The position numbers were made by a program, and so were the translations under genes. A DNA stretch of 64,000 bases from Escherichia phage I29: the sequence record ON286975; one strand, 5' to 3'. The notes under the pieces are model-generated. The model saw only the letters and a list, made by a program, of their open reading frames with translations, was not told where the DNA came from and made no database searches. The stretch's first letter is position 1; the number at the start of each line of letters is the position of its first letter. Positions 1-64,000 of this stretch are shown here, one piece after another.

Positions 1-103
1 CCGTAGGTCAATGGATGAGTATAATTTTTGACTGTTTGTATATGAAGCGAACATTCAATGATCAAACAAAACTTGTTAACGTTCTTAGAAATGTTGGAGC
101 AAT

Positions 104-439
104 TTGATGACTAAAAATTCTGTAGATAATGCAATTATGGAAGCTGTTTTTGAGGATGATCATACAACAGGGACCATTAAAACAAAAAATACATTTATTG
201 TTGCCACAGGTATGTGGCGGTTGTATGAAGATGACACTATTTCATACATCCTGTACACGGATGATTACGCAGATGACCGTGTATGGTCTGCTGTTTTAAA
301 AGAGGATTGTGAGCTGATTGAGGGCGAGCGGTTATGCATGTTCACCAGTGTGGAAACAGATGTTAAGCTTTGCTCTCTCGTCCTGTTCAAAGATAAGGCT
401 TATGCTCCTGATGAAGGAGAGGAGGATGAGGAAGCATGA
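104..439 (+). CDS. hypothetical protein
   Basis: 111-aa ORF at head of + strand cluster; stop overlaps next ORF start (ATGA). Confidence 0.4.
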   Translation: MMTKNSVDNAIMEAVFEDDHTTGTIKTKNTFIVATGMWRLYEDDTISYILYTDDYADDRVWSAVLKEDCELIEGERLCMFTSVETDVKLCSLVLFKDKAYAPDEGEEDEEA

Positions 440-1065
440 GAGAGCGTCTATTATCCATAGACCAGTCGTTGACACACACAGCTTGCGTTGTATGGGACGA
501 TGGAAAGCCTGTTCACAAGGTTGTGTTACGAACTCAAAGCTCATCTGCAAAAGAGAAGAAACCAGGGACGGTTTCTTTTGCAACAGCTGCTGAGCGTATT
601 GACTGGATCTGCAAACAGGTCAGATATTATATCCACACGCACCACGTTGACACCGTGGTTATGGAAGGGCTTTCCTTTGGATCACGCGGGGATGCCACAC
701 GTGAACTGGCTGGGTTGTTTTACGGTCTCGAAGTTATGCTTTGGGATGCTTTAGCTGATTGTGAAAATGACGGCCTGTTTAAGGTTCACACAGTGACACC
801 AACAACTGCCAAAAAGTTTGCTCGTAGTCATCTTCCTGAGGAACTTGCTTTTGAGGAGAAGAAAAAGCTTGACAAAAGGACAGGTAAAGAGCATACTGTG
901 AAGAAACCTGTTACGATGGATAAAAAGTTGATGGTTAAGGCCTGCGAAGTATCTGAACCTGGGTTCCTAGATGGGATCAATTTGGTACAAGGTAAGGCCG
1001 ATCTTGCAGATGCTTATTGGATAGGCAGGGCGCATCTGGAGGGATTATCGCAAAGCGTAAAATAA
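436..1065 (+). CDS. RuvC-like (RNase H-fold) resolvase, tentative
   Basis: N-terminal LSIDQSLTHTACVV resembles RuvC/YqgF first strand with catalytic Asp; VMEGLSF acidic motif; weak similarity only. Confidence 0.35.
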   Translation: MRERLLSIDQSLTHTACVVWDDGKPVHKVVLRTQSSSAKEKKPGTVSFATAAERIDWICKQVRYYIHTHHVDTVVMEGLSFGSRGDATRELAGLFYGLEVMLWDALADCENDGLFKVHTVTPTTAKKFARSHLPEELAFEEKKKLDKRTGKEHTVKKPVTMDKKLMVKACEVSEPGFLDGINLVQGKADLADAYWIGRAHLEGLSQSVK

Positions 1066-1622
1066 GAAAGAAAGCTGTCAAAGCTCCCGTTCATAACGGG
1101 TGGTTAAAAGATTCTAAGGACATAGCCAACTTTCGAAAAGAATTGTCAGAGGAGCAGGATGGTCTTGATCCAATCTTGTGCGAGCCACTTCGTAAGCCTT
1201 GTTTAGATCATGATCATCTGACTGGTCGTTGCAGGGGTGTTTTGTCTCAATGCACTAATACCTTTGAGGGGTATGTGCTTAAATACTGGATGAAATACTG
1301 TAACGAGTATACAGATTGCAGTTTATCAGAGGCGTTGCGCCGGATGGCTGACTATTTGGAGAAAGACTACAGCGACTTCCCGCTCCACAAAAACTACAGA
1401 GATGATATGACAAAGTTCTTGAGGAGATGCTCTAAAGCTACGATCATTGCACGAGCAGAATCAGATCTCAATCTTGTCATTAATCCGGAGTGCACCAAGC
1501 ATGAGGCTATTGAGTTCTACATGCAGGAGTTTATAAAGAAAACTGAGGAGAGAGATTTCTATGGGGATGAAAAAGGTATTCAATCCTTGCGACTCAGTCC
1601 TGATCAGGATGAAATACCGTAA
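1017..1622 (+). CDS. recombination endonuclease VII-like (T4 gp49 family)
   Basis: CLDHDHLTGRCRGVLSQCTNTFEG matches endo VII core (HLDHDH..G..RGLLCNLCN..EG); true start uncertain, overlaps upstream ORF. Confidence 0.6.
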   Translation: MDRQGASGGIIAKRKIRKKAVKAPVHNGWLKDSKDIANFRKELSEEQDGLDPILCEPLRKPCLDHDHLTGRCRGVLSQCTNTFEGYVLKYWMKYCNEYTDCSLSEALRRMADYLEKDYSDFPLHKNYRDDMTKFLRRCSKATIIARAESDLNLVINPECTKHEAIEFYMQEFIKKTEERDFYGDEKGIQSLRLSPDQDEIP

Positions 1623-1782
1623 CTGGAAAGGTGTTGTTGCAGATCGCTGCGTTACTGAGCCTAATTTATGGTTTGGCTCTACAGAGTATCATAAAGAAGA
1701 GCAGTGGTTGATGCGTGCCTTCGATGTAGACAAGGGCGAATATCGTGACTTCGCTTTAAAAGACATTCTTCAGTTTTACTAA
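1609..1782 (+). CDS. hypothetical protein
   Basis: 57-aa ORF from ATG 1609 (MKYRNWKG...), overlaps endo VII 3' end; weak RBS. Confidence 0.25.
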   Translation: MKYRNWKGVVADRCVTEPNLWFGSTEYHKEEQWLMRAFDVDKGEYRDFALKDILQFY

Positions 1783-1794
1783 GGAATCTTAACG

Positions 1795-2778
1795 ATGATG
1801 ACAAAGTTAACTCTTGAGCAAATTTTAACACTAAAGCAACAGGGATACACTAATAGACAAATTGCTCGTGAATTTTTAGGCCGTGAGTCACGTGAGAGCT
1901 GGATCCGACTACAGCTTAAACGTGCACAAGAGAATATGTCAGAGATTGTAGGAGAAGCAACGGAGCGCTTCCTTGAAGAGCACAAAGGCGCTAAAGTTTG
2001 GGTGTATGATACAGAGACATCCCCAACAAACGGCTGGTTCTTTGGGCACTATAAGACCAACATTCAAACCTGTGGTATTGAAGTTATGCCTTATATGCTA
2101 ACTTTCGCAGGTAAGTGGTTAGACAGCCCTAGTGTGGTTGACTGCGCTCTTCCCGATTACAAAATGTGGGATGAGGATATTCACAATGATCTCGAATTGA
2201 TTCAGGATTTGTGGTATTATCTGGATAAATGCGATGTCGCAGTAGCCCACAATTCAGGTTTTGACTGCGGGTGGGCCAACCAACGATTTGCATTTCACGG
2301 GTTGCCTCCAACAAGCCCCTACAAAGAGGTTGACACCCTTAAAATGATCAAGAAGGCATTCCGTTTGAATGCAAACACTTTGGAGTATGCATGCAAATAC
2401 TTCCAACTGGCCAGACAGAAACTGATTGATCACACATTTGAAATGTGGATCAAGTGTGTCCATGGCGATCTTGAGGCATTTAAACAGATGCGGGAGTATA
2501 ATGTTGGTGATATCCTGTCTCTGGAAGGACTGTATTTGCTGGCTCGCCCGTTTGCTAAGCAGCACCCAAACATGTCATTGTACTACCAGGACGAGGAGCC
2601 AAAGGTTCGTTGCCCACGCTGTGGTGGAGAACACCTTCACGAGGAAGAAGCTTTGGCATATACTCAGCTGAGTGCATTTAAAACATACCGCTGCGAAGGT
2701 TGTGGATCTGTTGTTCGTGACCGTAACAACATCCGTACCAGAGAAGAAATGAAAAACACCCTGATTCAGATAATCTAA
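1795..2778 (+). CDS. DnaQ-like DEDDh 3'-5' exonuclease with N-terminal HTH and C-terminal zinc ribbon
   Basis: Exo I YDTET, Exo III AHNSGFD (Hx4D); N-terminal NRQIAREF HTH-like; CPRCGG...CEGCG. Confidence 0.6.
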   Translation: MMTKLTLEQILTLKQQGYTNRQIAREFLGRESRESWIRLQLKRAQENMSEIVGEATERFLEEHKGAKVWVYDTETSPTNGWFFGHYKTNIQTCGIEVMPYMLTFAGKWLDSPSVVDCALPDYKMWDEDIHNDLELIQDLWYYLDKCDVAVAHNSGFDCGWANQRFAFHGLPPTSPYKEVDTLKMIKKAFRLNANTLEYACKYFQLARQKLIDHTFEMWIKCVHGDLEAFKQMREYNVGDILSLEGLYLLARPFAKQHPNMSLYYQDEEPKVRCPRCGGEHLHEEEALAYTQLSAFKTYRCEGCGSVVRDRNNIRTREEMKNTLIQII

Positions 2779-2786
2779 CAATTATA

Positions 2787-2808
2787 GGGAGGCTTGCGCC
2801 TCCCTTTT
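2787..2808 (+). terminator. intrinsic terminator hairpin
   Basis: gggaggc-ttgc-gcctccc followed by TTTT. Confidence 0.5.
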
Positions 2809-2823
2809 CCTTTTGGAGGCACT

Positions 2824-3642
2824 TTGAGCAAGAAAGAGTCCAACGACAAATATTACACAAACCCTGAGTATGCAGAATATCTTGTTGGTAAAGTAAAAGA
2901 TAAGTATGGAAATTGTGCATACGTTGAGCCTTCTGCTGGAAGAGGTTCTTTTTCAAAACTATTTTCAGAGATACTGTCGTACGATTTAGTACCAGATCCT
3001 GAATTTGAAGGGCCAACACCGTGCATTCAGGCAAACTTCTTGGAGGTGCACCCCAAGGCAGATGTCTTCATAGGTAACCCACCATTTGGCAAGAATTCAT
3101 CTTTAGCTTGCAAATTCTTCAACCATTGTGCATCATTGCTAGAGCTTGGAGGGGCCATAGCCTTCATCTTGCCACGGACATTTGAAAAAATATTTTTTGC
3201 AAACAAATTGGACATGTCGATGCACCTTGTCTACAGCGAAAGGTGCCCTAAGAATTCGTTTTTACTTAATGGCAAACCTTATGACGTGCCGTGTGTTTTC
3301 CAAATTTGGGAGAAAAAGGCGTGTAATAGGGATCCTGTAGAGATTGGAGAGAATAAGTTATTTTCTTTTAGCACTCCAGATGACTACGACTTCTGTGTAA
3401 GACGTGTTGGGTATAATGCTGGAAAAGTATTGGGGGATGATGACCCAAAATCTGAAGAATCGACATATTTCATAAAATCTTTAGTTGACGGTGTTGACAG
3501 AGTGTTTTCTGAATGCTATTCTTCTTTTCAAGAAGAAGCAGGTAAGACTGCCGGAATGAAGAGTATAGGCAAGAAAGAACTACAATACATTTTGGAGACC
3601 AGGTATGATCAAAAGCATAGACTTGACCAAAGAACTCACTGA
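2824..3642 (+). CDS. DNA N6-adenine methyltransferase
   Basis: Motif I EPSAGRGSF, motif IV NPPFG, YYT N-terminal motif; start placed at in-frame TTG after terminator hairpin and GGAGG (track ORF begins 2794). Confidence 0.65.
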   Translation: MSKKESNDKYYTNPEYAEYLVGKVKDKYGNCAYVEPSAGRGSFSKLFSEILSYDLVPDPEFEGPTPCIQANFLEVHPKADVFIGNPPFGKNSSLACKFFNHCASLLELGGAIAFILPRTFEKIFFANKLDMSMHLVYSERCPKNSFLLNGKPYDVPCVFQIWEKKACNRDPVEIGENKLFSFSTPDDYDFCVRRVGYNAGKVLGDDDPKSEESTYFIKSLVDGVDRVFSECYSSFQEEAGKTAGMKSIGKKELQYILETRYDQKHRLDQRTH

Positions 3643-4063
3643 TGCGAAAGCTTTTGGTGAGACAGCGGTACAAAGGGGGCAGGCAATGGGACTGGCACTA
3701 CCTTTCGTCTTAAAAGAGCACTTTACAGATTTTCAACTTATCAAGGGCGATAAGGGAATGCTTATCCTGGAGCATAAGTTGAGTAAGAAACGCTATAAAG
3801 TTGTTTTTAATTCTAAAGCTCCAACAAAACTGGGATTCAGAACTTACAATCTTAACCCATCCTACACTAAGGGTGTTGGAAGGGTAGAACAACAGCATTT
3901 CAGTGCCAGAGCTTCTTTAGCCCCTTTGATGCTAAATTTCTCAGGGGTGGCTTTAGGATACCTTGATAAGAAAAGAGTTCTTCATGTCCGTTTCACAGAC
4001 TTTGTAACGCTTTTAGCTAACAACGAGGTTGATGAAAAGGGACGTGTAAAAACAAACTTCTAA
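3605..4063 (+). CDS. hypothetical protein
   Basis: 152-aa ORF on cluster strand, overlaps methyltransferase 3' end. Confidence 0.4.
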   Translation: MIKSIDLTKELTDAKAFGETAVQRGQAMGLALPFVLKEHFTDFQLIKGDKGMLILEHKLSKKRYKVVFNSKAPTKLGFRTYNLNPSYTKGVGRVEQQHFSARASLAPLMLNFSGVALGYLDKKRVLHVRFTDFVTLLANNEVDEKGRVKTNF

Positions 4064-4090
4064 TAACGCATAATATGATTGGAGACCACA

Positions 4091-4282
4091 ATGACACTAA
4101 AGTTAACAATTCCAGACAGCTTTTCAGAAAACTTTATCCCAGAAATGATGAGTAAGATGCGATCATTGCTTGATCAGATTGAGGAGGCTGTTTGGGAAGA
4201 CGATGCTGTAGTGGCTAACGAGCTGGTAGATAAGTGTAAAAGTATTATTGATGCAGTTGAAGAATACCACGGAGGTTTTTGA
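4091..4282 (+). CDS. hypothetical protein
   Basis: ATG 4091 preceded by GGAG; stop overlaps next start (ATGA). Confidence 0.4.
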   Translation: MTLKLTIPDSFSENFIPEMMSKMRSLLDQIEEAVWEDDAVVANELVDKCKSIIDAVEEYHGGF

Positions 4283-4896
4283 TGGATATTATTGTTCTTA
4301 ACGCCCCACCCAGCAGTGGTAAGGATCACATTGCAGATCTCTTGTTGGAAGCTATTCCTAACTCACACCACCGTGAGGTTAAGGAGATGCTCTTCAGTGT
4401 GGCAATTAAGGCAGCTGGTGTAACTCCTCAACTCTGGAATGCCCTTTATGACCGCCACTACAAAGAAGAGCCTTGCCCTTTCTTAATGATAGACGGCAAG
4501 CATGTTTCTCCGCGAGAATGGATGATCCATTGTAGTGAAAATCTGATTAAACCTATCTTTGGTGAAGATGCTTTCGGTAAAGCCGCAGTCACATCTTTGA
4601 AGAAAGATTTCCCTGAAGGTAAAGGGGTTATTGTTTACTCCGATGGGGGATTCAAAGAGGAGCTGGCATGCCTTAGTGAGTACGCATACAGTACAGGTGG
4701 AGATCTGTTGTTGTTCCGTATTCACCGTGTAGGATATGACTGGGGAAATGATTCCAGAACCTACCTAAGTCTGGAAAAGAACGGAATAAAAGGGGTTGAG
4801 TTTGATGTTGTAAACCCTGAAGGTGCACCTTGGGAGTGTGCATCGGAGATTGTGTGCAAGTATATTGATGCTAAAGAGGCCCAAGAAGAATGTTAA
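4279..4896 (+). CDS. deoxynucleoside monophosphate kinase-like P-loop protein
   Basis: N-terminal P-loop-like NAPPSSGKD HIADLL, resembling phage dNMP kinases. Confidence 0.5.
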   Translation: MMDIIVLNAPPSSGKDHIADLLLEAIPNSHHREVKEMLFSVAIKAAGVTPQLWNALYDRHYKEEPCPFLMIDGKHVSPREWMIHCSENLIKPIFGEDAFGKAAVTSLKKDFPEGKGVIVYSDGGFKEELACLSEYAYSTGGDLLLFRIHRVGYDWGNDSRTYLSLEKNGIKGVEFDVVNPEGAPWECASEIVCKYIDAKEAQEEC

Positions 4897-5483
4897 TCGG
4901 AATTGATGTAGATCTGACACTGGTAGATTCAGGAACAGCATGGTGGGAGTGGTTGGAGCGTTTGTATGGTCCAGCCAGTAAGACAGTCGCTAAACCTTCT
5001 AATGGGTTAATGTATTACGATCTGTCAAAGTATTGGCCTGATCGCCCCAAAGAAAACATCATAGGGCCTTTTGATTTCTGGAGTGACCCGTTCCTTTACG
5101 ACTTTCTTAAGCCTGAAGAGGGGGCTATTGAGGTTATGAAAGATTTGGTGGCTCGTGGTCACAAGCTTGCGTTTATCTCGGTATGCAAGAAAGGTCACCT
5201 TGCATCTAAATCAAGGTTCTTAAAGCGTTGGACCAGTGATTTTATGGATCTGGACGATCACACCCAGGGCCACGGATTCTACGCCACACATTTCAAAGGG
5301 AATGTGGCTGTAGATGTTATAATTGACGACAGGCATGAATACCTGAACCAATTCGCTTCACGACCTGAAGTTATTAAAATCCTAAAAGATACGCCTTATG
5401 AGCAATTCGAGGAGTTAAAGGTCAGTATTGACTATACCGCCAATAGCTGGTATAAAATAGGAAAGTTTTTAGAAGGTATTTGA
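4890..5483 (+). CDS. HAD-superfamily phosphatase (putative 5'-deoxynucleotidase)
   Basis: HAD motif I IGIDVDLTLVDS (DxDxT) and VIIDDR motif; adjacent to nucleotide-metabolism genes. Confidence 0.5.
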   Translation: MLIGIDVDLTLVDSGTAWWEWLERLYGPASKTVAKPSNGLMYYDLSKYWPDRPKENIIGPFDFWSDPFLYDFLKPEEGAIEVMKDLVARGHKLAFISVCKKGHLASKSRFLKRWTSDFMDLDDHTQGHGFYATHFKGNVAVDVIIDDRHEYLNQFASRPEVIKILKDTPYEQFEELKVSIDYTANSWYKIGKFLEGI

Positions 5484-5484
5484 A

Positions 5485-5685
5485 ATGGGCAGATGTTCTA
5501 AAGGTGGCGATCCTGTAGTCAGATACGGAGACTGGCTAGAGGTATATAATCTGGAGGGAAAGCTAGTGTATGCTTCCAGGATCACCCAGGATATGTGCTC
5601 TGATATGTTTAACAGGTACCTTGCATTTAAGGCCAACATAAACCCAGACGAAATTTCCAAAATTAAAACAAGGAGAGCTAAATAA
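5485..5685 (+). CDS. hypothetical protein
   Basis: 66-aa ORF with GAAGG RBS; stop overlaps thyX start. Confidence 0.4.
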   Translation: MGRCSKGGDPVVRYGDWLEVYNLEGKLVYASRITQDMCSDMFNRYLAFKANINPDEISKIKTRRAK

Positions 5686-6668
5686 TGCTAAAACTGTGCA
5701 CTGCAAAGATTATTGCTGACAGCATTTCCGAGAAAGGTAAGCGTATAACCACTTTTGAGCTAGAGTATCCTAGAATCATTCACTCTGAACTCATGACACA
5801 CCGAGTTTTCAGCAGAAACGCCATGTCCTCTCGTGCAGTACCTGTTAACAAAATGCTGCAGCAGGTTGTGGAAAATCCTGCAATGCCAGTTCGTTTTGGT
5901 GTAAACCAGCGAGGTATGGAGGATGGTGGCGATCACGATCAGAAGATCCGTGTAGAGTATACTGATCTTGAGTTCTCTCCTGAAGAGTTCTGGAAAGAAG
6001 CTGCCAAAAATGCAGCCTGGCATGCAGAGAAGTTCGCACTTGCTGGTTACCATAAGCAAGTATGTAACCGCTTAGTGGAGCCTTTTCAGCGCATGAAAAC
6101 AGTTGTAACAAGCACCGAGTGGAATAATTTTTTCCACCTCCGTTGCTGGCACGATGCGGATCCTACGATTCAGATGTTGGCTAATTGTATGTGGGAGGCT
6201 CTTGGGAATAGCACTCCTGAAATCCTTAAACCGGGTCAATGGCACACCCCATATGTAGAGCACGTTTATTTGGACGGAGAGTTTAACTACGCTGTGCGTG
6301 ACACAGAAGGAAAGCTCTGCATTCTCGATACTAAAGAAGCTCTGTCTATCAGTGCTAGTTGCTGTGCACAAGTATCTTATCGAAATATTGACAGCACGTT
6401 TGAAAAGGCAGACAGTGTGGCTAAAAAATTGATTGGTGGGGATCGTATTCATGCAAGCCCTTACGAGCACCAGGCAACACCTATGGATCACGATAACGCA
6501 ATGGAACGTTTAAACTACTACCTGTCTTCATGTGAAATCACACAAGACATCAGTACTTGGCAGGAAGGTGTAACCCATCAAGACCGTGATGGTAAATTCT
6601 GGTCTGCCAACTTTTGTGGGTGGGTTCAGCACAGACAACTGCTTAATAACCACTTCGTGAAAGGTTAA
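5685..6668 (+). CDS. thyX: flavin-dependent thymidylate synthase ThyX
   Basis: ThyX signature region LMTHRVFSRNAMSSRAV (RHR-x7-S-like); AGGAGAG RBS. Confidence 0.7.
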   Translation: MLKLCTAKIIADSISEKGKRITTFELEYPRIIHSELMTHRVFSRNAMSSRAVPVNKMLQQVVENPAMPVRFGVNQRGMEDGGDHDQKIRVEYTDLEFSPEEFWKEAAKNAAWHAEKFALAGYHKQVCNRLVEPFQRMKTVVTSTEWNNFFHLRCWHDADPTIQMLANCMWEALGNSTPEILKPGQWHTPYVEHVYLDGEFNYAVRDTEGKLCILDTKEALSISASCCAQVSYRNIDSTFEKADSVAKKLIGGDRIHASPYEHQATPMDHDNAMERLNYYLSSCEITQDISTWQEGVTHQDRDGKFWSANFCGWVQHRQLLNNHFVKG

Positions 6669-6697
6669 TCCTATCACAGCGATAGGTAACTTTTGTG

Positions 6698-6726
6698 TTG
6701 ACTAATAGTATCAGATAATCTATAAT
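6698..6726 (+). promoter_or_regulatory. sigma70-type promoter
   Basis: TTGACT-17-TATAAT upstream of ORF 6767. Confidence 0.55.
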
Positions 6727-6766
6727 AATGGCTCACTTTGTTAGTGAGCCAGAAATGGAGACAGAT

Positions 6767-7228
6767 ATGAGTAATGTTATGATTCCTAAAAAGACATTTA
6801 TTTCAGTTACTTTGGATTTCCTATCTACCGTTCCCGGGTTTAACGTTCGCACACGAAACGGTCTCCGAGCTGCACTCTTTGCCGTAGGGTTCGATTTAAA
6901 AAGTATTGATGTTCTTCGTGGAAAAAACGTTCGATGCAAAAATAAGCCAACACATTATCGAAAGGCAGATGTATTTGCTGGTGTCATGCGTGCAGACTTT
7001 AGATATCCGCAAATGTATAACGGTGTAGATATTTTAGATGTAGATAAAGCACCCGGTGAGGCAATGCTTGTTCAAGATCTTCCGTATGATATCCCTGTAG
7101 AGGATCGTGTTAATGTAAGAAAGTATACAAAACAATCTGAAAAGGCTGAAGATATTCATATTGTTGATGAACCTTTCAATTTTGAAGATCTGCATCGCCT
7201 GGAAAAATTATTCGGTATTGAAAGCTAA
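6767..7228 (+). CDS. hypothetical protein (possible HhH-like DNA-binding motif)
   Basis: ATG 6767 after GGAGACAG; FNVRTRNGLRAALFAVGFDL resembles helix-hairpin-helix; weak. Confidence 0.45.
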   Translation: MSNVMIPKKTFISVTLDFLSTVPGFNVRTRNGLRAALFAVGFDLKSIDVLRGKNVRCKNKPTHYRKADVFAGVMRADFRYPQMYNGVDILDVDKAPGEAMLVQDLPYDIPVEDRVNVRKYTKQSEKAEDIHIVDEPFNFEDLHRLEKLFGIES

Positions 7229-7238
7229 GGTGGTGAAG

Positions 7239-7469
7239 ATGAGTCATAACTCCAAGTGGAAGGATCTTGGTTTTGCAAGCCGGGCAGAGTATGTTGGTTG
7301 GCTTTGGTTCAATGGCCTGACAAACGATATTAAAATGTATGATGATGTCTATTATGACGAGTATACAGGTAAAATTATAAATATCTCTGTAGAAGAGGAT
7401 ACTTTTATCCAGCAAGATACTGATACCTGCCTTGATAAATACGTTAGTGAAGTGGAGGAAGCAAATTGA
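7239..7469 (+). CDS. hypothetical protein
   Basis: ATG 7239 after AAGGTGG RBS; overlaps nrdA start. Confidence 0.45.
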   Translation: MSHNSKWKDLGFASRAEYVGWLWFNGLTNDIKMYDDVYYDEYTGKIINISVEEDTFIQQDTDTCLDKYVSEVEEAN

Positions 7470-9781
7470 TCACCAAGGTAATTAAAAGCAACGGATGTGA
7501 AGTGGCATTCGATCCAGAACGTTTAAATAAGGCAGCTATTTTCGGTGACGACGGTAACGGCAATTGGTCACACATTGCACTGGATGCATACAAACGACTG
7601 TATGATGGATGTACAACCAAAGAAGTTAACCAAGCTATCATAGACTCCTGTGTTAGCCGTAAAGACGAAGCACATTCCCGTATGGCTGGTCGTGTTCTTA
7701 TTGGTCAGATTTATAAAGAGGCTTTTGGAGGGTTTACAAAGATCCCTTCCTTACCATCATTTTACAATACCATGGTTGAGAAAGGGTATTGGGAGGATAT
7801 GGGCTATAGCTTTACCGAGCTAAACACTTTAGACGCTGTTATTGACCACAGTAAAGATCTCGGTTATGGCTATGCAGTCCTTAAACAGTTTCGCGACAAA
7901 TACGGGATCAAGGATACTCTTAAAGACACCCTGTTTGAATCTCCCCAGATGATGTTTATGGGGATAGCAATGGCTGTCATGAAGAATATGCCGAAAGAAC
8001 GTCGTATCAACGATGTTGTAAAATTGTACACTTATCTGTCCGACTTAAAGATCAATGCCCCGACACCGTACTTAAACGGGCTGCGCACAGGTAAGACAGG
8101 GTATGCATCTTGTTGTGTAATAAAAGCTGACGATACAGCAAAATCTATTGGTGTGGCACGTGAAGTTGCGTACACAATGACGGTTAACCAAGCAGGTATC
8201 GGCTACTATTTATCATCAAGATCTGCAGGCGATGGTGTTCGTGGTAACACTATTAAACATATGGGTAAGATTCCATATTATCGAGGTATTGATGCTGGGG
8301 TTAAGGAGAACAGACAACAATCACGTGGCGGTTCTGCAACAGTATCATTCCTTGCACTGGACCCGCAGATTGATGAGCTAATCCGTTTGAGAAACCCTAT
8401 GACTGTTGCTTCAAAAAGAATCAACACCATGGACTACTCCATCGGTATTAATAGGTCGTTTATCAACCGTGTGGCTAAGAATTTGGATTGGATGCTTGTT
8501 TCTTATAAGCACGCGCCTCAACTGCATGAGGGTATCTTCACCATGTCTATGGAGGAGTTTGATGCAGAGGTTGATCGTATCGCTAAAGATGACAGTATTC
8601 CTAAAACATGGATCCGAGCTAGAGATCTTGCTGTTGAGCTGATCACGCAGCGTACCGAGGTGGGAAGACTGTACGTATACTGGACAGATGAGATGAATAG
8701 ACATACACCTTTTAAAGATGTGATCTATTCAAGTAACCTGTGTGCAGAAATAGCTCTCCCGACAAAAGGCTATTCAGATATGCGTAATATCTTCAAGCAC
8801 GATGTTGATGATGGCGAAGTTGCATTGTGCTTCCTGTCATCTCTTGTAGCTGGAAGGGTTACCCCAGAGGAGTATGAGGATGTTGCATACTACACGGTGC
8901 TTATGATTGACAATGTTATGGAAATCATGACATATCCGTATGAAAATATGGAAAGCACAGTTAAAAAACGCAGATCCATCGGGGTTGGCCTTACCAATGT
9001 TGCACATTTTATTGCCAGCCACAAGGTTACTTACGGATCTCCTGAAAGTAAACAGCTCGTTCACGATCTTGCAGAACTTCACAGCTACAGCTTGCATAAG
9101 GCAAGTTTACGGTTGGCAAAAGAGCGTGGTGTCTGCGAGTGGATGCATAAAACAAAATATCCAGAAGGTTGGTTACCAATCGACACCTACAACAAAGAGG
9201 TCGATAGCGTGGTGAAAGATCCTTCTCTTAAACAGGATTGGGAAGGGTTACGTAAAGAAATCATTGAAAATGGTGGGCTACGTAATAGCGTTCTTGAAGC
9301 ATATATGCCTAATGAAAGCTCTTCGCTGGCAACAAACACCACTAACGGGGTTTATCCTGTCCGTGAGCACATTATCTTTAAAAAGTCGCCACAAGGGCAG
9401 GTGCTGTTTATCGTTCCTGACTATGATGAGTTGAAAGAGTATTACACCTCGGCTTGGGACGTTGATACTAACGACATGATCGATATGTATGCTGTAATTC
9501 AAAAATTCACAGGTCAGGCAATCAGCGCGGATTTATACATAGACTACACCAAGTTGAAAGATGGTAAAATTTCAATGAAGGAGCAGTTAGGGTACCTTAT
9601 CCGTGCCACTAAATTCGGGATGAAGACATGGTATTATTTAAACTCTAGGGTTGGTGCTGGTGACTCCTTGGCAGAGGAACTTCATGCCAAGAAACAGGCT
9701 GAAGATGAAACCAGAAAGAACTATCCTTTGATTGCAGATAGTTCAGTTGAAGATCCGTATTGCGAAAGCTGTGCACTATAA
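7466..9781 (+). CDS. nrdA: ribonucleoside-diphosphate reductase alpha subunit (class I)
   Basis: 771 aa; N-terminal ATP-cone; class I active-site NLCAEIALPT; TTG start after GGAGGA. Confidence 0.9.
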   Translation: MITKVIKSNGCEVAFDPERLNKAAIFGDDGNGNWSHIALDAYKRLYDGCTTKEVNQAIIDSCVSRKDEAHSRMAGRVLIGQIYKEAFGGFTKIPSLPSFYNTMVEKGYWEDMGYSFTELNTLDAVIDHSKDLGYGYAVLKQFRDKYGIKDTLKDTLFESPQMMFMGIAMAVMKNMPKERRINDVVKLYTYLSDLKINAPTPYLNGLRTGKTGYASCCVIKADDTAKSIGVAREVAYTMTVNQAGIGYYLSSRSAGDGVRGNTIKHMGKIPYYRGIDAGVKENRQQSRGGSATVSFLALDPQIDELIRLRNPMTVASKRINTMDYSIGINRSFINRVAKNLDWMLVSYKHAPQLHEGIFTMSMEEFDAEVDRIAKDDSIPKTWIRARDLAVELITQRTEVGRLYVYWTDEMNRHTPFKDVIYSSNLCAEIALPTKGYSDMRNIFKHDVDDGEVALCFLSSLVAGRVTPEEYEDVAYYTVLMIDNVMEIMTYPYENMESTVKKRRSIGVGLTNVAHFIASHKVTYGSPESKQLVHDLAELHSYSLHKASLRLAKERGVCEWMHKTKYPEGWLPIDTYNKEVDSVVKDPSLKQDWEGLRKEIIENGGLRNSVLEAYMPNESSSLATNTTNGVYPVREHIIFKKSPQGQVLFIVPDYDELKEYYTSAWDVDTNDMIDMYAVIQKFTGQAISADLYIDYTKLKDGKISMKEQLGYLIRATKFGMKTWYYLNSRVGAGDSLAEELHAKKQAEDETRKNYPLIADSSVEDPYCESCAL

Positions 9782-9788
9782 TTTTAAA

Positions 9789-9808
9789 GGGGCTTCGGCC
9801 CCATTTTA
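9789..9808 (+). terminator. hairpin with UUCG loop after nrdA
   Basis: ggggc-ttcg-gcccc followed by ATTTT. Confidence 0.45.
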
Positions 9809-9819
9809 GAGGTAGAATA

Positions 9820-10908
9820 ATGGCTGTATTTAATGCTGAGAACACCGCTCATAAAACTGGTGACTATCCGCTGTTTCTGGGACAGCAAATGGGTATGTAC
9901 GACTCTATCAACAAAAAATATCCACAACTGTTTGAACTATACAAAAAACAAAAAGAGCAAGATTGGGCAGAGGATGAAGTGGATTTGTCGCAATCTATTT
10001 CAGATTTTGTAACATGCTCAAAGTCAACTTATGACGTGATGGTACAGACCTTGATGTGGCAATGGGAGGCTGATAGCGTTGCGGCAAGATCGATCATCTG
10101 CCTCTTTTCACCATTCATCACTAATAGTGAGCTTTTCACTCTATTGATGAAACAGTCAGAGATTGAAGTTCTTCACGCACTAACTTACTCAGAGATTGTT
10201 AGACAATGCCTCCCCAATGCCCGTGAGATTATAGAAGAGATTCAGGAAAACCAAAACGTTCTGAGCAGATCCGGCGTTATTGTCAAATACATGCAAGAGC
10301 TTGAGGTTATTGGTGCAAAATACCGCCTGGATCCTTCTAGTGTTGAAGAAGATATTGTGCGGAAATGCATTCTTAGAGCGCTTTTTGCACTTTTAGCCCT
10401 GGAAAGTATTGAGTTTATTGCAAGTTTTGCATGCACTTTCGCAGTAGCTGAACAGGGTATTTTTGTTCAGGTGGCGCAGCTTGTTCAAAAAATCATGCTT
10501 GACGAAATGCTACATTCGAAAGGTGATTTTGCCATCATTGATATCTTGCTTAACGATCCCGCATGGGAGAAAAGCTTCCTGGAGATAAAAGGGGAGTTAA
10601 AAGAGATTCTTGATGAAGTACGAACCAAAGAGTACGGTTGGAGTGACTATATTTTCAGCGAAGGAAGAGCGATTATAGGTCTTAACTCACCGTTGCTTAA
10701 AGAATGGGTTGACTATAACTGCTCACCGATTTATGATTACTACGACATCGACAAAGACTTTGTGCCGCCAACAAAGGACCCGCTACCGTTTATGCAGGTG
10801 TGGATGAAACCTTCATTGCAACAGACGGCGAACCAAGAAATGTCGAACACTGACTACCGCGTCAACACAACTGTTAACGACGCTGAAGAAGAAATTTGGG
10901 AGTTTTAA
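9820..10908 (+). CDS. nrdB: ribonucleoside-diphosphate reductase beta subunit
   Basis: ATG 9820 after hairpin and GAGGTAGAAT; ferritin-like ExxH (DEMLHSKGDF); directly follows nrdA. Confidence 0.8.
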   Translation: MAVFNAENTAHKTGDYPLFLGQQMGMYDSINKKYPQLFELYKKQKEQDWAEDEVDLSQSISDFVTCSKSTYDVMVQTLMWQWEADSVAARSIICLFSPFITNSELFTLLMKQSEIEVLHALTYSEIVRQCLPNAREIIEEIQENQNVLSRSGVIVKYMQELEVIGAKYRLDPSSVEEDIVRKCILRALFALLALESIEFIASFACTFAVAEQGIFVQVAQLVQKIMLDEMLHSKGDFAIIDILLNDPAWEKSFLEIKGELKEILDEVRTKEYGWSDYIFSEGRAIIGLNSPLLKEWVDYNCSPIYDYYDIDKDFVPPTKDPLPFMQVWMKPSLQQTANQEMSNTDYRVNTTVNDAEEEIWEF

Positions 10909-10911
10909 TAT

Positions 10912-11190
10912 ATGAGCTGCGAAAAATCTTTTTTCATCATCATTTACGGTAAGGATAACTGCCCACATTGTGTCAGAGCAAAAGAATTTGCAATCAGCAA
11001 AGGTCTGCCTTTTGTATATAAGACACTTGGCGAGGGCTACACAAAAGAAGAGCTTATTGAGAAGTGTAGTCCAATCGTCCCCCGAACGTTGCCGCAGATC
11101 TTCTTAGAAAGCGATCTTGACAGTATCCATATAGGCGGTGCCGACGATTTCATCTCTTTTGTTAAGAATGGTTTTGGAGAGAAAAAGTGA
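10912..11190 (+). CDS. glutaredoxin/NrdH-like redoxin
   Basis: CPHC thioredoxin-fold active site near N-terminus; 92 aa; between nrdB and nrdD. Confidence 0.75.
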   Translation: MSCEKSFFIIIYGKDNCPHCVRAKEFAISKGLPFVYKTLGEGYTKEELIEKCSPIVPRTLPQIFLESDLDSIHIGGADDFISFVKNGFGEKK

Positions 11191-13325
11191 AAGTTGTAAA
11201 ACGGGACGGTAGAGAAGAGTTCTATAACGGAATTAAGGTGATCAAGGCGGCAGAGTCCGCCTTACTTGAGTCTGGACATACTGAAGAAGAAGCTTACCGG
11301 ATCGCTTGTGCGGTTAATGAAGTTGTTGCTAACAATCTGCCAACCGACCAGTGCACGATCTCTGTAAAAAATATCCATATCCTTGTTGAAGATGCTCTTA
11401 TGGATATGGGTTTAAAATGTGCAGCCAGAGAATACATCCAGTATAGACAGACAAGAGATAATAACAGAGAGGCAGGTGGAAAACTGCTTGCAGATATTAG
11501 TGGCTTCTTGGATCGAACTTGTGATGAATTTACAAAAGAAAACGCAAATAAGCCCACTAATCATGTACACACTCATCGTGACCTGCTTGCAGGCATCCTT
11601 AGCAAACACCTTGCATCAACACAGATCCTGCCAGACCGTGTCTCCGAAGAGCACAATAAAGGCTTCATCCATGTGCATGATCTTGACTACTTGATCAGTC
11701 CGTTAACAAACTGTTGTTTGGTAAATTATCCAGATATGCTGGAAAACGGATTCAACATTGGTAACGCCCATGTCAGTAAGCCGAAGTCAATAGGGGTTGC
11801 AACAACAATCCTTAGCCAAATCTCCAGTGCGGTAGCTAGTGCTCAATATGGTGGTCAGACTATGAGCCATATTGATCATTATCTGGCACAGTATGCTGAA
11901 GCGACCTATGAGAAGAACCTTAAATTTTGCCAGGAACATTGGTTGCCAGATGCTGAGACCGTTGCAATGCAAATGACAGATAAAGACGTGTTTGACAGCA
12001 TGCAGACTTTGCTCTATCAAATCAATACGTTAACCTCTGTCAACGGGCAAACTCCATTCATCACATTAAGTTTAGGACTGGATACCTCGGTCTTTGGTAG
12101 AATGATTACCAAAAATTACTTGAAAGTCCACAAAATGGGTCTTGGTGAAGAACGGATCACACCTGTGTTCCCTAAAGTGCTGTTCTTCCTAGAAGAGGGT
12201 GTCAACATGAGCCCTAGAGATCCTAACTATGATTTGAAACGATTAGCTCTGGAATGCTGTGCAGAACGTATCTATCCTGACTTCGTATCTGTACCACTAA
12301 ATAGAAAAGTGACAGGCTCGACAGATGGCAAAGTAACGAGCATGGGTTGCCGGAGTTTTCTTAGCAAATACAATGACTTGGAAACAGGCGAGGAGAAATA
12401 CCTTGGCAGATTTAACTTAGGCGTTGTTAGCCTTAACCTGCCAATGATTGCGGCAAAAGCTAAGACGGAAGGTGTTGATTTCTTTGCAGTTCTTGACGAA
12501 TACTTAGATCTTGCATACGAGGCTCACCTTGTAAGGGTTAACCGTCTAAAAGGAACAAAGGCAGGGCAGAACCCCATCATGTGGTGTGAAGGCGCTCTTG
12601 CTCGCCTGGATCCTGAAGAAAGTATTGATAAACTCTTCTATGACGGGTACGCTTCCATCAGCATTGGGTACATTGGTGTGTATGAAACCTGTCAGATTTT
12701 GGGCAGAGAAGGTGACAAGGCTTTAGCTCTTGGAATCCTTCAGCACATGAGAGATGCTTGTGAGCGATACAAGAAGGAAAGTAGACTAGCATTTAGCTTG
12801 TACGGCACTCCTTCTGAGAGTCTATGCTATAAAGCTGCAACCTGTCTGGATCGTGAATATCCAGAAGTGTTAAAGCACGAGCATGAATATCTCACCAACA
12901 GTTTCCATCAGCCAGTATGGATCAATAGCTCTCCTTTTGATAAGTGGGAGTATGAGGAAGGTTTTGCTATGATCTCCTCCGGTGGCAACATCGGATACGT
13001 AGAGACACCTAACCTGAAAAACAACCTTGATGCTTTAGAGGCTCTTGTTGACTTCGGGTATAAACACATTATGTATTTTGGTATTAACCAACCTGTGGAT
13101 AAATGTCTCAAGTGTGGTTTCTCTGGTGAGTTCAGTGCAACAGCTAAAGGGTTCTGCTGCCCTGCGTGCGGATGCCACGATGAACAATATATCTCAGTGA
13201 TCCGAAGAGTGTCTGGCTATCTCTCCAGCCCGAACAGTAGGCCGTATAACACAGGTAAACAAGCAGAGGTTATCGAACGTGTTAAACATGTTGGGAATGT
13301 AGACTGTTGTCCGTTGAGTAAATAA
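11187..13325 (+). CDS. nrdD: anaerobic ribonucleoside-triphosphate reductase
   Basis: GTG start after GGAGAG; N-terminal ATP-cone (MKVVKRDGREEFY); C-terminal glycyl-radical RVSGYL and CxxC...CxxC. Confidence 0.9.
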   Translation: MKVVKRDGREEFYNGIKVIKAAESALLESGHTEEEAYRIACAVNEVVANNLPTDQCTISVKNIHILVEDALMDMGLKCAAREYIQYRQTRDNNREAGGKLLADISGFLDRTCDEFTKENANKPTNHVHTHRDLLAGILSKHLASTQILPDRVSEEHNKGFIHVHDLDYLISPLTNCCLVNYPDMLENGFNIGNAHVSKPKSIGVATTILSQISSAVASAQYGGQTMSHIDHYLAQYAEATYEKNLKFCQEHWLPDAETVAMQMTDKDVFDSMQTLLYQINTLTSVNGQTPFITLSLGLDTSVFGRMITKNYLKVHKMGLGEERITPVFPKVLFFLEEGVNMSPRDPNYDLKRLALECCAERIYPDFVSVPLNRKVTGSTDGKVTSMGCRSFLSKYNDLETGEEKYLGRFNLGVVSLNLPMIAAKAKTEGVDFFAVLDEYLDLAYEAHLVRVNRLKGTKAGQNPIMWCEGALARLDPEESIDKLFYDGYASISIGYIGVYETCQILGREGDKALALGILQHMRDACERYKKESRLAFSLYGTPSESLCYKAATCLDREYPEVLKHEHEYLTNSFHQPVWINSSPFDKWEYEEGFAMISSGGNIGYVETPNLKNNLDALEALVDFGYKHIMYFGINQPVDKCLKCGFSGEFSATAKGFCCPACGCHDEQYISVIRRVSGYLSSPNSRPYNTGKQAEVIERVKHVGNVDCCPLSK

Positions 13326-13336
13326 GGAAAGAGGTG

Positions 13337-13369
13337 GAGAGCAAGGATGCTCTCATTTTTTTTTTTTTT
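13337..13369 (+). terminator. strong intrinsic terminator after nrdD
   Basis: gagagc-aaggat-gctctc hairpin followed by a 14-T run. Confidence 0.7.
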
Positions 13370-13376
13370 GTTTTTA

Positions 13377-13405
13377 TTGACTTCTATTCCTCTTTTCTAT
13401 AGTAT
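13377..13405 (+). promoter_or_regulatory. sigma70-type promoter
   Basis: TTGACT-17-TAGTAT upstream of ORF 13444. Confidence 0.5.
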
Positions 13406-13443
13406 GCAATATAAAGTGAATAGCGGAAGGGTCTGGTCTGGTA

Positions 13444-14376
13444 ATGAGAAGACTAACAACCGAAGAGTTTATAGAAAAAGCTCAGACTATACATGGTGAC
13501 AAATATGATTACTTCAAAGTGGAGTATAAAAACAACAAGACACCTGTGTGTATAATTTGTCCTGAGCACGGTGAGTTCTGGCAAACCCCTGTGGCACATG
13601 CTTTCAAGAATCATGGTTGTCCAAGGTGTGGTGGGTCAGCGAAAAAGAACACTGAAGAGTTCATAAAAGAGGCTATGGCTGTTCATGGGGACAAGTACGA
13701 TTACTCATTAGTCAAATATGCGAACATGAGAACGCCTGTAAAAATTGTTTGCCCTGAACACGGTGTGTTTGAACAATACCCTGAAAACCACTTATACCAA
13801 AGAAACGGCTGCCCAGAGTGCTATGACTTAAGACGTGGGCAAAGTCAAGCGTTAACCCATAAGGAGCATGCTGCAATTATCCACAAAGCCAACCCAGACA
13901 TAGAAATATTAGAGAAAATTGCCAATGATAACACAAAAGTGCAATGTAGGTGCAAAATTTGTGGGTATAAGTGGTCTGCTAAACCTAATAACCTAAAAAG
14001 TGGTCGTGGCTGCTGTAAATGCGCACAAAATGGATTCTTATCTCATGAGTACGGTAAACTCTACATTATGGTTGATGACTTAGAAGTGCCAACACTTATG
14101 AAAATCGGTGTATGCGTTAAAATGCACAGGAGGAAAAATGAGGTGCTTAACAGTGCTCGTAAATCTGGCGCAGGTGTCCACACTCTTCACGTAGTAAAAA
14201 CATGGAGCGGATCAACTCAAAACATGGTAGATTTAGAAAAATCTGTGCATAAGGCCTTGAGCAAGTATAAAATAAACTTTCCTGTAAAATTTGACGGTAG
14301 CACTGAGTTTTTCTACTACAGGCCTGAAGTGTTTGACACGGTAGAAGAGGTATACAAGAAGATTTGTGGTAAATGA
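13444..14376 (+). CDS. free-standing homing endonuclease-like protein (tandem zinc-ribbon repeats, GIY-YIG-like C-terminus, tentative)
   Basis: Three repeats of HGDKYDY...CPEHGxFxQxP..H...GCPxCGG; C-terminal KLYIMVDD...LMKIGV...RR..E resembles GIY-YIG; inserted between nrdD and nrdG with own promoter and terminator. Confidence 0.45.
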   Translation: MRRLTTEEFIEKAQTIHGDKYDYFKVEYKNNKTPVCIICPEHGEFWQTPVAHAFKNHGCPRCGGSAKKNTEEFIKEAMAVHGDKYDYSLVKYANMRTPVKIVCPEHGVFEQYPENHLYQRNGCPECYDLRRGQSQALTHKEHAAIIHKANPDIEILEKIANDNTKVQCRCKICGYKWSAKPNNLKSGRGCCKCAQNGFLSHEYGKLYIMVDDLEVPTLMKIGVCVKMHRRKNEVLNSARKSGAGVHTLHVVKTWSGSTQNMVDLEKSVHKALSKYKINFPVKFDGSTEFFYYRPEVFDTVEEVYKKICGK

Positions 14377-14428
14377 TTGTAGAAAGATATGCATATCTTA
14401 AACATGCTATTAACTAAGGAGGTGCAGT

Positions 14429-14545
14429 ATGTCATCAGGTATTTATAAAATTTGCAAGTGCGGCTGTAGTTGCAATCTTCGTTGGTGCAAGGCACTAGAC
14501 GATTTTATTTGGCATTGCCCTAAATGTGATGCGGAGTATCTATGA
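14429..14545 (+). CDS. small Cys-rich (zinc-ribbon-like) protein, 38 aa
   Basis: MSSGIYKICKCGCSCNLRWCKALDDFIWHCPKCDAEYL; AAGGAGG RBS; stop overlaps nrdG ATG (ATGA coupling); below track length cutoff. Confidence 0.5.
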   Translation: MSSGIYKICKCGCSCNLRWCKALDDFIWHCPKCDAEYL

Positions 14546-15015
14546 ACATTGTCGGATACACAGAAATATCTTACACCGAAGGGCCAGGTATTAGAACTGC
14601 CTTGTGGGTATCTGGGTGCCCACACGCTTGCCCTGGTTGCTTTAATCAGGCATTTTGGTCAAAAGATAAGGGGAGGGAGTTCACTGAAGAAGACTTGCAA
14701 AAAATCTTGTCAGATTTAGATAACCCGTCTGTGTGCGGTATCTCTCTGCTGGGTGGAGAACCCTTAGCATACTATAATGAGCCAGATATTATTAGCCTGA
14801 TGGAGAAAATTAAGGAAAAATTTGGTGACAAGAAAACTATTCTTGTATATACTGGGTTCACATTTGACCATATCTCTAGTGATGTTCTTAAACTGGCTGA
14901 TATCATCATTGACGGTAAGTATGTAAAAGATTTACCAACCAAGAAACCGTTCCGAGGCAGTGATAACCAAAGAATGTTTAAAAAAGTATCAGGCGGTTGG
15001 GTTCAGGTAGACTAG
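14542..15015 (+). CDS. nrdG: anaerobic ribonucleotide reductase activating protein (radical SAM)
   Basis: CPHACPGC (CxxxCxxC) radical-SAM motif; 157 aa; follows nrdD. Confidence 0.85.
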   Translation: MNIVGYTEISYTEGPGIRTALWVSGCPHACPGCFNQAFWSKDKGREFTEEDLQKILSDLDNPSVCGISLLGGEPLAYYNEPDIISLMEKIKEKFGDKKTILVYTGFTFDHISSDVLKLADIIIDGKYVKDLPTKKPFRGSDNQRMFKKVSGGWVQVD

Positions 15016-15018
15016 TTG

Positions 15019-15048
15019 TTGACAAAGCTTTGTTTAGATAGGTATAAT
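15019..15048 (+). promoter_or_regulatory. sigma70-type promoter
   Basis: TTGACA-18-TATAAT. Confidence 0.6.
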
Positions 15049-15079
15049 TATCGTAAAATGAAAGTAGAGGAGGTGCCAA

Positions 15080-15193
15080 ATGGCTAAAAAAGCCTTGAAG
15101 AAGGCGTACAAGAAAGAGATTGCGCTTGAGCTTAAGAAAAAACACAAGCGTGAAAAGAAACATCATGGAGATGAAGAGGGGGTGCAACAGTGA
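15080..15193 (+). CDS. small lysine-rich protein, 37 aa
   Basis: MAKKALKKAYKKEIALELKKKHKREKKHHGDEEGVQQ; GAGGAGG RBS; stop overlaps next start. Confidence 0.4.
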   Translation: MAKKALKKAYKKEIALELKKKHKREKKHHGDEEGVQQ

Positions 15194-15540
15194 CACAAGA
15201 ACGTATCGATTTGGCTAATAAGTTTGTAGATCTCATTTTGCCACGGTTAGTTACTCAACATGCAGATGCTATTTCTACTAATCTTGATGGCTTACGCCTA
15301 ATGCTGAATCGCACAGATGACCCTCGTATTCGGGCTGATTTAGAAGCCTCTGCCAACAAACTGGAAAAGTTCTTGCAAGTAGACACGCAAGAAGCCTTGC
15401 ACAAGATTATGGTGGAAGGTTTCTCTAAAGAATTTACCATTAAAGAGCTTAAGGAGCTGATCCACCAAGAAGAGATGAATATCCGAGTTCAGGCTGTTGC
15501 AAGCAGCATGGAAGCGGCTATTGAAAAACTGTTGCAGTAA
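15190..15540 (+). CDS. hypothetical protein
   Basis: 116-aa ORF, GTG start coupled to upstream small ORF. Confidence 0.45.
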   Translation: MTQERIDLANKFVDLILPRLVTQHADAISTNLDGLRLMLNRTDDPRIRADLEASANKLEKFLQVDTQEALHKIMVEGFSKEFTIKELKELIHQEEMNIRVQAVASSMEAAIEKLLQ

Positions 15541-15578
15541 AAGTACTTGGCACATCTCAATCTGAAAGGAGTCCCAAC

Positions 15579-16367
15579 ATGGGTCGAGCTAAAGAAACAA
15601 AACGCATGCGTGATGAAGCTAGAGAGGCTCGCAAATCTGATCGCTTGCGTAAGGCTGCTGAGAAATTTGCTGACGAAAGAGAGCACACCGCTCCAGCTCT
15701 CCGACCAATGAATAAGAAGCAGCAAAAGTATCTTGATTATCTAGGGTCACGTAAGATTATTATTGTAAACGGTGTGTTTGGATCCGGTAAGACATTTATG
15801 GCATCTGCATATGCAGGTGATCTTCTGCGTAAGAACGAGATTGATAAGATCATTGTTGCACGTCCTTACGTCCAGACAGGAAAGACTTCAGGATTTAAAC
15901 CCGGAAATGCAATTCAGAAACTGTGGCCCTATCTTCGAAGCATGATGGACACGATTTGTCGTCGTGTTGGCAAAGGTGCTTTTGCCGCAATGCTGGGAGA
16001 CGGTCAGAACAGTCGTATCGAGATTTGTGAGGTTGAAAGCATTCGTGGTCGTAGTTTCGATGAGCGATGCTTTGTCCTGATTGACGAGGCACAGCAAACT
16101 AACCCTGAAGAAATGTTGTCAATTATCACAAGGATCTCTGATCAAGCCACCCTTGTAATTATGGGTGATAATAGCCAACGTGACATCCCTGGTAAATCTG
16201 GCCTTGCGTGGGTGACGGATTTCTTTACTCGTCATCCAGATCCTGAGGTTGGAATGATCAGCTTTGATAGTCCAGACGATGTCGTTCGTTCCGGGTTGGG
16301 CCGTCAGATCGCACTCAATCTTATTGAGGATCGTGCAAATCATATTTGGACCCCTGTTTCCGAGTAA
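15579..16367 (+). CDS. phoH: PhoH-like ATPase
   Basis: Walker A GVFGSGKTF; PhoH-like IIVARPYVQTGK; AAAGGAG RBS. Confidence 0.8.
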   Translation: MGRAKETKRMRDEAREARKSDRLRKAAEKFADEREHTAPALRPMNKKQQKYLDYLGSRKIIIVNGVFGSGKTFMASAYAGDLLRKNEIDKIIVARPYVQTGKTSGFKPGNAIQKLWPYLRSMMDTICRRVGKGAFAAMLGDGQNSRIEICEVESIRGRSFDERCFVLIDEAQQTNPEEMLSIITRISDQATLVIMGDNSQRDIPGKSGLAWVTDFFTRHPDPEVGMISFDSPDDVVRSGLGRQIALNLIEDRANHIWTPVSE

Positions 16368-16372
16368 TACAG

Positions 16373-16393
16373 AAGGGTGGTTATTCCACCCTT
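16373..16393 (+). terminator. hairpin after phoH
   Basis: aagggtgg-ttatt-ccaccctt; no strong T-run. Confidence 0.35.
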
Positions 16394-16411
16394 AAATATC
16401 TAAAACAGTTG

Positions 16412-16440
16412 TTGACAAATAGGTAAGCTTTAGATATTAT
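16412..16440 (+). promoter_or_regulatory. sigma70-type promoter
   Basis: TTGACA-17-TATTAT. Confidence 0.55.
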
Positions 16441-16468
16441 TATCGGACAAAACAGAGAGAAGGACAGT

Positions 16469-16780
16469 ATGGCTACAATACAAGAGAAACTGAATAAAAT
16501 ATACTGCCTGTTTGTCTATAACGGCGAGACAATTTTGGCAAATAAAGGATCCAAGAATGTGTGGACCAAGGACAGCGGTGGTAATATAATTAACTTAGCG
16601 TTGCTACGTGAGCGCCGACACAGATTCTTTATCGAGTCTCGAATTATTGAAAGCAGCACTTGCTACAGAACAGGCGATAAAGTAATTGTTGACAATGATA
16701 CGTGGTATGTGGTAGATTGGCAATCATTGAGTTGTGATGCTTCTGACAATCGTAAGTACTCCATAGTGATTGCTAAATAA
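16469..16780 (+). CDS. hypothetical protein
   Basis: 103-aa ORF downstream of promoter. Confidence 0.5.
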   Translation: MATIQEKLNKIYCLFVYNGETILANKGSKNVWTKDSGGNIINLALLRERRHRFFIESRIIESSTCYRTGDKVIVDNDTWYVVDWQSLSCDASDNRKYSIVIAK

Positions 16781-16840
16781 AGGTAAATGTGAATCAGGTT
16801 TAAATAAATAGCTTTCAACTTCCAATATTAAGGATTTCTC

Positions 16841-17890
16841 ATGAATTTAACACCTCGCAGCACCATGGTACACGGCATGAAAGAAAAACAGAACGGTTTC
16901 GAACCTATGAGTAATAAAATGTTTGGTATGCCGGGCGGTATCATGGAAACATACAGCTACCCAACACCTGTTGTTGACCACGTTCTTTATATCGACGATT
17001 TGGAGGACCTGCAGGATCATATGTCTCGTCTGCAGACGATCCGTATGGCTCAGCCGGAAGAAAGCATTCGTGTGATCATCAATAGCCCTGGTGGTTGCGT
17101 GCACATTGCAATGGCTTATCTGCAGGCATTCCGCGAGTCTCAGGCAAGCGTTGTTGCACATGCTGAAGGGATGTGCTGCTCTGCTGGAACAATCTTATGG
17201 CTTGGTTGCAAAGAACGTACTGTGGCTCCGGACACAGAATTTATGTTCCACTACTATCAAGGTGGCACTTATGGTAACGGTGTTAACATGAATACTCAGG
17301 TCAGCTACTGGAAAAAACGTTTTGAACACCTGATCGAAAAATACTACGGTGGGGTGCTGACAGAAGATGAGATCGCATCCATCACAGCTGGTGGCGAAGT
17401 GTGGTTGGACGGAGAAGAGTTGGCAGCACGCACTGGAGCTATTATTCTGGATGAAGGCAACATACAACGCATCCAGAACGGACAAAAACCGAAAAAGCTT
17501 CTGGCAAAAGGTGATGAAGAAGGCGTGTTAGGTGAAGCAGGTCTTCCGGAGATTCATCAGTGCACATCTTTAGATGAGTTAGTTCATGCTGTTGAATCTG
17601 CAAAAGCGGGTGGTTCGAAAGGTGATGTTCACACTGTGTTCCTGAATCTGCAGATGGAAAGTGGCGAGACCGTCCGAATTGCCCTGGGTGAGATTACTTC
17701 AGAAGATCTGCAGAGATTCTCTGTCGTTGAACTTCAGGATATTCTGTCTCAATTGAAGACTACTCTGAACGGCGGTGAAGAGGTTAAGGTGAAAGATAAG
17801 ACTCGCAAGCGTCTTGTGGACAATATTATTAAAACAGCAAAAGAGCTCAATGAAAAAATCCTGGGTGCAGGAATTGTCGAAGAAGCTTAA
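16841..17890 (+). CDS. ClpP-like serine peptidase (S14 family) with C-terminal extension
   Basis: IINSPGGCVHIAMAYLQAF ~ ClpP YINSPGG; GMCCSAGT (Ser nucleophile); MFHYYQGG (His); AAGGA RBS. Confidence 0.6.
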   Translation: MNLTPRSTMVHGMKEKQNGFEPMSNKMFGMPGGIMETYSYPTPVVDHVLYIDDLEDLQDHMSRLQTIRMAQPEESIRVIINSPGGCVHIAMAYLQAFRESQASVVAHAEGMCCSAGTILWLGCKERTVAPDTEFMFHYYQGGTYGNGVNMNTQVSYWKKRFEHLIEKYYGGVLTEDEIASITAGGEVWLDGEELAARTGAIILDEGNIQRIQNGQKPKKLLAKGDEEGVLGEAGLPEIHQCTSLDELVHAVESAKAGGSKGDVHTVFLNLQMESGETVRIALGEITSEDLQRFSVVELQDILSQLKTTLNGGEEVKVKDKTRKRLVDNIIKTAKELNEKILGAGIVEEA

Positions 17891-17903
17891 ACATTAATTC
17901 TAA

Positions 17904-17925
17904 AGCCCTCTTCGGAGGGCTTTTA
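17904..17925 (+). terminator. intrinsic terminator
   Basis: agccctc-ttcg-gagggct followed by TTTT. Confidence 0.65.
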
Positions 17926-17941
17926 TGATCTGGAGATTTGC

Positions 17942-18475
17942 ATGACTTGTGCTAGAAAACCTGATGAACAACGTAACGCCTACGATGAGTATGTGACACC
18001 GGAGTGGTGTGCAGAAGGGCTGTATGACCTTATTCCGTTCCCAGAAGACTGGACCTACTTAGAGCCTTGCAGGAATAGTGCCTCAGGTGTGTTCTACTCC
18101 CGTATGCCGTTAGGATCTGCATGGGGAGAAATCCAAGAAGGTGTTGACTATCTGAATACAGAATACAACCATGTTGACTGTATTATCACCAACCCGCCGT
18201 ACAGCCTGGCTCGTGAGTTTGTGGACAAGGCGTTGAAAGATGCCGACGTAGTTATTATGCTTTTGCGTCTTAATTTTCTGGAAAGCAAGGCCAGATTTGA
18301 ATGGTGGCTTGATAATGCACCTACCACTGTGATCACAATATCTAAGCGTCCGTCATTCCAATCTAATGGTAGAACGGATGGGCAGGCATATGCATATTTT
18401 GTGTGGGATAAGAAAAACCGTTTAGACTTGCCGCCATTTATGTGGTTGGCACCCCCAGAGGTAGACCTGAAATGA
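17942..18475 (+). CDS. small phage Dam-like DNA N6-adenine methyltransferase
   Basis: DCIITNPPYS (motif IV NPPY) and YVTPEW; 177 aa. Confidence 0.6.
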   Translation: MTCARKPDEQRNAYDEYVTPEWCAEGLYDLIPFPEDWTYLEPCRNSASGVFYSRMPLGSAWGEIQEGVDYLNTEYNHVDCIITNPPYSLAREFVDKALKDADVVIMLLRLNFLESKARFEWWLDNAPTTVITISKRPSFQSNGRTDGQAYAYFVWDKKNRLDLPPFMWLAPPEVDLK

Positions 18476-18756
18476 AAATGAGTGCTAAGGACAAATTACA
18501 CCAGTTAGCGCTAAAACGTCCTGTAACGCTCCCTGACGAGCTTAACTCCATTTATGATGCGATTGTAGGGGAGATACAAAATAAAGCGTTAGCAGGCTTT
18601 CTGGGATGCGGATTTTCGATAAATCTACCGTCGCATCTCTCAGATTACTTCCCGCACATTGTTGGAGATTTAAGGGCAGGAGGTTTGCAGGTAGATGTTG
18701 TCGGCATCTCTCCAGAGAAAAATAACACGGTTGCCTACTTGACAGTAACCTGGTAG
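18472..18756 (+). CDS. hypothetical protein
   Basis: ATG overlaps upstream stop (ATGA); GAGGT RBS. Confidence 0.45.
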   Translation: MKMSAKDKLHQLALKRPVTLPDELNSIYDAIVGEIQNKALAGFLGCGFSINLPSHLSDYFPHIVGDLRAGGLQVDVVGISPEKNNTVAYLTVTW

Positions 18757-18790
18757 TTGTGTATTGTTGTTCTCAACAAGGGGGTCATTT

Positions 18791-19030
18791 ATGTACAAGT
18801 CATTCTCAATTTACTCAAGACAGGCGAAACACTACACAGAGATCCTGATTACTCAGAAAAAATCTGTAGAAGGTGAGTGGGAATATCACCATAAAATGTT
18901 GCGTCCAGATTGGGTTTTTGATAGACTTATTGCCATGATCCCTCTTGGGGAAGTATACCCTCTGACAGCCCATCGCGATGCTTGGGATTTAATTGATTAC
19001 ATAGATTCATTTAAGGAGCCTAGATTATGA
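18791..19030 (+). CDS. hypothetical protein
   Basis: ATG 18791 after AAGGGGG RBS. Confidence 0.45.
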   Translation: MYKSFSIYSRQAKHYTEILITQKKSVEGEWEYHHKMLRPDWVFDRLIAMIPLGEVYPLTAHRDAWDLIDYIDSFKEPRL

Positions 19031-19428
19031 AGATTGAGATTACTAAAGAAGGTAAGAAAGTGTCCGGCAACTATGCAACAGTAATTCGGGATTTAATGTT
19101 TGAAGCCACCAAGATAGGTACATCTAAAGTTGGTCAAACTGTTAGTGTGAAAAGTAATATCGCCACAGGAGAGAAGGTATTCATTGTGGTCAAAGGGCAG
19201 GATCCTGTGGAAGGAACAGTGGGCCGAGGAGGTTACCTGTGCATTTCTGAAGAGCCTCGTATGCTAGTGGCTGACTCCGCTACTATAGGTGGGAAACGTG
19301 TGTGCGAGGCGGATGAGGTAATGATTATCCAGCCTGTTGACCCAGATGATCCAGCAACTTGGGTGGTAGGAAATGAAATCTTCTCTTTAGAAGAGTTATC
19401 CTTCCCAGCCCCGCGCTCTGTTCAGTAA
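19027..19428 (+). CDS. hypothetical protein
   Basis: 133 aa; ATGA overlap with upstream. Confidence 0.5.
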   Translation: MKIEITKEGKKVSGNYATVIRDLMFEATKIGTSKVGQTVSVKSNIATGEKVFIVVKGQDPVEGTVGRGGYLCISEEPRMLVADSATIGGKRVCEADEVMIIQPVDPDDPATWVVGNEIFSLEELSFPAPRSVQ

Positions 19429-19467
19429 TAATTTATCTTACCAGGGACGGTAGAAGCAGGAGGTAGC

Positions 19468-19701
19468 ATGAAAGTTAAATTTCTTACAGATTTAGGGTAC
19501 CCTTCCTTGGTTGACTGTGTTGGTAAAATTGTGGAAGCAAAACGGCTATCTGCAAACGAGAATGTTGTCCTGGTTAAAGGGAAGGATTTACTAGCTGCAG
19601 GTGCAGAGTCTGGCAGGATCTCTCCTGATTATATGTATTACCTATCTTTAAGTAATCTGCCAGAGCGAGGCGGTAAAGGCCTTGAAGTTGTGGAGGAGTG
19701 A
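19468..19701 (+). CDS. small acidic protein, MKVK-family paralogue
   Basis: MKVKFLTD... VLVKGKDLLAAGA... C-terminal LEVVEE; GGAGG RBS. Confidence 0.5.
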   Translation: MKVKFLTDLGYPSLVDCVGKIVEAKRLSANENVVLVKGKDLLAAGAESGRISPDYMYYLSLSNLPERGGKGLEVVEE

Positions 19702-19706
19702 CAGGT

Positions 19707-20231
19707 ATGCTTCTGATTAACTGGGAAGACCTCTATGGGGACAAAGACCCTGTTGCGTTTGTTGATCGTAGGTGGAGATACACTGAAGAACAACTGGCGG
19801 CAAAAAATTTAACTGCAAAACGCAGAAAGATCATCCAGTGCAAGTACAAATACGCACAGTTTGCTGCAAAAGTGTCTCCACAAATCGAGAGCTTTGTGCT
19901 TAAATTGTATGACGAGTACCTCAAATTCAAATTGGATTTTGTACAGGTGTACCGTGCACAGGTACGACCAGATACCAACATATGTAGATGGAAGGTTGTT
20001 TGTGACGGTAAAGATTTGCCGCTCAGCTTGACAATTGAGTGGCGTTATGGGTATCATGAGTGTGGTCTGTATGATATTTGGGATGTCATTGTAGATCCTG
20101 CTAAGCATCTGAACACAGAGGAGCTGGAATATATCAATAAGGTTATTCTCGATATGTTTTTCAGCTACACCCATGAAAACTCTGAGAAAGAACGGGATAA
20201 TTTTCTTGACACCCTCAGCTGCCATTTGTAG
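19707..20231 (+). CDS. hypothetical protein
   Basis: ATG 19707 after GAGGAG; 175 aa. Confidence 0.5.
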   Translation: MLLINWEDLYGDKDPVAFVDRRWRYTEEQLAAKNLTAKRRKIIQCKYKYAQFAAKVSPQIESFVLKLYDEYLKFKLDFVQVYRAQVRPDTNICRWKVVCDGKDLPLSLTIEWRYGYHECGLYDIWDVIVDPAKHLNTEELEYINKVILDMFFSYTHENSEKERDNFLDTLSCHL

Positions 20232-20261
20232 TATACAATTTAACCTACAAAGGGAGGACCA

Positions 20262-20498
20262 ATGAGTATAAATGTTGTGCTAATAGGTTACCTGGTAATG
20301 TCCGTTATAACAGCGGTATTCTTGACAGGTGTATGCATCGTGTCCAGACGAAGGGTGAAGTTTGATGATTTTATCACCATCATCACTGCTGCACCTTTTT
20401 GGCCTGTTGTTATCTTCATCGTGATAATGTGCCTGGTTGATTACTACAAGAATATCCGTAAGGAGAAAAAGGAGGGTAGGGATGGAGACCGCACCTAA
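20262..20498 (+). CDS. small membrane protein
   Basis: Two hydrophobic segments, basic C-terminus; GGGAGG RBS. Confidence 0.5.
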   Translation: MSINVVLIGYLVMSVITAVFLTGVCIVSRRRVKFDDFITIITAAPFWPVVIFIVIMCLVDYYKNIRKEKKEGRDGDRT

Positions 20499-20634
20499 AA
20501 CTGTTTATACTGTTCTTAAAGAGATTGCGTTCTACGCAGATCTTAGTCAGGCACCTTTATGGGAAAAGAACATGTATTTAAAATGGTGCGTTAATTTAGG
20601 GAGACCTTCCAGTGTTTCAAGCCATGTTTATTGA
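20482..20634 (+). CDS. hypothetical protein
   Basis: ATG 20482 (METAPKTVY) after AAGGAGGG; overlaps upstream 3' end. Confidence 0.3.
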   Translation: METAPKTVYTVLKEIAFYADLSQAPLWEKNMYLKWCVNLGRPSSVSSHVY

Positions 20635-20717
20635 GATGCTATCTGGGGTATTGTTACTGGTAGCCATCTTAGGTGGTGCAGTTCTGATGTATAACTATCT
20701 TGAAAAAGGAGACAGTA

Positions 20718-20903
20718 ATGGCAAAAAATAAATCTTTAGAGCAGGCTGAAAACCTTCTCCACGAGCTGGTAAAGGAGTGGAAAGTCGAATACTCAGATTT
20801 TAATGCACGAGAGGGTGAAGATTATTGGCCTACGGAGCGCTCCGAGGGTGAATGGTATCAAGATTTTATAGAGTGGTTATATCAGACGTGCGATGAGGGG
20901 TGA
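20718..20903 (+). CDS. hypothetical protein
   Basis: ATG 20718 after AAAGGAG. Confidence 0.45.
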   Translation: MAKNKSLEQAENLLHELVKEWKVEYSDFNAREGEDYWPTERSEGEWYQDFIEWLYQTCDEG

Positions 20904-20905
20904 CG

Positions 20906-21370
20906 ATGTTTGTTAAATATGTAAAAACGTGCCTCAACAGCCTTGGCAGAGAGCATTGGTACACCTTGCTTGAAAAAGGAGAAATTTTAACAAAATCTGG
21001 AAAGATAACTTTGATACCTCTTGATAGTAAAGGTAAAGACCCGTCACGACTTGTTATAGATGATTACGTTACAGGTGTGACGTTCGAGGTCTCTGTGGAG
21101 AGGTTAATACGCAGAGCTGGCGGCCCTTATGACCGAAGAGAGTATGTTTTCGATTCCGTTACAGAGATGGGGGAGCATCCGTCTTTAATGTTCAGGATGG
21201 TAATCAGAGATATGAGGTCATCTATAGATAGGATCGTAAAGGACATTAAGGAACCTTTTAGAGTAAAAGTTAAGAAGTTTTTCGATTCTAAGATTAACAT
21301 ACTCGCCGTTGCACTAGGTGTAGTTCAACTTCTGTTAATTTTGCACTATTTTGAACTGTTGTTTAAGTAG
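20906..21370 (+). CDS. hypothetical protein with C-terminal transmembrane helix
   Basis: ATG 20906 after GAGGGG; C-terminal ILAVALGVVQLLLILHYF. Confidence 0.5.
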   Translation: MFVKYVKTCLNSLGREHWYTLLEKGEILTKSGKITLIPLDSKGKDPSRLVIDDYVTGVTFEVSVERLIRRAGGPYDRREYVFDSVTEMGEHPSLMFRMVIRDMRSSIDRIVKDIKEPFRVKVKKFFDSKINILAVALGVVQLLLILHYFELLFK

Positions 21371-21430
21371 TGTGCAACAAGGCACAAAGGATGTGCCATA
21401 ATTAAACAAATTAAGAAAGAGGTAGAGAGA

Positions 21431-21778
21431 ATGTCAAAGATTAAATCGATATTAATGTGGGTAGCTGTTGTGGCTTTTGTAGGATACTGGACTTGGGAAA
21501 CTGAATTAAAAGATATCGGATATACCAGTCTTGAGAGCAAGGCGTGCATTGGCATAACCGATGCATTCAGGCAAAATGCTATGGATCACGAATGTGTCGA
21601 TGCAGATATAGATGAGAAACTGTCTAAGGACAAGGATTTTTACCATGGTCATGCCTTGCTTGATAGTGGTGACACTGTAGAATTCTGGTCGTGGTTCCGT
21701 GAAGATGGAACAATAAAGACAGCAGTAAAGATTTCCAACAAAGAGTTAATGCTGTTGCAGCAGAAGGAGGTGCAATGA
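21431..21778 (+). CDS. membrane-anchored hypothetical protein
   Basis: N-terminal hydrophobic helix; GAGG RBS. Confidence 0.5.
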   Translation: MSKIKSILMWVAVVAFVGYWTWETELKDIGYTSLESKACIGITDAFRQNAMDHECVDADIDEKLSKDKDFYHGHALLDSGDTVEFWSWFREDGTIKTAVKISNKELMLLQQKEVQ

Positions 21779-22062
21779 TTTGGATATCCTACACTGATGG
21801 CACCATGCTGTATACTGCAGGTACCAGATATGAAGTTCAGGAGAACGATAAAAAATTTATCGTAAAAACATTTGACAAGGACGACAACCTTTTGCTAGAA
21901 TTGACTTACAAAGTTGGAGAGGTATCCAATATCCAGTTGGATTGTGGTCATAAAGATAATCCACTCAAAAAACCTGGAGTAGGTAAGGCTTCAGAAGAAC
22001 GTCTGTCTCGTATTGCAGAAAGCGTTTCTCCCCAAAAATCTAAGAAGAGGACTAGAAAATGA
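21775..22062 (+). CDS. hypothetical protein
   Basis: ATGA coupling with upstream ORF. Confidence 0.5.
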   Translation: MIWISYTDGTMLYTAGTRYEVQENDKKFIVKTFDKDDNLLLELTYKVGEVSNIQLDCGHKDNPLKKPGVGKASEERLSRIAESVSPQKSKKRTRK

Positions 22063-22253
22063 AAAACTTACGTTTTAACACTTATTACTACAACACATTG
22101 AATGATTTGTATTATATTGTTCGAAGTAAAAGTCCTGAAACAGTCCTATTCTGCCGCGAACCTTTCAAAGGGGAGGAAGTAGAGTCTGAGATGAATGTTA
22201 GCCAGATCACCTCTTTGTTGCTCTCAGGCGCAATGGAAGAAGCAATATTCTAA
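22059..22253 (+). CDS. hypothetical protein
   Basis: ATGA coupling; 64 aa. Confidence 0.45.
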   Translation: MKNLRFNTYYYNTLNDLYYIVRSKSPETVLFCREPFKGEEVESEMNVSQITSLLLSGAMEEAIF

Positions 22254-22271
22254 ACCAGGCGGGAGGGTTTT

Positions 22272-22457
22272 ATGAAGCACTATTGCCTGTCTGGTAGAAT
22301 GGGTGCAGATTGTGATTGGGTTTTCTTAAAACTTGTCAGCATTCGAGAGTTCATCCCAGAGGAAGAGCAAGAAAGCGAGCTGATGTCATGGATCAACCAT
22401 TACGGTAACACTTTTCGGCATGTTAAGGTGGAAGAGTTGCCAAGCGAGGCTGATTGA
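22272..22457 (+). CDS. hypothetical protein
   Basis: 61-aa ORF with GGAGGG RBS. Confidence 0.45.
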   Translation: MKHYCLSGRMGADCDWVFLKLVSIREFIPEEEQESELMSWINHYGNTFRHVKVEELPSEAD

Positions 22458-22459
22458 CT

Positions 22460-22549
22460 ATGATTGCATCAATATTAACGTTTATGGGTGGCGTGGCATT
22501 CGGATTCATTGTTTGCCTGTTTATAGTGATTATGTCTATGCGAGGCTGA
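22460..22549 (+). CDS. small hydrophobic peptide, 29 aa
   Basis: MIASILTFMGGVAFGFIVCLFIVIMSMRG; fills the gap between flanking genes. Confidence 0.35.
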   Translation: MIASILTFMGGVAFGFIVCLFIVIMSMRG

Positions 22550-22552
22550 ATT

Positions 22553-22849
22553 ATGAAACTTTTTGAGTGGTTTAAAAAGTTTAAATATAAAGCTGTAGCC
22601 ATCGTGCCGTGGTCCATTCAGTGGGTTGATGAAGGTGGTCTACCAATACCTGGTGACAAAGATACTGGGTACTGGATTATGATGGAGAACGGGTTTGGAA
22701 AGCGAAAGTATACGTGCACAAACTCTACTCGATCTGCACTTAATAGAGTGCCTGGTTACAAACTTATGGTTGTGTGGAAAATGTCAGGTGTGCCTCCAGC
22801 TAATGCTCAATTTCTTACTGACAATCCGACCACGGTGGAGGGAGATTGA
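22553..22849 (+). CDS. hypothetical protein
   Basis: 98 aa on cluster strand. Confidence 0.5.
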   Translation: MKLFEWFKKFKYKAVAIVPWSIQWVDEGGLPIPGDKDTGYWIMMENGFGKRKYTCTNSTRSALNRVPGYKLMVVWKMSGVPPANAQFLTDNPTTVEGD

Positions 22850-22851
22850 TA

Positions 22852-23133
22852 ATGAAAAAGATTAACAGTGGTGAAGTTGAGTTTAAACTTGTCGGGAAAG
22901 GCACTTACTGGGAAGTTCGTCAAAAGGTATATTTGTTCGGTCTTATTCCCTATTGGTCTAAATTCTACTGGGGAGCTAACGAGTGGGGAAGATACGCCAC
23001 CAAATCAATGGCACTTATTGGTATAGCAGAGTACATTGCAGCCAGAGATAGGGTTGGAGACACTTATTACTATACTGCGGACGATATTCGTAACAGTGTT
23101 TACGTCCCACAACCACCTGATGGAGACCGTTGA
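22852..23133 (+). CDS. hypothetical protein
   Basis: ATG 22852 after GGAGGGAG. Confidence 0.5.
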   Translation: MKKINSGEVEFKLVGKGTYWEVRQKVYLFGLIPYWSKFYWGANEWGRYATKSMALIGIAEYIAARDRVGDTYYYTADDIRNSVYVPQPPDGDR

Positions 23134-23357
23134 TGAAAGTTAAAGTTTTAGATTCAAGCTTCTATATTGGTCAGGAGCCTTTAGTAGGGAAATTGTTTAC
23201 TGCTGTCCCTAACGAAGATTACCCTGACCTTTTAAAAATAAAAGGGGCAGATCTTATTGCCGCTGGTGCATCTCAGGAATGCTTTGACAGTCAGTGGACC
23301 TACAACTTTGCCCTAGGTGAGGATGTAGAGGTAGTGGAGGACGATCATGAAGGTTAA
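23133..23357 (+). CDS. small acidic protein, MKVK-family paralogue
   Basis: MKVKVLDS... KIKGADLIAAGA... DVEVVEDD; coupled to upstream stop. Confidence 0.5.
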   Translation: MKVKVLDSSFYIGQEPLVGKLFTAVPNEDYPDLLKIKGADLIAAGASQECFDSQWTYNFALGEDVEVVEDDHEG

Positions 23358-23601
23358 AATTCTTGATTCTAACGTCTACTTGGGACAATCCTTCCTGAAT
23401 GGAAAGGTCGTTCCTGCGGTATACTTTGAAGGGTTGCCGTGGGATGATCCTGTGCGGCAACATCACAGTTATGTAGGCCACAACGTGGTGTTTATCTTGG
23501 GATCAGACCTGATCACCGCTGGTGCACCTGAATATTATTTCGGGGAAGAGTCCTACTATGCCTTTGGGGTAGGGTCAGATGCAGATATTGTAGAGCTGTG
23601 A
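23347..23601 (+). CDS. small acidic protein, MKVK-family paralogue
   Basis: MKVKILDSNVYLGQ... ILGSDLITAGA... DADIVEL. Confidence 0.5.
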   Translation: MKVKILDSNVYLGQSFLNGKVVPAVYFEGLPWDDPVRQHHSYVGHNVVFILGSDLITAGAPEYYFGEESYYAFGVGSDADIVEL

Positions 23602-23613
23602 TGGGTAACCGTT

Positions 23614-24012
23614 GTGAAAAATAAACTGTTTAAAGTTACAATGAAAATTCGCGGGGCTTGGAGCGTAAAGCAAGGGCGTATTCCAGAATTTGAGAAGGAC
23701 TTCTACGTAGTCTCCACCTCGGAGGAGGCTGCATGCTGGCAGGCTGGCTATGCCTATGCAAGAACCTGGTACGAAGGATACCAGACTGGGGGCTATGACG
23801 GAGAAATTATCAGCAAGGGTGTAGAAGAAATTAATGTGTTGACAAGTGAAAAAGTTTTTGTTATAGTGCATCCAGATTCCAGAGTGAAGCATTACTGGAA
23901 TTCCAGAACAAAAACTTGGACACCGTTTGCAGATTCTGCTACACCACTTTTAAACCAGAAAGCTCTTGATTCTGTCCCAAGCTATGGGGTTGTTGAAGAA
24001 AAGCTAAACTGA
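23614..24012 (+). CDS. hypothetical protein (paralogue of 25819-26214)
   Basis: VIVHPDSRVKHYWNSRTKTWTPF resembles FVMRHPHSNIAYYWDVLNNEWTP. Confidence 0.45.
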   Translation: MKNKLFKVTMKIRGAWSVKQGRIPEFEKDFYVVSTSEEAACWQAGYAYARTWYEGYQTGGYDGEIISKGVEEINVLTSEKVFVIVHPDSRVKHYWNSRTKTWTPFADSATPLLNQKALDSVPSYGVVEEKLN

Positions 24013-24029
24013 AACAGTGAGGTGCCACT

Positions 24030-24320
24030 ATGATGGATTTAGTTCTGAATATTGATAACGCAGGAGAGGTTAAAGACGATGGTGTAACAAGCATGGACCA
24101 GCCATGCCCTGCCAAGATTGACTCAAAATGGACCTATAAGTTTGACGGAGAGATCTTTGCAAATGATGAAAAGGTTGTAGATGCTGCAGCCATTTTGAAC
24201 GCTCTAGGGTACGACCCTGTAAATTCTTTGATCAAGGATCCTGTTGAGTTTGCAGAGTATGTTCGAAAAATGGCAGATCTTGCTGTAGATATTTTAAATA
24301 CTATCGACAACAATCTGTAA
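24030..24320 (+). CDS. acidic hypothetical protein
   Basis: GAGGTG RBS; 96 aa. Confidence 0.5.
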   Translation: MMDLVLNIDNAGEVKDDGVTSMDQPCPAKIDSKWTYKFDGEIFANDEKVVDAAAILNALGYDPVNSLIKDPVEFAEYVRKMADLAVDILNTIDNNL

Positions 24321-24326
24321 AAACTG

Positions 24327-24355
24327 TTGACACAACGCTTCAGATTTAGTATCAT
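24327..24355 (+). promoter_or_regulatory. sigma70-type promoter upstream of HPF homologue
   Basis: TTGACA-17-TATCAT. Confidence 0.5.
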
Positions 24356-24402
24356 TGTTTTCAAAGAGGGTTTGGTTCCCTCTTCTTTAAAAGGAACACG
24401 TT

Positions 24403-24720
24403 ATGCAAATTGAAATCACTGGCAACGTAGAAATCACTGAAGGTATGGTGTCTTTCATTTCCCACAAAATGTCTAAGCTGGAGCGTTTGCACCCCTCTGC
24501 CAACTATGCACGTGTGAGTGTAAAAGTTGAAAATGATCACCAGGAAGTTATGGCGTTCATTTTTGACAATTCTGGAAAAGAAGTTATTGCCAAAGCTAAA
24601 GGCAGTGATGCTTACGAGGCAACTGACCGTATGGTAGATGTTGCAGCACGTCAGCTGGCTAAATGTGGTGGAAAGAAAGGTAAGGGGAAAGGCAAAGTAA
24701 AGATTGACTTTGGAGAATGA
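24403..24720 (+). CDS. hpf: ribosome hibernation promoting factor / RaiA (S30AE) homologue
   Basis: MQIEITGNVEITEGM...KLERL...AKGSDAYEATDRMVDVAARQLAK aligns with E. coli HPF MQLNITGNNVEITEA...KLEQ...AEGQDMYAAIDGLIDKLARQLTK; Lys-rich tail. Confidence 0.8.
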   Translation: MQIEITGNVEITEGMVSFISHKMSKLERLHPSANYARVSVKVENDHQEVMAFIFDNSGKEVIAKAKGSDAYEATDRMVDVAARQLAKCGGKKGKGKGKVKIDFGE

Positions 24721-24729
24721 GGTGCTACA

Positions 24730-24831
24730 ATGGGTGTGATTAAGAAATTAGTCCCAAATGTAGAGATTGCATGCTTTGAAATTATGTTTGCAATCGCAGT
24801 TGTAGTTAATGTGTTAGGTTACGGCTATTAA
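24730..24831 (+). CDS. small hydrophobic peptide, 33 aa
   Basis: MGVIKKLVPNVEIACFEIMFAIAVVVNVLGYGY; GAGGTG RBS just after HPF stop. Confidence 0.4.
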   Translation: MGVIKKLVPNVEIACFEIMFAIAVVVNVLGYGY

Positions 24832-24857
24832 TATCAAATAATTGAGGAGACCTCTAA

Positions 24858-25127
24858 ATGAAAATTAAATTATTCAAAACTGAGCTGGCAGACAAAAACT
24901 GTGGACTGGTTGAAGGCATGATTGTCGAAGCACAACCAGTTGACTATATGAAGGTGGTTCGTGATGCCCTGGGTGAAGGTTTTGATCTGATGGAGCCAGC
25001 TCTGCGCGAAGATGTTATCGAGATGGCTAAAAAGCACACACCTGAAGGTTTGGTGGTGTTTGTTGCACCGGGTAACGGAGAAGAGTTGATTGTAACTCCT
25101 GATGTGTATGAGATTGTAGAGGAATAA
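24858..25127 (+). CDS. small acidic protein, MKVK-family paralogue
   Basis: MKIKLFKTEL... C-terminal VYEIVEE; GGAGA RBS. Confidence 0.5.
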   Translation: MKIKLFKTELADKNCGLVEGMIVEAQPVDYMKVVRDALGEGFDLMEPALREDVIEMAKKHTPEGLVVFVAPGNGEELIVTPDVYEIVEE

Positions 25128-25218
25128 TCCTGCTTGGATTAGCATACTTCCTCGATAAGGAAGATTTGTAATTATTTGTGGGAAAGGAATCCCAATCTCT
25201 TACCAGAGGTGATACTAT

Positions 25219-25482
25219 ATGATTGTTTATTTTAAAACTTCAGGTGGATACCCTGATTCTCAAAGCTTGATCGGAAAAACGTGCACAGCATACTCACCTC
25301 TTGATGAGGAGGTAAGCGATATTCTACGAAATATGTATCGGATTGATCCCCAAGAAGCTTTTGATCAAAACCTTGTATTTGTCAAGGGCTCAGACATGAA
25401 GTCTTTGGGAGCATTCCCTGAAGCAGATGATGATGCCGTTTATTCGTTCATGACCCCTTTTGAAGCTATGGTTGTTGGGTGA
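25219..25482 (+). CDS. small acidic protein, MKVK-family paralogue
   Basis: LVFVKGSDMKSLGAFPE core shared with family. Confidence 0.5.
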   Translation: MIVYFKTSGGYPDSQSLIGKTCTAYSPLDEEVSDILRNMYRIDPQEAFDQNLVFVKGSDMKSLGAFPEADDDAVYSFMTPFEAMVVG

Positions 25483-25486
25483 TAAT

Positions 25487-25819
25487 ATGAAAGTACGCTT
25501 TATTGGTGAAACAATTCCTGTGCATCTCCGGTCGCCTGAAGATTCTGCGGATCTTGCATCTCAGAAGGCGAGAGGTTATGATAAGAAAGTAATCTCAACC
25601 GATGTAGAACTTGAGGCTACTAGTCTACCTGACCCTGCTGCATTCTTCAATCATTATGGATACTATTTCAGCAATCTGATGAATATCGGTGAGCTTGTGT
25701 TTATTAGTGGTGGAGAGATTGTTAGCAAGCTTGGCGGCGATCCAGATGTCTTTCATGAAACCTGTCCTTTTGCATTTGTGGTAGGTTCAGATGTGGAAGT
25801 TATTGAGGAGGTGCGGTAA
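25487..25819 (+). CDS. small acidic protein, MKVK-family paralogue
   Basis: MKVRFIGE... LVFISGGEIVSKLGGDPD... DVEVIEEVR. Confidence 0.5.
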   Translation: MKVRFIGETIPVHLRSPEDSADLASQKARGYDKKVISTDVELEATSLPDPAAFFNHYGYYFSNLMNIGELVFISGGEIVSKLGGDPDVFHETCPFAFVVGSDVEVIEEVR

Positions 25820-26214
25820 TGGTAAGCCTATACCGTGTTGAGTATAGCTCAGATACTGTATACAACGTAAGAAGCAAAGATCGCAGCGACAGAGTGCAAG
25901 AAATGTATGTTCTTGCCGACAGTCCGTTATCTGCAGCGTTCAAGGCAGGGGCTCTTGCATCTCGTTGGAAATTTGAAGGCGGATCTTTCTATGAAGAAAC
26001 CCTTGAAGATTCTGTTGTTATTTCTTCTGTAGAGGTTTCAGACGACTACGAAGGGAAAAAGTTCGTAATGCGGCACCCACACAGCAACATTGCGTACTAC
26101 TGGGATGTTCTGAACAACGAGTGGACCCCAGATCTTCAGAAGGCTACTGTGCTAACACCGTTTTTGGCAGATAAGTTCCCACCAGAAGGTAATTTATCCG
26201 CACTGTTTCAGTAA
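25819..26214 (+). CDS. hypothetical protein (paralogue of 23614-24012)
   Basis: Shared YYW...WTP motif; ATG overlaps upstream stop. Confidence 0.5.
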   Translation: MVSLYRVEYSSDTVYNVRSKDRSDRVQEMYVLADSPLSAAFKAGALASRWKFEGGSFYEETLEDSVVISSVEVSDDYEGKKFVMRHPHSNIAYYWDVLNNEWTPDLQKATVLTPFLADKFPPEGNLSALFQ

Positions 26215-26232
26215 TTTTCTTGCACACAGGTG

Positions 26233-26261
26233 TTGACAACGCCAACCCTGTGTGAAATAAT
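26233..26261 (+). promoter_or_regulatory. sigma70-type promoter (extended -10)
   Basis: TTGACA-17-AATAAT with upstream TG. Confidence 0.4.
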
Positions 26262-26293
26262 ACCTTCATCTTAACAAGACAGGAGACCGATTG

Positions 26294-26551
26294 ATGAAGA
26301 TTAAATTGAAAAACCTTGAAACGGCAGAGATTCAGGACGGTGTTGATTTCCGTTCTAAAGATGGTGACATCTTAGAGGTAAATATTCCAACCTACGAGCT
26401 GATTAAAGGTTTTGGCAACGTTCCGGAAGAGGATATTACAGAAATTCTTATGATGTTGATTCTTGACGGAACTGTGTTTGTAGGTGAAGGTGAGAACGCT
26501 ATTGCAATCCCAGGCCATTTTTATGAAGTAGTTGACGAAGAGGTGCTGTAA
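26294..26551 (+). CDS. small acidic protein, MKVK-family paralogue
   Basis: MKIKLKNLE... C-terminal FYEVVDEEVL; AGGAGA RBS. Confidence 0.5.
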   Translation: MKIKLKNLETAEIQDGVDFRSKDGDILEVNIPTYELIKGFGNVPEEDITEILMMLILDGTVFVGEGENAIAIPGHFYEVVDEEVL

Positions 26552-26902
26552 ATGAAAGTAGAAATTACCGGTTTTGATGTGAATGTGGTTCCGGAAGATA
26601 TTTTAGCTAAACTTCCAGAAGGTTTTGGTAACGGCGTTGTGGTGGATGCTGTTCCTCCTACCAAAGACATTCTGCTGCAGTATGGTGTAGCAGAGGAAGA
26701 TGTCGATAAAGTTCTTACAATGATGGCAATCGATCGTGTTGTCGTTGTTAAAGGTCTCGATAATTTTGAGAGTGATCCCCTGATTATTCGTGGAGATGAC
26801 TACAAAATCATCGATAATGAAGGCCAAGAGTTCTATGAACCTTGTGCAGAAGATATTCTTAACTTATTACTGGAAGCAGGTACCGAAGAGGAGGACGAAT
26901 AA
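26552..26902 (+). CDS. small acidic protein, MKVK-family paralogue
   Basis: MKVEITGFD... VVVVKGLDNF...; acidic tail. Confidence 0.5.
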   Translation: MKVEITGFDVNVVPEDILAKLPEGFGNGVVVDAVPPTKDILLQYGVAEEDVDKVLTMMAIDRVVVVKGLDNFESDPLIIRGDDYKIIDNEGQEFYEPCAEDILNLLLEAGTEEEDE

Positions 26903-27231
26903 TGAAGATTGACCCGTTACTGAAGGCTCGTGCAGAAAAAGCGTACACCATTAAGCTGACCAACCTGGTTCCTACTTGTCATCCAGATGTAGGTTGGCCT
27001 GAAGGTCTGGTAGAGGGGACTGTAACAGCTGCATACCTCCCTAACATCAAATACCTTATGGAAATCTTGGAGCTGGATGAGGAAACGGCAGAAGAGTTAC
27101 AGTTGGACATGAAACAAAGTGGGACTCTGGTTATTCACGGGTGGTATAATACTAAAGACGCAGAAGACCCTCTTGTAACTTCTAATCTGGCATATGAAAT
27201 CTTAGGACCTTTGAACCTGGGGGAAGACTAA
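26902..27231 (+). CDS. small acidic protein
   Basis: ATGA coupling; 109 aa. Confidence 0.5.
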   Translation: MKIDPLLKARAEKAYTIKLTNLVPTCHPDVGWPEGLVEGTVTAAYLPNIKYLMEILELDEETAEELQLDMKQSGTLVIHGWYNTKDAEDPLVTSNLAYEILGPLNLGED

Positions 27232-27524
27232 TGAAAGATCTGGTTAAGATTAAGATTAAGATTAAAGATACCAACGGCGAACTCAGCCATTTTGGAATTA
27301 ATGATGGTGACGAGCTGATCGCACACCTTCCTACCAAGGAAGTTGTAAGCAAGGCGGTTGCCGGAGAAGAAGATGCAATGCAGGCTGCAGGTGTGGATGA
27401 AAACTATGTAGCCATGTGCATGTGCCGAGATCAGGTTGTTCTGTATAAAGCGTATCGACCAAACGGAGCCACGGAGTGGCTTGTATTCCGACCAGAAGGA
27501 TATGAAATCTTAGAGGCACTATGA
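27231..27524 (+). CDS. small acidic protein
   Basis: ATGA coupling; MKDLVKIKIKIKD...; C-terminal YEILEAL. Confidence 0.5.
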   Translation: MKDLVKIKIKIKDTNGELSHFGINDGDELIAHLPTKEVVSKAVAGEEDAMQAAGVDENYVAMCMCRDQVVLYKAYRPNGATEWLVFRPEGYEILEAL

Positions 27525-27613
27525 TAAATCTTGCCAAGGTTGCAACGGCACTATTAATTATTTGCTGGTCAGTAACCTTAACACTGTGTCTTGTATTTCA
27601 GTAAGGTGCTTGT

Positions 27614-27877
27614 ATGAACATCCTGATGTGGGTTATAGCAGTGGCGTTTGTTGCATGTTTTTGCTGCTGGGTTGCGGTGAGGATTTCTGTAGCTACCCTT
27701 CGGAAGTTGGGGTTCTCAGAATGGGATATTAATATCCTTTCTTTTCGCAATGAAACAATCTCAGCCGCCCTGCTTTGTAAGAAATTTAAGTGGGAACCTT
27801 GTGAGGTCATGAGCTATCTAAGAACAGGCGATATCCCTGAAAGATTTAAAAAAGTTCTTGACGGCAAGGATAAATAA
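27614..27877 (+). CDS. membrane-anchored hypothetical protein
   Basis: N-terminal hydrophobic helix MNILMWVIAVAFVACFCCWVAV. Confidence 0.45.
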   Translation: MNILMWVIAVAFVACFCCWVAVRISVATLRKLGFSEWDINILSFRNETISAALLCKKFKWEPCEVMSYLRTGDIPERFKKVLDGKDK

Positions 27878-28032
27878 CAGTATAGTGACTAACAAGAGGT
27901 GAGGGGTGACTGATTTTACTGAAGCTTTAATGATGGCCTTGTCTGTTTTAGCGCTATCGGTGTGTTTTGGGGCGTTATTCACATCTCTGGTTAAAGTTTT
28001 ACATACAGTATTATTACCCAAGGAGCGCAGTA

Positions 28033-28284
28033 ATGACGAAGATTGACTTGAATGCTGGTGATCATGTTGTTGTCAAATGCATTGGAGATTATCTTGGATT
28101 CACAATCGGCAATACTTATGAGGCGGTAGTGGCGAAGGTTTATCATGATAAAGTCCTCAGTCTTGTATTTGACTGCGATGATGATGGGGATGACCGATAC
28201 GTCTGTGAGGTGCTGGCACGAGACGATAGTGAAGACCAGAAATTCCTGGTTATTGAACTGAACGGTATTTTTGTAGAACGTTAA
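28033..28284 (+). CDS. hypothetical protein
   Basis: ATG 28033 after AAGGAG; acidic. Confidence 0.45.
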   Translation: MTKIDLNAGDHVVVKCIGDYLGFTIGNTYEAVVAKVYHDKVLSLVFDCDDDGDDRYVCEVLARDDSEDQKFLVIELNGIFVER

Positions 28285-28312
28285 TTTAAAACAACATAAG
28301 GAGACTCTTACT

Positions 28313-28618
28313 ATGGCTAAATCTAAAGTTGAACTGTTCACCTCTCTTCCTTCTGACACTGCAGAACGTGATCGCCTTCGCAAAACAATCGAAGAACTGG
28401 TGGAACTCCAGCTTCAGATTAAAGACCTGAAAGATGCCATCAAGGATATCATTCTCGTTGAGAAGCAGGATCATCTGTATTCTCCTAAATTCATCAAATC
28501 TCTGGTGGCTACAGAGTTCGATATTCGCTATGAGGCTGAAAAACGTCGCGCTAAAATCGAAGAAGAGGTTGAGCACATGTCTGAGGCAGACATTCTGTTC
28601 AAACGCTCTGTAGAATAA
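28313..28618 (+). CDS. coiled-coil hypothetical protein
   Basis: AAGGAGA RBS; heptad-rich sequence; followed by terminator. Confidence 0.5.
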   Translation: MAKSKVELFTSLPSDTAERDRLRKTIEELVELQLQIKDLKDAIKDIILVEKQDHLYSPKFIKSLVATEFDIRYEAEKRRAKIEEEVEHMSEADILFKRSVE

Positions 28619-28626
28619 TGACAAAG

Positions 28627-28650
28627 AGAGGGGCTTGGGCCCCTCTTTTT
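28627..28650 (+). terminator. intrinsic terminator
   Basis: gaggggc-ttgg-gcccctc followed by TTTTT. Confidence 0.65.
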
Positions 28651-28673
28651 ACTATCTATGAAGGAGATTTGAG

Positions 28674-29000
28674 ATGGGTATACCGATCACTGTAAAAGAA
28701 TTGAATGAGCGTGATGCAGGCGGTCTATGGCCTGCACGAAAAATACGCTGCGTCCGTATGAAAGAGAATCTTGAACATCTTGATCAACAGATCAAGGTAG
28801 GTGATATTTTTGAGGTCTTCTATTCCAATCGTCGCAACTGGGAAACCATTCAGCCTTCTGGTTTTGTTCTTGCCAAACTTGACACCGGAGAAGTGATTAT
28901 CCCTGGGTTAGATATTGTCTTCGAAATTATCCAGGAGTGGGATCCGGATAAGATTAGATACGAAGAGTTATTCGGTAAAGGTATTATCAAACCTGTGTGA
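28674..29000 (+). CDS. hypothetical protein
   Basis: AAGGAGA RBS; 108 aa. Confidence 0.5.
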   Translation: MGIPITVKELNERDAGGLWPARKIRCVRMKENLEHLDQQIKVGDIFEVFYSNRRNWETIQPSGFVLAKLDTGEVIIPGLDIVFEIIQEWDPDKIRYEELFGKGIIKPV

Positions 29001-29008
29001 GGTGGATT

Positions 29009-29308
29009 ATGTCTACAAAGGCGGCTAAATACTCTTACATGCCATCAACCTCTGCAGAGGTAGACTTTAGTTTCGATGTGTTTCCACTGTTTGAGGTGGT
29101 TCTGGCATACCCAACAATACTATCTACTCCTGAATCACTTGTGCCTGTTAAGTTGCAGAACGCTATGCATTCTATGCACTACAACAATAAATGTAGGCAC
29201 AGATGGTGTCAGGACGAGGAAAAAGATTTGGATAGTTTGAGAGATTTTGACAGTCACCTTTTGACACCTTTCAGCTACTCCAACCTTGATAAGCCCTCAT
29301 GGGTATAG
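29009..29308 (+). CDS. hypothetical protein
   Basis: ATG 29009 after GAGGTGG. Confidence 0.45.
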   Translation: MSTKAAKYSYMPSTSAEVDFSFDVFPLFEVVLAYPTILSTPESLVPVKLQNAMHSMHYNNKCRHRWCQDEEKDLDSLRDFDSHLLTPFSYSNLDKPSWV

Positions 29309-29332
29309 CAAAATATCAAATTTAAGACACCT

Positions 29333-29359
29333 AGGACGCTCTGTGGCGTCCTTTTCTTT
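29333..29359 (+). terminator. intrinsic terminator
   Basis: aggacgc-tctgtg-gcgtcct followed by T-run. Confidence 0.6.
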
Positions 29360-29521
29360 ATCTGGTGCACGATTGCATACCTTGGACAGATAATCTCATT
29401 ACAGAGCGTTTAAGAGCTTCCTACAAACAAATCTCTCTTTCGAGCGTAGCGAGAACGCACGTCCGTTTTGACCCAAATCACCATACGCTCGGATTTTAAC
29501 CAAACCCTCGCGGCGTTTCTG

Positions 29522-29550
29522 TTGACACATTACCGATCCAGTGATAGTAT
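29522..29550 (+). promoter_or_regulatory. sigma70-type promoter (extended -10)
   Basis: TTGACA-17-TAGTAT with TG at -15/-14. Confidence 0.55.
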
Positions 29551-29582
29551 CCACACATAGTTTGTAGAATATGGAGTACACA

Positions 29583-29672
29583 ATGAGAACATTGTCCGAA
29601 GTTTTAGTGGTGATCCTGATGATCATTACGTCCATAGCGGCTGTTGCCGGAATACTCACGGGTGGAACATGA
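29583..29672 (+). CDS. small hydrophobic peptide, 29 aa
   Basis: MRTLSEVLVVILMIITSIAAVAGILTGGT; GGAG RBS; stop overlaps next ATG. Confidence 0.4.
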   Translation: MRTLSEVLVVILMIITSIAAVAGILTGGT

Positions 29673-29881
29673 TAAACACACATGCATCTGAAGAGACATC
29701 CAAAGGAGTGACTATATGTCCCTTGGCTGAGCCAGTGAAAGAGGAAAACTTAGATTCTGAAGATTCTCCATCTTCGCTCCAGGTAGATCCTGAGGCTGAT
29801 GACCTAACGTGGGAAGACATCGTAGACATCTGGTTCTCCATTATGCCTGAGCACGAAGAGTTCAGAGGTGGTAGACTATGA
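29669..29881 (+). CDS. acidic hypothetical protein
   Basis: 70 aa; coupled to upstream peptide ORF. Confidence 0.45.
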   Translation: MINTHASEETSKGVTICPLAEPVKEENLDSEDSPSSLQVDPEADDLTWEDIVDIWFSIMPEHEEFRGGRL

Positions 29882-30001
29882 AGCACCGAGCCCACACAGG
29901 TTCCTCATGCTAAAGCATGGCCTGAAGAGGCAAACGTGCATAATTCCTGTGCATTGTGACGTATAAAACCCGTTCACACTCTCATTTCCAGAGGAGATTT
30001 T

Positions 30002-30217
30002 ATGAAGATAGAAATATTTGGTGGAGCTGACAACACTCGTGGCCTGATTTACCTGGAATTCGATGAATCATACCTGCCAGAGGTGTTAAATATAGACTCT
30101 GTTGCTGAGGCTTTGGGAGTAAACCCTAAAGAACTCCACTCTTGTGCTGAGATCGATGGTTGGGAAGAGACCATGAACATTGATTTCAGTGAAGTAGAGG
30201 ATGAACCGCTGGACTGA
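30002..30217 (+). CDS. small acidic protein
   Basis: MKIEIFGG...; GGAG RBS; last gene of + cluster. Confidence 0.45.
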   Translation: MKIEIFGGADNTRGLIYLEFDESYLPEVLNIDSVAEALGVNPKELHSCAEIDGWEETMNIDFSEVEDEPLD

Positions 30218-30344
30218 CACACAATTAGCTGCCCGACTAAAGGGCTGGAAGCACCTATAACACATCTTTCAACTAAATTTCCTACCACCACAATCACTTA
30301 CCTCCCACACATGACTGTTTGCTTGTTTAGTGAGCAGTCATGCC

Positions 30345-30372
30345 TTGACATTCTTGCCTATCCTGATAAAAT
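30345..30372 (+). promoter_or_regulatory. sigma70-type promoter reading into the non-coding repeat region
   Basis: TTGACA-16-TAAAAT with upstream TG; no convincing ORF downstream. Confidence 0.45.
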
Positions 30373-30850
30373 TAAGTTCTTCTCTTTTCTTTTACCGAGT
30401 AATTCGGGTTTTCTGTTCTCTTCGGTTTGAAGGGGTATGGAGATACACCTGAGTGAACAGGGTGAACAACCGAACATTTGGCTATGGCATTAGCATGGCG
30501 AAGCGGACGGGTGACGAAAGAGGGGCCGGAGGACACCAGTCACTGCCATATGATATATGGGTGATAACCTGAAGAGTCTGAATAAGTGTTTAAGTACCAG
30601 TCAGAGGAAAAGGTGAATGGTAGCCGAAGGGGGAGGGGGGTTTCTTGTATCTTTAATTTGTATATTATGTATACACTCGTAAACCAATCTCATCTGAATC
30701 TGTTTACCACACAAAGTAGATAGGGACAAATATCACCTATTAAACTTGAATTATTTATAGAAAATACCACAACACCACTTAAGTCTTTGATTTTACACAC
30801 AAATTCTACAGATATTCAACCTCCATATTTAACATACTTGTAACATATTC

Positions 30851-31990
30851 CATACTCTACCTGTCTGATCAATTTCCCCAACCACATCCTCCATATTTTC
30901 CCTGTCTGTACTACCCCTGCCCCGCCGTGAGTCCCGTCATATCTGGCTTTCCAGCAAATATCACACCCACAAATATCATTGCCTGAAGAGGGTTTCATCT
31001 CATAATATATGCCTTACCTGAAGAGCGCTTCATACACCACGTAATTTTTTTTTTAATTGACCCCCTCCCCGCCGCTGGAGAGGTTGGCTTTTCCCACACA
31101 GACCTGAAGAGTCAGCCAGAAATATCTGAACAGGCCCAATTCTACCACGATTTTGACCTGACCTACAGGAGTGCTGCCAGGCGGACGAAATGGGAATCAT
31201 TCTCATTCTTATAACAATTCTCAAATATCGAGGCAGTGAGGCAAATTAATAGGTGAGGCCGTTCACACAATGGCACAACATTTGCAACCTATCTTGTGGG
31301 AGTGAATGAGAATACCTATCATTGTGAGAATAGTTATCATTACGGGCAATTTAACATAATACCCATTATGCGCACCGCTGGTGATACATACAGGGAAAAT
31401 ATGGAGGATGTGGTTGGGGAAATTGATCAGACAGGTAGAGTATGCATACTCTACCTGTCTGATCAATTTCCCCAACCACATCCTCCATATTTTCCCTGTC
31501 TGTACTACCCCTGCCCCGCCGTGAGTCCCGTCATATCTGGCTTTCCAGCAAATATCACACCCACAAATATCATTGCCTGAAGAGGGTTTCATCTCATAAT
31601 ATATGCCTTACCTGAAGAGCGCTTCATACACCACGTAATTTTTTTTTTAATTGACCCCCTCCCCGCCGCTGGAGAGGTTGGCTTTTCCCACACAGACCTG
31701 AAGAGTCAGCCAGAAATATCTGAACAGGCCCAATTCTACCACGATTTTGACCTGACCTACAGGAGTGCTGCCAGGCGGACGAAATGGGAATCATTCTCAT
31801 TCTTATAACAATTCTCAAATATCGAGGCAGTGAGGCAAATTAATAGGTGAGGCCGTTCACACAATGGCACAACATTTGCAACCTATCTTGTGGGAGTGAA
31901 TGAGAATACCTATCATTGTGAGAATAGTTATCATTACGGGCAATTTAACATAATACCCATTATGCGCACCGCTGGTGATACATACAGGGA
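30851..31990. repeat. tandem direct repeat, 594-bp unit x 1.9 copies
   Basis: 30851-31444 is repeated at 31445-31990 with identical sequence where compared; unit contains three CCTGAAGAG motifs and a T10 run. Confidence 0.9.
31393..31496. repeat. perfect 104-bp palindrome at the tandem-repeat junction
   Basis: gggaaaatatggaggatgtggttggggaaattgatcagacaggtagagtatg is immediately followed by its exact reverse complement. Confidence 0.9.
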
Positions 31991-32272
31991 TTGATAACAT
32001 GAGTTACAGTTTACACACATAACAATTATATTTCTTACTATTTGTGTGGGATATAGTTAGCAACCAATAGATTAGATATTGACCTGTAGACTTCCAACCG
32101 TCTAGACGTCTAAACGCCCACACAACAAGGCTTATACATACACAACTGAATGTAAACAGGGCCGCAAAAATGCTACCATACCAGATTGTAAATTTTCATG
32201 CAGCACTTGACAAAGAGGAGAAAAACTTGTCTGACATAATGGTGACACTGAACATAATTGACATGCCTGACT

Positions 32273-32372
32273 GTTTACGCTATCACTATTCACTCCCTTT
32301 ACTGTTTACATTCTCAATAGTTTACATGTCTAATAGTTTACATAGCTAACTGTTCACGCATAGATTGTTTAC
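32273..32372. repeat. iteron-like array of GTTTAC(A) motifs
   Basis: Six (A/T)GTTTACA-like sites; the last five are spaced 15-17 bp apart (32304, 32320, 32337, 32352, 32367). Confidence 0.6.
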
Positions 32373-32385
32373 TCAAAAATGATAA

Positions 32386-32664
32386 GCCATGCCATTCGTT
32401 TGCATGATAAAGATTAGCAAGTTAATAATCTTTCGCTGGCTATGCCAGGTGACTAGGTCACCCCTTCGGGCGTTCCTATGACATAATATAAAAGCAGGGC
32501 AACTATTAGCAGATCTATAGTTGCCTTGCTTGTTATGTCATGATTAACTAAATACAAGGCAACTATGATCTGATTAATAGATTGCAGACAAACTATCACG
32601 GGGGTGATGGTTACTGCTTTTATATTATGTCGCGACTCCGTCGCGCCATGCCATTCGTTTGCAT
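32386..32664. repeat. symmetric element: paired 20-mers flanking inverted repeats
   Basis: gccatgccattcgtttgcat at 32386 and 32645; palindrome ggtgactaggtcacc; inverted 19-mers tgacataatataaaagcag / ctgcttttatattatgtc; GGCAACTAT x4 in both orientations. Confidence 0.6.
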
Positions 32665-33280
32665 AGTTGCCTTATTGTTACAGATAAAATAATTGTATTG
32701 TTAATTATTTCTTATCTTTCTCTTAGTCATCTAATGATTCCAGTCAGTATAGTAATGTACAGTAAACATTAGACGACTAAAGATTTCTCTGTTTATGATA
32801 ACTCACCGTGATAATTTCAGACTGTTTACGAAAAATGTTGACACCTAAGCTGATTTATGCTATGCAGTTTACACGAATAATTATTTTATGCAGGTATTGA
32901 CTATTCCGTTATTCTATGGTTGGAATAAATACTTAGTAGGCTATAGAATGGCGAGCGTACGTAAATTCTGAGATCTGGCGGCTATAGTTATACTCGATTT
33001 TTCACGTAGAACACGCTTTTGTGGTTATGTAAGTGTATGACTTATAAAGATTTTTAGTTGTTGACAAGATACTGAAGATGTGCATCAGGTTAAATTTTAT
33101 GCAATAGCTGCATTACGTGCAATTTTGGAAGGAAAAACGTGTAAAAATGGCCCTGCTACCACACAATGAAAGATTATGCAATAGCTATTTTACATGTATA
33201 TTTGTACAGTGTGTGGGATTGATGGCTAGTCAATTATTCCACTTGCCAGGTAGGGCCGTTTATGGTAGGAGAAGAGCAGA

Positions 33281-33308
33281 CAAAAAGAAAGGGGCCTTTA
33301 AGCCCCTT
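33281..33308. terminator. bidirectional terminator-like hairpin
   Basis: ggggc-ctttaa-gcccc flanked by an A-run upstream and T-rich downstream; just 3' of minus gene 33327-33746. Confidence 0.5.
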
Positions 33309-33326
33309 GATAATTCAGTTAAGAAA

Positions 33327-33746
33327 TTATAATGATTCGTATATTTCAAAAATCCGATTTGCCAGGTCGTTACGGTAGCGGAATTTTTCCTCACGTTTGA
33401 TCATCAGATCTTTAAAGCCATATTCTTTAAGCACTTCATTAACTTTATGGCGGCACACCTTCATATTATCTTGAGCGTCACCAATAAACTTGTTGCTGTG
33501 GTGCATTGCTTTAATTTCTTCTTCCAGGACCAGGGCAACTACCCGGACCGGATCAAGCTGGTAGGCGGTAACATCGATGCGGCATTGTAGACGGCTTTTA
33601 ACGTCTGCCACCGGATATACTGCAACCTCTTCCCCGTCAACATTGACAATAACTAGTTTACCATCGATTTCGAATCCTTTCGCCGCCGGACCGTGACAAA
33701 AAGCGTTATCAAAGCTATATGCCGGATTATTAGATTTAATGTTCAT
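33327..33746 (-). CDS. hypothetical protein
   Basis: 139 aa; first gene of - strand cluster. Confidence 0.5.
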   Translation of the reverse strand: MNIKSNNPAYSFDNAFCHGPAAKGFEIDGKLVIVNVDGEEVAVYPVADVKSRLQCRIDVTAYQLDPVRVVALVLEEEIKAMHHSNKFIGDAQDNMKVCRHKVNEVLKEYGFKDLMIKREEKFRYRNDLANRIFEIYESL

Positions 33747-33890
33747 GGTGTTTTTACCTCTTAGTTAATTTTCTTACAACTTCCCTTCAAAAAAGAATAT
33801 AGCAAAACTGCCGATCCCTGTCAACCAAGGATGGCATAATTTTTATGTGATCAAGGGGCTTTATTGCCCCTGACCATGTAACTTGTTGTA

Positions 33891-34154
33891 TTATTTGTTA
33901 TTCATCCAGTTTTCCCAAGCTGCCTGATAATCTGCCTCACTGCGGCGGATCTCTTCTTGCTCTTCAAGCCGGATCTCTTCTTCCAGGTACCCCAAGATAT
34001 CGGCTTTTTTGGTCTGGCGTAACATCCAATCATCTTTTTTGCGAGTGAAGATCTTATAAGCTTTCTCGCAAACCTCTTTTTTGCTACCTTTCTGGACTTC
34101 AAGAACACGATAAGCCATATATTGAACTAATTTGAGCTGATCAAGACGTTTCAT
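33891..34154 (-). CDS. hypothetical protein
   Basis: 87 aa, charged/coiled-coil-like. Confidence 0.5.
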   Translation of the reverse strand: MKRLDQLKLVQYMAYRVLEVQKGSKKEVCEKAYKIFTRKKDDWMLRQTKKADILGYLEEEIRLEEQEEIRRSEADYQAAWENWMNNK

Positions 34155-34216
34155 GATGTTTTTCCTCTTTATGTGGTTTTTGTTTAGTGGGCCTTTTGGC
34201 CCGTGTCATTATCTTA

Positions 34217-34489
34217 TTACTTACGGCGGCAGAATTCAAGCGTTTTTAATTGATAATCTTCCTCAGCCTGGAGTACAACCGCCTCGATCATTTCGTTGGC
34301 ATTGTTGAAGCCATATCCTTTAGCGAATTCATCCGCACCACCTTCGTGATCATGTTCTGCGTTCATCGCTTCCACAAAATGGAATTCAAGATTATTGAGG
34401 TAGGGGCTTGATGTTCCGTCCTCTTTTTCAATGAGATCCCAAATAGCATTAAAACGTGATTCGACTTCTTGGTTAATCCAACTTGACAC
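34217..34489 (-). CDS. acidic hypothetical protein
   Basis: GTG start after AGAGGAAAAC; 90 aa. Confidence 0.5.
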   Translation of the reverse strand: MSSWINQEVESRFNAIWDLIEKEDGTSSPYLNNLEFHFVEAMNAEHDHEGGADEFAKGYGFNNANEMIEAVVLQAEEDYQLKTLEFCRRK

Positions 34490-34703
34490 GGCGTTTTCCT
34501 CTCTTCTGGTTGTGTGGGCACTTTTGCCCTTTCAAGATAAATGTTACCTCACCCCATGGCAGATGTCAACGGTTTTTATAGTTCTTATATGACAGGCAGG
34601 CCCGGTGATTGTCTCCCCCTGTTCCCAAGTGCCGCCCGTTTAATAAGAATAGCAAAAGGGGCCGAACAAGTCAACCCCAAAATCAGTACCAAAACACTTT
34701 TAT

Positions 34704-35015
34704 TTATACGGTCCGATCATTGGCCTTTGTCCAGGACCTGGCGATCCGTTTCCCGGTCACCTGGAACGGAGGCTGCATTGTGTGTAATGAGTCCAGCGTA
34801 AGGGAGGACCGTTTACGGCGTATCTTCAGGATCGCTAACGTATTGTCCATCTCACGGCCAGGTCCTGGGCGGTATGGTGTGCCTCCAGCGTTAAGGTTGA
34901 TGATCTCATGTATTGAGATCCGGCGTTGTTTTGCTTCCGCATCTTTGAAGATAGCCAGCGGAGGCGCTATGCGTTGCCGATACCAATCTAAAACGGTTGG
35001 CGTAATAGCGATCAT
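34704..35015 (-). CDS. hypothetical protein
   Basis: 103 aa; ATGA coupling with upstream minus ORF. Confidence 0.4.
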   Translation of the reverse strand: MIAITPTVLDWYRQRIAPPLAIFKDAEAKQRRISIHEIINLNAGGTPYRPGPGREMDNTLAILKIRRKRSSLTLDSLHTMQPPFQVTGKRIARSWTKANDRTV

Positions 35016-35203
35016 ATTTTACCCCCTATGTAGTCCGGTCGGTTTTTCTCTGTCATGCGCTTTAGCAATTCTTGAATAATCCCTATTGCGGTCAATGTCT
35101 CATCTTCACGCTTTGAGTCAACATAATCAGGATCGTTTATAACTTTTGTCTGATTATGATATCTCAATACCGCCAACACTTTTACAGCTTCATCAGTGGT
35201 CAT
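35012..35203 (-). CDS. hypothetical protein
   Basis: AGGTG RBS; 63 aa. Confidence 0.45.
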   Translation of the reverse strand: MTTDEAVKVLAVLRYHNQTKVINDPDYVDSKREDETLTAIGIIQELLKRMTEKNRPDYIGGKI

Positions 35204-35211
35204 TATCGCAC

Positions 35212-35346
35212 CTAAAACAGTAAGTTAATATATAACACCAGATCGCTGACCACTAGAACAGCACGGATCAGCACATACCTAACCATAAGGGGAAAGAGCG
35301 CCAATATTGCCACCACAATCCCAAAGGTGATGATTATCTTTCTCAT
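35212..35346 (-). CDS. small hydrophobic peptide, 44 aa
   Basis: MRKIIITFGIVVAILALFPLMVRYVLIRAVLVVSDLVLYINLLF; ATG 2 nt after upstream stop. Confidence 0.35.
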   Translation of the reverse strand: MRKIIITFGIVVAILALFPLMVRYVLIRAVLVVSDLVLYINLLF

Positions 35347-35348
35347 GG

Positions 35349-35633
35349 TTAACGGTTTACGTAAGCTTTACCGTTTACGGTGATGGGCAAATCTTCCAGG
35401 TCTGGATCTTCCTTAAGGTCGCGAGCAAGCTCACCGCACCGGACACCCTCGAATCCGTAGTACTCTGTTGTGCCGTCCTTAAAAGTTTTAGCGGCAAGGC
35501 ATAAGCGATAAGTAACCCCGATTCGATTGACGGCATGAATATCCGTTAGATTAACCTCTTTTGCCAGCTCTTTAGCCATTACAGGCGCATTAAGTCCAAC
35601 AACCAGGGCAACCACTGCGATCATCTTTTTCAT
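35349..35633 (-). CDS. secreted (signal-peptide) small protein
   Basis: N-terminal MKKMIAVVALVVGLNAPVMA|KE signal peptide, no lipobox; 94 aa. Confidence 0.5.
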   Translation of the reverse strand: MKKMIAVVALVVGLNAPVMAKELAKEVNLTDIHAVNRIGVTYRLCLAAKTFKDGTTEYYGFEGVRCGELARDLKEDPDLEDLPITVNGKAYVNR

Positions 35634-35724
35634 TGTGTCTATCCTCTTTCTGCTACGTTTAAGGCGGCGGTAACCGTCTGTTTATGCCTTGTTGGTTAAT
35701 TTTCGGGTATCGGTATAAATTAAA

Positions 35725-35940
35725 CTATGCTGTACGCTCAACTATAACAACGGTTTGAGGGATCTCACCTTCCACCACTATCAAGGCTTTTTTCTGCGTG
35801 ATGGATATCTTTACCCGTTGCAGCGTGGCGGTGAAGTCTTTCATTTCGTCACGTGGTGTTTTAGTGCAATACCAGATCTCAGGCTTGCCGATCTGCAAGT
35901 TGCGTAAAAATTCTGTTTTGCCTGTTTTGTTAGTGATCAT
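35725..35940 (-). CDS. hypothetical protein
   Basis: 71 aa on cluster strand. Confidence 0.45.
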   Translation of the reverse strand: MITNKTGKTEFLRNLQIGKPEIWYCTKTPRDEMKDFTATLQRVKISITQKKALIVVEGEIPQTVVIVERTA

Positions 35941-35949
35941 TTGCCAACC

Positions 35950-36054
35950 TCACCCGATACCGTTGGAAGATAAGATCACATTAGCCATGGTTGCAATCAG
36001 GCCAATACCCAGGGCAATAACCAGGATCACCGCATCAATTAATTTCTGTTTCAT
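35950..36054 (-). CDS. small hydrophobic peptide, 34 aa
   Basis: MKQKLIDAVILVIALGIGLIATMANVILSSNGIG; AGAGGAAAAC RBS. Confidence 0.35.
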   Translation of the reverse strand: MKQKLIDAVILVIALGIGLIATMANVILSSNGIG

Positions 36055-36144
36055 TTTGTTTTCCTCTTCTTGTTCCAGGTGGCGGACCATTCCACCGCCT
36101 TATGTATTATGCTTTGTAAGATGGTTGTTTGTTTTCAAACTATT

Positions 36145-36324
36145 TTAACGATAATCATCGTACGCTTTATTAACCTGGCGAATATAACATTCAAAAGCCA
36201 GATCAATAGATTTATATTCACGGATATACTCACCATAGGAAACCACATACATTTCTATAGCTTCCTCATATGCGAGGAGAATAGAATCCAAGCCTACGAT
36301 CTCAGTCTTTGCAATAATAGCCAT
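36145..36324 (-). CDS. hypothetical protein, 59 aa
   Basis: ATG 36324 after AAGAGGATAAAAATC; below track cutoff. Confidence 0.4.
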   Translation of the reverse strand: MAIIAKTEIVGLDSILLAYEEAIEMYVVSYGEYIREYKSIDLAFECYIRQVNKAYDDYR

Positions 36325-36395
36325 GATTTTTATCCTCTTTGTGGTTGGTGGGGCTTGCCCCTTTGATTTATATACTACAGTCTTATATGGTCATG

Positions 36396-36629
36396 TCAAC
36401 TATTTTCAAAAAATTTTTCTGCTGTGATATTTTTCCCGGTAGGATTGGCTACTTTTAAAATTCTATCATGCACCGGACGCCCGAAAGAATAAGATCCGTA
36501 TACAGTAAACCAATAATCGCCGTCAGGTTGTACTATTACCGCCGCATATGGTACGCCTTTTTCGTTTTTGCTGACAAAATAGATCACATTGCCATTAATA
36601 GCCTCAGCGCGTTTAATTTGTTCCATCAT
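36396..36629 (-). CDS. hypothetical protein
   Basis: 77 aa; AGAGAGG RBS. Confidence 0.5.
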   Translation of the reverse strand: MMEQIKRAEAINGNVIYFVSKNEKGVPYAAVIVQPDGDYWFTVYGSYSFGRPVHDRILKVANPTGKNITAEKFFENS

Positions 36630-36683
36630 GATGATTTACCTCTCTTTATTTTCATAATTGGGGCCTTTTCGGCCCCGCCAGGT

Positions 36684-36968
36684 TTATTTATTGATAGCGT
36701 GCAGCGGGAAAGGTACGCCAGGTTGATAGATAACTTTTACAACCTCATCAGGGCAAAAGAAATTGCAGAATTCACCCTGATAAGCCTCATCCTCTTTTAA
36801 TTCTTCATCAACATACTGGAAAAAGTAGTCAATGCTTGGATAATCCTGACCGGGATTATATTCAACCATGGTTAATAACAATTCTTGATCATTCCGTACG
36901 ATATGCATACCAGCTTTTAAGTATTTGGCTTCCATTTCTACTACATCGCCAACGGTAACAATAGCCAT
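36684..36968 (-). CDS. acidic hypothetical protein
   Basis: 94 aa; AGGAG RBS. Confidence 0.5.
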   Translation of the reverse strand: MAIVTVGDVVEMEAKYLKAGMHIVRNDQELLLTMVEYNPGQDYPSIDYFFQYVDEELKEDEAYQGEFCNFFCPDEVVKVIYQPGVPFPLHAINK

Positions 36969-37173
36969 GGTTTTAACTCCTATCTATCCGGTTAATGATT
37001 GGAGGCCTCACCGCCCCCGACACCCTTTATTATCCATATTGTAGGACTTGATGCAAGTACTTCTTTAAAAATTTTTTAAGCGCCTTGGGGGCCGCTGTAA
37101 CGCCAAAATAATAAAGGCTATGCAACCGCATAGCCTTTATGTGATTATATCGCTGCAGGCCCTGCCAGGGGCC

Positions 37174-37524
37174 TTATTTTGCATTCTTTCCTATATTGCC
37201 GCTACGGTACCAGCGTTTACGGTGAAAATGGTAATAATCACCATCGGCATTAAACATCAGATGATTTTCAATAACCAGCTTACGAAGGTGGGCCGGATCT
37301 TGTTCCATTCTTGCCAGATTCTGGCGGCTGTTACGTAAGCGGATAAATTCCATATTCAGGCCGTTGATTGCAGCATGGATGTCAAAGTAACCACCTTTGA
37401 GACGTTCACGCATGGCGTTAAGCTCAACACAATATACAGATTTCTCACAAATCAAGGTATTAGCCAGGGCGCGGACCTGGGCAAGGGGGTTAAGCTCATT
37501 AAGGTAATATAGTTTTACTTTCAT
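37174..37524 (-). CDS. hypothetical protein
   Basis: 116 aa, basic. Confidence 0.5.
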   Translation of the reverse strand: MKVKLYYLNELNPLAQVRALANTLICEKSVYCVELNAMRERLKGGYFDIHAAINGLNMEFIRLRNSRQNLARMEQDPAHLRKLVIENHLMFNADGDYYHFHRKRWYRSGNIGKNAK

Positions 37525-37541
37525 AAAATCACCTGCTGAAA

Positions 37542-37841
37542 TTAGTTTGAGAAAACATCGTTCACAATAGCGATCACAATGCCGCCCACCTTGTCACGGT
37601 CAACAATGCACAAATCACCATAGATCATGTGGTAGTCTGGATGATCTTTGACGGAATAGTCGATAAGTGTTTTCTTGTCATCCAGCTTACTAACTTCCAT
37701 TCTCATAACGATATGAGAATCATCAAAGGCATTATTCCGAAAAGTCATAACCTGACCGCCAGGGCACCCGGTGATTTCCACCTCCACGCCGTCTACGATC
37801 TGACCATCAAAGAAATAAAGATTATTAGCCTGGATAAACAT
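37542..37841 (-). CDS. hypothetical protein
   Basis: Start placed at second ATG (37841) 8 nt after AAAGGAG; track ORF begins GTG 37862. Confidence 0.5.
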   Translation of the reverse strand: MFIQANNLYFFDGQIVDGVEVEITGCPGGQVMTFRNNAFDDSHIVMRMEVSKLDDKKTLIDYSVKDHPDYHMIYGDLCIVDRDKVGGIVIAIVNDVFSN

Positions 37842-37885
37842 GATCATTACTCCTTTTTGCACTGATTATTTTAACAGGGTTTAAA

Positions 37886-37929
37886 TTTACTTTATTGATG
37901 GCCCTGGAGTCAAGGCCATCTAAAAATAA
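37886..37929 (-). repeat. 45-bp promoter/stem-loop repeat element, copy 1 (PeSL-like)
   Basis: On minus strand: TTATTTTTA-GATGGCC-TTGACTCCAG-GGCCATC-AATAAAGTAAAC; hairpin with TTGACT in the loop, TAAATT -10 about 18 bp downstream. Confidence 0.6.
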
Positions 37930-37932
37930 ATT

Positions 37933-38133
37933 TTACAGGCCTACAATCTCTTTAATTCGTTTTACTGCTGCCTCAGCGCCTTGAGGGTAAAAATTATGGT
38001 AACCAATCACGCGAGTGATACTAATCGCCGTTTGATGATCTTCATAATCACCTTTAAAGATTTCTTGACCGTCAATCAGCACGGCAATTTTTTCTTCTTT
38101 TTTGAAGTTAATAACGCGGATATTGTTGCTCAT
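37933..38133 (-). CDS. hypothetical protein
   Basis: 66 aa; AAAGGAGAAAC RBS. Confidence 0.45.
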   Translation of the reverse strand: MSNNIRVINFKKEEKIAVLIDGQEIFKGDYEDHQTAISITRVIGYHNFYPQGAEAAVKRIKEIVGL

Positions 38134-38221
38134 TTTGTTTCTCCTTTTGGAACTTTGTCTATGCGGTGGGGAGTGTCTCCCCGTTGATTGATATTATCCA
38201 TATTCTGGATCGGATTGCAAC

Positions 38222-38259
38222 ACTCAGGGAGAAAAAATTTGAAAAGTTAGGCCCCAGGG
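38222..38259 (-). terminator. intrinsic terminator (minus strand)
   Basis: ggcccc-agggatc-ggggcc hairpin followed on the minus strand by a T-rich tract. Confidence 0.5.
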
Positions 38260-38611
38260 ATCGGGGCCGTTATCAGTTACTTACAGCGATAAAATACATC
38301 CCTACGCCTAACAATATTTCAAGGGCGATGATCTCAAGCCATACCATAACACGGCGCGCCTTATCGGTGCGGGGCTTATCCTTGGGTGTCATCGTCTCCC
38401 CCTTTCCTCCTGTTAGCAGTGACGTGGTTTGCAATGGCCCCCAGGAGTATTATCACCACGCACATTACAAGAAAAATTATCTCTGTCGTTGTTCGATCCA
38501 TTGTTATAAAATTCCTTAAGATCAGGCCTGAAAATAAAGCTTTCGTTATTGAATCCATCCCGCCAGGCGGCTGGCTTCAAATCTTCACTAAAGGGGTTAA
38601 TTAACGTGGCA

Positions 38612-38983
38612 TTATTTAAACGGCTGGTCCACATATTTTCTATTCCTCTCAAATAGGCGATCCGCCTCAGTTAAACAAATCTCATGGGCGTGATCTCTGG
38701 TTTTAGCTTCATCGAAAACCTGTTGTGCAAGGCTGCAACGTAGGGAGACTGGAAGATCGCTGTAGTAGGCGTTGACAAATGTTTGAGCGTCGTACAGGTC
38801 TGAAAATACTTTACCCTTTCTATTATTCCCCTTGTCAACAATTGCAAGGATAACCAATACAATAGTTGCAACCACTCCCAGGAAAATAGATATAACAAAC
38901 CATAGAAAAGCGGATCTACCCATCTTGCCAGCGATCCAGGCGTTGAACAAGGCAACTACTACAGCCAAAATAATAAATTCCAT
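38612..38983 (-). CDS. membrane protein (two predicted TM helices)
   Basis: Start at MEFIILAVVVALFNAWIAG after AAAGAGG; second hydrophobic segment FLWFVISIFLGVVATIVLVILAIV. Confidence 0.5.
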   Translation of the reverse strand: MEFIILAVVVALFNAWIAGKMGRSAFLWFVISIFLGVVATIVLVILAIVDKGNNRKGKVFSDLYDAQTFVNAYYSDLPVSLRCSLAQQVFDEAKTRDHAHEICLTEADRLFERNRKYVDQPFK

Positions 38984-39008
38984 TCTATGTACCTCTTTTG
39001 CAGTTCTG

Positions 39009-39038
39009 TTTAACAATAAGGCGGCAAATATGCCGCCT
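39009..39038 (-). terminator. intrinsic terminator (minus strand)
   Basis: ggcggca-aata-tgccgcc hairpin followed on the minus strand by TTATTGTT. Confidence 0.55.
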
Positions 39039-39047
39039 GTTACCTGA

Positions 39048-39428
39048 TTAAAAATTATCGCCGTAAATCTTTCCGCTTTCTGCCCACACCACCACGCGGG
39101 GCATGTTATCCCATACGTCTTGTTTTAGATTTAACGCGTGCAATTCTTCTGTGGTGCTCATACCAGGCACGGGCTGATTGTATACTGCAAAACGACCACC
39201 TGCATAATCATAAGCTAAAGTCAAATCGCACTGAATCATTTTCTTGATCATGGCGTTAAGCATAGCGTTAGCCGCGTACTGGTCACGTTTTAAAGGCAAC
39301 TCTTTGATTAGTTTGCGATAGTTTTCGATATGGTCGCACACTGTTTCACGTGGAAGATCTTTCATATCTTCACGGAATGTAACCAGGTTAAACATAACGG
39401 TGTCAATAGCTTTAGTAGTGTTTTTCAT
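39048..39428 (-). CDS. hypothetical protein
   Basis: 126 aa; AGAGGAAAAC RBS. Confidence 0.5.
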   Translation of the reverse strand: MKNTTKAIDTVMFNLVTFREDMKDLPRETVCDHIENYRKLIKELPLKRDQYAANAMLNAMIKKMIQCDLTLAYDYAGGRFAVYNQPVPGMSTTEELHALNLKQDVWDNMPRVVVWAESGKIYGDNF

Positions 39429-39519
39429 GATGTTTTCCTCTTTGTTTTGTGTGGGGGCAAGTCATCTCGCCCCCTTAAGTTTTAATATAGCAGGTTTTTA
39501 GATTATTGCAACACTTTAT

Positions 39520-40143
39520 TTATGAAAAACTCATCTCTCCATATTCATCCACATCAAACCGCCAATCATTGGCTTCAATAAGGCCGATCAAGTTTTCGGT
39601 AGTAAACTGTTCAAGATAGGCCTCCTCCAGGTCTACATAAACCTTGCGGGATAGCTCCCGTACCGTCTCGGTGATCAGCTCTTCCAGATCTTCCACTTTA
39701 TTTTCTTGTTTTGCGGTCAGATCTAGCCAGGTAGTATCAATATATCCGCTTACAGTGTTTTCATGGCTGTAATGGCTGTACTTGTCGCGTTCAACACTGG
39801 CTGATAGTTCGCCATCGTGCATTGTGCCGAACAAGTGACGAATTGATCGGAACTTGGTCAGGGCCTTGACTTTACGCAAGAATTTCTCTAAGTCTACATT
39901 TTCAGCACTAATTGACGCGCCATCGCCTTGACACCAAAAGCCGGACCAATGTACATCGGTATCTTCAAGGCCGTACTCTGGAAAAACTTGTTCTTTATAA
40001 TATTCAATTACACTTTCTGCGAAAAAATCCTCTCCGCTGTGTTCTTCTCTTTCGCGGACCATTTCAATAGCTTTTTCTTTTTGTTCGTCGGTCAGCACGT
40101 CGAAAGATAAATTGCAACCTGTGGTAATGTTAACGGTAGTCAT
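39520..40143 (-). CDS. acidic hypothetical protein
   Basis: 207 aa; contains HWSGFWCQGDGASI; no confident family assignment. Confidence 0.5.
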   Translation of the reverse strand: MTTVNITTGCNLSFDVLTDEQKEKAIEMVREREEHSGEDFFAESVIEYYKEQVFPEYGLEDTDVHWSGFWCQGDGASISAENVDLEKFLRKVKALTKFRSIRHLFGTMHDGELSASVERDKYSHYSHENTVSGYIDTTWLDLTAKQENKVEDLEELITETVRELSRKVYVDLEEAYLEQFTTENLIGLIEANDWRFDVDEYGEMSFS

Positions 40144-40199
40144 GATATTTTCTCCTATTTTCTTTGTTAGTGGCGGGAAGTTTTCTCGCCTGTGTGTTT

Positions 40200-40228
40200 A
40201 AGTATACTTATTGAGGCTTACTTGTCAA
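40200..40228 (-). promoter_or_regulatory. sigma70-type promoter (minus strand)
   Basis: Minus strand TTGACA-17-ATACTT, followed by 5'-UTR hairpin ggcgagaaaacttcccgcc. Confidence 0.5.
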
Positions 40229-40478
40229 CACTATTTTTTAAATTATTGTGGCGTAAAATGTTTAGAATCTCTTCAACGTCATCAACACGGCGGCAATTTT
40301 TAAACGCTACCAATTGCCCCATGATTTTAATCACTGGGCGGCCTTGCCAGTGCCCCTGGAGAAAGCGCGCCTTGACTTTATCGGTGGAACTATCACGCCA
40401 CCAAATGGCCTTGTTGTTGCAGTAGTAAAAATTATTCAGGACAACATCAACTTTATCAAAATTTTTTAATTTACGCAT
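40218..40478 (-). CDS. hypothetical protein
   Basis: 86 aa; AAAGGAGTAAAC RBS. Confidence 0.45.
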   Translation of the reverse strand: MRKLKNFDKVDVVLNNFYYCNNKAIWWRDSSTDKVKARFLQGHWQGRPVIKIMGQLVAFKNCRRVDDVEEILNILRHNNLKNSVDK

Positions 40479-40510
40479 GGCGTTTACTCCTTTCTCTCTT
40501 TGATGTGGTT

Positions 40511-40538
40511 AGTATAGCTAACCTGTTTAAGATGTCAA
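40511..40538 (-). promoter_or_regulatory. sigma70-type promoter (minus strand)
   Basis: Minus strand TTGACA-16-TATACT upstream of gene 40218-40478. Confidence 0.55.
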
Positions 40539-40685
40539 GCTTTAAATAAAATCACTGTCAATGATATTTTTAACGCCATAAAACGGCCCTAAGCGATGTT
40601 TTCAGGTTAAAGGGGGGCGATTGCATAGGTGGGGCCTTTTTGGCGCTTACAGGGCCAACCAGGGGCGCTATTCGTAGGATAGAAA

Positions 40686-40711
40686 TAAAAAGCCCCGCAC
40701 AATGGCGGGGC
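40686..40711 (-). terminator. intrinsic terminator (minus strand)
   Basis: gccccgc-acaatg-gcggggc followed on the minus strand by TTTTTA. Confidence 0.6.
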
Positions 40712-40719
40712 GTTGGTTG

Positions 40720-40917
40720 TTATTTGTCTTTATGGCGGTATCGTTCTGCCTGTCGTTCACGTTCCAAAAGTAGGCCAGGCAATTTACGATCATAATGATT
40801 CCGCCAGATCTTCCCAAATCTTTTTGGCTTATTCAGTTTATTGTTGCGCTGGCGACGTTCCGGCAACTCTTCGGAATCATGAGGGCGCTTTACAATTTTT
40901 TCGAAATTAATTTTCAT
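40720..40917 (-). CDS. small basic protein
   Basis: Start MKINFEKIV after AAGGGGGG; Arg/Lys-rich. Confidence 0.45.
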   Translation of the reverse strand: MKINFEKIVKRPHDSEELPERRQRNNKLNKPKRFGKIWRNHYDRKLPGLLLERERQAERYRHKDK

Positions 40918-41278
40918 AACTTCCCCCCTTACTGATCTCAATATTTGCCTGAATCGCCCGGATACGCCGTTTTATAACCTCCTGATCCTTGCAATCATAT
41001 CCCCAAAAGTCTACGATTTTTGCGCCTCCAGCCTTTAGGCGGTATAGTGTTTCTTGCATCTTGTAGGCCGGGATCGGTCGCGGTGTTACCTGGTCGCCCT
41101 TCTCATTCTTGTACTTGATAATGTAGTCTTCATTGTCGTTGAATACCCAAAATGGGTATTCTGTGAGCGCGTTGCTCTCTTTTTCGTTTTTAGATTGGAT
41201 CTTGTTTACAATTAAAGCCGTAGCAATAGCGCCAATAATAAAACTTGCCCCACTGATCATGTTACTTTCTCCTTTCAT
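40907..41278 (-). CDS. membrane-anchored hypothetical protein
   Basis: N-terminal hydrophobic helix ISGASFIIGAIATALIV; 123 aa. Confidence 0.45.
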   Translation of the reverse strand: MKGESNMISGASFIIGAIATALIVNKIQSKNEKESNALTEYPFWVFNDNEDYIIKYKNEKGDQVTPRPIPAYKMQETLYRLKAGGAKIVDFWGYDCKDQEVIKRRIRAIQANIEISKGGSYEN

Positions 41279-41336
41279 TGTATTGATAAACTATCTTTAT
41301 AGATGGCCCTGCTACCAGGACCACCGAAAAAACAGT

Positions 41337-41582
41337 TTATTTGACGATACCGACAAAACAGATCCCGCCTTCCCCTATATAGGCAATATCGGTAATTTTA
41401 TAATTTGTCAAGATCCGCGTGTTCAGCTCATTAATAAAATCTGTCATCGCGTTGGTGTAGTTGTCTTCCGTGTCTAAGGCATAATCCCAGGTGTAAACCT
41501 TTTTACGTCCGAAGCCTTTTACCATGATACGGGCGCTTTTGGTGTTGGTAGGGGCATAATATTTGGTGATTAGTGCTGCCAT
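41337..41582 (-). CDS. hypothetical protein
   Basis: 81 aa; AGGAG RBS; downstream of 45-bp element copy 2. Confidence 0.45.
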   Translation of the reverse strand: MAALITKYYAPTNTKSARIMVKGFGRKKVYTWDYALDTEDNYTNAMTDFINELNTRILTNYKITDIAYIGEGGICFVGIVK

Positions 41583-41625
41583 GGTTTTAACTCCTATGCA
41601 TTAGTTCAGTGTTAACAGTATAAAG

Positions 41626-41669
41626 TTTACTTTATTGATGGCCCTGGAGTCAAGGCCATCTAAAAATAA
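41626..41669 (-). repeat. 45-bp promoter/stem-loop repeat element, copy 2
   Basis: Near-identical to 37886-37929; -10 TAAACT. Confidence 0.6.
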
Positions 41670-41671
41670 TC

Positions 41672-42022
41672 TTACTCGTTTTCTTCCAGCTCCGCAAGCT
41701 CTTCTTTTGCTTCTTCCAACTCTGTCTGTAATTCCTGGTATTCTTCATCGTCCTCAATATCCAGGCTGTCGATGTAGTCGCTAAATCCGCAGCGGTAAGC
41801 GATAGGATCTAGCTCTTTGAGGATACGCGACGGAAGAAAAGAAATGTTTCCGATCATAATTTCGCCGTAGATCTCGTCTAACCATTCATCATAGTTTTCG
41901 TCGTACTTGTCCTCGTCGATTTCAAAGTTATCGATCTTGTCTTCAAGTTCTGCAATCTGTTTTTTCAGGGCGGCGATCTGCAGGGCTTTTTCTTCGGCGG
42001 TCATAGTGATGGAAGTATTCAT
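41672..42022 (-). CDS. highly acidic coiled-coil protein
   Basis: 116 aa, about one-third Asp/Glu (EDKIDNFEIDEDKYDENYDEWLDEIY...EDDEEYQELQTELEEAKEE). Confidence 0.5.
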   Translation of the reverse strand: MNTSITMTAEEKALQIAALKKQIAELEDKIDNFEIDEDKYDENYDEWLDEIYGEIMIGNISFLPSRILKELDPIAYRCGFSDYIDSLDIEDDEEYQELQTELEEAKEELAELEENE

Positions 42023-42074
42023 AATGTTTTCTCCTTTTGGTGTTCTGGGAAGTTTTCCCGTTTATGTGCTTAGT

Positions 42075-42102
42075 ATTATACTGATTTAAGTTAGCTTGTC
42101 AA
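42075..42102 (-). promoter_or_regulatory. sigma70-type promoter (minus strand)
   Basis: Minus strand TTGACA-16-TATAAT, then 5'-UTR hairpin gggaaaacttccc. Confidence 0.55.
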
Positions 42103-42222
42103 TTAAAAGTTTAAGAAAAATTTTGCGAAATCATTGGCGCTACTCATCAACATTTGCGCCAGGATGTAACCAATGATGCAAACGATAATAGTTACCTTTG
42201 TGTGCTGGCGTGTAGTGCTCAT
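42103..42222 (-). CDS. small hydrophobic peptide, 39 aa
   Basis: MSTTRQHTKVTIIVCIIGYILAQMLMSSANDFAKFFLNF; GGAGG RBS; downstream of 45-bp element copy 3. Confidence 0.4.
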   Translation of the reverse strand: MSTTRQHTKVTIIVCIIGYILAQMLMSSANDFAKFFLNF

Positions 42223-42251
42223 CTTCAAGCCTCCTTTTTAACTGGGATTAG

Positions 42252-42295
42252 TTTACTTTACTGATGGCCCTGGAGTCAAGGCCATCTAAAAATAA
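42252..42295 (-). repeat. 45-bp promoter/stem-loop repeat element, copy 3
   Basis: GATGGCC-TTGACTCCAG-GGCCATC with -10 TAAACT; one substitution vs other copies. Confidence 0.6.
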
Positions 42296-42297
42296 AC

Positions 42298-42693
42298 TCA
42301 ATAAGTTTTTAGTACTTTCCCGTCCAATCTGTCAAGCTGGATCTCGATAGCTGCAGAAAACCTATTGTAAACCACATCGCCCAAGGAGTCCAGCCAATCT
42401 ATGACGTTATACACCTGCTCTTTATTCTTGCAAGTCCGGATCCGTTTCATTACGTAAGACGGATCAATATTAGCGCTCTCGTTGTTGTGGTCATGCTCCT
42501 GGCCTGCTGCATTAGTTATAGATTTTACAACCACCTGAAAAGGCTTTAAGGTGCCTTTTGCGTTCATCTCACGCGCTTTTGCGGCGCGGTTGTTATATGT
42601 TACACAACGGCGGCAAATGTTGACCAAATGCATGTCAATAATTTTTTCATCGTTTGCCAGTTCGTTCATGATGCGGCGTACGTTCTTATTCAT
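42298..42693 (-). CDS. hypothetical protein
   Basis: 131 aa; AAGGAAAAAGATC RBS. Confidence 0.5.
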   Translation of the reverse strand: MNKNVRRIMNELANDEKIIDMHLVNICRRCVTYNNRAAKAREMNAKGTLKPFQVVVKSITNAAGQEHDHNNESANIDPSYVMKRIRTCKNKEQVYNVIDWLDSLGDVVYNRFSAAIEIQLDRLDGKVLKTY

Positions 42694-42712
42694 GATCTTT
42701 TTCCTTTGTGTT

Positions 42713-42731
42713 GGCGGGAAACATTCCCGCC
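42713..42731 (-). promoter_or_regulatory. conserved 5'-UTR stem-loop
   Basis: ggcgggaa-acat-tcccgcc directly after predicted TSS; similar hairpins at about 40170, 42040 and 39450. Confidence 0.4.
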
Positions 42732-42741
42732 TTTTGTGATT

Positions 42742-42769
42742 AGTTTACTTGAATTTTGCAGCGTGTCAA
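42742..42769 (-). promoter_or_regulatory. sigma70-type promoter (minus strand)
   Basis: Minus strand TTGACA-16-TAAACT. Confidence 0.5.
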
Positions 42770-42775
42770 CAATTT

Positions 42776-43174
42776 TTATTCGTGGGCGCATGTTACAATG
42801 TGCTTTTTATAGCCCAGGTGGTTAGCAAGTGCCGACAAAAACTCTTCTTCATAGATCCAGCCGTTGGCAGTGATCCCCATAGCATTTAATGCGCTCTCAA
42901 GTGCTGCATTAGCTTTATCGTAACCGTGACCGCTCGCCTTCCCGCCAGTATAACCGTACTTATTGTTCTTGTTGTCGTGAATCCAAAAAACGCAGTATTG
43001 AGTGTTCCCGCTGGCGGCGGCATAATACCGGATCTCAGCTACTTCGTGCAAATTATTGTCATCGTCCAGGCCCACCAGATTATAAGCCTTGTAAAATCCA
43101 CGATCCCGGCGGCAGTTCTTGACATCAGAAAAAGAAAAGTCCGCATTATCAAAATTAAAGGTAGTGGTTTTCAT
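42776..43174 (-). CDS. hypothetical protein
   Basis: 132 aa; contains GYTGGKASGHGYDKANAALESALNAMG. Confidence 0.5.
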   Translation of the reverse strand: MKTTTFNFDNADFSFSDVKNCRRDRGFYKAYNLVGLDDDNNLHEVAEIRYYAAASGNTQYCVFWIHDNKNNKYGYTGGKASGHGYDKANAALESALNAMGITANGWIYEEEFLSALANHLGYKKHIVTCAHE

Positions 43175-43238
43175 GATTTTATCCTCTTAGTGTCTTTTGT
43201 GCTTTTAGTGTATTTGGTGTCAGACTATATGTCAATAC

Positions 43239-43436
43239 TTATTTTTTATTAAACCAGTGGTTGATCTGGCCTTTTGTCAGGGCGCAACGATTAAGCTGTT
43301 GCCGGGTATAGCTCTGACCGCGACGGAATTTATAAAGGCCTTGCCCGTTGTTGATGGTTACGTCCACCTGGCAAACCATTTGATCGGTGACGGCCTGGTA
43401 AGTGTTGCGACGTACTTTAATTCCGTAGGCGTTCAT
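43239..43436 (-). CDS. small basic protein
   Basis: 65 aa; AGAGGATAAAAAATC RBS. Confidence 0.45.
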   Translation of the reverse strand: MNAYGIKVRRNTYQAVTDQMVCQVDVTINNGQGLYKFRRGQSYTRQQLNRCALTKGQINHWFNKK

Positions 43437-43805
43437 GATTTTTTATCCTCTCTGTTAATTAGTGTGGTGTTGTTCACCTTGCGAGGATAAGAATAACAGA
43501 ACTCTCCGAGCTGTCAACCATTAGTTAGAATTATTTTTTGGGAAGAATTCTCCAGCCGCCGCCCCTGCCAGGTTAACCATCATTTTTCGTACTCTTCTTT
43601 ATGTTCCAACGCTCCCGCCATAGCCTTTTCAACCAGGGTGATAACTTCAGCGGCGTTGATCGCTACATTTTCCAGGGGATTATATTACTTTTCATTTTTG
43701 TACCTCCTCTTCAATTGTTACCTGCCCTGTAGCATAGGCCTGCCAGGCTGGCCCCGCCAGGTTGCAACGGTTAGCGCATCAGGTTAGAAAAATTTTTTGA
43801 AAAGT

Positions 43806-43834
43806 GTTGACAGCGGCCCCGCCAGGTGGCACAA
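43806..43834 (+). promoter_or_regulatory. sigma70-type promoter (plus strand, inside minus-strand region)
   Basis: TTGACA-17-CACAAT; overlaps GCCCCGCCAGGT motif. Confidence 0.4.
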
Positions 43835-43841
43835 TATACCT

Positions 43842-43935
43842 ATCGAAAGGACGGCAGGCACCGGTGACGGGGGAGACAACCACCGGGGATGGGCGCTGCA
43901 TAAAATGAGAACGGTTATCATTATCATTTAAAAAT
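43842..43935 (+). ncRNA. candidate small RNA unit 1
   Basis: Hairpin ccggtg-(acgggggagacaac)-caccgg; about 75% nucleotide identity to unit 2; contains an 8-codon Ile-rich mini-ORF (MRTVIIII, 43904-43930). Confidence 0.3.
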
Positions 43936-43949
43936 TTATGCAAAAAATC

Positions 43950-43980
43950 CTTGCTTTCTTTGTCCTGTGTGATACTATAA
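43950..43980 (+). promoter_or_regulatory. sigma70-type promoter (plus strand)
   Basis: TATAAT -10 at 43975-43980; weak -35 TTGCTT. Confidence 0.4.
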
Positions 43981-43986
43981 TAACAA

Positions 43987-44072
43987 GCCGGGGCAACAGG
44001 GGCCGGGAGACAATCACCGGGGGTGCCCGTTATTCTGCAAACGAGAATGATTATCATTCAAAATTCTAAATG
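43987..44072 (+). ncRNA. candidate small RNA unit 2
   Basis: Paralogue of unit 1: shared GGGAGACAA(C/T)CACCGGGG and GAGAA(C/T)G(G/A)TTATCATT; mini-ORF MIIIQNSK at 44046-44072. Confidence 0.3.
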
Positions 44073-44169
44073 AGAACTCCTCGCATTTAATAAATTTAAT
44101 TAGCGTGCTAATTACCCTCCGTAACAATTTCCTATAAAACAGTATCCCATAAAATATTCCCATATAGAA

Positions 44170-44350
44170 ATTTTAAAAATCCATTTCTGAAAACGAAAAA
44201 TCGATTTCGTTCCCAAAAATTTCAGGTCGAGCTCCGGAACGATTTCCAGAAAATCCGATTCAGAAAACGAAAAACAGATCGAGTACTGAGAAATTTATCG
44301 AGAAAAATTTTCAGAAAATTCAATCTTTGAAACGAAAAACAGATCGAGTA
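44170..44350. repeat. degenerate tandem repeats (about 3 copies, 65-75 bp period)
   Basis: Cores GAAAACGAAAAA(T/C)(C/A)GAT... at 44188, 44262, 44328; copy 1 carries inverted repeat AACGAAA/TTTCGTT. Confidence 0.6.
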
Positions 44351-44596
44351 CCCGGAAAGCTGTACCGCAACCTCAAGATAGTGGTTAGACTATTACCATA
44401 AAAAGTCAAGGGTAAGTGGAGGAAGTTCTAGTAGAAGGATGTGAGCATGTGCGGGAAATCTGTAGTGGTGGTCTGGAATATGGTGCAAACGATAGGATGA
44501 GCGATTCAGCTTGTCGCGCCTACTCTGAAAAATCCATTTTAGTTTTCGATCCATTTTCTGATTTTCTAAGAATTTTAAAATATCTGGTCCGGTGAA

Positions 44597-44631
44597 ATAT
44601 CAAAAGGAGGAAATCCATTTTAGAAATCCTC
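44597..44631 (-). terminator. intrinsic terminator (minus strand)
   Basis: ggagga-(15 nt)-tcctcc followed on the minus strand by TTTTGATATTT; 3' of gene 44664-44996. Confidence 0.55.
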
Positions 44632-44663
44632 CTGATCTCTAGCAACCTGATAACTTAAAAATA

Positions 44664-44996
44664 TCAGGTGCCCAGTTTGTTCTTTCCTTTATACAACCGT
44701 AAGGGTATAGTTTTTGTAACAGTCCATCTCCCCAGCCCTTCCCAGTTCCAGTTGTAGGCATGGTACCCGGTTACGCATGCACTGCTAGAGTGGTCATAGG
44801 CATAAGAGAACGCTATACGCACCAAATGGAACCAGTCTTTCCACGGTTGTGGTCCGTAAGCTTTTCTCCAACACCGACACAAACTAAATGTCTCAAGAAT
44901 AGGTAGGATAACAAATCCATACACCGCCACCAGAATAGCCAGCGCAATGATTGTCAGGAATACATACCCTGCAGTTGAAACGATGATCTCTGTCAT
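44664..44996 (-). CDS. membrane protein
   Basis: N-terminal hydrophobic region EIIVSTAGYVFLTIIALAILVAVYGFVILPIL. Confidence 0.5.
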   Translation of the reverse strand: MTEIIVSTAGYVFLTIIALAILVAVYGFVILPILETFSLCRCWRKAYGPQPWKDWFHLVRIAFSYAYDHSSSACVTGYHAYNWNWEGLGRWTVTKTIPLRLYKGKNKLGT

Positions 44997-45196
44997 TTGT
45001 CGTCCCCTTTCTTACGGATATAGATGTGAGAGCCTGCCTGTATATAAATTTCTCGACCATCTTCTGCAAAGATATGAAATACACGATCACCTTCATACTC
45101 GATACGTGATATCTTCATAATGGTCTTTCCACCTGGGATGCGGATCTCGTCCCCCACAGCGATGTTCCATGCAGATTTAAGCTTAAACATCTGCAC
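44993..45196 (-). CDS. hypothetical protein
   Basis: 67 aa; ATGA coupling. Confidence 0.45.
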   Translation of the reverse strand: MQMFKLKSAWNIAVGDEIRIPGGKTIMKISRIEYEGDRVFHIFAEDGREIYIQAGSHIYIRKKGDDK

Positions 45197-45428
45197 CCTC
45201 CTTTGGGAGCTCTAACTCTGGCATAGCCATATACGCCACAACAGGGTTGTAATCAAAGTAGAAATGACCGTTAATTATCCCAGTTTTGTGAGCATAGTCA
45301 CCAGATCCTGCAAGAACAACCTCGCAAACTCCGAAATCCACCTTGCCATTCTCATCTGCCATGGCTACAATATACTTTCCTAGAGGCATGTTTTTAACGC
45401 CGTCTACAAATGTCCACCCTTTGTTCAT
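45183..45428 (-). CDS. hypothetical protein
   Basis: 81 aa; AGGAG RBS. Confidence 0.45.
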   Translation of the reverse strand: MNKGWTFVDGVKNMPLGKYIVAMADENGKVDFGVCEVVLAGSGDYAHKTGIINGHFYFDYNPVVAYMAMPELELPKEGADV

Positions 45429-45448
45429 ACTTTATCTCCTGCATTCTC

Positions 45449-45781
45449 TTAAGGTAACCAGTAAACAATCTCGCCTTTCAGCTTCATGTCGTTTCCAACA
45501 TAAATTTGCCAGCCATCCATCTTAGCAGCTGCAGGCCCAAAGTCATCCGCACCCCTTACCTCTTTCCAGGTCCCGTAGTCAGGTTGCCAGATGTAAAATC
45601 CACCTTCTTTGTCCCATGCTCCATACACTACGTTTAACAAGTTTCCCATTGCAACAATAGTGGGCCGTGGGAACAATGCATCTACAGATGCGCCACAATA
45701 TTTGGTATCTTTTAAATTGCACTCCCAAAAGATGTCTGCCAGTGTGGCGGCGATAGCTTTACGTCTTTCTAATGTTACCAT
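45449..45781 (-). CDS. hypothetical protein
   Basis: 110 aa on cluster strand. Confidence 0.5.
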   Translation of the reverse strand: MVTLERRKAIAATLADIFWECNLKDTKYCGASVDALFPRPTIVAMGNLLNVVYGAWDKEGGFYIWQPDYGTWKEVRGADDFGPAAAKMDGWQIYVGNDMKLKGEIVYWLP

Positions 45782-45788
45782 ATCATAC

Positions 45789-45980
45789 TCACTTGTTGTT
45801 AATAAGTTCTAAAACTTTCTGTCTTACCTTATCAATATCTGTTGATTCAAAAACTGTACGATATCCCCAACTTTGCCCATAAGAATGGCTGCAATCACCA
45901 TAACACCATTGCTCAATTTGATAGTATTCAAGGAACGGGTGCTGTCTAACTATGATACCGTCCCGGTTAAAAATTACCAT
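45789..45980 (-). CDS. hypothetical protein
   Basis: 63 aa downstream of minus promoter 46012-46039. Confidence 0.45.
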   Translation of the reverse strand: MVIFNRDGIIVRQHPFLEYYQIEQWCYGDCSHSYGQSWGYRTVFESTDIDKVRQKVLELINNK

Positions 45981-46011
45981 AATACATCACTCTCTGTTAG
46001 TTTATGCGTAT

Positions 46012-46039
46012 ATTATACACTGCAGTTTTCAGATGTCAA
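46012..46039 (-). promoter_or_regulatory. sigma70-type promoter (minus strand)
   Basis: Minus strand TTGACA-16-TATAAT. Confidence 0.55.
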
Positions 46040-46043
46040 CCTC

Positions 46044-46238
46044 TTACAGATTGCTCCAGTACAATCGGCATTTACATTTTGGGCAATGAGGTTCTTTTAT
46101 GTAATAACCGTCAGTCTTTGGAACACTTTTTGGTGCAGTTTTAAGATTGTACCTGGTAAAACATCGGAAGCAGGTTACCTCTCCCACCTGTTGATCGTTG
46201 ATCCACTCACCAGAGTAAAGTTCTTTCTTGTTTCTCAT
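46044..46238 (-). CDS. small zinc-ribbon-like protein
   Basis: CFRCF...CPKCKC Cys pairs; start placed at internal MRNKKE after GGGAGAG. Confidence 0.4.
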   Translation of the reverse strand: MRNKKELYSGEWINDQQVGEVTCFRCFTRYNLKTAPKSVPKTDGYYIKEPHCPKCKCRLYWSNL

Positions 46239-46489
46239 AATTCTCTCCCAAATCCTCTGCAATCTTATACCAAAATCTCCAGCCAGAAAGCACACGGGAA
46301 CACTTTGAGGATTGAATCTTTACTTGGCTCGGAAGTTCTTTTTCCGTATGGTAGGTAGAAATACCCTCCTGCAGATTCGAATATAGCTCCTTCGGTTGTA
46401 TCTACCACAGCAAGAATTAAGATTTTAGTCTCCACAGTGCTCTCCTCTCTTAGTTGTCGTGGAAACTATATCACCTCAGAAGATGGTCG

Positions 46490-46948
46490 TCAACACTTTT
46501 TGTACTCCACCACGACAATATCTATGTCGAAAGTGGCAAGGTTAATAACGTCCTCTACGTGTTCCCACTTCAAACCGCCTATGCCGCACCCGATCTTAGG
46601 TATGTAGAATGGTAAAGTCGATCCGCTGAATACTTCATTGACTAGCTCAAAGCCTTTCAGGATTGAGAAATACTCAGCATTAGGTCCTGGGTAGAACTGG
46701 GTATATAGATTGATTCCGTAGACAATACCTATCGGAGATAAGTGCTCCCATCGGGAGAACGCACCCAGTTTACTTAGGCAACCGTATCTAGTCTCTTTGT
46801 CGGCTGACAGTGCTTGAGGAAACTCACGGGCAATCTGTTTTGCTATACCCTTGCCCATTGTGTGGAAGCAGTTACAACCGTGGATCAGGTGACCAGCACC
46901 GCTCTTAAAAAGGGAGATTAAATCTCCCTCTACAGTATCAATAATCAC
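46490..46948 (-). CDS. TARG1/OARD1-like macrodomain protein (DarG-type ADP-ribosyl hydrolase fold)
   Basis: GDLISLFKSGAGHLIHGCNCFHTMGKGIAKQIAREF and PKIGCGIGGLKWEHVEDVI match TARG1 GDLF..HCIS.DCRMGAGIA / PRIGCGLDRLQWENV; GTG start coupled to upstream stop. Confidence 0.7.
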   Translation of the reverse strand: MIIDTVEGDLISLFKSGAGHLIHGCNCFHTMGKGIAKQIAREFPQALSADKETRYGCLSKLGAFSRWEHLSPIGIVYGINLYTQFYPGPNAEYFSILKGFELVNEVFSGSTLPFYIPKIGCGIGGLKWEHVEDVINLATFDIDIVVVEYKKC

Positions 46949-47363
46949 GGTAAGCCAGCTCCTCTTCCGCAATTTCAAAAAACTCAGTCCAGCACTGTGG
47001 CATATTGGAGTTACCGAAGTGGCTTTCATAGTAAAGGTTCTTACCGCTAGGAAGGTAGAAATCTGTTACCTCATAAAATCCACAATCGTCGCACTCACCT
47101 TCTTCAAACTTGGCCTTAACCTTAATACCGAGGAAGGTGAAAAGTTTATGGACATCTTCAGTTTCGAACTCCCAGGGAATGTTGTTTTCCGCATCGGTGT
47201 AGAACTGGATCAGCAGACCATTGTCCAGTTTACCAAAATACTCTGTGAAGTAACTTCCTTCCCAGAAATCTTTATGACAAATAATATCCATGCGTTTGCC
47301 CATAATAATGGTGTGAGCGTTTTGGGCATCGTCACGAATCAGTTTTGGCATTTCATAGATCAT
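46938..47363 (-). CDS. hypothetical protein
   Basis: 141 aa; AGGAGAAC RBS. Confidence 0.5.
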   Translation of the reverse strand: MIYEMPKLIRDDAQNAHTIIMGKRMDIICHKDFWEGSYFTEYFGKLDNGLLIQFYTDAENNIPWEFETEDVHKLFTFLGIKVKAKFEEGECDDCGFYEVTDFYLPSGKNLYYESHFGNSNMPQCWTEFFEIAEEELAYRDY

Positions 47364-47431
47364 CTTAGTTCTCCTGGTTCAACAGGTGGTGGCGCTACAG
47401 GAAGATCATAAAACATAGCTATCACAGTCTC

Positions 47432-47629
47432 TTACACAGGAATTGCTTCAAACAGGCCGTTATCTATACCGTCCTTCAGATAGAGATTATATTCTATGTC
47501 GGTATCTGTGTAAAGGGCAGCATCCAGCATTCTATCTGTGAGTCCATCCATTGGGTGGAGAAACCACCACCCACGCCAGTCAAAGTAACAGCCTGGTGCA
47601 TCTTCTCTTACACGGATTCGATAAATCAT
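47432..47629 (-). CDS. hypothetical protein
   Basis: 65 aa; AGGAGG RBS. Confidence 0.45.
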   Translation of the reverse strand: MIYRIRVREDAPGCYFDWRGWWFLHPMDGLTDRMLDAALYTDTDIEYNLYLKDGIDNGLFEAIPV

Positions 47630-47725
47630 GGGCAGTGGCCTCCTGTTAGTTATACATCCCAGTTTTCTTCGTTCATCACGTCCTCCCGTTCTATGAAGTT
47701 ATAATTGCACACCTTTCAATCTGTG

Positions 47726-48142
47726 TCAACAGAAAACTTCAACAAATTCTTCCACAGTTTTAATGTCGTGGGAAAAAGGTTTACGGCTATAACGGGCAAT
47801 AGCACTATCAACCACCGCCCGGTACTCCAAATCTTCAGAATATTTCATGAAGCATTGTAGCGTCTCTGGACAGATAGCTAAATAGCTCCACCACCCCTCT
47901 TCAGATTGGTAGTCGAATCCCATACTCTCCAACCATGAAGCATATACGCCTGCACCCTCAAGCCAGTGAGTATTTTCATCCAGAAACTTGTTAATAGACA
48001 TGTGAGCTTCTAAGCATTTATCCAGCTCCTTTCCGTTAACCAGCCACGCACTGACCGTGGCGCATCCAAGGTCTACAGATTGAGTTGACAGGTTGTATTG
48101 GTCATAGTTCTCAGGCTTAACAATGATATCTTCTAATGTCAT
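47726..48142 (-). CDS. hypothetical protein
   Basis: 138 aa; AGGAGA RBS. Confidence 0.5.
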   Translation of the reverse strand: MTLEDIIVKPENYDQYNLSTQSVDLGCATVSAWLVNGKELDKCLEAHMSINKFLDENTHWLEGAGVYASWLESMGFDYQSEEGWWSYLAICPETLQCFMKYSEDLEYRAVVDSAIARYSRKPFSHDIKTVEEFVEVFC

Positions 48143-48161
48143 TTTTCAGATCTCCTTATAC

Positions 48162-48189
48162 AAAAATGCCCCACCCTTTCGGGCAGGGC
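48162..48189 (-). terminator. intrinsic terminator with GAAA loop (minus strand)
   Basis: gccctgccc-gaaa-gggtggggc then TTTTT on minus strand; same 22-mer recurs at 59796-59817. Confidence 0.6.
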
Positions 48190-48204
48190 TATGTCAGTTA
48201 GGTG

Positions 48205-48828
48205 CTAAAAGTATTCATAGAGGTATCCATCGGGAGCTGGAATTTTTTCATGAATGTAGTAATCAACACATATTCCGGTTTCTCTTCTACAAGAATTGTG
48301 GGATACCCATTCTTTAAGAACGTTGCCATTCATGTCCAGCCTCCTTACATTTTTACACCGTCTACCGCTGGTGCTTCTATGCAACAGAATATCCTCCGTC
48401 TGCTTGTCTTTATTTTCTCCCCAGGTCGTTAAACGGATATTATCAAAAGAGTACCCTTTGAAATCATCTATCCTATCACAAGAAGGCTTTTTCCTTTTGT
48501 CGTATCCGCTGGCTACCCACTGATCATACAACTCTTTGTAACCGTTCAGGTATAGCCACTCCTTAAACTCCTTTTTGGTGTAAGTAGGAGGCGGGTGACC
48601 TCTCTTCTTACTGTTGCACTTTTGAGTCTTGTACAACACGCGGATAACACCTTTTTCTGAAGAGTCGTGGGAAAATTGGTCAGCCTCCCTGCTGGCCTTC
48701 TTACAACACTCTTTGCACTTATTAAGATGACCGTCAGACATCTTTGGGTGTTTGTAGAACTCGGAGAGGTTTTTCACCTCTCCGCACTTGATGCACCTCT
48801 TACAATGCGTGGATTCTACTTTTGCCAT
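48205..48828 (-). CDS. putative HNH-like homing endonuclease (degenerate), Cys-rich N-terminus
   Basis: N-terminal [10 protein letters not shown]...[11 protein letters not shown] zinc-finger-like; C-terminal [15 protein letters not shown] resembles HNH NLxLVT..EN; start at MAKVESTHC overlapping SSB-like 3' end. Confidence 0.35.
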
Positions 48829-50071
48829 ATTGCAAACCCACCGGAGCGAAAGGTATGTCATCACAGAAGTCATACTGTGCTGGATTCTGATCCATTGGGT
48901 CATCTTCCTCATCATTTACAGGAGGAGCGTCTACAGTGTTTTGCTGTGGAGCTGCTTCCTGTTTGGCAGCCTGGGGTTCTTGATAGTCAGTTGACCCAGC
49001 ACCGTTCTTGATCCAATCGTACAACGGCTCAGCCAGATTAGTCAAGACATCTTTTGCTTCTGCAGTAATTGCCGCTGCAAAATCATCAACTTTCGTTTTC
49101 TTGTCAATACGGCGACAAGCGTTCAACACCGCATTGCCGACACTGGCACCTACTTCATCTTCAGTTCGGTTGGTGGCTTGAGCATACTCTTTCTTAAGCT
49201 CAATGGTGACTACGTGCAGTGTTTTAGCCACGCCTAGTGGGTCGTCCACCTTAAACCCGCGATCCAGGATGATCTGCAACGCATTGATGCTATGTCCCGT
49301 CTCCACACCGATAGGGTCGTAAGAGGATTTACGCTTGCCACCAGAGCCTTGAGTGCCGTTCTCTGCCTTAGGAGGATAGGCCTTGAAACCACTGATAATG
49401 TTTCCGGTGTCTTTGTCAACAATGGCTGCAACACGACCACCTACCACCAGGTCTTTAAGCTGCTCATCAGTGACAACCATAGCACCTTCGCCAATCTTGT
49501 GGTCATTAACAGTAACCACGTTGCCAACAATCTGAGTCACATCACCATAGATGCGTAAAACGTCTTGATTGGCATTCTGCTGAGGTTTCTGCTTCTGGCC
49601 TTGTGATTGTGCACCTTGTTGCTGTTTTTGCTGCTGAGTCGCTGCTGGAGCCTCTCCTGCACCCAGCTTAACCATCTTAGCCAGTGAGCCTTTGTAATAG
49701 GTCTTACCGTTATGCTCGTTTGCCTTCAAAGGGATATTTACGATCCATCCTGGCGTTACGGTTTCCCACTTGTCATCAATCTTAACAGAGACAGAGTCTT
49801 GATGACCCGGTTTAAGCAGTTTATCACCCATGCTGATCCAGACTTCTTCACCACCTTGAAGCAGGTTATCAGAGGAATCCAGTTCAGAAATCAGTAAAGA
49901 GATGGTGTGGCTGGATTCAATTTTCTTACCTTGCCACACAGTGGTTTTAATACCTGTTGTAGGATCAGCACCTTTGATAGGCTTGATGCTGACACGTTTA
50001 ATCATGCCGTGAGCCAGTAAAACAGTTTCACGCGGATTCATCGGGTTAGCGAATTGTTGAATAACGCTCAT
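48800..50071 (-). CDS. SSB-like protein (OB-fold N-terminus, Gln-rich linker, acidic DDIPF tail)
   Basis: Acidic tail ...[22 protein letters not shown] resembles SSB C-terminal DDDIPF but is followed by 15 more residues overlapping the HNH-like gene. Confidence 0.5.
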
Positions 50072-50436
50072 TATTTGTCTCCTTGTTCTTCGTTAGTGTT
50101 TGCCGTGTGTGCAAACCCTGCTTGAATTAATTTGTCCTGAACTTGAGCCAACAGCCCCATTGCAAAACTTGTGGTCCCAGAGAGGGCCATCAGCATATCT
50201 CGTTGTTGAGCTACCCAACCTAAGGCATAGTCCAAACGACGATATTTTTCTTCTTCACGCAGAGCTTGAAATAATTGTTCAGCCTCTGGTTGTTGTGTGA
50301 GCTCCTGAAGTCTTCCCATGAAAGAAGAAAGCACTAGCAGAAGAGACACTTGATCTTTACTTAACCCTAAGAAAAATTCTTGAGGTTGTTCTTGCTCGTT
50401 CATCGCAACCGACGCTTGATCGTTCATTTGTTCCAT
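50071..50436 (-). CDS. hypothetical protein
   Basis: 121 aa; ATGA coupling to SSB-like gene. Confidence 0.5.
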   Translation of the reverse strand: MEQMNDQASVAMNEQEQPQEFFLGLSKDQVSLLLVLSSFMGRLQELTQQPEAEQLFQALREEEKYRRLDYALGWVAQQRDMLMALSGTTSFAMGLLAQVQDKLIQAGFAHTANTNEEQGDK

Positions 50437-50519
50437 TATGGAATCTCCGATTTTATTTGAACAACATAGAAGGAGACACTATTTTAGCATCCCCTTCTGC
50501 AAATTACAATAGGTATTTG

Positions 50520-50765
50520 TTAGCCAATCACTTCGAAAGTTCCCCAATTCCCGTCCAGCAGGCAGGTGATCGGATCCCCATCGTCGTCAAAGATTTCAAA
50601 GTTTTCAGCATCCAGGATGTGGCCCTCGAACACAATACTTTCGTCGCCACCACCAGAAATAACAGCGTATTCCTTACCTTGAGTCAAGTTTTGACACCCT
50701 TTGCCACCAAAACCTACTTCCACACAACGTACTTTCTGTCCTGCGCGAGCAACTACTTCAGCCAT
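50520..50765 (-). CDS. hypothetical protein
   Basis: 81 aa; AGGAGACC RBS. Confidence 0.45.
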   Translation of the reverse strand: MAEVVARAGQKVRCVEVGFGGKGCQNLTQGKEYAVISGGGDESIVFEGHILDAENFEIFDDDGDPITCLLDGNWGTFEVIG

Positions 50766-50782
50766 CTTAAGGTCTCCTGATA

Positions 50783-51103
50783 TTAATCGTCAAGTTCAAA
50801 ATAGATTTTAACAGCTTCATCAAAGATTGGAATCCCGATGTTGTTGATAAGCTGCCAAACTACCATATCTTTACCTGGGTCTGGGAGAATGTCAACCTTT
50901 CTCCATGCGCTGTATATCCAGTTCGGACCACCTTCTGCACTAACTGGCAGATTTTCACCAGCCTCCTGCAGATACTTATACAGCAAAAGATACTCTGGAT
51001 ACTCTAGAACACTGTCCTCTGTAGTATATAGCAGTTCACGGTATACTTTTAAGAACCCTGCTGGGGTAATGTTTTCAGTCTTCATTTGCCGCTTCTCCTG
51101 CAT
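50783..51103 (-). CDS. hypothetical protein
   Basis: 106 aa; AGGAGAAGCGGC RBS. Confidence 0.45.
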   Translation of the reverse strand: MQEKRQMKTENITPAGFLKVYRELLYTTEDSVLEYPEYLLLYKYLQEAGENLPVSAEGGPNWIYSAWRKVDILPDPGKDMVVWQLINNIGIPIFDEAVKIYFELDD

Positions 51104-51467
51104 TCATCAGGTCTGCCATAGCGTCACCCACGAAGAGAACAACCACATCGTTGACAGCGTCAGCATCATCTTTGTTGACGTTGCTGAATTTAGGACACAC
51201 AGCAATGATCATATAGACACCGTTACCCACCTGAACTGTCTGTGTGGTGCACATCATGGCTGTATTTGTGCCTTCTTTGAAGGCGAAGCCTTGAAGACGC
51301 TCCTCTAAAGTGTTACCGGTAGATTTCAGAAGCGCCAGCTCGTCCAAGGCATAGATGATATCTCCTGAAGTTAGTGTTGCCTTGCCATCAGACACCATAA
51401 TCACTCCATCAGCACCGTCAAGCTTAGAGGCTTCAAAGATATCAATATCCCAAATATTTTTCATCAC
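51075..51467 (-). CDS. hypothetical protein
   Basis: 130 aa; coupled to upstream gene. Confidence 0.5.
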   Translation of the reverse strand: MMKNIWDIDIFEASKLDGADGVIMVSDGKATLTSGDIIYALDELALLKSTGNTLEERLQGFAFKEGTNTAMMCTTQTVQVGNGVYMIIAVCPKFSNVNKDDADAVNDVVVLFVGDAMADLMNAGEAANED

Positions 51468-51796
51468 GCTTCCTCGTCGTCTAAGTAATCATCAAGAGAG
51501 GTGAAGATTTCACCGAAGTATTCTAAGATTTCTAGCTCACGTGTGGTGCAGAAAACACAGTCACCGTTGTCATCCTCGATAACGGCCTTTTTACCCAGCA
51601 CATCTACTTCAAGTTTATCGTTCAACAGGACAGCTCCTGTGTAAACTTTGTCGGCTGTACAGTCCCGAAAAGCAGAATCCTTCTCCAGATAGTCTGGCTT
51701 AACCTTGGCTTTAATTCGTTGATATTGTTTAGTCATTGCTGTGGTCCCCTTTCGTTTTGATAGGGCCATTATATTAGGCCCCATCACTGTTGTCAA
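51464..51796 (-). CDS. hypothetical protein (paralogue of 51800-52054)
   Basis: Shared AFRDCT/AFKDCT motif and CxxC pairs. Confidence 0.45.
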   Translation of the reverse strand: MTTVMGPNIMALSKRKGTTAMTKQYQRIKAKVKPDYLEKDSAFRDCTADKVYTGAVLLNDKLEVDVLGKKAVIEDDNGDCVFCTTRELEILEYFGEIFTSLDDYLDDEEA

Positions 51797-51799
51797 GTA

Positions 51800-52054
51800 T
51801 TAATGTTCAGGTTTTACAAAAACTACTTCGTTAACAGTGCACCAGACAGAATCTCCTTCGTCATCTTTAAAGGTAAGGCACTGGGCTGAGTTTTCCAGCT
51901 CATCAATCTCTTCTTGTGATAAAGGAGCCCCTTCTTCCAAAAGGGCTTTTACTAAAGGGTTCTCACAAAACTCTGCTTCATAAATAGCACCAAGCGTGCA
52001 ATCTTTAAAAGCTCGGTCATTTGCAACGCATGCTGGTTTCAACATGATTTTCAT
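51800..52054 (-). CDS. hypothetical protein (paralogue of 51464-51796)
   Basis: 84 aa; GAGGAGACTGC RBS. Confidence 0.45.
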   Translation of the reverse strand: MKIMLKPACVANDRAFKDCTLGAIYEAEFCENPLVKALLEEGAPLSQEEIDELENSAQCLTFKDDEGDSVWCTVNEVVFVKPEH

Positions 52055-52130
52055 TTTAGCAGTCTCCTCAATTATTTAAAAATCAACTCTCTGTTTGTGT
52101 GAAGCATCTTATATCTAATCTTACTTCTTG

Positions 52131-52502
52131 TCAATGACTATTTTCAATCAGCCACACAGGGTCGAGGTAAATTTGTTGGCGTGTTGCCCAATGACAAACT
52201 TCATTGTACGTCTGAACCTCTTTGTCTGTCAATTCACGAATAGGCTCATCTATACCCTCATTTTTGTGGTAATCCCAGTCGGCATCGATTTCCCACAGCC
52301 ATGACTTGTTGTCACCACGCTTACGCACACAGAAGTCACCAGGACGGCCTGCCAGTGCATTTAAGAACTCGTTCTCTGCTCGCTCCTGAAGAATGCTAAG
52401 GAGCAAAACGTTGGAGCATGACCGTAAAATATGCTTCAGCTCGCAGTCATCAATCTCAACTTCAATACGTTGTTTGACTGTGTGGGTACCTTTTACTAAC
52501 AT
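52131..52502 (-). CDS. hypothetical protein
   Basis: Start MLVKGTHTV after AGAGGAGG. Confidence 0.5.
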   Translation of the reverse strand: MLVKGTHTVKQRIEVEIDDCELKHILRSCSNVLLLSILQERAENEFLNALAGRPGDFCVRKRGDNKSWLWEIDADWDYHKNEGIDEPIRELTDKEVQTYNEVCHWATRQQIYLDPVWLIENSH

Positions 52503-52512
52503 TCTACCTCCT

Positions 52513-52707
52513 CTATACAAACTCTGCAAGTGTTGTGTTGTTCACTGCACCGCAGTAAATGGAGTATCCCAGCCCATTAGGGTGCAGAAACCACGGCGTG
52601 CCGAAATTATCTTTCACGTAGACATCGCCGTTGCTTGTAAAGGGCCAATATTCTTCACCAAGGGTGAAATACCTACTCATACCCTCAGCCAGATACTTTA
52701 CTTTCAT
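52513..52707 (-). CDS. hypothetical protein (WF-family paralogue)
   Basis: GTPWFLHPNGLGYSIY resembles neighbours 52704-52931 and 52928-53212. Confidence 0.45.
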   Translation of the reverse strand: MKVKYLAEGMSRYFTLGEEYWPFTSNGDVYVKDNFGTPWFLHPNGLGYSIYCGAVNNTTLAEFV

Positions 52708-52931
52708 AGGTCCTCTTCAACAGCTACAAACTTGGCAAGCAGGGTGGTTCCGTAGATATGATACTCACCGTTTGCCAGATGGGAGATAAACCAGGCAATC
52801 CCTTCCTCGTCTTTAATCATCTTGTTTGCACGAGCTTTATCGTAATAAACCTCGTAGGTCTTTCCTTCTTTAAAGAATGACAGGTCTGTCATCTTTTCTT
52901 CTACAAAGGTAGCTTTAACCAAAGTCGTCAT
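52704..52931 (-). CDS. hypothetical protein (WF-family paralogue)
   Basis: EGIAWFISHLANGEYHIYG; ATGA coupling. Confidence 0.45.
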   Translation of the reverse strand: MTTLVKATFVEEKMTDLSFFKEGKTYEVYYDKARANKMIKDEEGIAWFISHLANGEYHIYGTTLLAKFVAVEEDL

Positions 52932-53212
52932 TGATCAGTCTCCTTCTTGTTAAGTCTGAATACTGCAATAATAGCATTCCCAAGGTGCAGTGTCAAATCA
53001 TTTCCAAGATACCACAGCATTCCACGGTCATCTTTGATGAAAGGGTGACAATCTGGTGCCTTCCAGACATTGTACACTTTCCCAACCTGAAAGAAATCAG
53101 GCCCTGTTGGGATTTTAGTGCCTGGCCACACTTGAGATACCTGAACACACTCCACCTGCATAATAACAGGGATAGTCATGGATGTAAATGTTTTTGTTGG
53201 TTCTACTACCAT
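52928..53212 (-). CDS. hypothetical protein (WF-family paralogue)
   Basis: Start MVVEPTK after AAAGAGGAG; RGMLWYLGNDLTLHLG. Confidence 0.45.
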   Translation of the reverse strand: MVVEPTKTFTSMTIPVIMQVECVQVSQVWPGTKIPTGPDFFQVGKVYNVWKAPDCHPFIKDDRGMLWYLGNDLTLHLGNAIIAVFRLNKKETDQ

Positions 53213-53261
53213 AAAAGTCTCCTCTTTGCTCAACAACACTTCCATGTGTTGATAGTTTACA

Positions 53262-53615
53262 TTAGTGACAATCACCCCAATTACGACCACACAGGTATTC
53301 ACCTGTGATCTGGAACGGGACGCCCATCATTTTAGAAGCTTGCCAGAAGCAATGCACCACCATTTCACCCACAGGGCTCCAGATAAGTTCAAGCTTTCCG
53401 TCATCGTTCAGGATAGGATCGTACACCGTGTTTCCGTCTCTGTCAACCACTTCGTTTCCGTCCTCATCCTTGCGTGCCTTTTTGTACTTATGACCGTCGA
53501 ACACATGAAGTTTGGCCTCCTGCTCTGCCTTAAATGCTTCCAGTTCTTCGATTGTGTCGAAGGTGTACACAGTCTTATACTTAGGCGTGTCAGGGACCTG
53601 AAGTTGGTACTCATC
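53262..53615 (-). CDS. DNA polymerase (family A), exon 2
   Basis: Begins DEYQLQV (motif C Asp/Glu) and ends ...GRNWGDCH, cf. Pol I ...GENWDQAH and T7 ...GPNWAICH; in frame with exon 1 after removal of 53616-54457. Confidence 0.75.
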   Translation of the reverse strand, partial: DEYQLQVPDTPKYKTVYTFDTIEELEAFKAEQEAKLHVFDGHKYKKARKDEDGNEVVDRDGNTVYDPILNDDGKLELIWSPVGEMVVHCFWQASKMMGVPFQITGEYLCGRNWGDCH

Positions 53616-54457
53616 CAATAGTTCAGGTAGGTCGTTAAGCTACCCCGCACCATTACGTGCACAGCCATACGGTTTCCTGTATGGATCGGACTATCTCATT
53701 ACCTTGTTACCAAGGCACCTCTCATTTCGACCGCACTTGCTGGCCTACTCTACTCGCTTCTTCACACCAAACTATGTTGGAGCTATGCTTTCGATAGTCT
53801 CTGAACGTTACTACCAGGTGTAGTTTTTAGAGATATGTTTCCACTGTCTTCTTTGCTTTATGGCTCTGACCGTCTCATAAGGATACCCAAGATCCCTAAT
53901 CTCGCATTGTCGTAGACCACTCTGCAACAGTTCGCAAATCTCCGTTACCTCATCCTCGGTCAGCACAGCGTTGGCATTATACTCACCGACTGGCCTTACT
54001 CTGAGTTCATTATCGTAGGCGTGTTTGATATTTCCACCAGGGGTAGTCCATTCCAGGTTCCAGTGTGCATTGTTGTACTTATTTCCATCCTTATGGTTCA
54101 CCCATGTGAGCTTTTCAGGATCAGGGTTCGGTACAAAGCATTCAGCAACCAAGTGGTGGACACCTTTTGTGCACTGCTTCCCCTCGATGAGCATGGTTAC
54201 GCAAAGGTAACCTCTACCATTATCAAAACAAAACATTGTTGTATGATCACGTTTCGATAAAGGTATTGTTCCATCATCAAACACGGTATACCCGTGATAA
54301 TCAGCTGATCTAGCCATTTTAACTACACCCCTTTAGTCTTCGCTGCGGATTAGCATATTGAGCTTTTACCATGTTCAGGTGTAAAAGTCAACTTAGCCTT
54401 CCCGTCAATTAAAGAGGTTTTCGACGTGCATCACTGCACGAAGCCACAATGTTATTT
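53616..54457 (-). mobile_element. group I intron (842 nt) with HNH homing endonuclease ORF
   Basis: Conserved P (aattgacgggaagg), Q (aatccgcagc), R (gttcagagacta), S (gagatagtcc) elements; IGS 5'-CAUUGUGG-3' pairs with exon 1 end CCAU (U-G at splice site) and exon 2 start GAUG; intron ends in G. Confidence 0.8.
53811..54317 (-). CDS. HNH homing endonuclease (I-HmuI-like), intron-encoded
   Basis: GVHHLVAECF...VNHKDGNKYNNAHWNLEWTT matches VHRLVA...DHKDGNKDNN..NLRWVT; C-terminal HTH-like LTEDEVTEICELLQSG...WKHI; closed by stem gtgtagtt/aactacac. Confidence 0.8.
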   Translation of the reverse strand: MARSADYHGYTVFDDGTIPLSKRDHTTMFCFDNGRGYLCVTMLIEGKQCTKGVHHLVAECFVPNPDPEKLTWVNHKDGNKYNNAHWNLEWTTPGGNIKHAYDNELRVRPVGEYNANAVLTEDEVTEICELLQSGLRQCEIRDLGYPYETVRAIKQRRQWKHISKNYTW

Positions 54458-56881
54458 ATGGTAATAGATAATACGACGAACACCTTCATCGTACCACCCA
54501 CGCTTCACCATTTGATGGTGCATGAGTATCCCAACTAAGTCACACAACGATGCGCCGCCATTTTGTTGGTATGCATTAAGTAAAGAGTGTTTAGATCGGG
54601 TCCAGATAGCATGACCATCAAAAGAGTAGATAAACTTCTTACCCGTTGCTTCCCAGAATTTCTCCAGATCTTCTTTACGCCCCTTAAGACCAGGGTTGGC
54701 ATCCCAGAGTGCATCGATTACCCTTTGTCCCAACTCTGGAGAGATGTCCAGCATATCTGCAACTTTATCTTTTTGTGCCCCATACATAACCCCATACGTG
54801 ATAGGTTTACCGTCGTTACGAGACACCTCTCTACCTGCTACTTTTGTATATGCCTCAGCATTGTTTTGGTGTGCGTCCCCGTTACTTACAACATCGTAAT
54901 ACAGGCCGTTGTCGAACTCAAAGGCACCCCAAGCCCCGATAAGCTGCTCTAAGTTGGACCCGTCAATACCGATCTCAAAGTATCCTGGAGGAACACCCCA
55001 CAGACTGCGCATCTCTTTACCCATAACCACTTTAGGAGATGGTTTAGGCATGTTTGCACAAATACTGTGTTTCTGTCGGGAAGTGTTTGTTAATCCAGAA
55101 CTTTTAGCAGGAAGCTTATGGTCAATCTTCAAACGTGGGTGATTAAGAAGACCAGTATCAACCTTATCCTCCTTGATTGGATCAAGGACCGATCTGCGGT
55201 TTCGCAATGATAACCACAAGACGATATCTTTAGCCATCTCTCCGTTCAATTTTTCAAGATTCGGGCATAGGTGTCCAAACGTATCTTTCAGTTGCGGAGA
55301 AGTAATAAGTGCCCTAGCTTTTCTACGTATTTTCCCGAATACTTCCTTTTTAATCCTTTCGGAGTTAGGAAAGCTTCGGAACTTGTGCACGGTTGTCTGA
55401 AACTTAGCATCAGTTTTGTTCCAGAAGTTGATAATCAGGTCACAATACTCTGACTCTAAAAGCTCGTCCATGTATGCATATACTCGTGCATCAACATCTG
55501 CATCAGGTAGAGCTTTCTTCTTGCTGTCTTTAGTTACATCCTTAGTTCTCCACATTGTCGGAAGCCAACCAGCACTGATCAGGTATCGCTTAATGTCGTC
55601 CTGATTGCTGATTTTCATAGGTATCTTGCAGTCCGGCATTCGCTTCTGCTGTAGATCACTTATTGCCTGATCCATCAGCTCTTTAGGTAAAGGTTGTGGT
55701 GTGGAAGTGCCCTTAATATAGCCTCTCAAGAAATCAGCCATCTTATCAGGGTCTTTGCAGCCCATCTCTTCACACCATTTTATCCCCATCTTGCTGACAT
55801 CTCCTGTGGAGGTAAATGCTCGCTTAGGCGGGGCTTTGAACTCCAAAGCACTCATGTCCACAGGATAGCCAAGCTTATCTTTTAACCATTTCCAACCATT
55901 GTTGGAGATTGTCCCATCTTGGTTAAACGGCTTTTCAGGGAACTTGGGCCGCTGAGACATTGACAGCTCTTTTAAAGGAAGTTGAGGTTCAACACGATCA
56001 GCGATTTCTTTCATCCACGCATCGCAACGGTCACGTAAAGCAATAGCTCCATCTATGTCGAAGTATACACCCTGACGGGCCTGCAGCTCCATCAGGAAGT
56101 GCTGCAGCATGCCTCGGCGTAATGCGTTCTTCCAGGTGATTTTCTTGAACCCTTTCGGCTTCTCTTTGGCTGGATCGTACATAAAGTTCTGCATGTCAGA
56201 TTTGCCGTAGAATACACCTTTTGATTCCGCTACCAGCTCTTTCCAGAGCAGCTCCTGGATGATAACGTCCTCGAATACACGATCCACATACTTCCACAAC
56301 GGAAGATCGCGCCAGTCATCAATTTGAACTTTCTGGTTACCAAGGGCGTAGCCCCATGCCATAAGGCCGTGAGGACCAACAGGCTGCATTTTCTTAGTAA
56401 CCGGGTTGAATACAGAGTCCGGACAACCTTTTGGTAAAGGGCGATCAGGCCACAAGATTCTGCTCATCGCCAACGTATCAAACAGGTTAACCTGGTGGTC
56501 GTTGATAGTCCCCATGCATTTAGGATCACGGAACATATCAAAATGAATACCGGATAATCTTTCCATCAGCATAAAGTCATAACTGTAGCAGTTATGGCAG
56601 TTCAAAGCTGTTGGTGACCAGTCGGAATTGCCTGTAAGCCAACCTTCCAACTCCGAAAAATCTGCTATGCGAACTTCAAAATCTTTATGAAGAGTTTTCT
56701 TTGCCAGAATAAAGTTCTTAGCCTTCTCTATATCCTCTTCGGAGTAGTGTGTGCGGTCATTTAGAGGAAGGAACAGCATAAAACGGTTCTTATTCAGCTC
56801 TTTAAACAGGCCGCAGTGATAATAAAGATCTGGATCTTCCAGCAAACCGGATGACTCAAAGTCGAACGACCACATGCTCAT
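54458..56881 (-). CDS. DNA polymerase (family A) with 3'-5' exonuclease, exon 1
   Basis: Exo I FDFESSG; motif A DGSNLEQLIGAW; motif B KPITYGVMYGAQ; ends ...GWYDEGVRRIIYYH just before motif C; AAGGAG RBS. Confidence 0.85.
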
Positions 56882-56939
56882 ATACAGTTCTCCTTAAAGG
56901 GGAGGCGGTTGTACTACCCCTCCCACTCTTTGTTAAACA

Positions 56940-59018
56940 TTAAAAAGGTGTTTCATCATCCTCAAAACCAGGGACCGGATCAGAGGATGGATCATCGTAT
57001 TGGAGGTCTTCCTGCGTGTCAATAGGCTTGACAGTGGGTGTTACAACCTTATCAGCCACAACCTTGCCCATAGGTGTTTCTACAACTGCATGCTCCTGAT
57101 CCTCAAACATAGCCTGAGGTCTCCAAACAACCTCCCCACCTTCTCCGTCTGTAAACATCTGCATTTCTTTGTCCCAGTACCAATTACTGGCATCATGGAA
57201 CTTACCTGTATGCGGATCCATAACTAAAGTGTCAGCAATACCTAAAGTTTTTGCTGGACGGTTTTTAAGACCTACCAGACGGACACGTCCACGAGAACGA
57301 TCCACCATTTCTTCGGCCTCGACACCTATGACTACCCAACTCAACTGTTCAAGCCCAGCCGATCCTCGCAAATTCTCTTTTCGCACAGGATACCAGAAAG
57401 GTAATGGGTTACCATCCTTGTCCTTAGGGGGCACAATCTCTGTACGTTTGAGGTGAGCGATCACCAAGATAAACACGTTAAACTGCTTACAAAACGCAGC
57501 CAGTTGGGTCATAGCCATGTCCAGTTCTTTTCGCTCATCCTTAACATTAAGCCCTGAAATTACCATGGACAGGTGATCCAGCACAATATAACGACAATGG
57601 TACAGGCAAACCATTTGCTTAAGCTTGGTAATCAACTCGTCCACTGGAATAGACCCGAAATGTTTGAACACTTTGATTTTTCCAGCTTTTGCCCATGATT
57701 GGTGAATCTCTGCGTGTTCTTGATCAGTTAAAAACTGGCTAGGATCTTCAACAAACTCTTTAACATCAAACCCTAACTGGTTTGCATACAAGGAGTTAAT
57801 TGCTTCCTCTGGGTCCTCCTCAAGATGAATCATGCATAGACGATCATCCTCTTCATAGTCATCGGCCTTCGGGCATGTCGGGTCCATTAGGTATCTTGCA
57901 ATACAGTGTTCCAGTTTTTTAGCCACGGTTGTTTTACCGCCGCCTGATGGACCTGTAAGCATTACAAGTGTCCCTTTGTGCAAGCCTTTTAGCATTTTTT
58001 GCAGTTTTGGGAACTCTGCACTGATATCTACCCCGTTGGAAGTCTTTTTCCGCAAAGACTCGATAGAGAAGTCTTCTAAATCCGACACAGCATCAGGCAC
58101 ATATTTAACAGGGTGCCGGAACATGTTGACAATATCTTCCAGCTTTTTAGCCTTCAGCATGTCTCGGATATCTTTTACACCGTCAGGGTCATTTACTTCA
58201 CCAGGGTATTCTACGTGGTAAACGTTATCAGCCATCAAAAATGCTGCGATATTGTGCGTGGCCTCAACACCTTTAATGACGTGTTTTTGCTTCTCTACCT
58301 CGTTAGCTGCATCGTTATCCATTGCCAGCACAACTGTTCCATAGCTACGGATAAACTTCTCATTGTTTGCAAAAGTATCTACTGCGTTTGCACATCCACA
58401 GTTAATTCCAACAAAAGGCAGGCAGGGTTTTCCTGCCAGATCACCACCGTTGATAACTGCGTCGATCCCGTCCTGGACCTCTTTAGCCCACTGCTTCACC
58501 TTTGCCGGGGCTTTAGCGTTGGTGAGAATCCCTTTTACTTGTATCTGATATGCAGCCTGCCATGCTGCAATAACATCACCTTCTCCCTCACAAACGTTAA
58601 TCTGCTTACGGTTGTTGGAAGATGCACACAGCTTTTGACCAAACATCTGGGAGTTGGCCTTTACGATGCCAACAACGGAGAAATGGCCCCTTTGCTCTTT
58701 AGGAATAGTCCAGTCACGCTTTTTGAAACCAGACAGATTTCCGTAGCGGTCGTAATATGGGAAATATGTTGCAGTGACTGTCACACCGTCTTCTTGGGAC
58801 AATGCTGATCGCACACCAAAATATTGTGCAGCCATCAGACCGATATTTTGTTGTGGGACAGGGACAATTTTAGTATTTTCTAAAACAGTCTCTACAGTTT
58901 CAACTTCTTTTTCATCACGATAGTCTCGTTTCACACTTCCCCCACTTTTATACTTAGTTGCTTTCGGGTTTGGCTCACCGAAACGGTTGTATGCAGATGC
59001 CATAAATTTACTTCCCAT
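56940..59018 (-). CDS. primase-helicase (TOPRIM primase + DnaB-like helicase)
   Basis: TOPRIM VCEGEGD...MDNDAANE; helicase Walker A GPSGGGKTT; AAGGAG RBS; no N-terminal zinc finger seen. Confidence 0.8.
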   Translation of the reverse strand: MGSKFMASAYNRFGEPNPKATKYKSGGSVKRDYRDEKEVETVETVLENTKIVPVPQQNIGLMAAQYFGVRSALSQEDGVTVTATYFPYYDRYGNLSGFKKRDWTIPKEQRGHFSVVGIVKANSQMFGQKLCASSNNRKQINVCEGEGDVIAAWQAAYQIQVKGILTNAKAPAKVKQWAKEVQDGIDAVINGGDLAGKPCLPFVGINCGCANAVDTFANNEKFIRSYGTVVLAMDNDAANEVEKQKHVIKGVEATHNIAAFLMADNVYHVEYPGEVNDPDGVKDIRDMLKAKKLEDIVNMFRHPVKYVPDAVSDLEDFSIESLRKKTSNGVDISAEFPKLQKMLKGLHKGTLVMLTGPSGGGKTTVAKKLEHCIARYLMDPTCPKADDYEEDDRLCMIHLEEDPEEAINSLYANQLGFDVKEFVEDPSQFLTDQEHAEIHQSWAKAGKIKVFKHFGSIPVDELITKLKQMVCLYHCRYIVLDHLSMVISGLNVKDERKELDMAMTQLAAFCKQFNVFILVIAHLKRTEIVPPKDKDGNPLPFWYPVRKENLRGSAGLEQLSWVVIGVEAEEMVDRSRGRVRLVGLKNRPAKTLGIADTLVMDPHTGKFHDASNWYWDKEMQMFTDGEGGEVVWRPQAMFEDQEHAVVETPMGKVVADKVVTPTVKPIDTQEDLQYDDPSSDPVPGFEDDETPF

Positions 59019-59772
59019 TAATTCTGCTCCTTACTACAGGCTCGTTTGCTAAGAATACGGCTTTTGCCCAGCCACGTGGTGTGAGGCTTCGGATCATCTT
59101 CGTTCTTGCACTCTTTCCACCCAGCTTGGCGTGTTGCATGGAATACCCGCTAACCGCGTCAACTATTTGCTGGACAGGTTTTGTGGCCGGGATTATAAAT
59201 CCATTACCTATCCAGCCGCAAGTTATTTTTGGATAGGCATCACGTGGAGCTATAAATTCAGGAAACCAGGGGTTTACATCATCCTCCGGTAAATACCCGC
59301 CATAGTCAGAAGGATGAAAACGGTAATCAGGTTTGCGCCACAGTGTGGACATAACACCAACAGGATTCTCTACATGCCACGGGCAATCGTAAATCTCTCC
59401 CAGCTCTTCCGCAACCCGAGCATCCTTTACAGCATTAATTTGGATCAAAGGATCCTTAGCCAGCTTTTTCTTAAAATGTGCAGCACCTGATACCGCTAAA
59501 TGCGTGCACGGAGGAAATGCAAGAACAAAGTCCGGAGCTGGGTACATGCAGAAAGTTTCCTGAGGGAACCATGGATCAATCCAATAATCTACATAGTGAA
59601 TATTTGGATGATCGGTGATCACCTCTGCATAACTGCCGTGGTCAGCACCTTCTGCGTTAAAGCACAGGCACAGATATCCAGCTTTTGCCCAGTCAATGAC
59701 TGCACCGCCAGATCCGTCAAATAGACTCCACACAACACCTTTGTGGTAGTGTTCTTTATAGATAAATTTCAA
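59008..59772 (-). CDS. DNA cytosine-C5 methyltransferase-like protein
   Basis: Motif I LFDGSGGA, catalytic PPC (PCT not PCQ), ENP motif HVENPVG; start placed at TTG 59772 after AGGAG, downstream of terminator. Confidence 0.55.
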   Translation of the reverse strand: MKFIYKEHYHKGVVWSLFDGSGGAVIDWAKAGYLCLCFNAEGADHGSYAEVITDHPNIHYVDYWIDPWFPQETFCMYPAPDFVLAFPPCTHLAVSGAAHFKKKLAKDPLIQINAVKDARVAEELGEIYDCPWHVENPVGVMSTLWRKPDYRFHPSDYGGYLPEDDVNPWFPEFIAPRDAYPKITCGWIGNGFIIPATKPVQQIVDAVSGYSMQHAKLGGKSARTKMIRSLTPRGWAKAVFLANEPVVRSRINGK

Positions 59773-59790
59773 TTTGCTGTCTCCTAATGC

Positions 59791-59817
59791 AAAAAGCCCC
59801 ACCCTTTCGGGCAGGGC
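59791..59817 (-). terminator. intrinsic terminator with GAAA loop (minus strand)
   Basis: gccctgccc-gaaa-gggtggggc then TTTTT; identical to 48168-48189. Confidence 0.6.
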
Positions 59818-59823
59818 CTAGTG

Positions 59824-60306
59824 TTAAACCCGGATACCTATTGTATACTCGGTGGATACCAATGTCAAATCTAAATTTAAAATTTCTTGCATCTCATAGT
59901 ATGCATCCAGGGTGAGATACATTTCCCCATCCTTTTCTACATACTTGTCAAGGTGTTTGAGGCACTTTGGATAACTATTAAGGGCAGCCTTTAGGCACTC
60001 AAACTCTGTGCTGTTGATGAATCCTTCCATCTTGGCTACCCGTTCTGGGGTAACGATAGCACTGTAGTGAGATTTAGCTTCCTGAATGCAATGGGTCCAA
60101 GCATCAACTTTCTCTTCGAAAAGTCCGAAGAACTTCTTTTTGGTGAGCTTCAGATTCTTTAAGTGCTTAAGCACTCGGTTGCCGATCACAGATACATCAC
60201 GAAACTTAAAGATCACTTTGTCAATATCCTCGCGGCCTATTTTTACAAAGCAAGCCTCGCACATTTCAGGAGAGGCATAACCTACTTTCCACATAAAATC
60301 TGACAT
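59824..60306 (-). CDS. hypothetical protein
   Basis: 160 aa; AAGGAGAGAG RBS. Confidence 0.5.
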   Translation of the reverse strand: MSDFMWKVGYASPEMCEACFVKIGREDIDKVIFKFRDVSVIGNRVLKHLKNLKLTKKKFFGLFEEKVDAWTHCIQEAKSHYSAIVTPERVAKMEGFINSTEFECLKAALNSYPKCLKHLDKYVEKDGEMYLTLDAYYEMQEILNLDLTLVSTEYTIGIRV

Positions 60307-60318
60307 AACACTCTCTCC

Positions 60319-60714
60319 TTATTCCTGAAAAGCAACGATATCATATGCACTTACCAATGATTCCGGTGAAGAATGACTCCAGTCCAGGTTATCAGAGTAT
60401 CCAGCGTACTGTGCGCCACTACGCAGTTTGTATTTTACCCACTTACCTGGTGCAGGGTTTTCACCACCTTCCCATACTTCCCAGCCTTCTGGCAGGCCGT
60501 CCTGAGCGTAGTCATCCACCTCACTAATGATCTTAGGGTTTGGCACCAAGATCCCCGCAGGCTCTTCCTTCCGGATAAGTGTCCACACAGCGTATGTGTC
60601 TGAGCAGGCGCATGATAGCAAAGTATATCCACTATTCAGAACTTCTGCAAGCTCTTTTTCAGCATCTTCCAATTTGGTTAAGTGGTATTGGATAATCTTC
60701 ACACCTGTAATCAT
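60319..60714 (-). CDS. hypothetical protein
   Basis: 131 aa; coupled to upstream gene. Confidence 0.5.
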   Translation of the reverse strand: MITGVKIIQYHLTKLEDAEKELAEVLNSGYTLLSCACSDTYAVWTLIRKEEPAGILVPNPKIISEVDDYAQDGLPEGWEVWEGGENPAPGKWVKYKLRSGAQYAGYSDNLDWSHSSPESLVSAYDIVAFQE

Positions 60715-61016
60715 CAGAAACCTCCCACTTCTTCAGCAAATGCAGCTGCTGTCGTCGCTGCATCCAGATAGGACTCTAGTTCACGGGCTGCACGTTTGTA
60801 AATTGAGTGGCGCATATCGTTTGGCAGTTGGTGGAAGTCCACCTCTTCACCGTTGTGGTAAACACGCACATCGGTAATTTGTCTAAACCCGTAATAGTCA
60901 ACATCAGAGTCACGGCACTCCGAGTCTGGCAACTGGACAACTGCCTGAGCTTCCACAGTAAACATATCGTCAAGTTCGAAATCGATTTCAAAAGTGTATG
61001 GTTTATAACGTTTCAT
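60714..61016 (-). CDS. acidic hypothetical protein
   Basis: 100 aa; AAGGAAG RBS. Confidence 0.45.
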   Translation of the reverse strand: MKRYKPYTFEIDFELDDMFTVEAQAVVQLPDSECRDSDVDYYGFRQITDVRVYHNGEEVDFHQLPNDMRHSIYKRAARELESYLDAATTAAAFAEEVGGF

Positions 61017-61076
61017 CGTTTAGTGCTTCCTTAGTTTTTGTGGGGAGGAGTGCCTCCCCTTTATACTCACATCTTA

Positions 61077-61418
61077 CTACTCAAGGTCTTCAGAGTCAAG
61101 CTCAAAAAGAATCAAACTGTGCATGCCTGCAGAGAGATCAACACACCCTGCAACAATAAGGGTTTGATAGTAAGGTTCAGCACCCTCAATGTCTTCGTTA
61201 AAATCCACAACAAGGTAGTCACCTTTGTTAAAGGTGTATTTGTCCGATGTAAACGCAAAACCTGCCCAGTCCCCTACTGCAGGATCTTTATCAGTCACCT
61301 TTGTTAGCAGTAGATCTTTTTCACGAGATCTTTTAGTAAAATCGTGAATCACAACATCCTTCTCTTCAGGAGTTGGATTGCCGCACACGTAGTTAACGAT
61401 ATTTCTCCACAAACTCAT
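61077..61418 (-). CDS. hypothetical protein
   Basis: 113 aa; ATGA coupling to helicase gene. Confidence 0.5.
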   Translation of the reverse strand: MSLWRNIVNYVCGNPTPEEKDVVIHDFTKRSREKDLLLTKVTDKDPAVGDWAGFAFTSDKYTFNKGDYLVVDFNEDIEGAEPYYQTLIVAGCVDLSAGMHSLILFELDSEDLE

Positions 61419-62785
61419 ACGTCACCCTCTTCTGCTCTGGTTTCAAAATCTTTCCTGACAATTTTGTCTAAGTCAGGGAATGTTGTATTGTAAAACTCTA
61501 CGACTCGCGGGTCAACAATAATGTCAACCTCTCTTAGTGGACGCAACAAGTTTATTCCTTGTATTGTCTTAACTCTACTCAAAGCGACATACGTCATCCC
61601 AGGAGAGAAAGCTCCGTTCTTTCCAAGGTCTAGGTTGTAACAATCTAGTGTAAGTCCTTGACTTTTATGAGATGTTACAGCGTACCCAGATTTCAGAGGA
61701 AGTTGCTTGTATGACCCAATCACTACCCTCTCTATAAACTTCTCCATCTTCCTTTCTGCAATGTTGTATCTCTGGGATGGCTTATACTCGTTATTCTCCC
61801 ACAACCTCTGCTCTATGTCAACCTGTGTTCCATCTTCAAGCTCTACCACCACCGCCTTGTTCTTAAATTTAACAATTGTAGCACGTGTTCCGTTAACATA
61901 ATAAGGTACTTTGTGCGTCGGGTCAACATCGTTGGCGGTTATCATAACTTTCATGCCAATTTTCAACTTCATCTCCTGCTCAACTGGCAGGGTGGAGGGA
62001 AACTTACCCTTCATTTCACCAGTGTATACCTTCTCTGGGGCGTTGATGGCATCATAGAACCTTCTGTTCACTTCCTCTGCTTGTTTGTTGGTGGCGCAAA
62101 TTGTGAGAGCGTCTGTTGGTACACCTCCTTTGTAACAGCGAGCATTAAGTTCTGCTACAACCTCTTTTATGCGACGACCCTCACGAACACAGTTGAGCAT
62201 TGTAGCAAATCGAATAGACTCCTGTCGGAACTGATCTATTAGGGCTATGTTGTGGAGGTCAAGCTCTTTCCAAGATTCGGTATAGCAACACAGGTCCGTA
62301 TGGTAGAAGTTGAAGTAGGCTTCCTTCTCCATAGAAGAGACAACAGGAGGTGCCTGGTAAAAATCGCCAAACAATATGACCTGTATGCCTCCGAAAGGTT
62401 TGTCATTTTTTCGAAGGAAGCGGAGTTTCCTATCCATCTCTATAAACTTATCAGCACGGATCATAGAGATTTCATCGATAATTAGGATGGTAAATGCCTT
62501 GCTTTTCAAAGGCTTTGCTGTTTTTGCCCTTATTGCGGTCCAGTCTGACTCCATGCTCACACCTGCTGCAAGATCGAAGGTTCGGTGTGCTGTTGCTCCA
62601 TTAACGTTTAAAGCGGCTACCCCTGTCGGGGCAACCGTTATGCAAGAGTCTCCATACATCGACTGGATCATGTTGATGAGATACGTCTTCCCACAACCTG
62701 CAGGTCCTGAAACGAAGACATTCTCACCGCTCATGATTGCAACGAGGGCAGCATCTGTGCCTACATCATACTGCCCTTTTTCCAT
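61415..62785 (-). CDS. Dda/Pif1-like SF1B DNA helicase
   Basis: Walker A GPAGCGKT, Walker B IIDEISM, GDFYQAPPV, VTSHKSQGLT. Confidence 0.8.
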   Translation of the reverse strand: MEKGQYDVGTDAALVAIMSGENVFVSGPAGCGKTYLINMIQSMYGDSCITVAPTGVAALNVNGATAHRTFDLAAGVSMESDWTAIRAKTAKPLKSKAFTILIIDEISMIRADKFIEMDRKLRFLRKNDKPFGGIQVILFGDFYQAPPVVSSMEKEAYFNFYHTDLCCYTESWKELDLHNIALIDQFRQESIRFATMLNCVREGRRIKEVVAELNARCYKGGVPTDALTICATNKQAEEVNRRFYDAINAPEKVYTGEMKGKFPSTLPVEQEMKLKIGMKVMITANDVDPTHKVPYYVNGTRATIVKFKNKAVVVELEDGTQVDIEQRLWENNEYKPSQRYNIAERKMEKFIERVVIGSYKQLPLKSGYAVTSHKSQGLTLDCYNLDLGKNGAFSPGMTYVALSRVKTIQGINLLRPLREVDIIVDPRVVEFYNTTFPDLDKIVRKDFETRAEEGDV

Positions 62786-63990
62786 TACGCCTCCTCGTAA
62801 AGAATGTCGATAGTGTTACCGTCACGATCAACTACATATTCAATAGGGTCTCCATCTTTGCGTGCTTCCGGAGCTACCACAATCTCATAGCGGCATGCAC
62901 GGCACTTGGCGCTATTGTGTTGGTATGGCACACTAACCACATCTGCAGGGTCAACCATGACAGTCATTACAGTGCCGTAGCTCTTTGCATACTCTTTGCT
63001 GGCGCAGTGTAAGCCATAGGAGCACGCAGCTTCCGGATCATCCTCTACAAAGTTACGAGGCATGGATACAAAAGCACCCTGGTATTGTGGAACTTTACCG
63101 CTGTGCCAATCCACCCACTTGCTTCCGTTAAACTGAACCCCTTTGTAGCAAATGATTCGACCATCTTCTGCAATCTGGATATCGTTGGCCTGCATAAAAT
63201 CGTAGAGCATGTTTACAGATTTTGCAGAAGGATTGCGTAGCAGGCGAACGAGGAATTTCACATAGCGGTCATCCAGCGTTCCGTCTGCATAATCTTTCTC
63301 AATTTTCTTTGCAATGGTGGATCGCATCTCTACACCGTAGTAGTAGAGCTTACCATCTTTCATGATCAGGTTGTCTGCAAGTGTGGTGAACTCATTCTTG
63401 CGTTCCAGCCAGACAAGGATTTCACCAATTGCCTCATCATATTCCTGAACAGAGATATGGTCGAAGACTTTCTGGTAAACTTCCTCACTTTCGCTGCGGC
63501 GAATTTCAAAAATGCCTTCGTTGCAGGTGATCTGGAGGAGTTCCCCACAAATAACTACCAAAGGCTCGATGCTTCGAGTCTGTTGCTGAGACACACTGCT
63601 CACCACCTCCAGCACCGGATCTTTGACTTCTACTAAAGGTTCTTCTGACTTGATTGCTACCCCAGTGAACCCCACACCGTGAACAACACACAGTGGGTAT
63701 ACCACGCCCCAACGTTTAACGGAACCTTCGCCTAAATCTAAGATCATAGCGTACTTACCGTTATCTTCCAGACCGTATCGAAATAAACGGGCCTCTTCGC
63801 GGGTTTCAAAATCCTCACGGGTGTAGCAGACGCTGTCACGGTCAGGATCGAACAACTCTGGGGCACCAACTGCCAGTGTCCAGGTTGTGTCGCCTTTCTC
63901 AATGGCACATGTGAAACCCTTCTTCTCAAGTTCTGCACGGCGGTCTCGTGCTTCTTTACGGGTTTTGAAATGTTCGTAGATGAAAATCAT
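62785..63990 (-). CDS. hypothetical protein with duplicated N-terminal motif
   Basis: 401 aa; N-terminal repeats F(K/E)TR(K/E)EAR...G(F/L); GGAGACC RBS at 63990; no family assigned. Confidence 0.5.
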   Translation of the reverse strand: MIFIYEHFKTRKEARDRRAELEKKGFTCAIEKGDTTWTLAVGAPELFDPDRDSVCYTREDFETREEARLFRYGLEDNGKYAMILDLGEGSVKRWGVVYPLCVVHGVGFTGVAIKSEEPLVEVKDPVLEVVSSVSQQQTRSIEPLVVICGELLQITCNEGIFEIRRSESEEVYQKVFDHISVQEYDEAIGEILVWLERKNEFTTLADNLIMKDGKLYYYGVEMRSTIAKKIEKDYADGTLDDRYVKFLVRLLRNPSAKSVNMLYDFMQANDIQIAEDGRIICYKGVQFNGSKWVDWHSGKVPQYQGAFVSMPRNFVEDDPEAACSYGLHCASKEYAKSYGTVMTVMVDPADVVSVPYQHNSAKCRACRYEIVVAPEARKDGDPIEYVVDRDGNTIDILYEEA

Positions 63991-64000
63991 CTTGGTCTCC

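Follow-up and report, generated by a model that had tools for sequence, protein, structure and literature searches.

Three methyltransferase genes in an rV5-like phage

The window, a 64,000-nucleotide stretch of Escherichia phage I29 (ON286975), belongs to a Vequintavirus, an rV5-like E. coli myovirus with more than 100 GenBank phages at 96-99% identity. It carries three methyltransferase-like genes, referred to here as MT1, MT2 and MT3. MT1 (2824..3642, plus strand) encodes a 272-aa M.TaqI-like N6-adenine methyltransferase, MT2 (17942..18475, plus strand) a 177-aa minimal N6-adenine-type core and MT3 (59008..59772, minus strand) a 254-aa compact Dcm-like C5-cytosine DNA methyltransferase. An earlier note on this DNA had reported these three genes, two as N6-adenine-type enzymes (NPPF and NPPY) and one as a C5-cytosine-like enzyme. 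Its class calls were right, and all three open reading frames are present, in agreement with PHROG matches, homologues, structural models and pN/pS.

Each gene has its own ribosome-binding site and lies within a DNA replication or nucleotide-metabolism module. No nuclease-like neighbour was detected beside the methyltransferase genes, which supports their orphan status. Together they are the usual set of orphan SAM-dependent methyltransferases of rV5-like E. coli phages, and have been annotated before. BASEL phages such as HeinrichReichert, at 97-98% nucleotide identity to the window, possess all three, and the curated BASEL record annotates each counterpart: bas58_0195 (MT1, 'putative N6 adenine methyltransferase'), bas58_0175 (MT2) and bas58_0073 (MT3, 'Dcm-like C5 cytosine methyltransferase'). 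These genomes also contain many homing endonucleases, one of which is inserted adjoining MT3 in HeinrichReichert.

The family evidence for all three genes is far beyond chance. MT1 matches phrog_5172 (E=4e-129), MT2 phrog_799, 'DNA methyltransferase' (E=8e-67), and MT3 phrog_757 (E=1e-86), with hundreds to thousands of homologues in which the catalytic residues are invariant. Measured against two relatives, pN/pS lies between 0.02 and 0.13 (MT1 0.05-0.13, MT2 0.02-0.11, MT3 0.06), indicating strong purifying selection. AlphaFold models of MT1 and MT3 are confident (pLDDT 92 and 89), and structurally they match methyltransferases of the expected classes best. None of the three proteins reaches curated Pfam or NCBIfam thresholds. 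Of the window's 369 six-frame ORFs with 60 aa or more, 5 contain the tetrapeptide [DNS]PP[YFWH], which by itself is weak evidence for a methyltransferase; two or three of these five are spurious frames. Profiles built from the three families matched no other ORF in the window, and the MT2 profile also matches MT1 (E=4e-7). GATC and CCWGG (observed/expected 1.05 and 0.86) are neither avoided nor informative, and the literature searched held no methylome or biochemistry of any Vequintavirus enzyme.

The two adenine-type enzymes

The start codon of MT1 is the TTG at 2824, with GGAGG ahead of it at 2815-2819. This ribosome-binding site closes a feature (2786..2819, plus strand) read from the sequence, which opens with a GC-rich hairpin and T-run at 2786-2805; the hairpin follows a DnaQ-like exonuclease gene and was scored as a terminator-like site by the scan. 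Motifs X (DKYYT), I (EPSAGRGSF) and IV (IGNPPFG) occur in that order, their residues invariant in the homologue alignment, and the C-terminus holds a TaqI/BseCI-type recognition domain. The gamma-class N6-adenine DNA methyltransferases M.TaqI, M.BseCI and CamA are longer (421-585 aa) and share 15-18% identity with MT1, which scores too low to pass the Pfam thresholds for Eco57I and N6_Mtase. MT1 matches the PADLOC MTase_II model PDLC03255, derived from REBASE for type II DNA methyltransferases, over its full length (E=2.4e-34).

MT2 starts at an ATG at 17942 with GGAG ahead of it. Direct reading places a hairpin (AGCCCTC-TTCG-GAGGGCT) and T-run before the GGAG, together spanning 17904..17935 on the plus strand; the terminator scan did not flag this hairpin. 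Motifs X (YVTP), I (LEPCRNSASG) and IV (ITNPPYS) follow the same order as in MT1, and a target-recognition domain is absent, there being no room for one. Residues T19, T83-N84-P85-P86, R109, R136, D146 and W155 are invariant in the MT2 alignment. Its profile matches M.TaqI in the PDB across motifs X-I-IV (E=3.5e-5), and MT2 itself matches Pfam EcoRI_methylase, Dam and Eco57I below their thresholds. Throughout the Vequintavirinae, MT2 stays paired with the ClpP gene.

The earlier description of MT2 as 'small Dam-like' is only loosely right. The small phage Dam family (PF05869, TIGR01712), which we take to include the enzymes of phages HP1 and T1, likewise comprises proteins of ~170 aa with little beyond a catalytic core, and 9 of 32 MT2 relatives match it at E<0.01. 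The scores nevertheless fall below the family thresholds, at 19.2 bits (E=0.001) for PF05869 against a curated cut-off of 28.1 bits, and 16.1 bits for TIGR01712 against 97 bits. On these scores MT2 is a relative of that family but not one of its members. It therefore stands as a sister family, for which specificity for GATC should not be presumed.

The substrate of these two enzymes might not be DNA. MT2, and possibly MT1, could methylate RNA, at adenine N6 of rRNA or tRNA for instance, or a protein glutamine, and so adjust the host translation machinery. The MT1 core is closest to METTL5, PH1948, Ta1320, Erm and KsgA, and the catalytic cores of both proteins resemble rRNA m6A enzymes (METTL5, Erm, KsgA) about as much as DNA enzymes. 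Relatives are called 'predicted RNA methylase' by JGI, one of them passing Pfam RrnaAD, while the MT2 profile matches Erm at E=8e-5, near its M.TaqI score (the HemK match is weak), and MT2 has no DNA-recognition domain. We nevertheless regard this reading as unlikely. MT1 fits the type II DNA model over its full length, such models fitting it far better than METTL5-type enzymes do, and its C-terminal domain can be superposed on those with which DNA methyltransferases recognise their targets. METTL5, PH1948 and Ta1320 lack this ~100-aa domain and act on rRNA with the partner TRMT112. Most MT2 relatives match DNA methyltransferase Pfams only (EcoRI_methylase, Dam, Eco57I), and both genes sit in DNA-metabolism modules.

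MT1 is thus a compact enzyme that combines a Rossmann-type catalytic core carrying NPPF with a small C-terminal recognition domain, and it most likely forms N6-methyladenine within a short, specific DNA sequence. MT2 is a distant paralogue of MT1, stripped down to an NPPY-bearing catalytic core that lacks a recognition domain; N6-methyladenine is its most likely product too, and DNA its probable substrate.

The compact C5-cytosine enzyme

MT3 starts at a TTG at 59772 with AGGAG before it, and its stop at 59008 overlaps the start of a primase/helicase gene. Its upstream signals (59781..59868, minus strand) were located by pattern scan and direct reading and comprise a putative sigma70-like promoter, TTGACA-17-TACAAT (59868-59840, 11/12 consensus matches), a hairpin with T-run (59819-59794) and the AGGAG ribosome-binding site (59785-59781). 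For the relative CB7, sigma70-like promoter sites have been reported from the region that carries its helicase, polymerase and DNA methylase genes (PMC7344957).

The protein carries motifs I (FDGSGG), IV (FPPC(T), with C89) and VI (ENP, with E135) and a C-terminal RSLTPRGWAKAV helix; C89 and E135 are invariant in 40 family sequences at 30-53% identity. This family of compact phage "Dcm-like" enzymes is found in ~1,500 phage records and forms ~2,000 clusters at 50% identity, with ~210-260 aa and FPPC(T) as the norm. MT3 has no match to PF00145 at E<=1 and shares 13-18% identity with the DNMT3A/B catalytic domains, M.HhaI and M.HaeIII, with TM-scores of only 0.4-0.55. Bacterial type II C5 enzymes exceed it by 70-100 residues and, in contrast to these references, MT3 has no separate recognition domain that can be identified by sequence. 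All of the top 50 Foldseek matches of its model are either DNMT3 enzymes or a C5 methyltransferase from a prophage.

A characterised homologue exists. The Dcm of KarlJaspers (Bas06; bas06_0055, PHROG 757) is 53% identical to MT3 over its full length (E=2e-86) and near-identical to K42 Dcm, its C82/E128/K175/K176 numbering agreeing exactly with that of the residues that were mutated in the study of K42 Dcm. That study detected 5mC on DNA by LC-MS and found the C82/E128/K175/K176 quadruple mutant inactive. Both proteins are compact (236 aa, against 254 aa for MT3, which has a 10-residue N-terminal extension), share FDGSG, FPPCT, ENPVG, WRKPD and RSLTPRG, and have DNMT3A as the nearest predicted fold. 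C82, E128 and K175 of K42 Dcm correspond to C89, E135 and K182 of MT3. However, MT3 has Ile183 in place of the second lysine (Lys176), and the loop before the KLGGKS segment reads GYSMQH in MT3 and DNPGW in K42; the K42 target site is therefore not transferable to MT3. In the predicted reaction, Cys89 would attack C6 of a flipped-out cytosine, Glu135 would protonate N3 and the SAM methyl group would pass to C5, so that double-stranded DNA would come to carry 5-methylcytosine.

What the methylation may serve

Methylation could serve the phage's own biology, through packaging or recombination marks, expression timing or guarding against its own homing endonucleases. The placement of all three genes in replication and nucleotide-metabolism modules, the direct overlap of MT3 with the primase/helicase gene, the many homing endonucleases, including that adjoining MT3 in HeinrichReichert, and the lack of an anti-restriction phenotype in BASEL (PMC8594841) are consistent with such a role. 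We hold it to be improbable, as phages as unlike one another as Drexlerviridae, Dhillonvirus and jumbo phages carry these families too, a spread that points to a portable function of a general kind.

The earlier note had proposed 'multi-layer protection against restriction', and orphan phage methyltransferases are, in the established view, classically anti-restriction (PMC12210895). Three enzymes with two chemistries, all under purifying selection, would suit broad, layered protection against host restriction-modification. However, Vequintavirus phages carrying the same three genes were 'exceptionally susceptible' to RM types I, II and III in the BASEL tests and 'lack any effective protection' (PMC8594841); the proposal is thus not supported, and we give it little credence. 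Site-specific methyltransferases shield overlapping sites only, and at most these three could guard against the few restriction enzymes that recognise sites overlapping theirs.

It is highly improbable that MT3 is non-canonical, whether acting on free nucleotides, whose modifiers (such as dCMP hydroxymethylase) have a thymidylate-synthase fold unlike that of MT3, or transferring a CmoX-like carboxymethyl group from the carboxy-SAM that E. coli produces. In favour of the CmoX-like reading, an Arg (R233) starts the C-terminal helix of MT3; against it, motif X of the SAM-using DNMT3 enzymes (GRSW) presumably has an Arg at the same position. CmoX (PDB 8YF3) is defined by SPPC and an Arg replacing HhaI Asn304, whereas MT3 has FPPC, R233 is not conserved family-wide (TPM/L/K/E/N-GF) and K42 Dcm, with the same TPRGF Arg, makes 5mC. 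The curated relative has neither a CmoA nor an amide ligase annotated in its equivalent region. The earlier suggestion of a non-canonical modifier or nucleotide-acting enzyme, drawn from PCT and the 254-aa length, is thus not supported by comparison with K42 Dcm and with the family, where both features are normal; DNMT3 enzymes likewise lack the Gln (PCN).

We therefore favour, as the probable reading, three orphan methyltransferases of limited anti-restriction effect in an rV5-like phage, MT1 and MT2 forming N6-methyladenine and MT3 5mC. The proteins are likely active, newly replicated phage DNA would be their substrate, and the benefit would be protection only against restriction enzymes with sites overlapping their targets, rather than anti-restriction in general. 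The finding holds but is unremarkable, because the set is standard and already annotated and relatives with all three genes are still heavily restricted. MT3-type enzymes also have a known cost, since retron Ec86 (Eco1), which K42 Dcm triggers, can sense cytosine methylation.

Gene calls, maintenance and existing annotation

Three DNA methyltransferase-like genes lie in the window: MT1 (2824-3642, plus strand; 272 aa) and MT2 (17942-18475, plus strand; 177 aa), both of N6-adenine type, and MT3 (59008-59772, minus strand; 254 aa), a compact Dcm-like enzyme of C5-cytosine type. Reading ORFs, ribosome-binding sites and starts in the sequence shows that the coordinates and motifs claimed in the earlier note (NPPF, NPPY, FDGSGG, PPC and ENP) are exact, and its class assignments of all three genes are correct. 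MT1 starts at a TTG (2824, plus strand) preceded by a GC hairpin with a T-run and then GGAGG, MT2 at an ATG (17942, plus strand) preceded by a hairpin and then GGAG, and MT3 at a TTG (59772, minus strand) preceded by a hairpin and then AGGAG. The longest-ORF starts, 2794 for MT1 and 59802 for MT3, were rejected as true starts. A tetrapeptide motif alone is little proof, since it turns up in 5 of 369 ORFs when all six frames are read with a minimum of 60 aa (spurious frames included); the PHROG matches do prove something, with E=4e-129 for MT1, 8e-67 for MT2 and 1.2e-86 for MT3 (phrog_757). Profiles of each of the three families detect no further methyltransferase-like ORF in the window. Against phages HeinrichReichert (Bas58 of the BASEL E. 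coli phage collection) and naam, the three genes carry 5-29 synonymous and 1-6 non-synonymous differences, with pN/pS of 0.02-0.13, which marks them as genes kept by selection rather than relics.

More than 100 phage genomes match the window at 95-99% identity (megablast, window 1-20000 and 55000-64000), nearly all of them Escherichia phages of the genus Vequintavirus (rV5-like myoviruses). The three genes are 98-100% identical to annotated methyltransferases in more than 100 public Vequintavirus genomes, and as annotated features they are already known. The HeinrichReichert record labels bas58_0195 and bas58_0175 as 'putative N6 adenine methyltransferase' and bas58_0073, the MT3 counterpart, as 'Dcm-like C5 cytosine methyltransferase'; in phage naam, naam_195 is a 'putative DNA N6-adenine methyltransferase' and naam_173 a 'putative methyltransferase'. 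Predicted adenine and cytosine methylases have also been mentioned in papers on related phages (e.g. PMC7344957). In its present form the result matters little, since the genes have already been annotated and are noted in several papers. One of the three families, the MT3 type, is experimentally characterised in another phage, K42. In the literature searched, methylation and restriction digestion of rV5-like phages are covered by predictions alone; the sole exception is the digestion of DNA from Pectobacterium phage CB7 with ClaI, taken as a sign of Dam-type methylation (PMC7344957).

Some 20-40 unannotated GenBank records of the MG0656xx series, named 'Campylobacter phage' with C. jejuni as the host, are 97-100% identical to the window phage; these genomes are probably mislabelled or contaminant. 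The window holds no tRNA gene (ARAGORN) and no Rfam family at gathering score. Six tRNAs have been reported for rV5, and they must therefore be located outside these 64 kb.

The adenine-type enzymes MT1 and MT2

MT1 displays the M.TaqI-like motif order X, I, II, III, IV with an (N/D)PP(Y/F) catalytic loop, in the form of motif X DKYYT, motif I EPSAGRGSF, D-L-x-P and motif IV IGNPPFG, followed by a C-terminal target-recognition domain. All of these motifs are invariant when 30 homologues (40-84% identity) are aligned: D-x-Y-Y-T, EPSAGxGxF and GNPPFG stand unchanged, and the C-terminal half is conserved too. The motif region aligns with Ta1320, METTL5 and M.TaqI, the AlphaFold model has a pLDDT of 92, and the full length matches the REBASE-derived PADLOC model MTase_II (type II methyltransferase) at E=2.4e-34. 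Under curated thresholds MT1 goes undetected, with 15.5 bits for Pfam Eco57I against a cut-off of 25.3 and no NCBIfam match, and PHROGs labels its family 'unknown function'. The gene is found in 223 phage records (tblastn). In the window it is flanked by a DnaQ-like exonuclease on one side and a P-loop NTPase/kinase on the other, and its homologues on unrelated phage contigs adjoin primase-helicase/PolA or ribonucleotide reductase genes. From these motifs and alignments, we read MT1 as a putative compact M.TaqI-like DNA m6A methyltransferase.

The end of MT1 is overlapped by 38 nt by a further ORF (3605-4063, plus strand; 152 aa; phrog_9938, function unlisted), whose counterparts are labelled 'putative DNA N6-adenine methyltransferase' in several GenBank records (naam_194, nom, nomine). 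This ORF was rejected as a methyltransferase, as it carries no methyltransferase signal in PHROGs, Pfam or NCBIfam, and as a specificity partner of MT1, as it is not kept beside distant MT1 homologues. The label on its counterparts looks like a propagated annotation error.

MT2 presents YVTP, LEPCRNSASG and ITNPPY, the M.TaqI-like order X-I-IV with NPPY; its motif I, EPCRNSASG, resembles the EPACAHG of M.TaqI. The family alignment contains motif X as Y-x-T-P, motif I as EPCxGxG, TNPPY and more core motifs, the last of them near residue 155 of the 177. A profile of the family matches M.TaqI residues 21-111, which span motifs X-I-IV (E=3.5e-5), with Erm and type I M subunits ranking next. The profile also picks up MT1 at E=4e-7, which indicates that MT1 and MT2 are distant paralogues. 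Pfam matches to EcoRI_methylase, Dam and Eco57I are sub-threshold for MT2 and likewise for its relatives. The description of MT2 as 'small Dam-like' stands as far as resemblance to the small phage Dam family goes, but does not extend to membership (19.2 against 28.1 bits for PF05869; 16.1 against 97 bits for TIGR01712). The gene occurs in 543 phage records (tblastn) and lies 3' of a ClpP-like protease gene throughout Vequintavirinae.

With a conserved core reaching about residue 155 of a 177-aa protein, MT2 has no room for a target-recognition domain, and such a domain appears to be absent. MT2 is likely a DNA m6A enzyme, an assignment less secure than that of MT1. Without a recognition domain, it might be a sequence-non-specific or partner-dependent adenine methyltransferase, a less exotic idea than the carboxymethyl transfer considered below for MT3.

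The compact cytosine enzyme MT3

MT3 is predicted to adopt the C5-methyltransferase fold. Motif I, FDGSGG (residues 18-23), follows a predicted strand (E13-17) and aligns with motif I of M.HaeIII, DNMT3B and M.HhaI. The motif IV nucleophile C89 (FPPC) and the motif VI glutamate E135 are both invariant in 40 members at 30-53% identity; C89 aligns with the PC of DNMT3B and with HhaI C81, and E135-N136-P137 stands at the end of a predicted strand (E132-136). In canonical enzymes motif VI reads Glu-Asn-Val, and its Glu protonates N3. WR146KPD and RSLTPRGWAKAV are conserved in the family and resemble motifs VIII and IX/X, a region beyond the alignments with canonical enzymes, which end at motif IV. 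Likewise, when the MT3 family was compared with M.HhaI by hhalign, motifs I-IV alone aligned, at low probability, so motifs VIII-X are not mappable by sequence.

MT3 has no PF00145 match even at E<=1 and no Pfam, NCBIfam or PADLOC match at all; a few relatives barely clear the PF00145 cut-off of 22 bits, scoring 24.7 and 25.4. PDB searches with the single sequences of MT1, MT2 and MT3 gave nothing useful. A narrow MT3 family profile aligns motifs I-IV with DNMT3B and M.HaeIII, whereas a broader one did worse. The family itself is large: a homologue search returned 3,518 proteins, an exhaustive profile search 2,035 clusters at 50% identity, nearly all of 210-260 aa, and by tblastn the gene occurs in 1,502 phage records, among them Drexlerviridae, Dhillonvirus, Phapecoctavirus and numerous phages of Klebsiella. 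The earlier note took PCT in place of PCQ, together with the short length, as a possible mark of a non-canonical or nucleotide-acting enzyme. This is not supported, as FPPC-T and a size of 210-260 aa are common across the family and are thus family traits rather than peculiarities of I29; DNMT3B, with PCN, is also without the Gln.

The closest functional evidence comes from phage K42, itself 95% identical to BASEL phage KarlJaspers (Bas06); its 711-bp dcm gene was found in a study of retron Ec86 (bioRxiv 10.1101/2023.08.16.553469; published Cell Rep 2024). K42 Dcm places 5mC on the retron DNA (msDNA), as detected by LC-MS; a quadruple C82A/E128A/K175A/K176A mutant is inactive, and a CCTGG site is required (10.1101/2023.08.16.553469). 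KarlJaspers bas06_0055 is 711 bp long, with Cys, Glu, Lys and Lys exactly at positions 82, 128, 175 and 176, and MT3 shares with it the same compact architecture and 53% identity over the full length (E=2e-86). The family of MT3 thus includes a biochemically supported DNA 5mC methyltransferase. K42 C82, E128 and K175 correspond to MT3 C89, E135 and K182 at a constant offset of 7. In contrast, the second lysine, K176, is replaced by Ile183 in MT3 (FKKT versus PKIT; most aligned relatives have KK), and the loop subtypes differ, with 'GYSxQH' in MT3 and 'DNPGW' in K42. The K42 target site is therefore not transferable to MT3. By analogy with its K42 homologue, MT3 would form 5-methylcytosine in DNA.

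A rival reading is that MT3 and the TPRG subfamily are not limited to methyl transfer and install 5-carboxymethylcytosine in the manner of CmoX, a phage DNA cytosine C5-carboxymethyltransferase; we consider this very improbable. E. coli makes carboxy-SAM through CmoA, and host CmoA could replace an absent phage CmoA. If true, a handle for hypermodification would be common among enterobacterial phages. The residue in question, R233, opens the C-terminal helix and is matched to the HhaI Asn304/CmoX R350 position by secondary structure alone. The position is variable in the wider family, and the Arg is shared by K42 Dcm, which forms 5mC. DNMT3 enzymes, which use SAM, likewise carry an Arg here, in motif X (GRSW). 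Also counting against the reading, the SPPC motif that serves as a CmoX criterion (PMC12783734) is not in MT3, whose family has (A/G/S)(F/Y)PPC. In HeinrichReichert, a curated relative, the corresponding 66 kb carry no annotation for CmoA or a ligase. The further suggestion that MT3 might act on free nucleotides is unsupported, because the nucleotide-level cytosine modifiers known to us differ from it in fold.

The MT3 and primase/helicase genes of HeinrichReichert are separated by a gene for a homing endonuclease (bas58_0074, 672 bp; 5001-5672 of the compared stretch), whereas in the window the two genes overlap directly (59008-59018). The few amino-acid differences in MT3 cluster at the C-terminal tail, near the primase/helicase junction. 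Upstream, within window 59794-59868 (minus strand), a putative near-consensus sigma70 promoter, TTGACA-17-TACAAT, lies in the end of the preceding gene; directly after it come a strong hairpin and T-run, and the ribosome-binding site of MT3 stands last. Such a terminator-like hairpin right behind a promoter is odd; it might serve in attenuation or stabilise the 5' end.

Genomic setting, restriction and site statistics

No recognisable cognate restriction endonuclease stands beside MT1, MT2 or MT3. Six neighbours (3605-4063, 4079-4282, 18442-18756, 18764-19030, 59824-60306 and 60319-60714) have no significant Pfam domain, nuclease or other, and belong to PHROGs of unlisted function; the remaining ones are the exonuclease, the ClpP-like protease and the primase/helicase. 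The lack of a nuclease neighbour indicates that the three enzymes are orphans and not parts of a type II restriction-modification system. MT3 overlaps the primase/helicase start, and all three genes are situated within replication or nucleotide-metabolism modules, a placement that fits methylation of replicating phage DNA.

The multi-layer protection against restriction suggested earlier, taken as broad anti-restriction, is in conflict with the BASEL experiments, which found Vequintavirinae 'exceptionally susceptible' when challenged by RM systems and stated that they 'lack any effective protection' (PMC8594841). The methyltransferases may protect a small number of overlapping sites, or may serve DNA transactions of the phage itself. 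These phages, though highly restriction-sensitive in the laboratory, keep three methyltransferases under strong selection. MT3-type enzymes trigger retron Ec86 (10.1101/2023.08.16.553469), and Vequintavirus phages may thus pay a defence cost for a methylation benefit.

Nothing in the window's site frequencies points to specificity or function, with observed/expected ratios of 1.05 for GATC, 0.86 for CCWGG and 1.04 for TCGA. GATC is very frequent, with 345 sites, or one in about 185 bp. Among 4-bp palindromes, CTAG and GTAC are the most under-represented (0.48 and 0.63, observed/expected), and the 6-bp palindromes GGCGCC, CCGCGG, CGGCCG, CTCGAG, GCTAGC and GTCGAC have no site at all in the window.

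The window also contains an exact direct duplication of 546 bp (30851-31396 and 31445-31990), whose copies are linked by their first 65 nt in inverted form; the junction at 31444/31445 is palindromic. The duplication lies within about 3 kb without a long ORF, between two opposed blocks of small genes, and may be either a real recent event or an assembly artefact. Relatives match about 1,245-1,310 bp of a 1,801-bp query, corresponding to a single copy of the repeat.

Follow-up and report, generated by a model that had tools for sequence, protein, structure and literature searches.

A predicted T5orf172 homing endonuclease cassette and a resident cysteine-rich 38-aa gene between nrdD and nrdG of a Vequintavirus

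Organization of the region and features of the predicted endonuclease

The analyzed window, a stretch of 64,000 nucleotides from Escherichia phage I29 (ON286975), stems from a Vequintavirus (rV5-like) phage. Four genes follow one another on the plus strand: nrdD, which encodes the anaerobic (class III) ribonucleotide reductase (positions 11187 to 13325; 712 aa; Pfam NRDD, 8.9e-159, with Gly_radical and ATP-cone); a free-standing T5orf172-family endonuclease gene of 310 aa (13444 to 14376); a gene for a 38-aa Cys-rich micro-protein (MSSGIYKICKCGCSCNLRWCKALDDFIWHCPKCDAEYL; 14429 to 14545); and nrdG (14542 to 15015; 157 aa; Pfam Fer4_12, 9.4e-43, and Radical_SAM), which encodes the radical-SAM activase of NrdD. 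Every open reading frame (ORF) listed in a preliminary description of this DNA was recovered in the ORF layout of the window. The nrdD gene is uninterrupted in the window; in several relatives, either an intron or an HNH gene divides it. No further copies of the 310-aa endonuclease or of the 38-aa ORF were detected elsewhere in the 64-kb window, and an Rfam scan of positions 10500 to 15600 returned nothing credible, including no intron remnant or riboswitch.

The endonuclease gene is accompanied by upstream elements, and we refer to the whole as the cassette. An intrinsic-terminator-like element (13337 to 13369, plus strand) sits 3′ of nrdD and consists of a hairpin (13337 to 13354; −15.2 kcal/mol, z = −3.1), an A, and a run of 14 T residues. 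The length of the T-run differs among cassette copies, and the empty-site allele displays a different hairpin that lacks a T-run. The terminator is followed by a sigma-70-like promoter candidate (TTGACT-17-TAGTAT; 13377 to 13405, plus strand) that matches at 9 of 12 positions. A distant metagenomic copy (L020) retains its −35 element, the spacing, and a −10-like element (TATCAT). Folding of the spacer between the endonuclease gene and the 38-aa ORF and of the empty-site spacer was no better than that of shuffled sequences; therefore, there is no terminator 3′ of the 310-aa ORF. The proposal that the gene is bounded by its own terminator and promoter thus applies on the 5′ side, where a terminator and a weak promoter-like site are present, but not on the 3′ side.

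The 310-aa protein begins with three tandem treble-clef zinc-ribbon modules (13456 to 14028, plus strand; aa 5 to 64, 69 to 128, and 137 to 195), each displaying a CxxH/CxxC...CxxC pattern. These repeats had been noted previously and proved to be real, as the scores for DUF723 (50.2 bits; cut-off, 20.9), CapR (41.0; 24.2), and DUF4379 (39.3; 24.5) all exceed the curated Pfam cut-offs. In the predicted model, each module comprises a pair of β-hairpins and a helix, and the array likely constitutes the DNA-recognition part of the protein. The ligands C39, C59, C62, C103, C126, C190, and C193 are invariant in the homologues, and C123, C170, and C173 are found in at least 90% of the sequences.

The C-terminal part (aa 197 to 310; 14032 to 14373, plus strand) constitutes a T5orf172 nuclease domain of the GIY-YIG superfamily. 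The T5orf172 profile (PF10544) matched aa 207 to 307 over profile positions 4 to 100 of 101 with 33.4 bits (cut-off, 20), and the predicted model of this domain showed the α/β GIY-YIG nuclease fold, in agreement with the GIY-YIG-like C terminus described previously. MUG113 remained under its threshold on the same stretch (20.3 versus 22.3). A Foldseek comparison of the whole model against the PDB yielded no significant nuclease match, with Slx1 as the best relevant one (E = 0.16). The ORF also matched phrog_681, named "endonuclease" (3.8e-65).

Comparison of 18 to 22 homologues revealed that Y207, K220, G222, R230, E265, H269, and E288 are invariant, and the start MRRLTTEEF is kept in homologues as well. 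Y207 is located in LYI and E288 in TEFF; R230 and E288 can be matched to R27/E75 of I-TevI, or E288 to E180 of Odn, by motif order only. The canonical second motif YIG is absent and reads M-K220-I-G222, with a Lys, invariant in the family, in place of the Tyr. Because of this Lys, the protein was filed under T5orf172 and not among the classical GIY-YIG enzymes, from which T5orf172 proteins typically differ by KIG. Other residues at positions of the core motifs have been described for atypical GIY-YIG domains (PMC8263062). Among five copies of the endonuclease gene, 11 of the 13 variable sites fall on codon position 3, with nine synonymous and four nonsynonymous changes; the ORF is under purifying selection. 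The CM1 copy is frameshifted in an A-run, so copies can decay, or this record contains a sequencing error.

Distribution of the cassette and the recoded 3′ end of nrdD

The preliminary description had proposed a homing endonuclease insertion site and a comparison with insert-free relatives. Such relatives are in the majority. The cassette was found in 18 of about 122 Vequintavirus records, while most relatives carry an empty site of 63 nt instead; this spacer was seen in Murica, EmilHeitz, HeinrichReichert, FFH2, and one IMG/VR contig. Presence and absence vary among phages that are otherwise 97 to 98% identical, even within one species, as in naam (present) versus slur16 (absent) and D1 (present) versus FFH2 (absent). 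The gene is clearly neither conserved at this position in all relatives nor devoid of a nuclease-family match, the combination that, according to the preliminary description, would speak against an insertion of this kind.

At least six other records harbor different alleles of the same endonuclease family at the nrdD-nrdG site, and the number and type of the zinc-ribbon modules differ among the alleles. At least five of these other alleles, in JEP1, phiWec189, Mangalyan, ECML-10, and metagenomic L020, contain shuffled zinc-ribbon arrays; WalterGehring and nom match at the site by DNA only. The cassette type of the window, including the nrdD tail that ends in CPLSK and a stop codon, the terminator, and the promoter, recurs in a lineage with 52 to 55% NrdG identity. 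An IMG/VR scan with NrdG retrieved two loci only, and the analysis of the flanks took in 17 loci.

The left flank of the insertion lies inside nrdD. A divergent ("recoded") 3′ end covering codons 677 to 712 (13217 to 13325, plus strand) was identified by comparison with Murica. Divergence starts at the third base of the codon for the glycyl-radical Gly677 (RRVSG677YL), so that the cassette brings its own version of the final 36 nrdD codons; in the window, the gene ends in the alternative tail VGNVDCCPLSK followed by the stop codon. Between the window and Murica, 47 mismatches fall within positions 13217 to 13373, compared to a background of 0 to 9 per 100 nt; the right flank lacks an excess of mismatches. 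The right border of the insertion was mapped to about 14412 to 14415, just 5′ of the Shine-Dalgarno sequence of the 38-aa ORF, and from AGGAGGTGCAGTATG onward the alleles with and without the endonuclease gene are identical. The divergent tract and the endonuclease ORF occur in exactly the same 18 records, i.e., in perfect linkage. JEP1 is recombinant inside the tract, and the phiWec189 and ECML-10 alleles occupy the site without it. The tract could represent either co-converted, hitch-hiking donor DNA or a target variant that is immune to cleavage.

The interval itself is a known site of homing endonuclease genes (HEGs), because mobC of phage T4 is located there. Together, the presence/absence polymorphism, the linked divergent flank, and this precedent support the proposed insertion site.

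The 38-aa cysteine-rich gene

The preliminary description had also pointed to a short ORF with seven Cys residues, an AAGGAGG motif, and an overlap with the nrdG start, all of which are present in the sequence. The AAGGAGG Shine-Dalgarno motif (14416 to 14422, plus strand) is situated six nt 5′ of the ATG. The ORF was found in 121 phage records. Its pN/pS ratio is 0.11 in frame versus 1.18 and 1.33 off frame, 18 of its 27 variable sites are at codon position 3, and all seven Cys residues are invariant. The 38-aa ORF is a genuine protein-coding gene under purifying selection. It had been called unannotated; this is correct for many records, which miss the gene, call a wrong frame, or misname it "ribonucleotide reductase," but it is annotated in FFH2 (ORF107), the BASEL phages, and naam and belongs to a PHROG family (full-length match to phrog_20137, positions 1 to 38 of 38, E = 4.7e-30). 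The name "ribonucleotide reductase" seems to reflect only the position of the gene. An origin as an NrdD fragment was rejected: no NRDD or Gly_radical match was obtained even at E values up to 10, and the same was true for relatives of 53 to 54 aa. Such a 53- to 54-aa variant holds the same position in the lineage with 52 to 55% NrdG identity.

An aromatic residue precedes the CPKC knuckle of the protein, and a cluster of Cys residues lies further upstream; the predicted model consists of three β-strands (pLDDT, 67). A profile search against PDB sequences gave sub-threshold zinc-finger matches only, and the similarity to zinc ribbons likewise stayed below threshold (E = 0.003 to 0.35). The protein is probably a zinc-ribbon micro-protein with a CPxC knuckle that would bind metal. 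With small zinc proteins of the CPxCG type (haloarchaeal 8q5b, ribosomal eL43, and Zn_ribbon_NUD) it shares the CPKC knuckle, the upstream Cys cluster, and the predicted three-stranded sheet; however, it has seven Cys in 25 residues, compared to four in those proteins, and the similarity is sub-threshold. When 1.84 billion representative proteins were searched with a profile of this family, two clusters only were retrieved, and therefore no distant relatives are at hand to provide functional context.

In the window, the ATG of nrdG overlaps the TGA of the 38-aa ORF (ctATGAac), and a GGAG is located inside the 38-aa ORF, seven nt 5′ of the nrdG ATG. This ATGA overlap is kept in the window type, in the lineage of L019 and L020, and in the SP6-like phage ACG-C91, where it precedes a ligase gene. 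The suggested coupling to nrdG would hold for the window but not for rV5-type relatives, in which the 38-aa ORF stops with TAA and about 390 nt and another ORF precede a different nrdG allele; the two genes are uncoupled in rV5, naam, Mangalyan, and Alma. The ACG-C91 homologue is 77% identical, has kept all Cys residues, and overlaps the start of the DNA ligase gene. In the more distant phage L005, nrdD and nrdG abut and the 38-aa ORF is absent. A strict partnership with NrdG is weakened by the uncoupling in rV5-type phages, the ligase context in ACG-C91, and the absence from L005. The ORF is nonetheless located between nrdD and nrdG in all of the approximately 120 Vequintavirus records and in the lineage with 52 to 55% NrdG identity, and its product is more conserved (82 to 88%) than NrdG. 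The gene is a resident of the locus and lies outside the mobile cassette.

We consider three origins or roles for this protein. Based on its conserved position, its most likely role is to assist the anaerobic reductase module as a metal-binding protein, a tentative reading that we rate somewhat below even odds. Only slightly less credit is given to an independent "moron" or a zinc-finger micro-protein for host takeover, which would have no role in ribonucleotide reduction and whose proximity to nrdG would be historical. The ligase gene context of the ACG-C91 homologue, the separation from nrdG in rV5-type phages, and the extremely narrow family speak for this explanation, whereas the constant position in Vequintavirus records and in the second lineage and a conservation exceeding that of NrdG do not fit it well. 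Finally, the 38-aa ORF might be a domesticated zinc-ribbon module of the neighboring endonuclease family, e.g., a protector that binds the target site. Its C-x-C-x-C...W...CPKC pattern visually resembles CRCKICGYKW...GCCKC of module 3, and hhalign gave P = 0.0015; however, the hhalign probability was only 17%, the 38-aa profile reached at most 5.3 bits on 120 endonuclease homologues versus 5.9 and 4.5 bits on shuffled and reversed decoys, and Pfam returned no CapR, DUF723, or DUF4379 match for the ORF. A derivation from the endonuclease zinc ribbons was rejected on the basis of this hhalign probability and of an hmmsearch signal not above that of the decoys, and we regard it as highly improbable.

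Proposed homing mechanism and relation to known systems

Taken together, we propose that the 310-aa gene is a free-standing T5orf172 homing endonuclease gene next to a resident Cys-rich gene, and we assign this reading as a whole a probability of roughly 0.8; nuclease activity and homing are predicted. The zinc-ribbon modules would recognize a site in endonuclease-free relatives, at or near the 3′ end of nrdD and the nrdD-nrdG spacer, and the C-terminal T5orf172 domain would cut it. Repair from a co-infecting genome carrying the endonuclease gene would then bring into the 63-nt spacer a copy of the whole cassette, with the endonuclease gene, its promoter, the terminator, and the nrdD 3′ end that is altered from codon 677 onward. 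This nrdD end would thereby either hitch-hike as donor sequence or supply a cleavage-resistant version of the target. Since the cassette terminator follows nrdD, the candidate promoter of the cassette may take over transcription of the 38-aa ORF and nrdG. The 38-aa ORF would be translated just before nrdG, possibly with termination-reinitiation at the ATGA overlap.

Two other explanations of the 310-aa gene appear unlikely, and to a similar degree. The protein could be a domesticated HEG relative that regulates by sequence-specific DNA binding, like the satellite repressor CapR, or that serves as a weapon, like ICP1 Odn, against satellites or competing phages. This family is known to have given rise to both outcomes (PMC8096241, PMC8263062, PMC10448857), and the CapR-homology domain and the purifying selection on the ORF would fit them. 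However, the gene is missing in about 80% of close relatives and varies within species, brings its own linked flanking tract, and is represented by several alternative alleles at the same intergenic site; a mobile selfish gene shows this pattern, a fixed functional gene does not. Catalytic-type residues are, in addition, kept in the protein. Alternatively, the gene could be a recently immobilized or inactive remnant, retained for the cassette promoter that feeds the 38-aa ORF and nrdG. The cassette indeed adds a strong terminator after nrdD and a promoter-like site, embedded promoters favor the retention of endonuclease genes according to a review on T4 (PMC2988022), and the frameshift in CM1 points in the same direction, but the window copy is intact with every family-invariant residue in place, and changes among the copies are mostly synonymous.

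The homing endonuclease reading is in line with several described systems. T5orf172 HEGs with CapR/DUF723 arrays have RNR genes in 33% of their neighborhoods (Barth, Dunham & Seed 2023, PMC10448857). Like the 310-aa gene, they combine an N-terminal Zn-finger array with a C-terminal T5orf172 domain, are free-standing beside an RNR gene, lie at the boundary of mosaic segments, and have alleles that differ by shuffled DNA-binding modules. The window cassette differs in that it also replaces the last 36 nrdD codons from the glycyl-radical Gly codon, and PMC10448857 makes no mention of the 310-aa gene or of Vequintavirus/rV5. DNA cleavage by a T5orf172 nuclease has been demonstrated for ICP1 Odn (Gp88), in which the conserved catalytic Glu was targeted by E180A (PMC8263062). 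Odn shares the T5orf172 catalytic domain, and its family-conserved Arg and Glu may correspond to R230 and E288 of the window protein by motif order. The two differ in that Odn binds DNA through a RepA_N domain and is directed against the PLE satellite (PMC8263062), whereas the window protein carries zinc-ribbon modules and is distributed like a homing element.

Phage T4 carries free-standing endonuclease genes at its nrd genes, with mobC between nrdG and nrdD and mobE between nrdA and nrdB, and its seg (GIY-YIG) genes are among the endonucleases that move by "intronless homing" (PMC2988022). The window gene shares the nrdD/nrdG niche of mobC and, with these T4 genes, a free-standing nature, apparently co-converted flanks, and a poorly placed ribosome-binding site; however, MobC is an HNH enzyme encoded in the order nrdG-mobC-nrdD, while the window gene encodes a T5orf172 protein. 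The T4 seg proteins have DNA-binding domains other than those of the window protein, and several T4 cassettes lack promoters, whereas the window cassette appears to bring both a terminator and a promoter.

The endonuclease gene fits the published pattern of T5orf172 HEGs located by essential nucleotide-metabolism genes at mosaic borders and is in this respect confirmatory. Neither gene is unusual for a phage, and modest interest attaches to the 38-aa gene alone. No target site for the T5orf172 class of homing endonucleases was found in the literature cited here. The nrdD-nrdG site offers a well-sampled natural series that comprises the empty form, at least six alleles differing in their zinc-ribbon arrays, and flanks that are recombinant. 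Crosses can draw on existing isolates, among them those of BASEL, and the series may be used for a target-site search. In the most far-reaching reading, the 38-aa protein would act as a third component of the phage class III reductase system that is dedicated to metal binding, such as a mini-rubredoxin-like electron donor or a cluster- or zinc-handling partner of NrdG, kept at a fixed ratio with NrdG by termination-reinitiation; we regard this as a long shot. The 38-aa gene matters for annotation, and its micro-protein is a candidate partner for the anaerobic reductase module. The multi-allelic T5orf172 hotspot, whose tract is recoded exactly from the glycyl-radical codon, may constitute a natural system to study the DNA-recognition code of zinc-ribbon arrays.

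The nrdD-nrdG interval and its insert

This region of the window is 92 to 98% identical to rV5-like coliphages (Vequintavirus) in the listed records; of the matches listed, those to Shigella phage CM1 and Escherichia phages inoa and naam are the closest. The gene order starts with grx (10912-11190) and continues with nrdD (11187-13325), a 310-aa ORF (13444-14376), a 38-aa ORF (14429-14545), and nrdG (14542-15015). The preliminary description had regarded the 310-aa ORF as a homing endonuclease insertion, and comparison with relatives lacking it agreed with this view. The insert DNA (13326-14428) was found in 18 of approximately 122 phage records that share the nrdD-nrdG region, and the gap between nrdD and the small (38-aa) ORF is just 63 nt in Murica, EmilHeitz, HeinrichReichert, FFH2, and one IMG/VR contig. 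The insert is polymorphic within ICTV species (present in naam, absent from slur16; present in "Campylobacter phage D1," absent from FFH2). Approximately 20 UNVERIFIED records (MG0656xx, "Campylobacter phage ..."), whose labels give Campylobacter jejuni as the host, contain rV5-like Vequintavirus genomes with 97 to 98% identity to coliphages over the nrdD-nrdG region; this host label looks doubtful.

The 310-aa ORF had also been described as bounded by its own terminator and promoter. Downstream of nrdD there is indeed a terminator-like hairpin, which ends in 14 consecutive T residues, and a promoter-like site is present at 13377-13405 but is weak; on the downstream side, RNA folding revealed no terminator 3′ of the ORF. 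The length of the T-run (13356-13369) differs among near-identical copies (14 in the window, 12 in CM1, 10 in naam, and 5 to 6 in D1 and WM), reflecting homopolymer slippage or sequencing noise, and termination could be modulated by it. Immediately 3′ of nrdG, a perfect sigma-70 consensus promoter (12/12, TTGACA-18-TATAAT; 15019-15048), annotated as P118 in rV5, precedes a 37-aa Lys-rich ORF (MAKKALKKAYKKEIALELKKKHKREKKHHGDEEGVQQ; 15080-15193) that has a strong ribosome-binding site and a stop overlapping the following gene.

Assignment of the 310-aa protein

Three repeats with paired Cys/His knuckles were recovered as predicted (residues 5 to 64, 69 to 128, and 137 to 195) and matched the DUF723, CapR-homology, and DUF4379 zinc-finger domains, all above the curated Pfam thresholds. 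Residues 207 to 307 matched T5orf172, again above the curated threshold (Pfam), and the protein was matched by phrog_681 ("endonuclease") with an E value of 3.8e-65 (PHROGs). An AlphaFold model with 22 homologues as input reached a mean pLDDT of 87 (92 to 96 in the C-terminal domain), and Y207, D211, K220, G222, R230, E265, H269, and E288 are invariant across homologues. The proposed GIY-YIG-like C terminus was thus present as a T5orf172 domain, but the canonical YIG motif is absent; the second signature motif is KIG, and the protein is therefore filed under T5orf172 and not under classical GIY-YIG. T5orf172 is part of the GIY-YIG superfamily according to published work, which supports the family assignment.

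T5orf172 homing endonuclease genes (HEGs) carry CapR/DUF723/DUF4379 zinc-finger arrays in 87% of cases, have RNR genes in 33% of their gene neighborhoods, and sit at genetic-exchange boundaries, with domains swapped between alleles (Barth, Dunham and Seed, PMC10448857); the study makes no mention of Vequintaviruses. The nrdG/nrdD interval is also the niche of T4 mobC (PMC2988022), and one allele at the site under study carries the label "putative homing endonuclease" from the BASEL annotators. The window gene thus belongs to a described class and is ordinary for phages.

Insert borders, alleles, and proposed homing

The right border of the insert is sharp: HEG-containing and empty alleles are identical from the ribosome-binding site of the small ORF, and no excess of differences between the window and Murica was seen to the right. 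On the left flank, these two differ at 0 to 9 positions per 100 nt over 3.5 kb and then at 47 positions within 13217-13373. This recoded tract begins with the third position of codon 677, which specifies the glycyl-radical Gly in RRVSGYL; its changes are mostly synonymous as far as codon 701, from where the nrdD tails diverge (ending in ...VGNVDCCPLSK in the window versus ...YGSCGC in the Murica type). It is confined to exactly the 18 records with the 310-aa ORF. In JEP1, the first half of the tract is recoded but the second half is of the standard type, and the endonuclease allele differs as well; therefore, recombination occurred within the tract. The extreme C terminus of NrdD, 3′ of the glycyl-radical motif (13290-13325 and homologous positions), is variable and Cys-rich, with ...YGSCSC and ...HFH (metagenomic locus L019) as further variants. 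While the window nrdD is uninterrupted (712 aa), the gene is interrupted in many relatives (loci L001 [CM1], L007, L009, L011, L017, and L019), where it is annotated as a joined CDS or as two split ORFs and often contains an HNH endonuclease gene. Together with the nrdD-adjacent cassette, these interruptions indicate that two independent mobile-element classes target nrdD.

The same site harbors at least five further endonuclease alleles (JEP1 [311 aa], phiWec189, Mangalyan, ECML-10, and the metagenomic locus L020), with 3 to 5 zinc-ribbon modules in differing combinations and C-terminal domains that are 53 to 76% identical. For WalterGehring and nom, the match is at the DNA level only and concerns the 3′ part of the gene. 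The ECML-10 allele (OL631479, approximately 3480-4610) is intact: it starts with GTG, encodes approximately 375 aa, and combines T5orf172 with five zinc-ribbon modules; this stretch lacks annotation, as do the nrdD 3′ part and nrdG in that record. The L020 copy shares the ...CPLSK nrdD tail, the terminator hairpin, and the promoter-like element with the window despite an NrdG that is only 55% identical; the window-type cassette, in which the endonuclease gene is joined to the nrdD tail, terminator, and promoter, therefore moves as a unit. Changes among five copies of the 310-aa ORF comprise 9 synonymous and 4 nonsynonymous ones. The CM1 copy is frameshifted by one extra A in an A-run (approximately 4810, equivalent to window 14236), truncating the endonuclease upstream of the conserved Glu; it represents either a decaying gene or a homopolymer sequencing error.

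The pattern of the 310-aa gene matches the "intronless homing" that free-standing endonucleases undergo in T4 (PMC2988022). The endonuclease would cleave an endonuclease-free allele close to the insertion site, and recombinational repair would then copy the gene together with flanking DNA. Candidate targets are nrdD codons 677 to 712, the segment that is recoded in carriers and specifies the best-conserved portion of the enzyme, and the spacer disrupted by the insertion. The phiWec189 and ECML-10 alleles occupy the site without the recoded tract; therefore, the tract may simply be donor sequence. The cassette places a strong terminator-like hairpin 3′ of nrdD, and transcription of the endonuclease gene, the small ORF, and nrdG probably starts from its promoter-like element.

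The Cys-rich small ORF upstream of nrdG

The seven Cys residues of the small ORF, the AAGGAGG motif six nt 5′ of its ATG, and the overlap of its TGA with the nrdG ATG were all present as described. The ORF was found in 121 phage records and matches phrog_20137 over its full length. Across 12 distinct sequences, all seven Cys are invariant and pN/pS is 0.11 in frame versus 1.18 and 1.33 off frame; in the 11 Vequintavirus sequences of this set, 18 of 27 variable sites fall at codon position 3. The small ORF is a real, already catalogued gene: its description as unannotated holds for Murica but not for FFH2, BASEL phages, and others. In Murica, a "terminator" is annotated inside the ORF, and in rV5 (DQ832317), the annotated ORF 114 (1736-1963) overlaps it (1801-1917) in a different frame. 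The name "ribonucleotide reductase" given in some records lacks profile support, and a test for kinship to the endonuclease zinc-ribbon modules gave no support. With just two clusters among 1.84 billion representative proteins, the family is very narrow; an AF2 model displays three short beta-strands (pLDDT 67).

In a metagenomic lineage with 52 to 55% identical NrdG, a 53- to 54-aa variant with a Lys/Glu-rich N terminus lies between nrdD (or an endonuclease gene) and nrdG and also overlaps nrdG by ATGA. In rV5, naam, Mangalyan, and Alma, the small ORF stop is TAA, and approximately 390 nt (naam, 4856-5243; rV5, 1918-2305) precede a separate second nrdG allele that is just 54% identical to that of the window. 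This alternative downstream cassette marks the 3′ end of the small ORF as another mosaic boundary. The cassette holds two ORFs, of 34 and 78 aa; the larger one, named "putative minor capsid protein" and without a Pfam match, is coupled to the second nrdG allele. In P0129 (62 aa, metagenome contig), the first 20 small-ORF residues are naturally fused to a C-terminal portion of the 78-aa ORF, as if by a deletion between ...RWC and ...GCHW.

The small ORF is best read as encoding a micro-protein of the zinc-ribbon type, co-expressed with NrdG. Its position makes a role in the anaerobic reductase module plausible, although we hold this tentatively (probability of about 0.4), and a function unrelated to the reductase is nearly as likely. 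In the SP6-like podovirus vB_EcoP_ACG-C91 (JN986844), the stop of an unannotated homologue (2998-3108; 77% identical, seven Cys kept) shares an ATGA overlap with the start of the gene for an ATP-dependent DNA ligase (3105-4052) and not with nrdG. The differences of this homologue are silent in the majority (8 synonymous, 5 nonsynonymous). The locus is of interest for this micro-protein and for the multi-allelic endonuclease site, a potential system for finding T5orf172 target sites.

Follow-up and report, generated by a model that had tools for sequence, protein, structure and literature searches.

The gene at positions 16,841–17,890 of Escherichia phage I29 encodes a ClpP-like protein that is a member of a discrete accessory protease family, which is found broadly across large virulent phages, usually in linkage with a gene for a PhoH-like ATPase. 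Its product is probably a non-structural serine peptidase with a ClpP fold, acting in the cytoplasm in early to mid infection, independent of the ClpX/ClpA docking pocket and of modest benefit to phage fitness, with capsid maturation left to a separate S78 enzyme. All positions refer to the window, the whole 64,000-nt stretch of record ON286975 that was analyzed.

Phage I29 is a Vequintavirus (rV5-like), and the window corresponds to 61.5–127.0 kb in phage EmilHeitz. The gene itself is ordinary. Its protein is 100% identical to one GenBank entry and its ortholog rV5 gp122 was labelled "ClpP protease subunit" in the rV5 genome paper of 2013, so the gene was already known; the family is also represented in PHROGs, and a genome-wide transposon screen has included the gene. 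The rV5 protein and the BASEL "ClpP-like protease" orthologs (bas49_0178 of EmilHeitz and bas54_0171 of MaxBurger) represent the same 349-aa gene product at 99–100% identity, and their loci share with I29 the order PhoH, small ORF, ClpP-like gene and methyltransferase (MTase) as well as the predicted promoter P121 and terminator t122, with no difference of substance. Depending on the record, the orthologs are labelled "ClpP-like protease", "ATP-dependent protease subunit" or "hypothetical protein".

Within the window, the gene lies in a context of NrdA/B, NrdD/G, PhoH, ClpP-like and MTase genes. The elements of the immediate locus are:

15,579–16,367, + strand: PhoH-like P-loop ATPase, rV5 gp120 ortholog (Pfam PhoH, 160 bits)
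16,375–16,391, + strand: hairpin GGGTGG-ttatt-CCACCC read from the sequence, directly 3′ of the PhoH stop codon
16,412–16,440, + strand: predicted sigma70-type promoter-like site TTGACA-N17-TATTAT (11/12 match in the scan)
16,469–16,780, + strand: small ORF of 103 aa from the ORF list, rV5 gp121 ortholog
16,841–17,890, + strand: ClpP-like protease CDS, 349 aa (ortholog of rV5 gp122, bas49_0178 and bas54_0171)
17,904–17,926, + strand: intrinsic-terminator-like hairpin A-GCCCTC-TTCG-GAGGGC-TTTTAT seen in the sequence, 14 nt past the ClpP-like stop codon
17,942–18,475, + strand: N6-adenine methyltransferase-like gene (weak Pfam Dam/EcoRI_methylase matches, below cutoff)

This arrangement agrees with the preliminary description, which had put the gene between phoH and a methyltransferase; the 103-aa ORF is the only one between PhoH and the protease. 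The PhoH stop codon and the ClpP-like start codon are 474 nt apart on the same strand, and an AAGGA ribosome-binding site lies 6 nt 5′ of the latter. PhoH is predicted to be a transcription unit by itself; the promoter scan gave a 12/12 match to the sigma70 consensus at 15,019–15,048 (rV5 counterpart P118). The hairpin behind it, which has a poor T-tract and was missed by the consensus scan, is possibly a weak terminator or attenuator separating the PhoH unit from the ClpP-like unit. The promoter-like site that precedes the small ORF and the ClpP-like gene is the P121 predicted in rV5 Table S4, and the hairpin downstream of the protease is terminator t122 of the same table (−14.9 kcal/mol). 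The small ORF and the ClpP-like gene are predicted to share a transcript as a two-gene unit, which would run from a host-sigma70-type promoter of its own to an intrinsic terminator.

The small ORF gave no Pfam match, and a PADLOC search returned no defence-system match for it or for the protease; in Seunavirus-like and Mydovirus phages, its weak homologs sit two genes 5′ of the ClpP-like gene. The methyltransferase-like gene is kept as the downstream neighbor throughout the Vequintavirinae, and in Seunavirus-like, Mydovirus and Certrevirus phages an ortholog of 60–66% identity directly follows the ClpP-like gene. Since the two-gene unit lies inside the nucleotide-metabolism/replication arm, the protease is predicted to be produced early to mid infection in the cytoplasm. 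In ICP1, the gp176–gp211 block is reported to peak at 12 min and the capsid cluster with protease gp125 to follow late, and by analogy we infer early/mid timing in I29.

The main features of the protein are encoded as follows:

16,973–17,500, + strand: ClpP-fold catalytic core, residues 45–220 (AlphaFold, Foldseek, Pfam)
17,180–17,182, + strand: Ser114 codon, for the catalytic nucleophile, which aligns to Ser97 of E. coli ClpP
17,249–17,251, + strand: His137 codon, for the catalytic histidine, which aligns to His122 of E. coli ClpP
17,396–17,398, + strand: codon of Glu186, at the position of ClpP Asp171, the third triad residue
17,633–17,869, + strand: lineage-specific C-terminal domain, residues ~265–343 (beta-hairpin and three helices)

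The three ClpP motifs described earlier are present exactly as given: INSPGG (residues 80–85), GMCCSAGT (110–117, with Ser114) and MFHYYQGG (135–142, with His137). Pfam CLP_protease matches at 47 bits (cutoff 20.2), and known ClpP structures align across both the Ser and the His motif. AlphaFold models the core with a pLDDT of ~90, and in Foldseek it superimposes on many ClpP structures with a TM-score of ~0.7 over ~170 residues; the handle helix is present in the monomer model (residues 150–169). Profiles of the S49 SppA, SDH-type and NfeD families stayed below cutoff (TIGR00706 SppA 14.4 vs 155; SDH_protease 15.7 vs 31.3; NfeD1b_N 19 vs 40). Residues 1–44 are predicted to be disordered (pLDDT below 50) and do not align to the ClpP N-terminus. 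The C-terminal extension of roughly 150 aa noted previously is real: AlphaFold resolves it into a disordered linker (~223–263) and a folded domain (~265–343) with conserved residues F293, E297, L298, R322 and L325, and the folded domain is limited to Vequintavirinae-type proteins.

Full-length matching assigns the protein to phrog_5410 (E = 2e-154, residues 24–345), followed by phrog_1827 (E = 3e-40). The profile comparison of S14 against prohead protease families, proposed as a check in the preliminary description, placed it below the curated cutoff of both (TIGR00493, 33.2 vs 308.6; NF045542, 60.6 vs 120). Profile scores divide the accessory family from head-module ClpP-like proteases at a gap from 144 to 78 bits, and a neighbor-joining tree (Poisson distance) separates 58 accessory sequences from 39 others, namely head-module types and E. 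coli ClpP, with a bootstrap of 232/300. All three proteins sampled below the score gap lie in head modules. None of the sampled accessory-family loci does; in all sampled lineages they are replication or nucleotide-metabolism modules.

The family occurs in rV5-like, ICP1, Otagovirus, Pakpunavirus, T5-like, T4-like and N4-like phages. A position outside the head module, which the preliminary description had considered unusual, is thus the rule for phrog_5410/1827 in many virulent phage lineages; what stands of that interpretation is a ClpP-like protease that has its Ser/His pair intact and an extended C-terminus, away from structural genes and distinct from prohead proteases. Members of the phrog_1827 type include ICP1 gp211, PaP1 gp041, phiPsa267 gp047 and homologs in Barbavirus, Sugarlandvirus, N4-like and T4-like vibriophages. 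They share the core with invariant Ser and His at 25–35% identity and often have PhoH immediately upstream, but their C-terminal appendages differ: there is none in PaP1, several have short coiled tails, and ICP1 carries an unrelated extension of ~150 aa.

Capsid maturation in rV5-like phages can be assigned to another gene. In these phages, the interval between portal and scaffold holds a gene for a distinct S78/XkdF-type protease (Peptidase_S78_2, 65 bits; cutoff 24), ~30 kb from the ClpP-like gene. The latter is likewise ~30 kb from TerL and portal and on the opposite strand. As had been observed, no structural genes are found within the window. The head module begins ~13.6 kb past its left end rather than immediately outside it, and the protein falls in a clade apart from prohead proteases, so that the combination named beforehand as refuting a non-structural role did not materialize.

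Transposon data from a preprint (HIDEN-SEQ) on phage Bas54, whose ortholog bas54_0171 is identical to the I29 protein at 347 of 349 residues (99%), point in the same direction in the part of the source considered here. The S78 protease carried insertions at 1 of 24 TA sites and was called Essential, as were portal (0/84), scaffold (0/51) and major capsid protein (0/47). The ClpP-like gene was hit at 28 of 44 sites (mean counts 127 vs 149) and called Intermediate, an ambiguous class that may reflect a slight loss of fitness, polarity or a tolerance confined to certain domains. For both PhoH (30/32) and the small ORF (25/27), the call was Non-essential. Among the competition rows considered from the preprint, which used E. 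coli K-12, the ClpP-like gene showed no conditional effect. It tolerates insertions and, with its Intermediate class, is dispensable in E. coli K-12 in the laboratory. The part in host takeover that the preliminary description suggested for the protease is speculative. The CRISPRi-ART paper and two other transposon papers do not cover the gene.

The linkage to PhoH raises the question of a functional partnership. Searches that included one for encoding contigs and a chimeric tblastn query place the ClpP-like gene directly downstream of PhoH in at least nine lineages (in I29 with one small ORF between): Vequintavirinae, ICP1, Otagovirus, Acinetobacter phiAB441, Barbavirus, Alteromonas V22, Pseudoalteromonas PH357, Vibrio 5P1c and two metagenomic lineages. 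At least 316 of 50,697 phage records contain an adjacent, co-oriented pair, often with a gap of 2–12 nt or an 8-nt overlap, and the pair persists while the flanking genes vary by lineage. We found no discussion of this recurrent pair in the literature searched. These observations would fit a two-component phage module in which the ClpP-like protein and the PhoH ATPase form an ATPase-peptidase complex or carry out two steps of one pathway, for example coupled RNA and protein turnover.

We nevertheless regard such a module as rather unlikely. A search revealed no PhoH-ClpP fusion protein, although a two-domain protein would outscore all matches; an apparent fusion in Pseudoalteromonas PH357 by tblastn proved to be two same-frame ORFs 12 nt apart. 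In I29, a hairpin separates the two genes, each of which has a predicted promoter of its own. Members in Pakpunavirus, T5-like, T4-like and N4-like phages have no adjacent PhoH, and the majority of phages that carry PhoH lack a ClpP-like gene next to it. PhoH is a helicase-like P-loop ATPase rather than an AAA+ unfoldase, and each gene is singly dispensable in Bas54. Furthermore, several ~130-kb myophages have the order RNR-PhoH-ClpP-ligase in common, which suggests that the synteny is partly inherited.

Alternatively, the protein could be a proteolytic subunit that recruits host ClpX or ClpA and redirects the host Clp machinery during infection. It shares with cellular ClpP (MEROPS S14; E. 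coli ClpP, PDB 1tyf) the fold at a TM-score of ~0.7, the Ser/His positions, both invariant, and the handle helix, and many records call it an "ATP-dependent protease subunit". However, its identity to E. coli ClpP is ~20%, an unrelated 44-residue segment, predicted to be disordered, takes the place of the N-terminal axial loop and helix A, and an extra C-terminal domain is present. Curated ClpP models remained far below their cutoffs (TIGR00493 as above; NF009205, 38.8 vs 228; NF001368, 37.9 vs 249). The pocket of E. coli ClpP that docks the IGF/IGL loops of ClpX/ClpA is formed by Y60, Y62, F82, I90, M92, F112 and L114. In an alignment at ~20% identity with the E. coli sequence, the corresponding columns of the I29 protein are R77, I79, E99, H107, E109, T127 and A129. 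Five of these seven hydrophobic positions are polar or charged, invariantly so across the Vequintavirinae, and family-wide the bulky-hydrophobic fraction is at most 0.14 in three of the seven columns. Because the docking pocket is not conserved, the "ATP-dependent protease subunit" label is unsupported, and recruitment of ClpX or ClpA appears unlikely.

We consider it very unlikely that the protein is a non-catalytic or regulatory ClpP-fold protein, for instance one that serves as a chaperone-like scaffold or acts on host ClpP complexes as a decoy or inhibitor. The column equivalent to Asp171, Glu186 in I29, is not strictly acidic in the accessory family (D18/E11/Q23/N6); half of the family has Q or N at this third triad residue, which makes the efficiency of catalysis uncertain. 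The gene is dispensable, and our literature search on phage ClpP-like proteins yielded annotations only and neither biochemistry nor a reported activity for any member. Set against this, Ser114 is invariant in 58/58 accessory-family members down to ~25% identity and in 38/38 head-module-type sequences, His137 is invariant in all 96, and the oxyanion-region GG and the SAG motif are likewise invariant in the accessory family, which argues for selection on catalysis. The ~20% identity to host ClpP also makes co-assembly unlikely.

ClpP-related head-maturation proteases (NF045542; PHROGs 1684, 94, 2976 and 133), which include the lambda-like protease-scaffold genes upstream of gpD- and gpE-type genes, share the ClpP fold and the Ser/His pair and are the nearest curated profile family. 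NF045542 is the best NCBIfam match, at 60.6 bits half of its curated cutoff of 120; head-maturation PHROGs match with E-values of 1e-22 to 1e-14, and some head-module ClpP-like proteases likewise carry C-terminal extensions of ~150 aa. Yet that the I29 protein is the prohead protease, or a second one with its extension as a scaffold-like capsid-targeting domain, is largely refuted and extremely improbable given the sub-cutoff score, the essential S78 protease beside a transposon-tolerant ClpP-like gene, its distance and opposite orientation to the head genes, its separate clade and genomic module, its predicted sigma70-type promoter in place of the late-promoter motif reported for rV5, and the coexistence in ICP1 of a family member with the capsid-cluster protease gp125. 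In rV5 virions, gp122 went undetected by mass spectrometry, which is weak evidence because the method identified no more than 19 proteins. T4-like and T5-like phages, which also harbor family members, have their own head proteases.

We thus favor an accessory peptidase with Ser114 as nucleophile, His137 and, at the third triad position, Glu186. Such an enzyme would cleave host and/or phage proteins or peptides, presumably without using the canonical ClpX/ClpA docking pocket. Its C-terminal domain, and possibly the disordered N-terminus too, may serve partner or substrate recognition or oligomerization. The fitness benefit would be modest and condition-dependent rather than an essential function, and the different, essential S78/XkdF-type protease of the head module would mature the capsid.

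The ClpP-like gene should hence not be taken for a misplaced prohead protease. The lead most worth pursuing is its pairing with PhoH, which recurs in many virulent phages not otherwise related and could give access to what PhoH does in phages: if the two proteins do form a module, the long-unexplained phage phoH gene, in wide use as a marker for marine viruses, would have a definite partner and a biochemical role amenable to testing.

The locus comprises the following features:

15579-16367, + strand: PhoH gene (Pfam PhoH, 160 bits)
16412-16440: sigma70-type promoter match (TTGACA-N17-TATTAT), ahead of both the 103-aa ORF and the ClpP-like gene that follows it
16469-16780: small ORF (103 aa) between PhoH and the ClpP-like gene
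16841-17890, + strand: ClpP-like protease ORF (349 aa)
17904-17926: GC-rich hairpin and T-tract past the ClpP-like gene
17942-18475: methyltransferase-like gene, downstream neighbour of the ClpP-like gene

The preliminary description of this ORF was matched exactly in coordinates, in its three catalytic motifs, INSPGG (residues 80-85), GMCCSAGT (110-117, with Ser114) and MFHYYQGG (135-142, with His137), and in its PhoH and methyltransferase-like neighbours. Its ClpP-like structure was likewise confirmed: Pfam CLP_protease matched residues 59-168 with 47 bits (cutoff 20.2), alignments with solved ClpP structures covered both catalytic motifs, and an AlphaFold model based on 36 homologs resolved residues 45-220 with confidence (pLDDT about 90) as a core that aligned with ClpP structures over ~170 residues (target-normalised TM-score about 0.7). 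The N-terminus (1-40) was disordered in the model, and the C-terminal extension described earlier consisted of a disordered linker (223-263) and a domain of moderate confidence (about 265-343). A HeH/Rho_N-like reading of the extension received no profile support. Since the ICP1 extension is unrelated and the tails in other accessory lineages are short or absent, the core bears variable appendages, consistent with lineage-specific partner or substrate recognition.

The promoter match and the hairpin are the same as two predicted rV5 elements, P121 (promoter) and t122 (terminator), and an AAGGA ribosome-binding site serves the ClpP-like gene. Given this arrangement, the gene appears to be part of a two-gene unit with the 103-aa ORF, predicted to be read by unmodified host RNA polymerase. 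For rV5, a distinct late-promoter motif was described upstream of the structural genes (PMC3606486). Further downstream, a small ORF of 104 aa (18442-18756, + strand; orthologous to bas54_0169 by position) overlaps the methyltransferase gene at its end. In the Bas54 transposon data, its counterpart was poorly saturated (8/19) and had very few reads (counts of 1.8 and 0.5), unlike the non-essential genes beside it, and it may be an important gene.

As an annotated entity, the ClpP-like gene is already known. The rV5 genome paper lists gp122 as a 349-aa "ClpP (ATP-dependent) protease subunit" with its best hit in ICP1 (PMC3606486, Table S3), the phage ime protein is 100% identical, and record labels vary between "ClpP-like protease", "ATP-dependent protease subunit" and "hypothetical protein". 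The phrog_5410 profile matches over the full length (E=2e-154), and more than 100 Vequintavirus (rV5-like) E. coli phages share the region at 98-99% identity. About 19 GenBank 'Campylobacter phage' records (including MG065635, MG065653 and MG065662) show the same 98-99% identity to rV5-like E. coli phages here and are probably mislabelled or contaminant assemblies.

The ClpP-like protein is not the prohead protease, as the preliminary description had rightly held, and five lines of evidence are concordant. In EmilHeitz, a relative with good annotation, the head module (0.7-6.8 kb) encodes TerL, portal, a 139-aa "prohead protease", scaffold, decoration protein and MCP, and this protease matches Pfam Peptidase_S78_2 (XkdF) with 65 bits (cutoff 24). 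The ClpP-like gene lies at 109.4-110.5 kb on the opposite strand. The window corresponds to 61.5-127.0 kb of EmilHeitz, an interval with no structural genes, in agreement with the earlier remark that none lie nearby; across the genome ends, the head module starts about 13.6 kb past the window's left end and ~30 kb from the ClpP-like gene. Saturating transposon mutagenesis of Bas54 (phage MaxBurger), whose ClpP-like protein is identical at 347/349 positions, separates the two proteases.

Transposon insertions in Bas54 genes (TA sites hit; class), as given in the HIDEN-SEQ preprint, doi 10.1101/2025.11.20.689424.
S78 prohead protease: 1/24; Essential
Portal: 0/84; Essential
Scaffold: 0/51; Essential
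MCP: 0/47; Essential
ClpP-like: 28/44, saturation 0.64; Intermediate
Small ORF upstream of ClpP-like: 25/27; Non-essential
PhoH: 30/32; Non-essential
Methyltransferase: 33/34; Non-essential

The ClpP-like gene is thus not essential, and among the competition rows listed in that source its insertions had mean counts of 127 versus 149 (log2FC 0.23, p=0.80). Mass spectrometry of rV5 virions identified 19 proteins and did not detect gp122, though a survey of such low depth gives weak evidence. The curated ClpP-related head-maturation-protease model scored 60.6, below its cutoff of 120. A profile built from early-region ClpP-like proteins of nine lineages left a score gap between 144 and 78 bits; the three sampled proteins below it all lay in head modules (TerL-x-protease-portal-MCP, or protease-gpD-like-gpE-like), and none of the sampled loci above it did. 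In a neighbour-joining tree (158 core columns), all 58 accessory-type sequences fell on one side, with the 38 head-module-type sequences and E. coli ClpP opposite (bootstrap 232/300); the class labels come from the profile score, with genomic context as the independent evidence.

The EmilHeitz mapping also revealed two other features of the window. Segment 13289-14416 (ORF 13444-14376, + strand, 310 aa, with repeated 'HGDKYDY...CPEHG...CP.C' modules) is missing from EmilHeitz at the same place, between the NrdD/NrdG regions, and looks like a free-standing homing-endonuclease-type insertion; EmilHeitz has a different endonuclease, inside nrdD. Around the strand switch (about 31170-32480), GC skew changes sign near 30 kb and a ~2-kb non-coding region separates divergent gene arms. 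Both 31168-31396 and 31762-32242 map to about 96.1-95.6 kb of EmilHeitz, indicating that the window has a duplication or repeat at this site. For Bas54, the transposon preprint (doi 10.1101/2025.11.20.689424) reports zero insertions in the corresponding intergenic region, which suggests that an essential element acts there in cis, for instance an origin.

The ClpP-like gene is instead real but ordinary, and its product belongs to a discrete family of accessory ClpP-fold proteases that is widespread among virulent phages. The same core occurs in ICP1 gp211, Pakpunavirus PaP1 gp041, Otagovirus phiPsa267 gp047, T5-like Sugarlandvirus, an N4-like Alteromonas phage, a T4-like vibriophage, Acinetobacter phiAB441, Rheinheimera Barbavirus, Pseudoalteromonas PH357, Vibrio 5P1c and metagenomic contigs. 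Every sampled homolog sits amid replication or nucleotide-metabolism genes, so the placement first described as unusual is the common one. The host-takeover role suggested in the preliminary description is hypothetical. T4-like and T5-like phages have head proteases of their own, gp21 and pb11. Apart from gp211, ICP1 encodes a predicted capsid protease (gp125) within the late capsid cluster, and its gp176-gp211 nucleotide-metabolism block peaks at 12 min, in the middle phase (PMC7567579).

Across the 96 phage sequences in the comparison, Ser114 and His137 were invariant. The position of ClpP Asp171 is Glu186 here (codon 17396-17398). Gln or Asn occupies this column in 29 of 58 accessory sequences (D18/E11/Q23/N6), whereas 36 of 38 head-module ClpP-like proteases carry Asp or Glu, and the accessory family therefore seems to have a relaxed or altered need for the third triad residue. 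Unlike cellular ClpP, the protein has no counterpart of the axial N-terminal loop or helix A in the alignment or the AlphaFold model. The pocket in which E. coli ClpP docks IGF loops (Y60, Y62, F82, I90, M92, F112, L114) aligns with R77, I79, E99, H107, E109, T127 and A129, of which R77, E99, H107, E109 and T127 (5/7) are invariant within Vequintavirinae. Curated ClpP models scored 33-39 bits against cutoffs of 228-309. Together, these mismatches leave the label "ATP-dependent protease subunit" unsupported, and canonical ClpX/ClpA docking appears unlikely from an alignment at ~20% identity.

A PhoH-like ATPase gene followed by an accessory ClpP-like gene recurs in many virulent phages that are not otherwise related, and the two ORFs often overlap or nearly abut. 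PhoH precedes the ClpP-like gene in the same orientation, at most three genes away, in Vequintavirinae (which keep a block of PhoH, DprA-like, two small ORFs, ClpP-like and DNA methyltransferase), ICP1, phiAB441, Vibrio 5P1c, Otagovirus (8-nt overlap), Barbavirus (54 nt), PH357 (12 nt) and three contigs (Barba-like, 12 nt; DNA-polymerase-A-bearing, 2 nt; a third, 8-nt overlap). An adenine methyltransferase of varying family often comes next (window, Barbavirus, contigs P0042 and P0083). In T5-like phages and contigs, the gene lies consistently between dNMP kinase and holin plus endolysin genes, a context that is conserved but unlike the PhoH-linked one. Of 50,697 phage records searched by tblastn with a chimeric PhoH/ClpP-core query, at least 316 held both halves adjacent and co-oriented, and 3,370 matched either half. 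The Alteromonas V22 pair (CDS-146, CDS-147) was given without comment (PMC7289586), and we found no discussion of the recurrent pair in the searchable literature.

That the two proteins form a true functional module seems improbable. Against a strict partnership, Pakpunavirus, T5-like, T4-like and N4-like members have no adjacent PhoH, a profile search for both domains gave no fused protein in its top hits, and the window's two genes have separate predicted promoters. Moreover, the pair lies within a longer common order, RNR-PhoH-ClpP-ligase, in several ~130-kb myophages, and inherited synteny may account for part of the linkage. The PhoH/ClpP-like gene pair is the most interesting by-product of this analysis and offers a concrete handle on both phage proteins.
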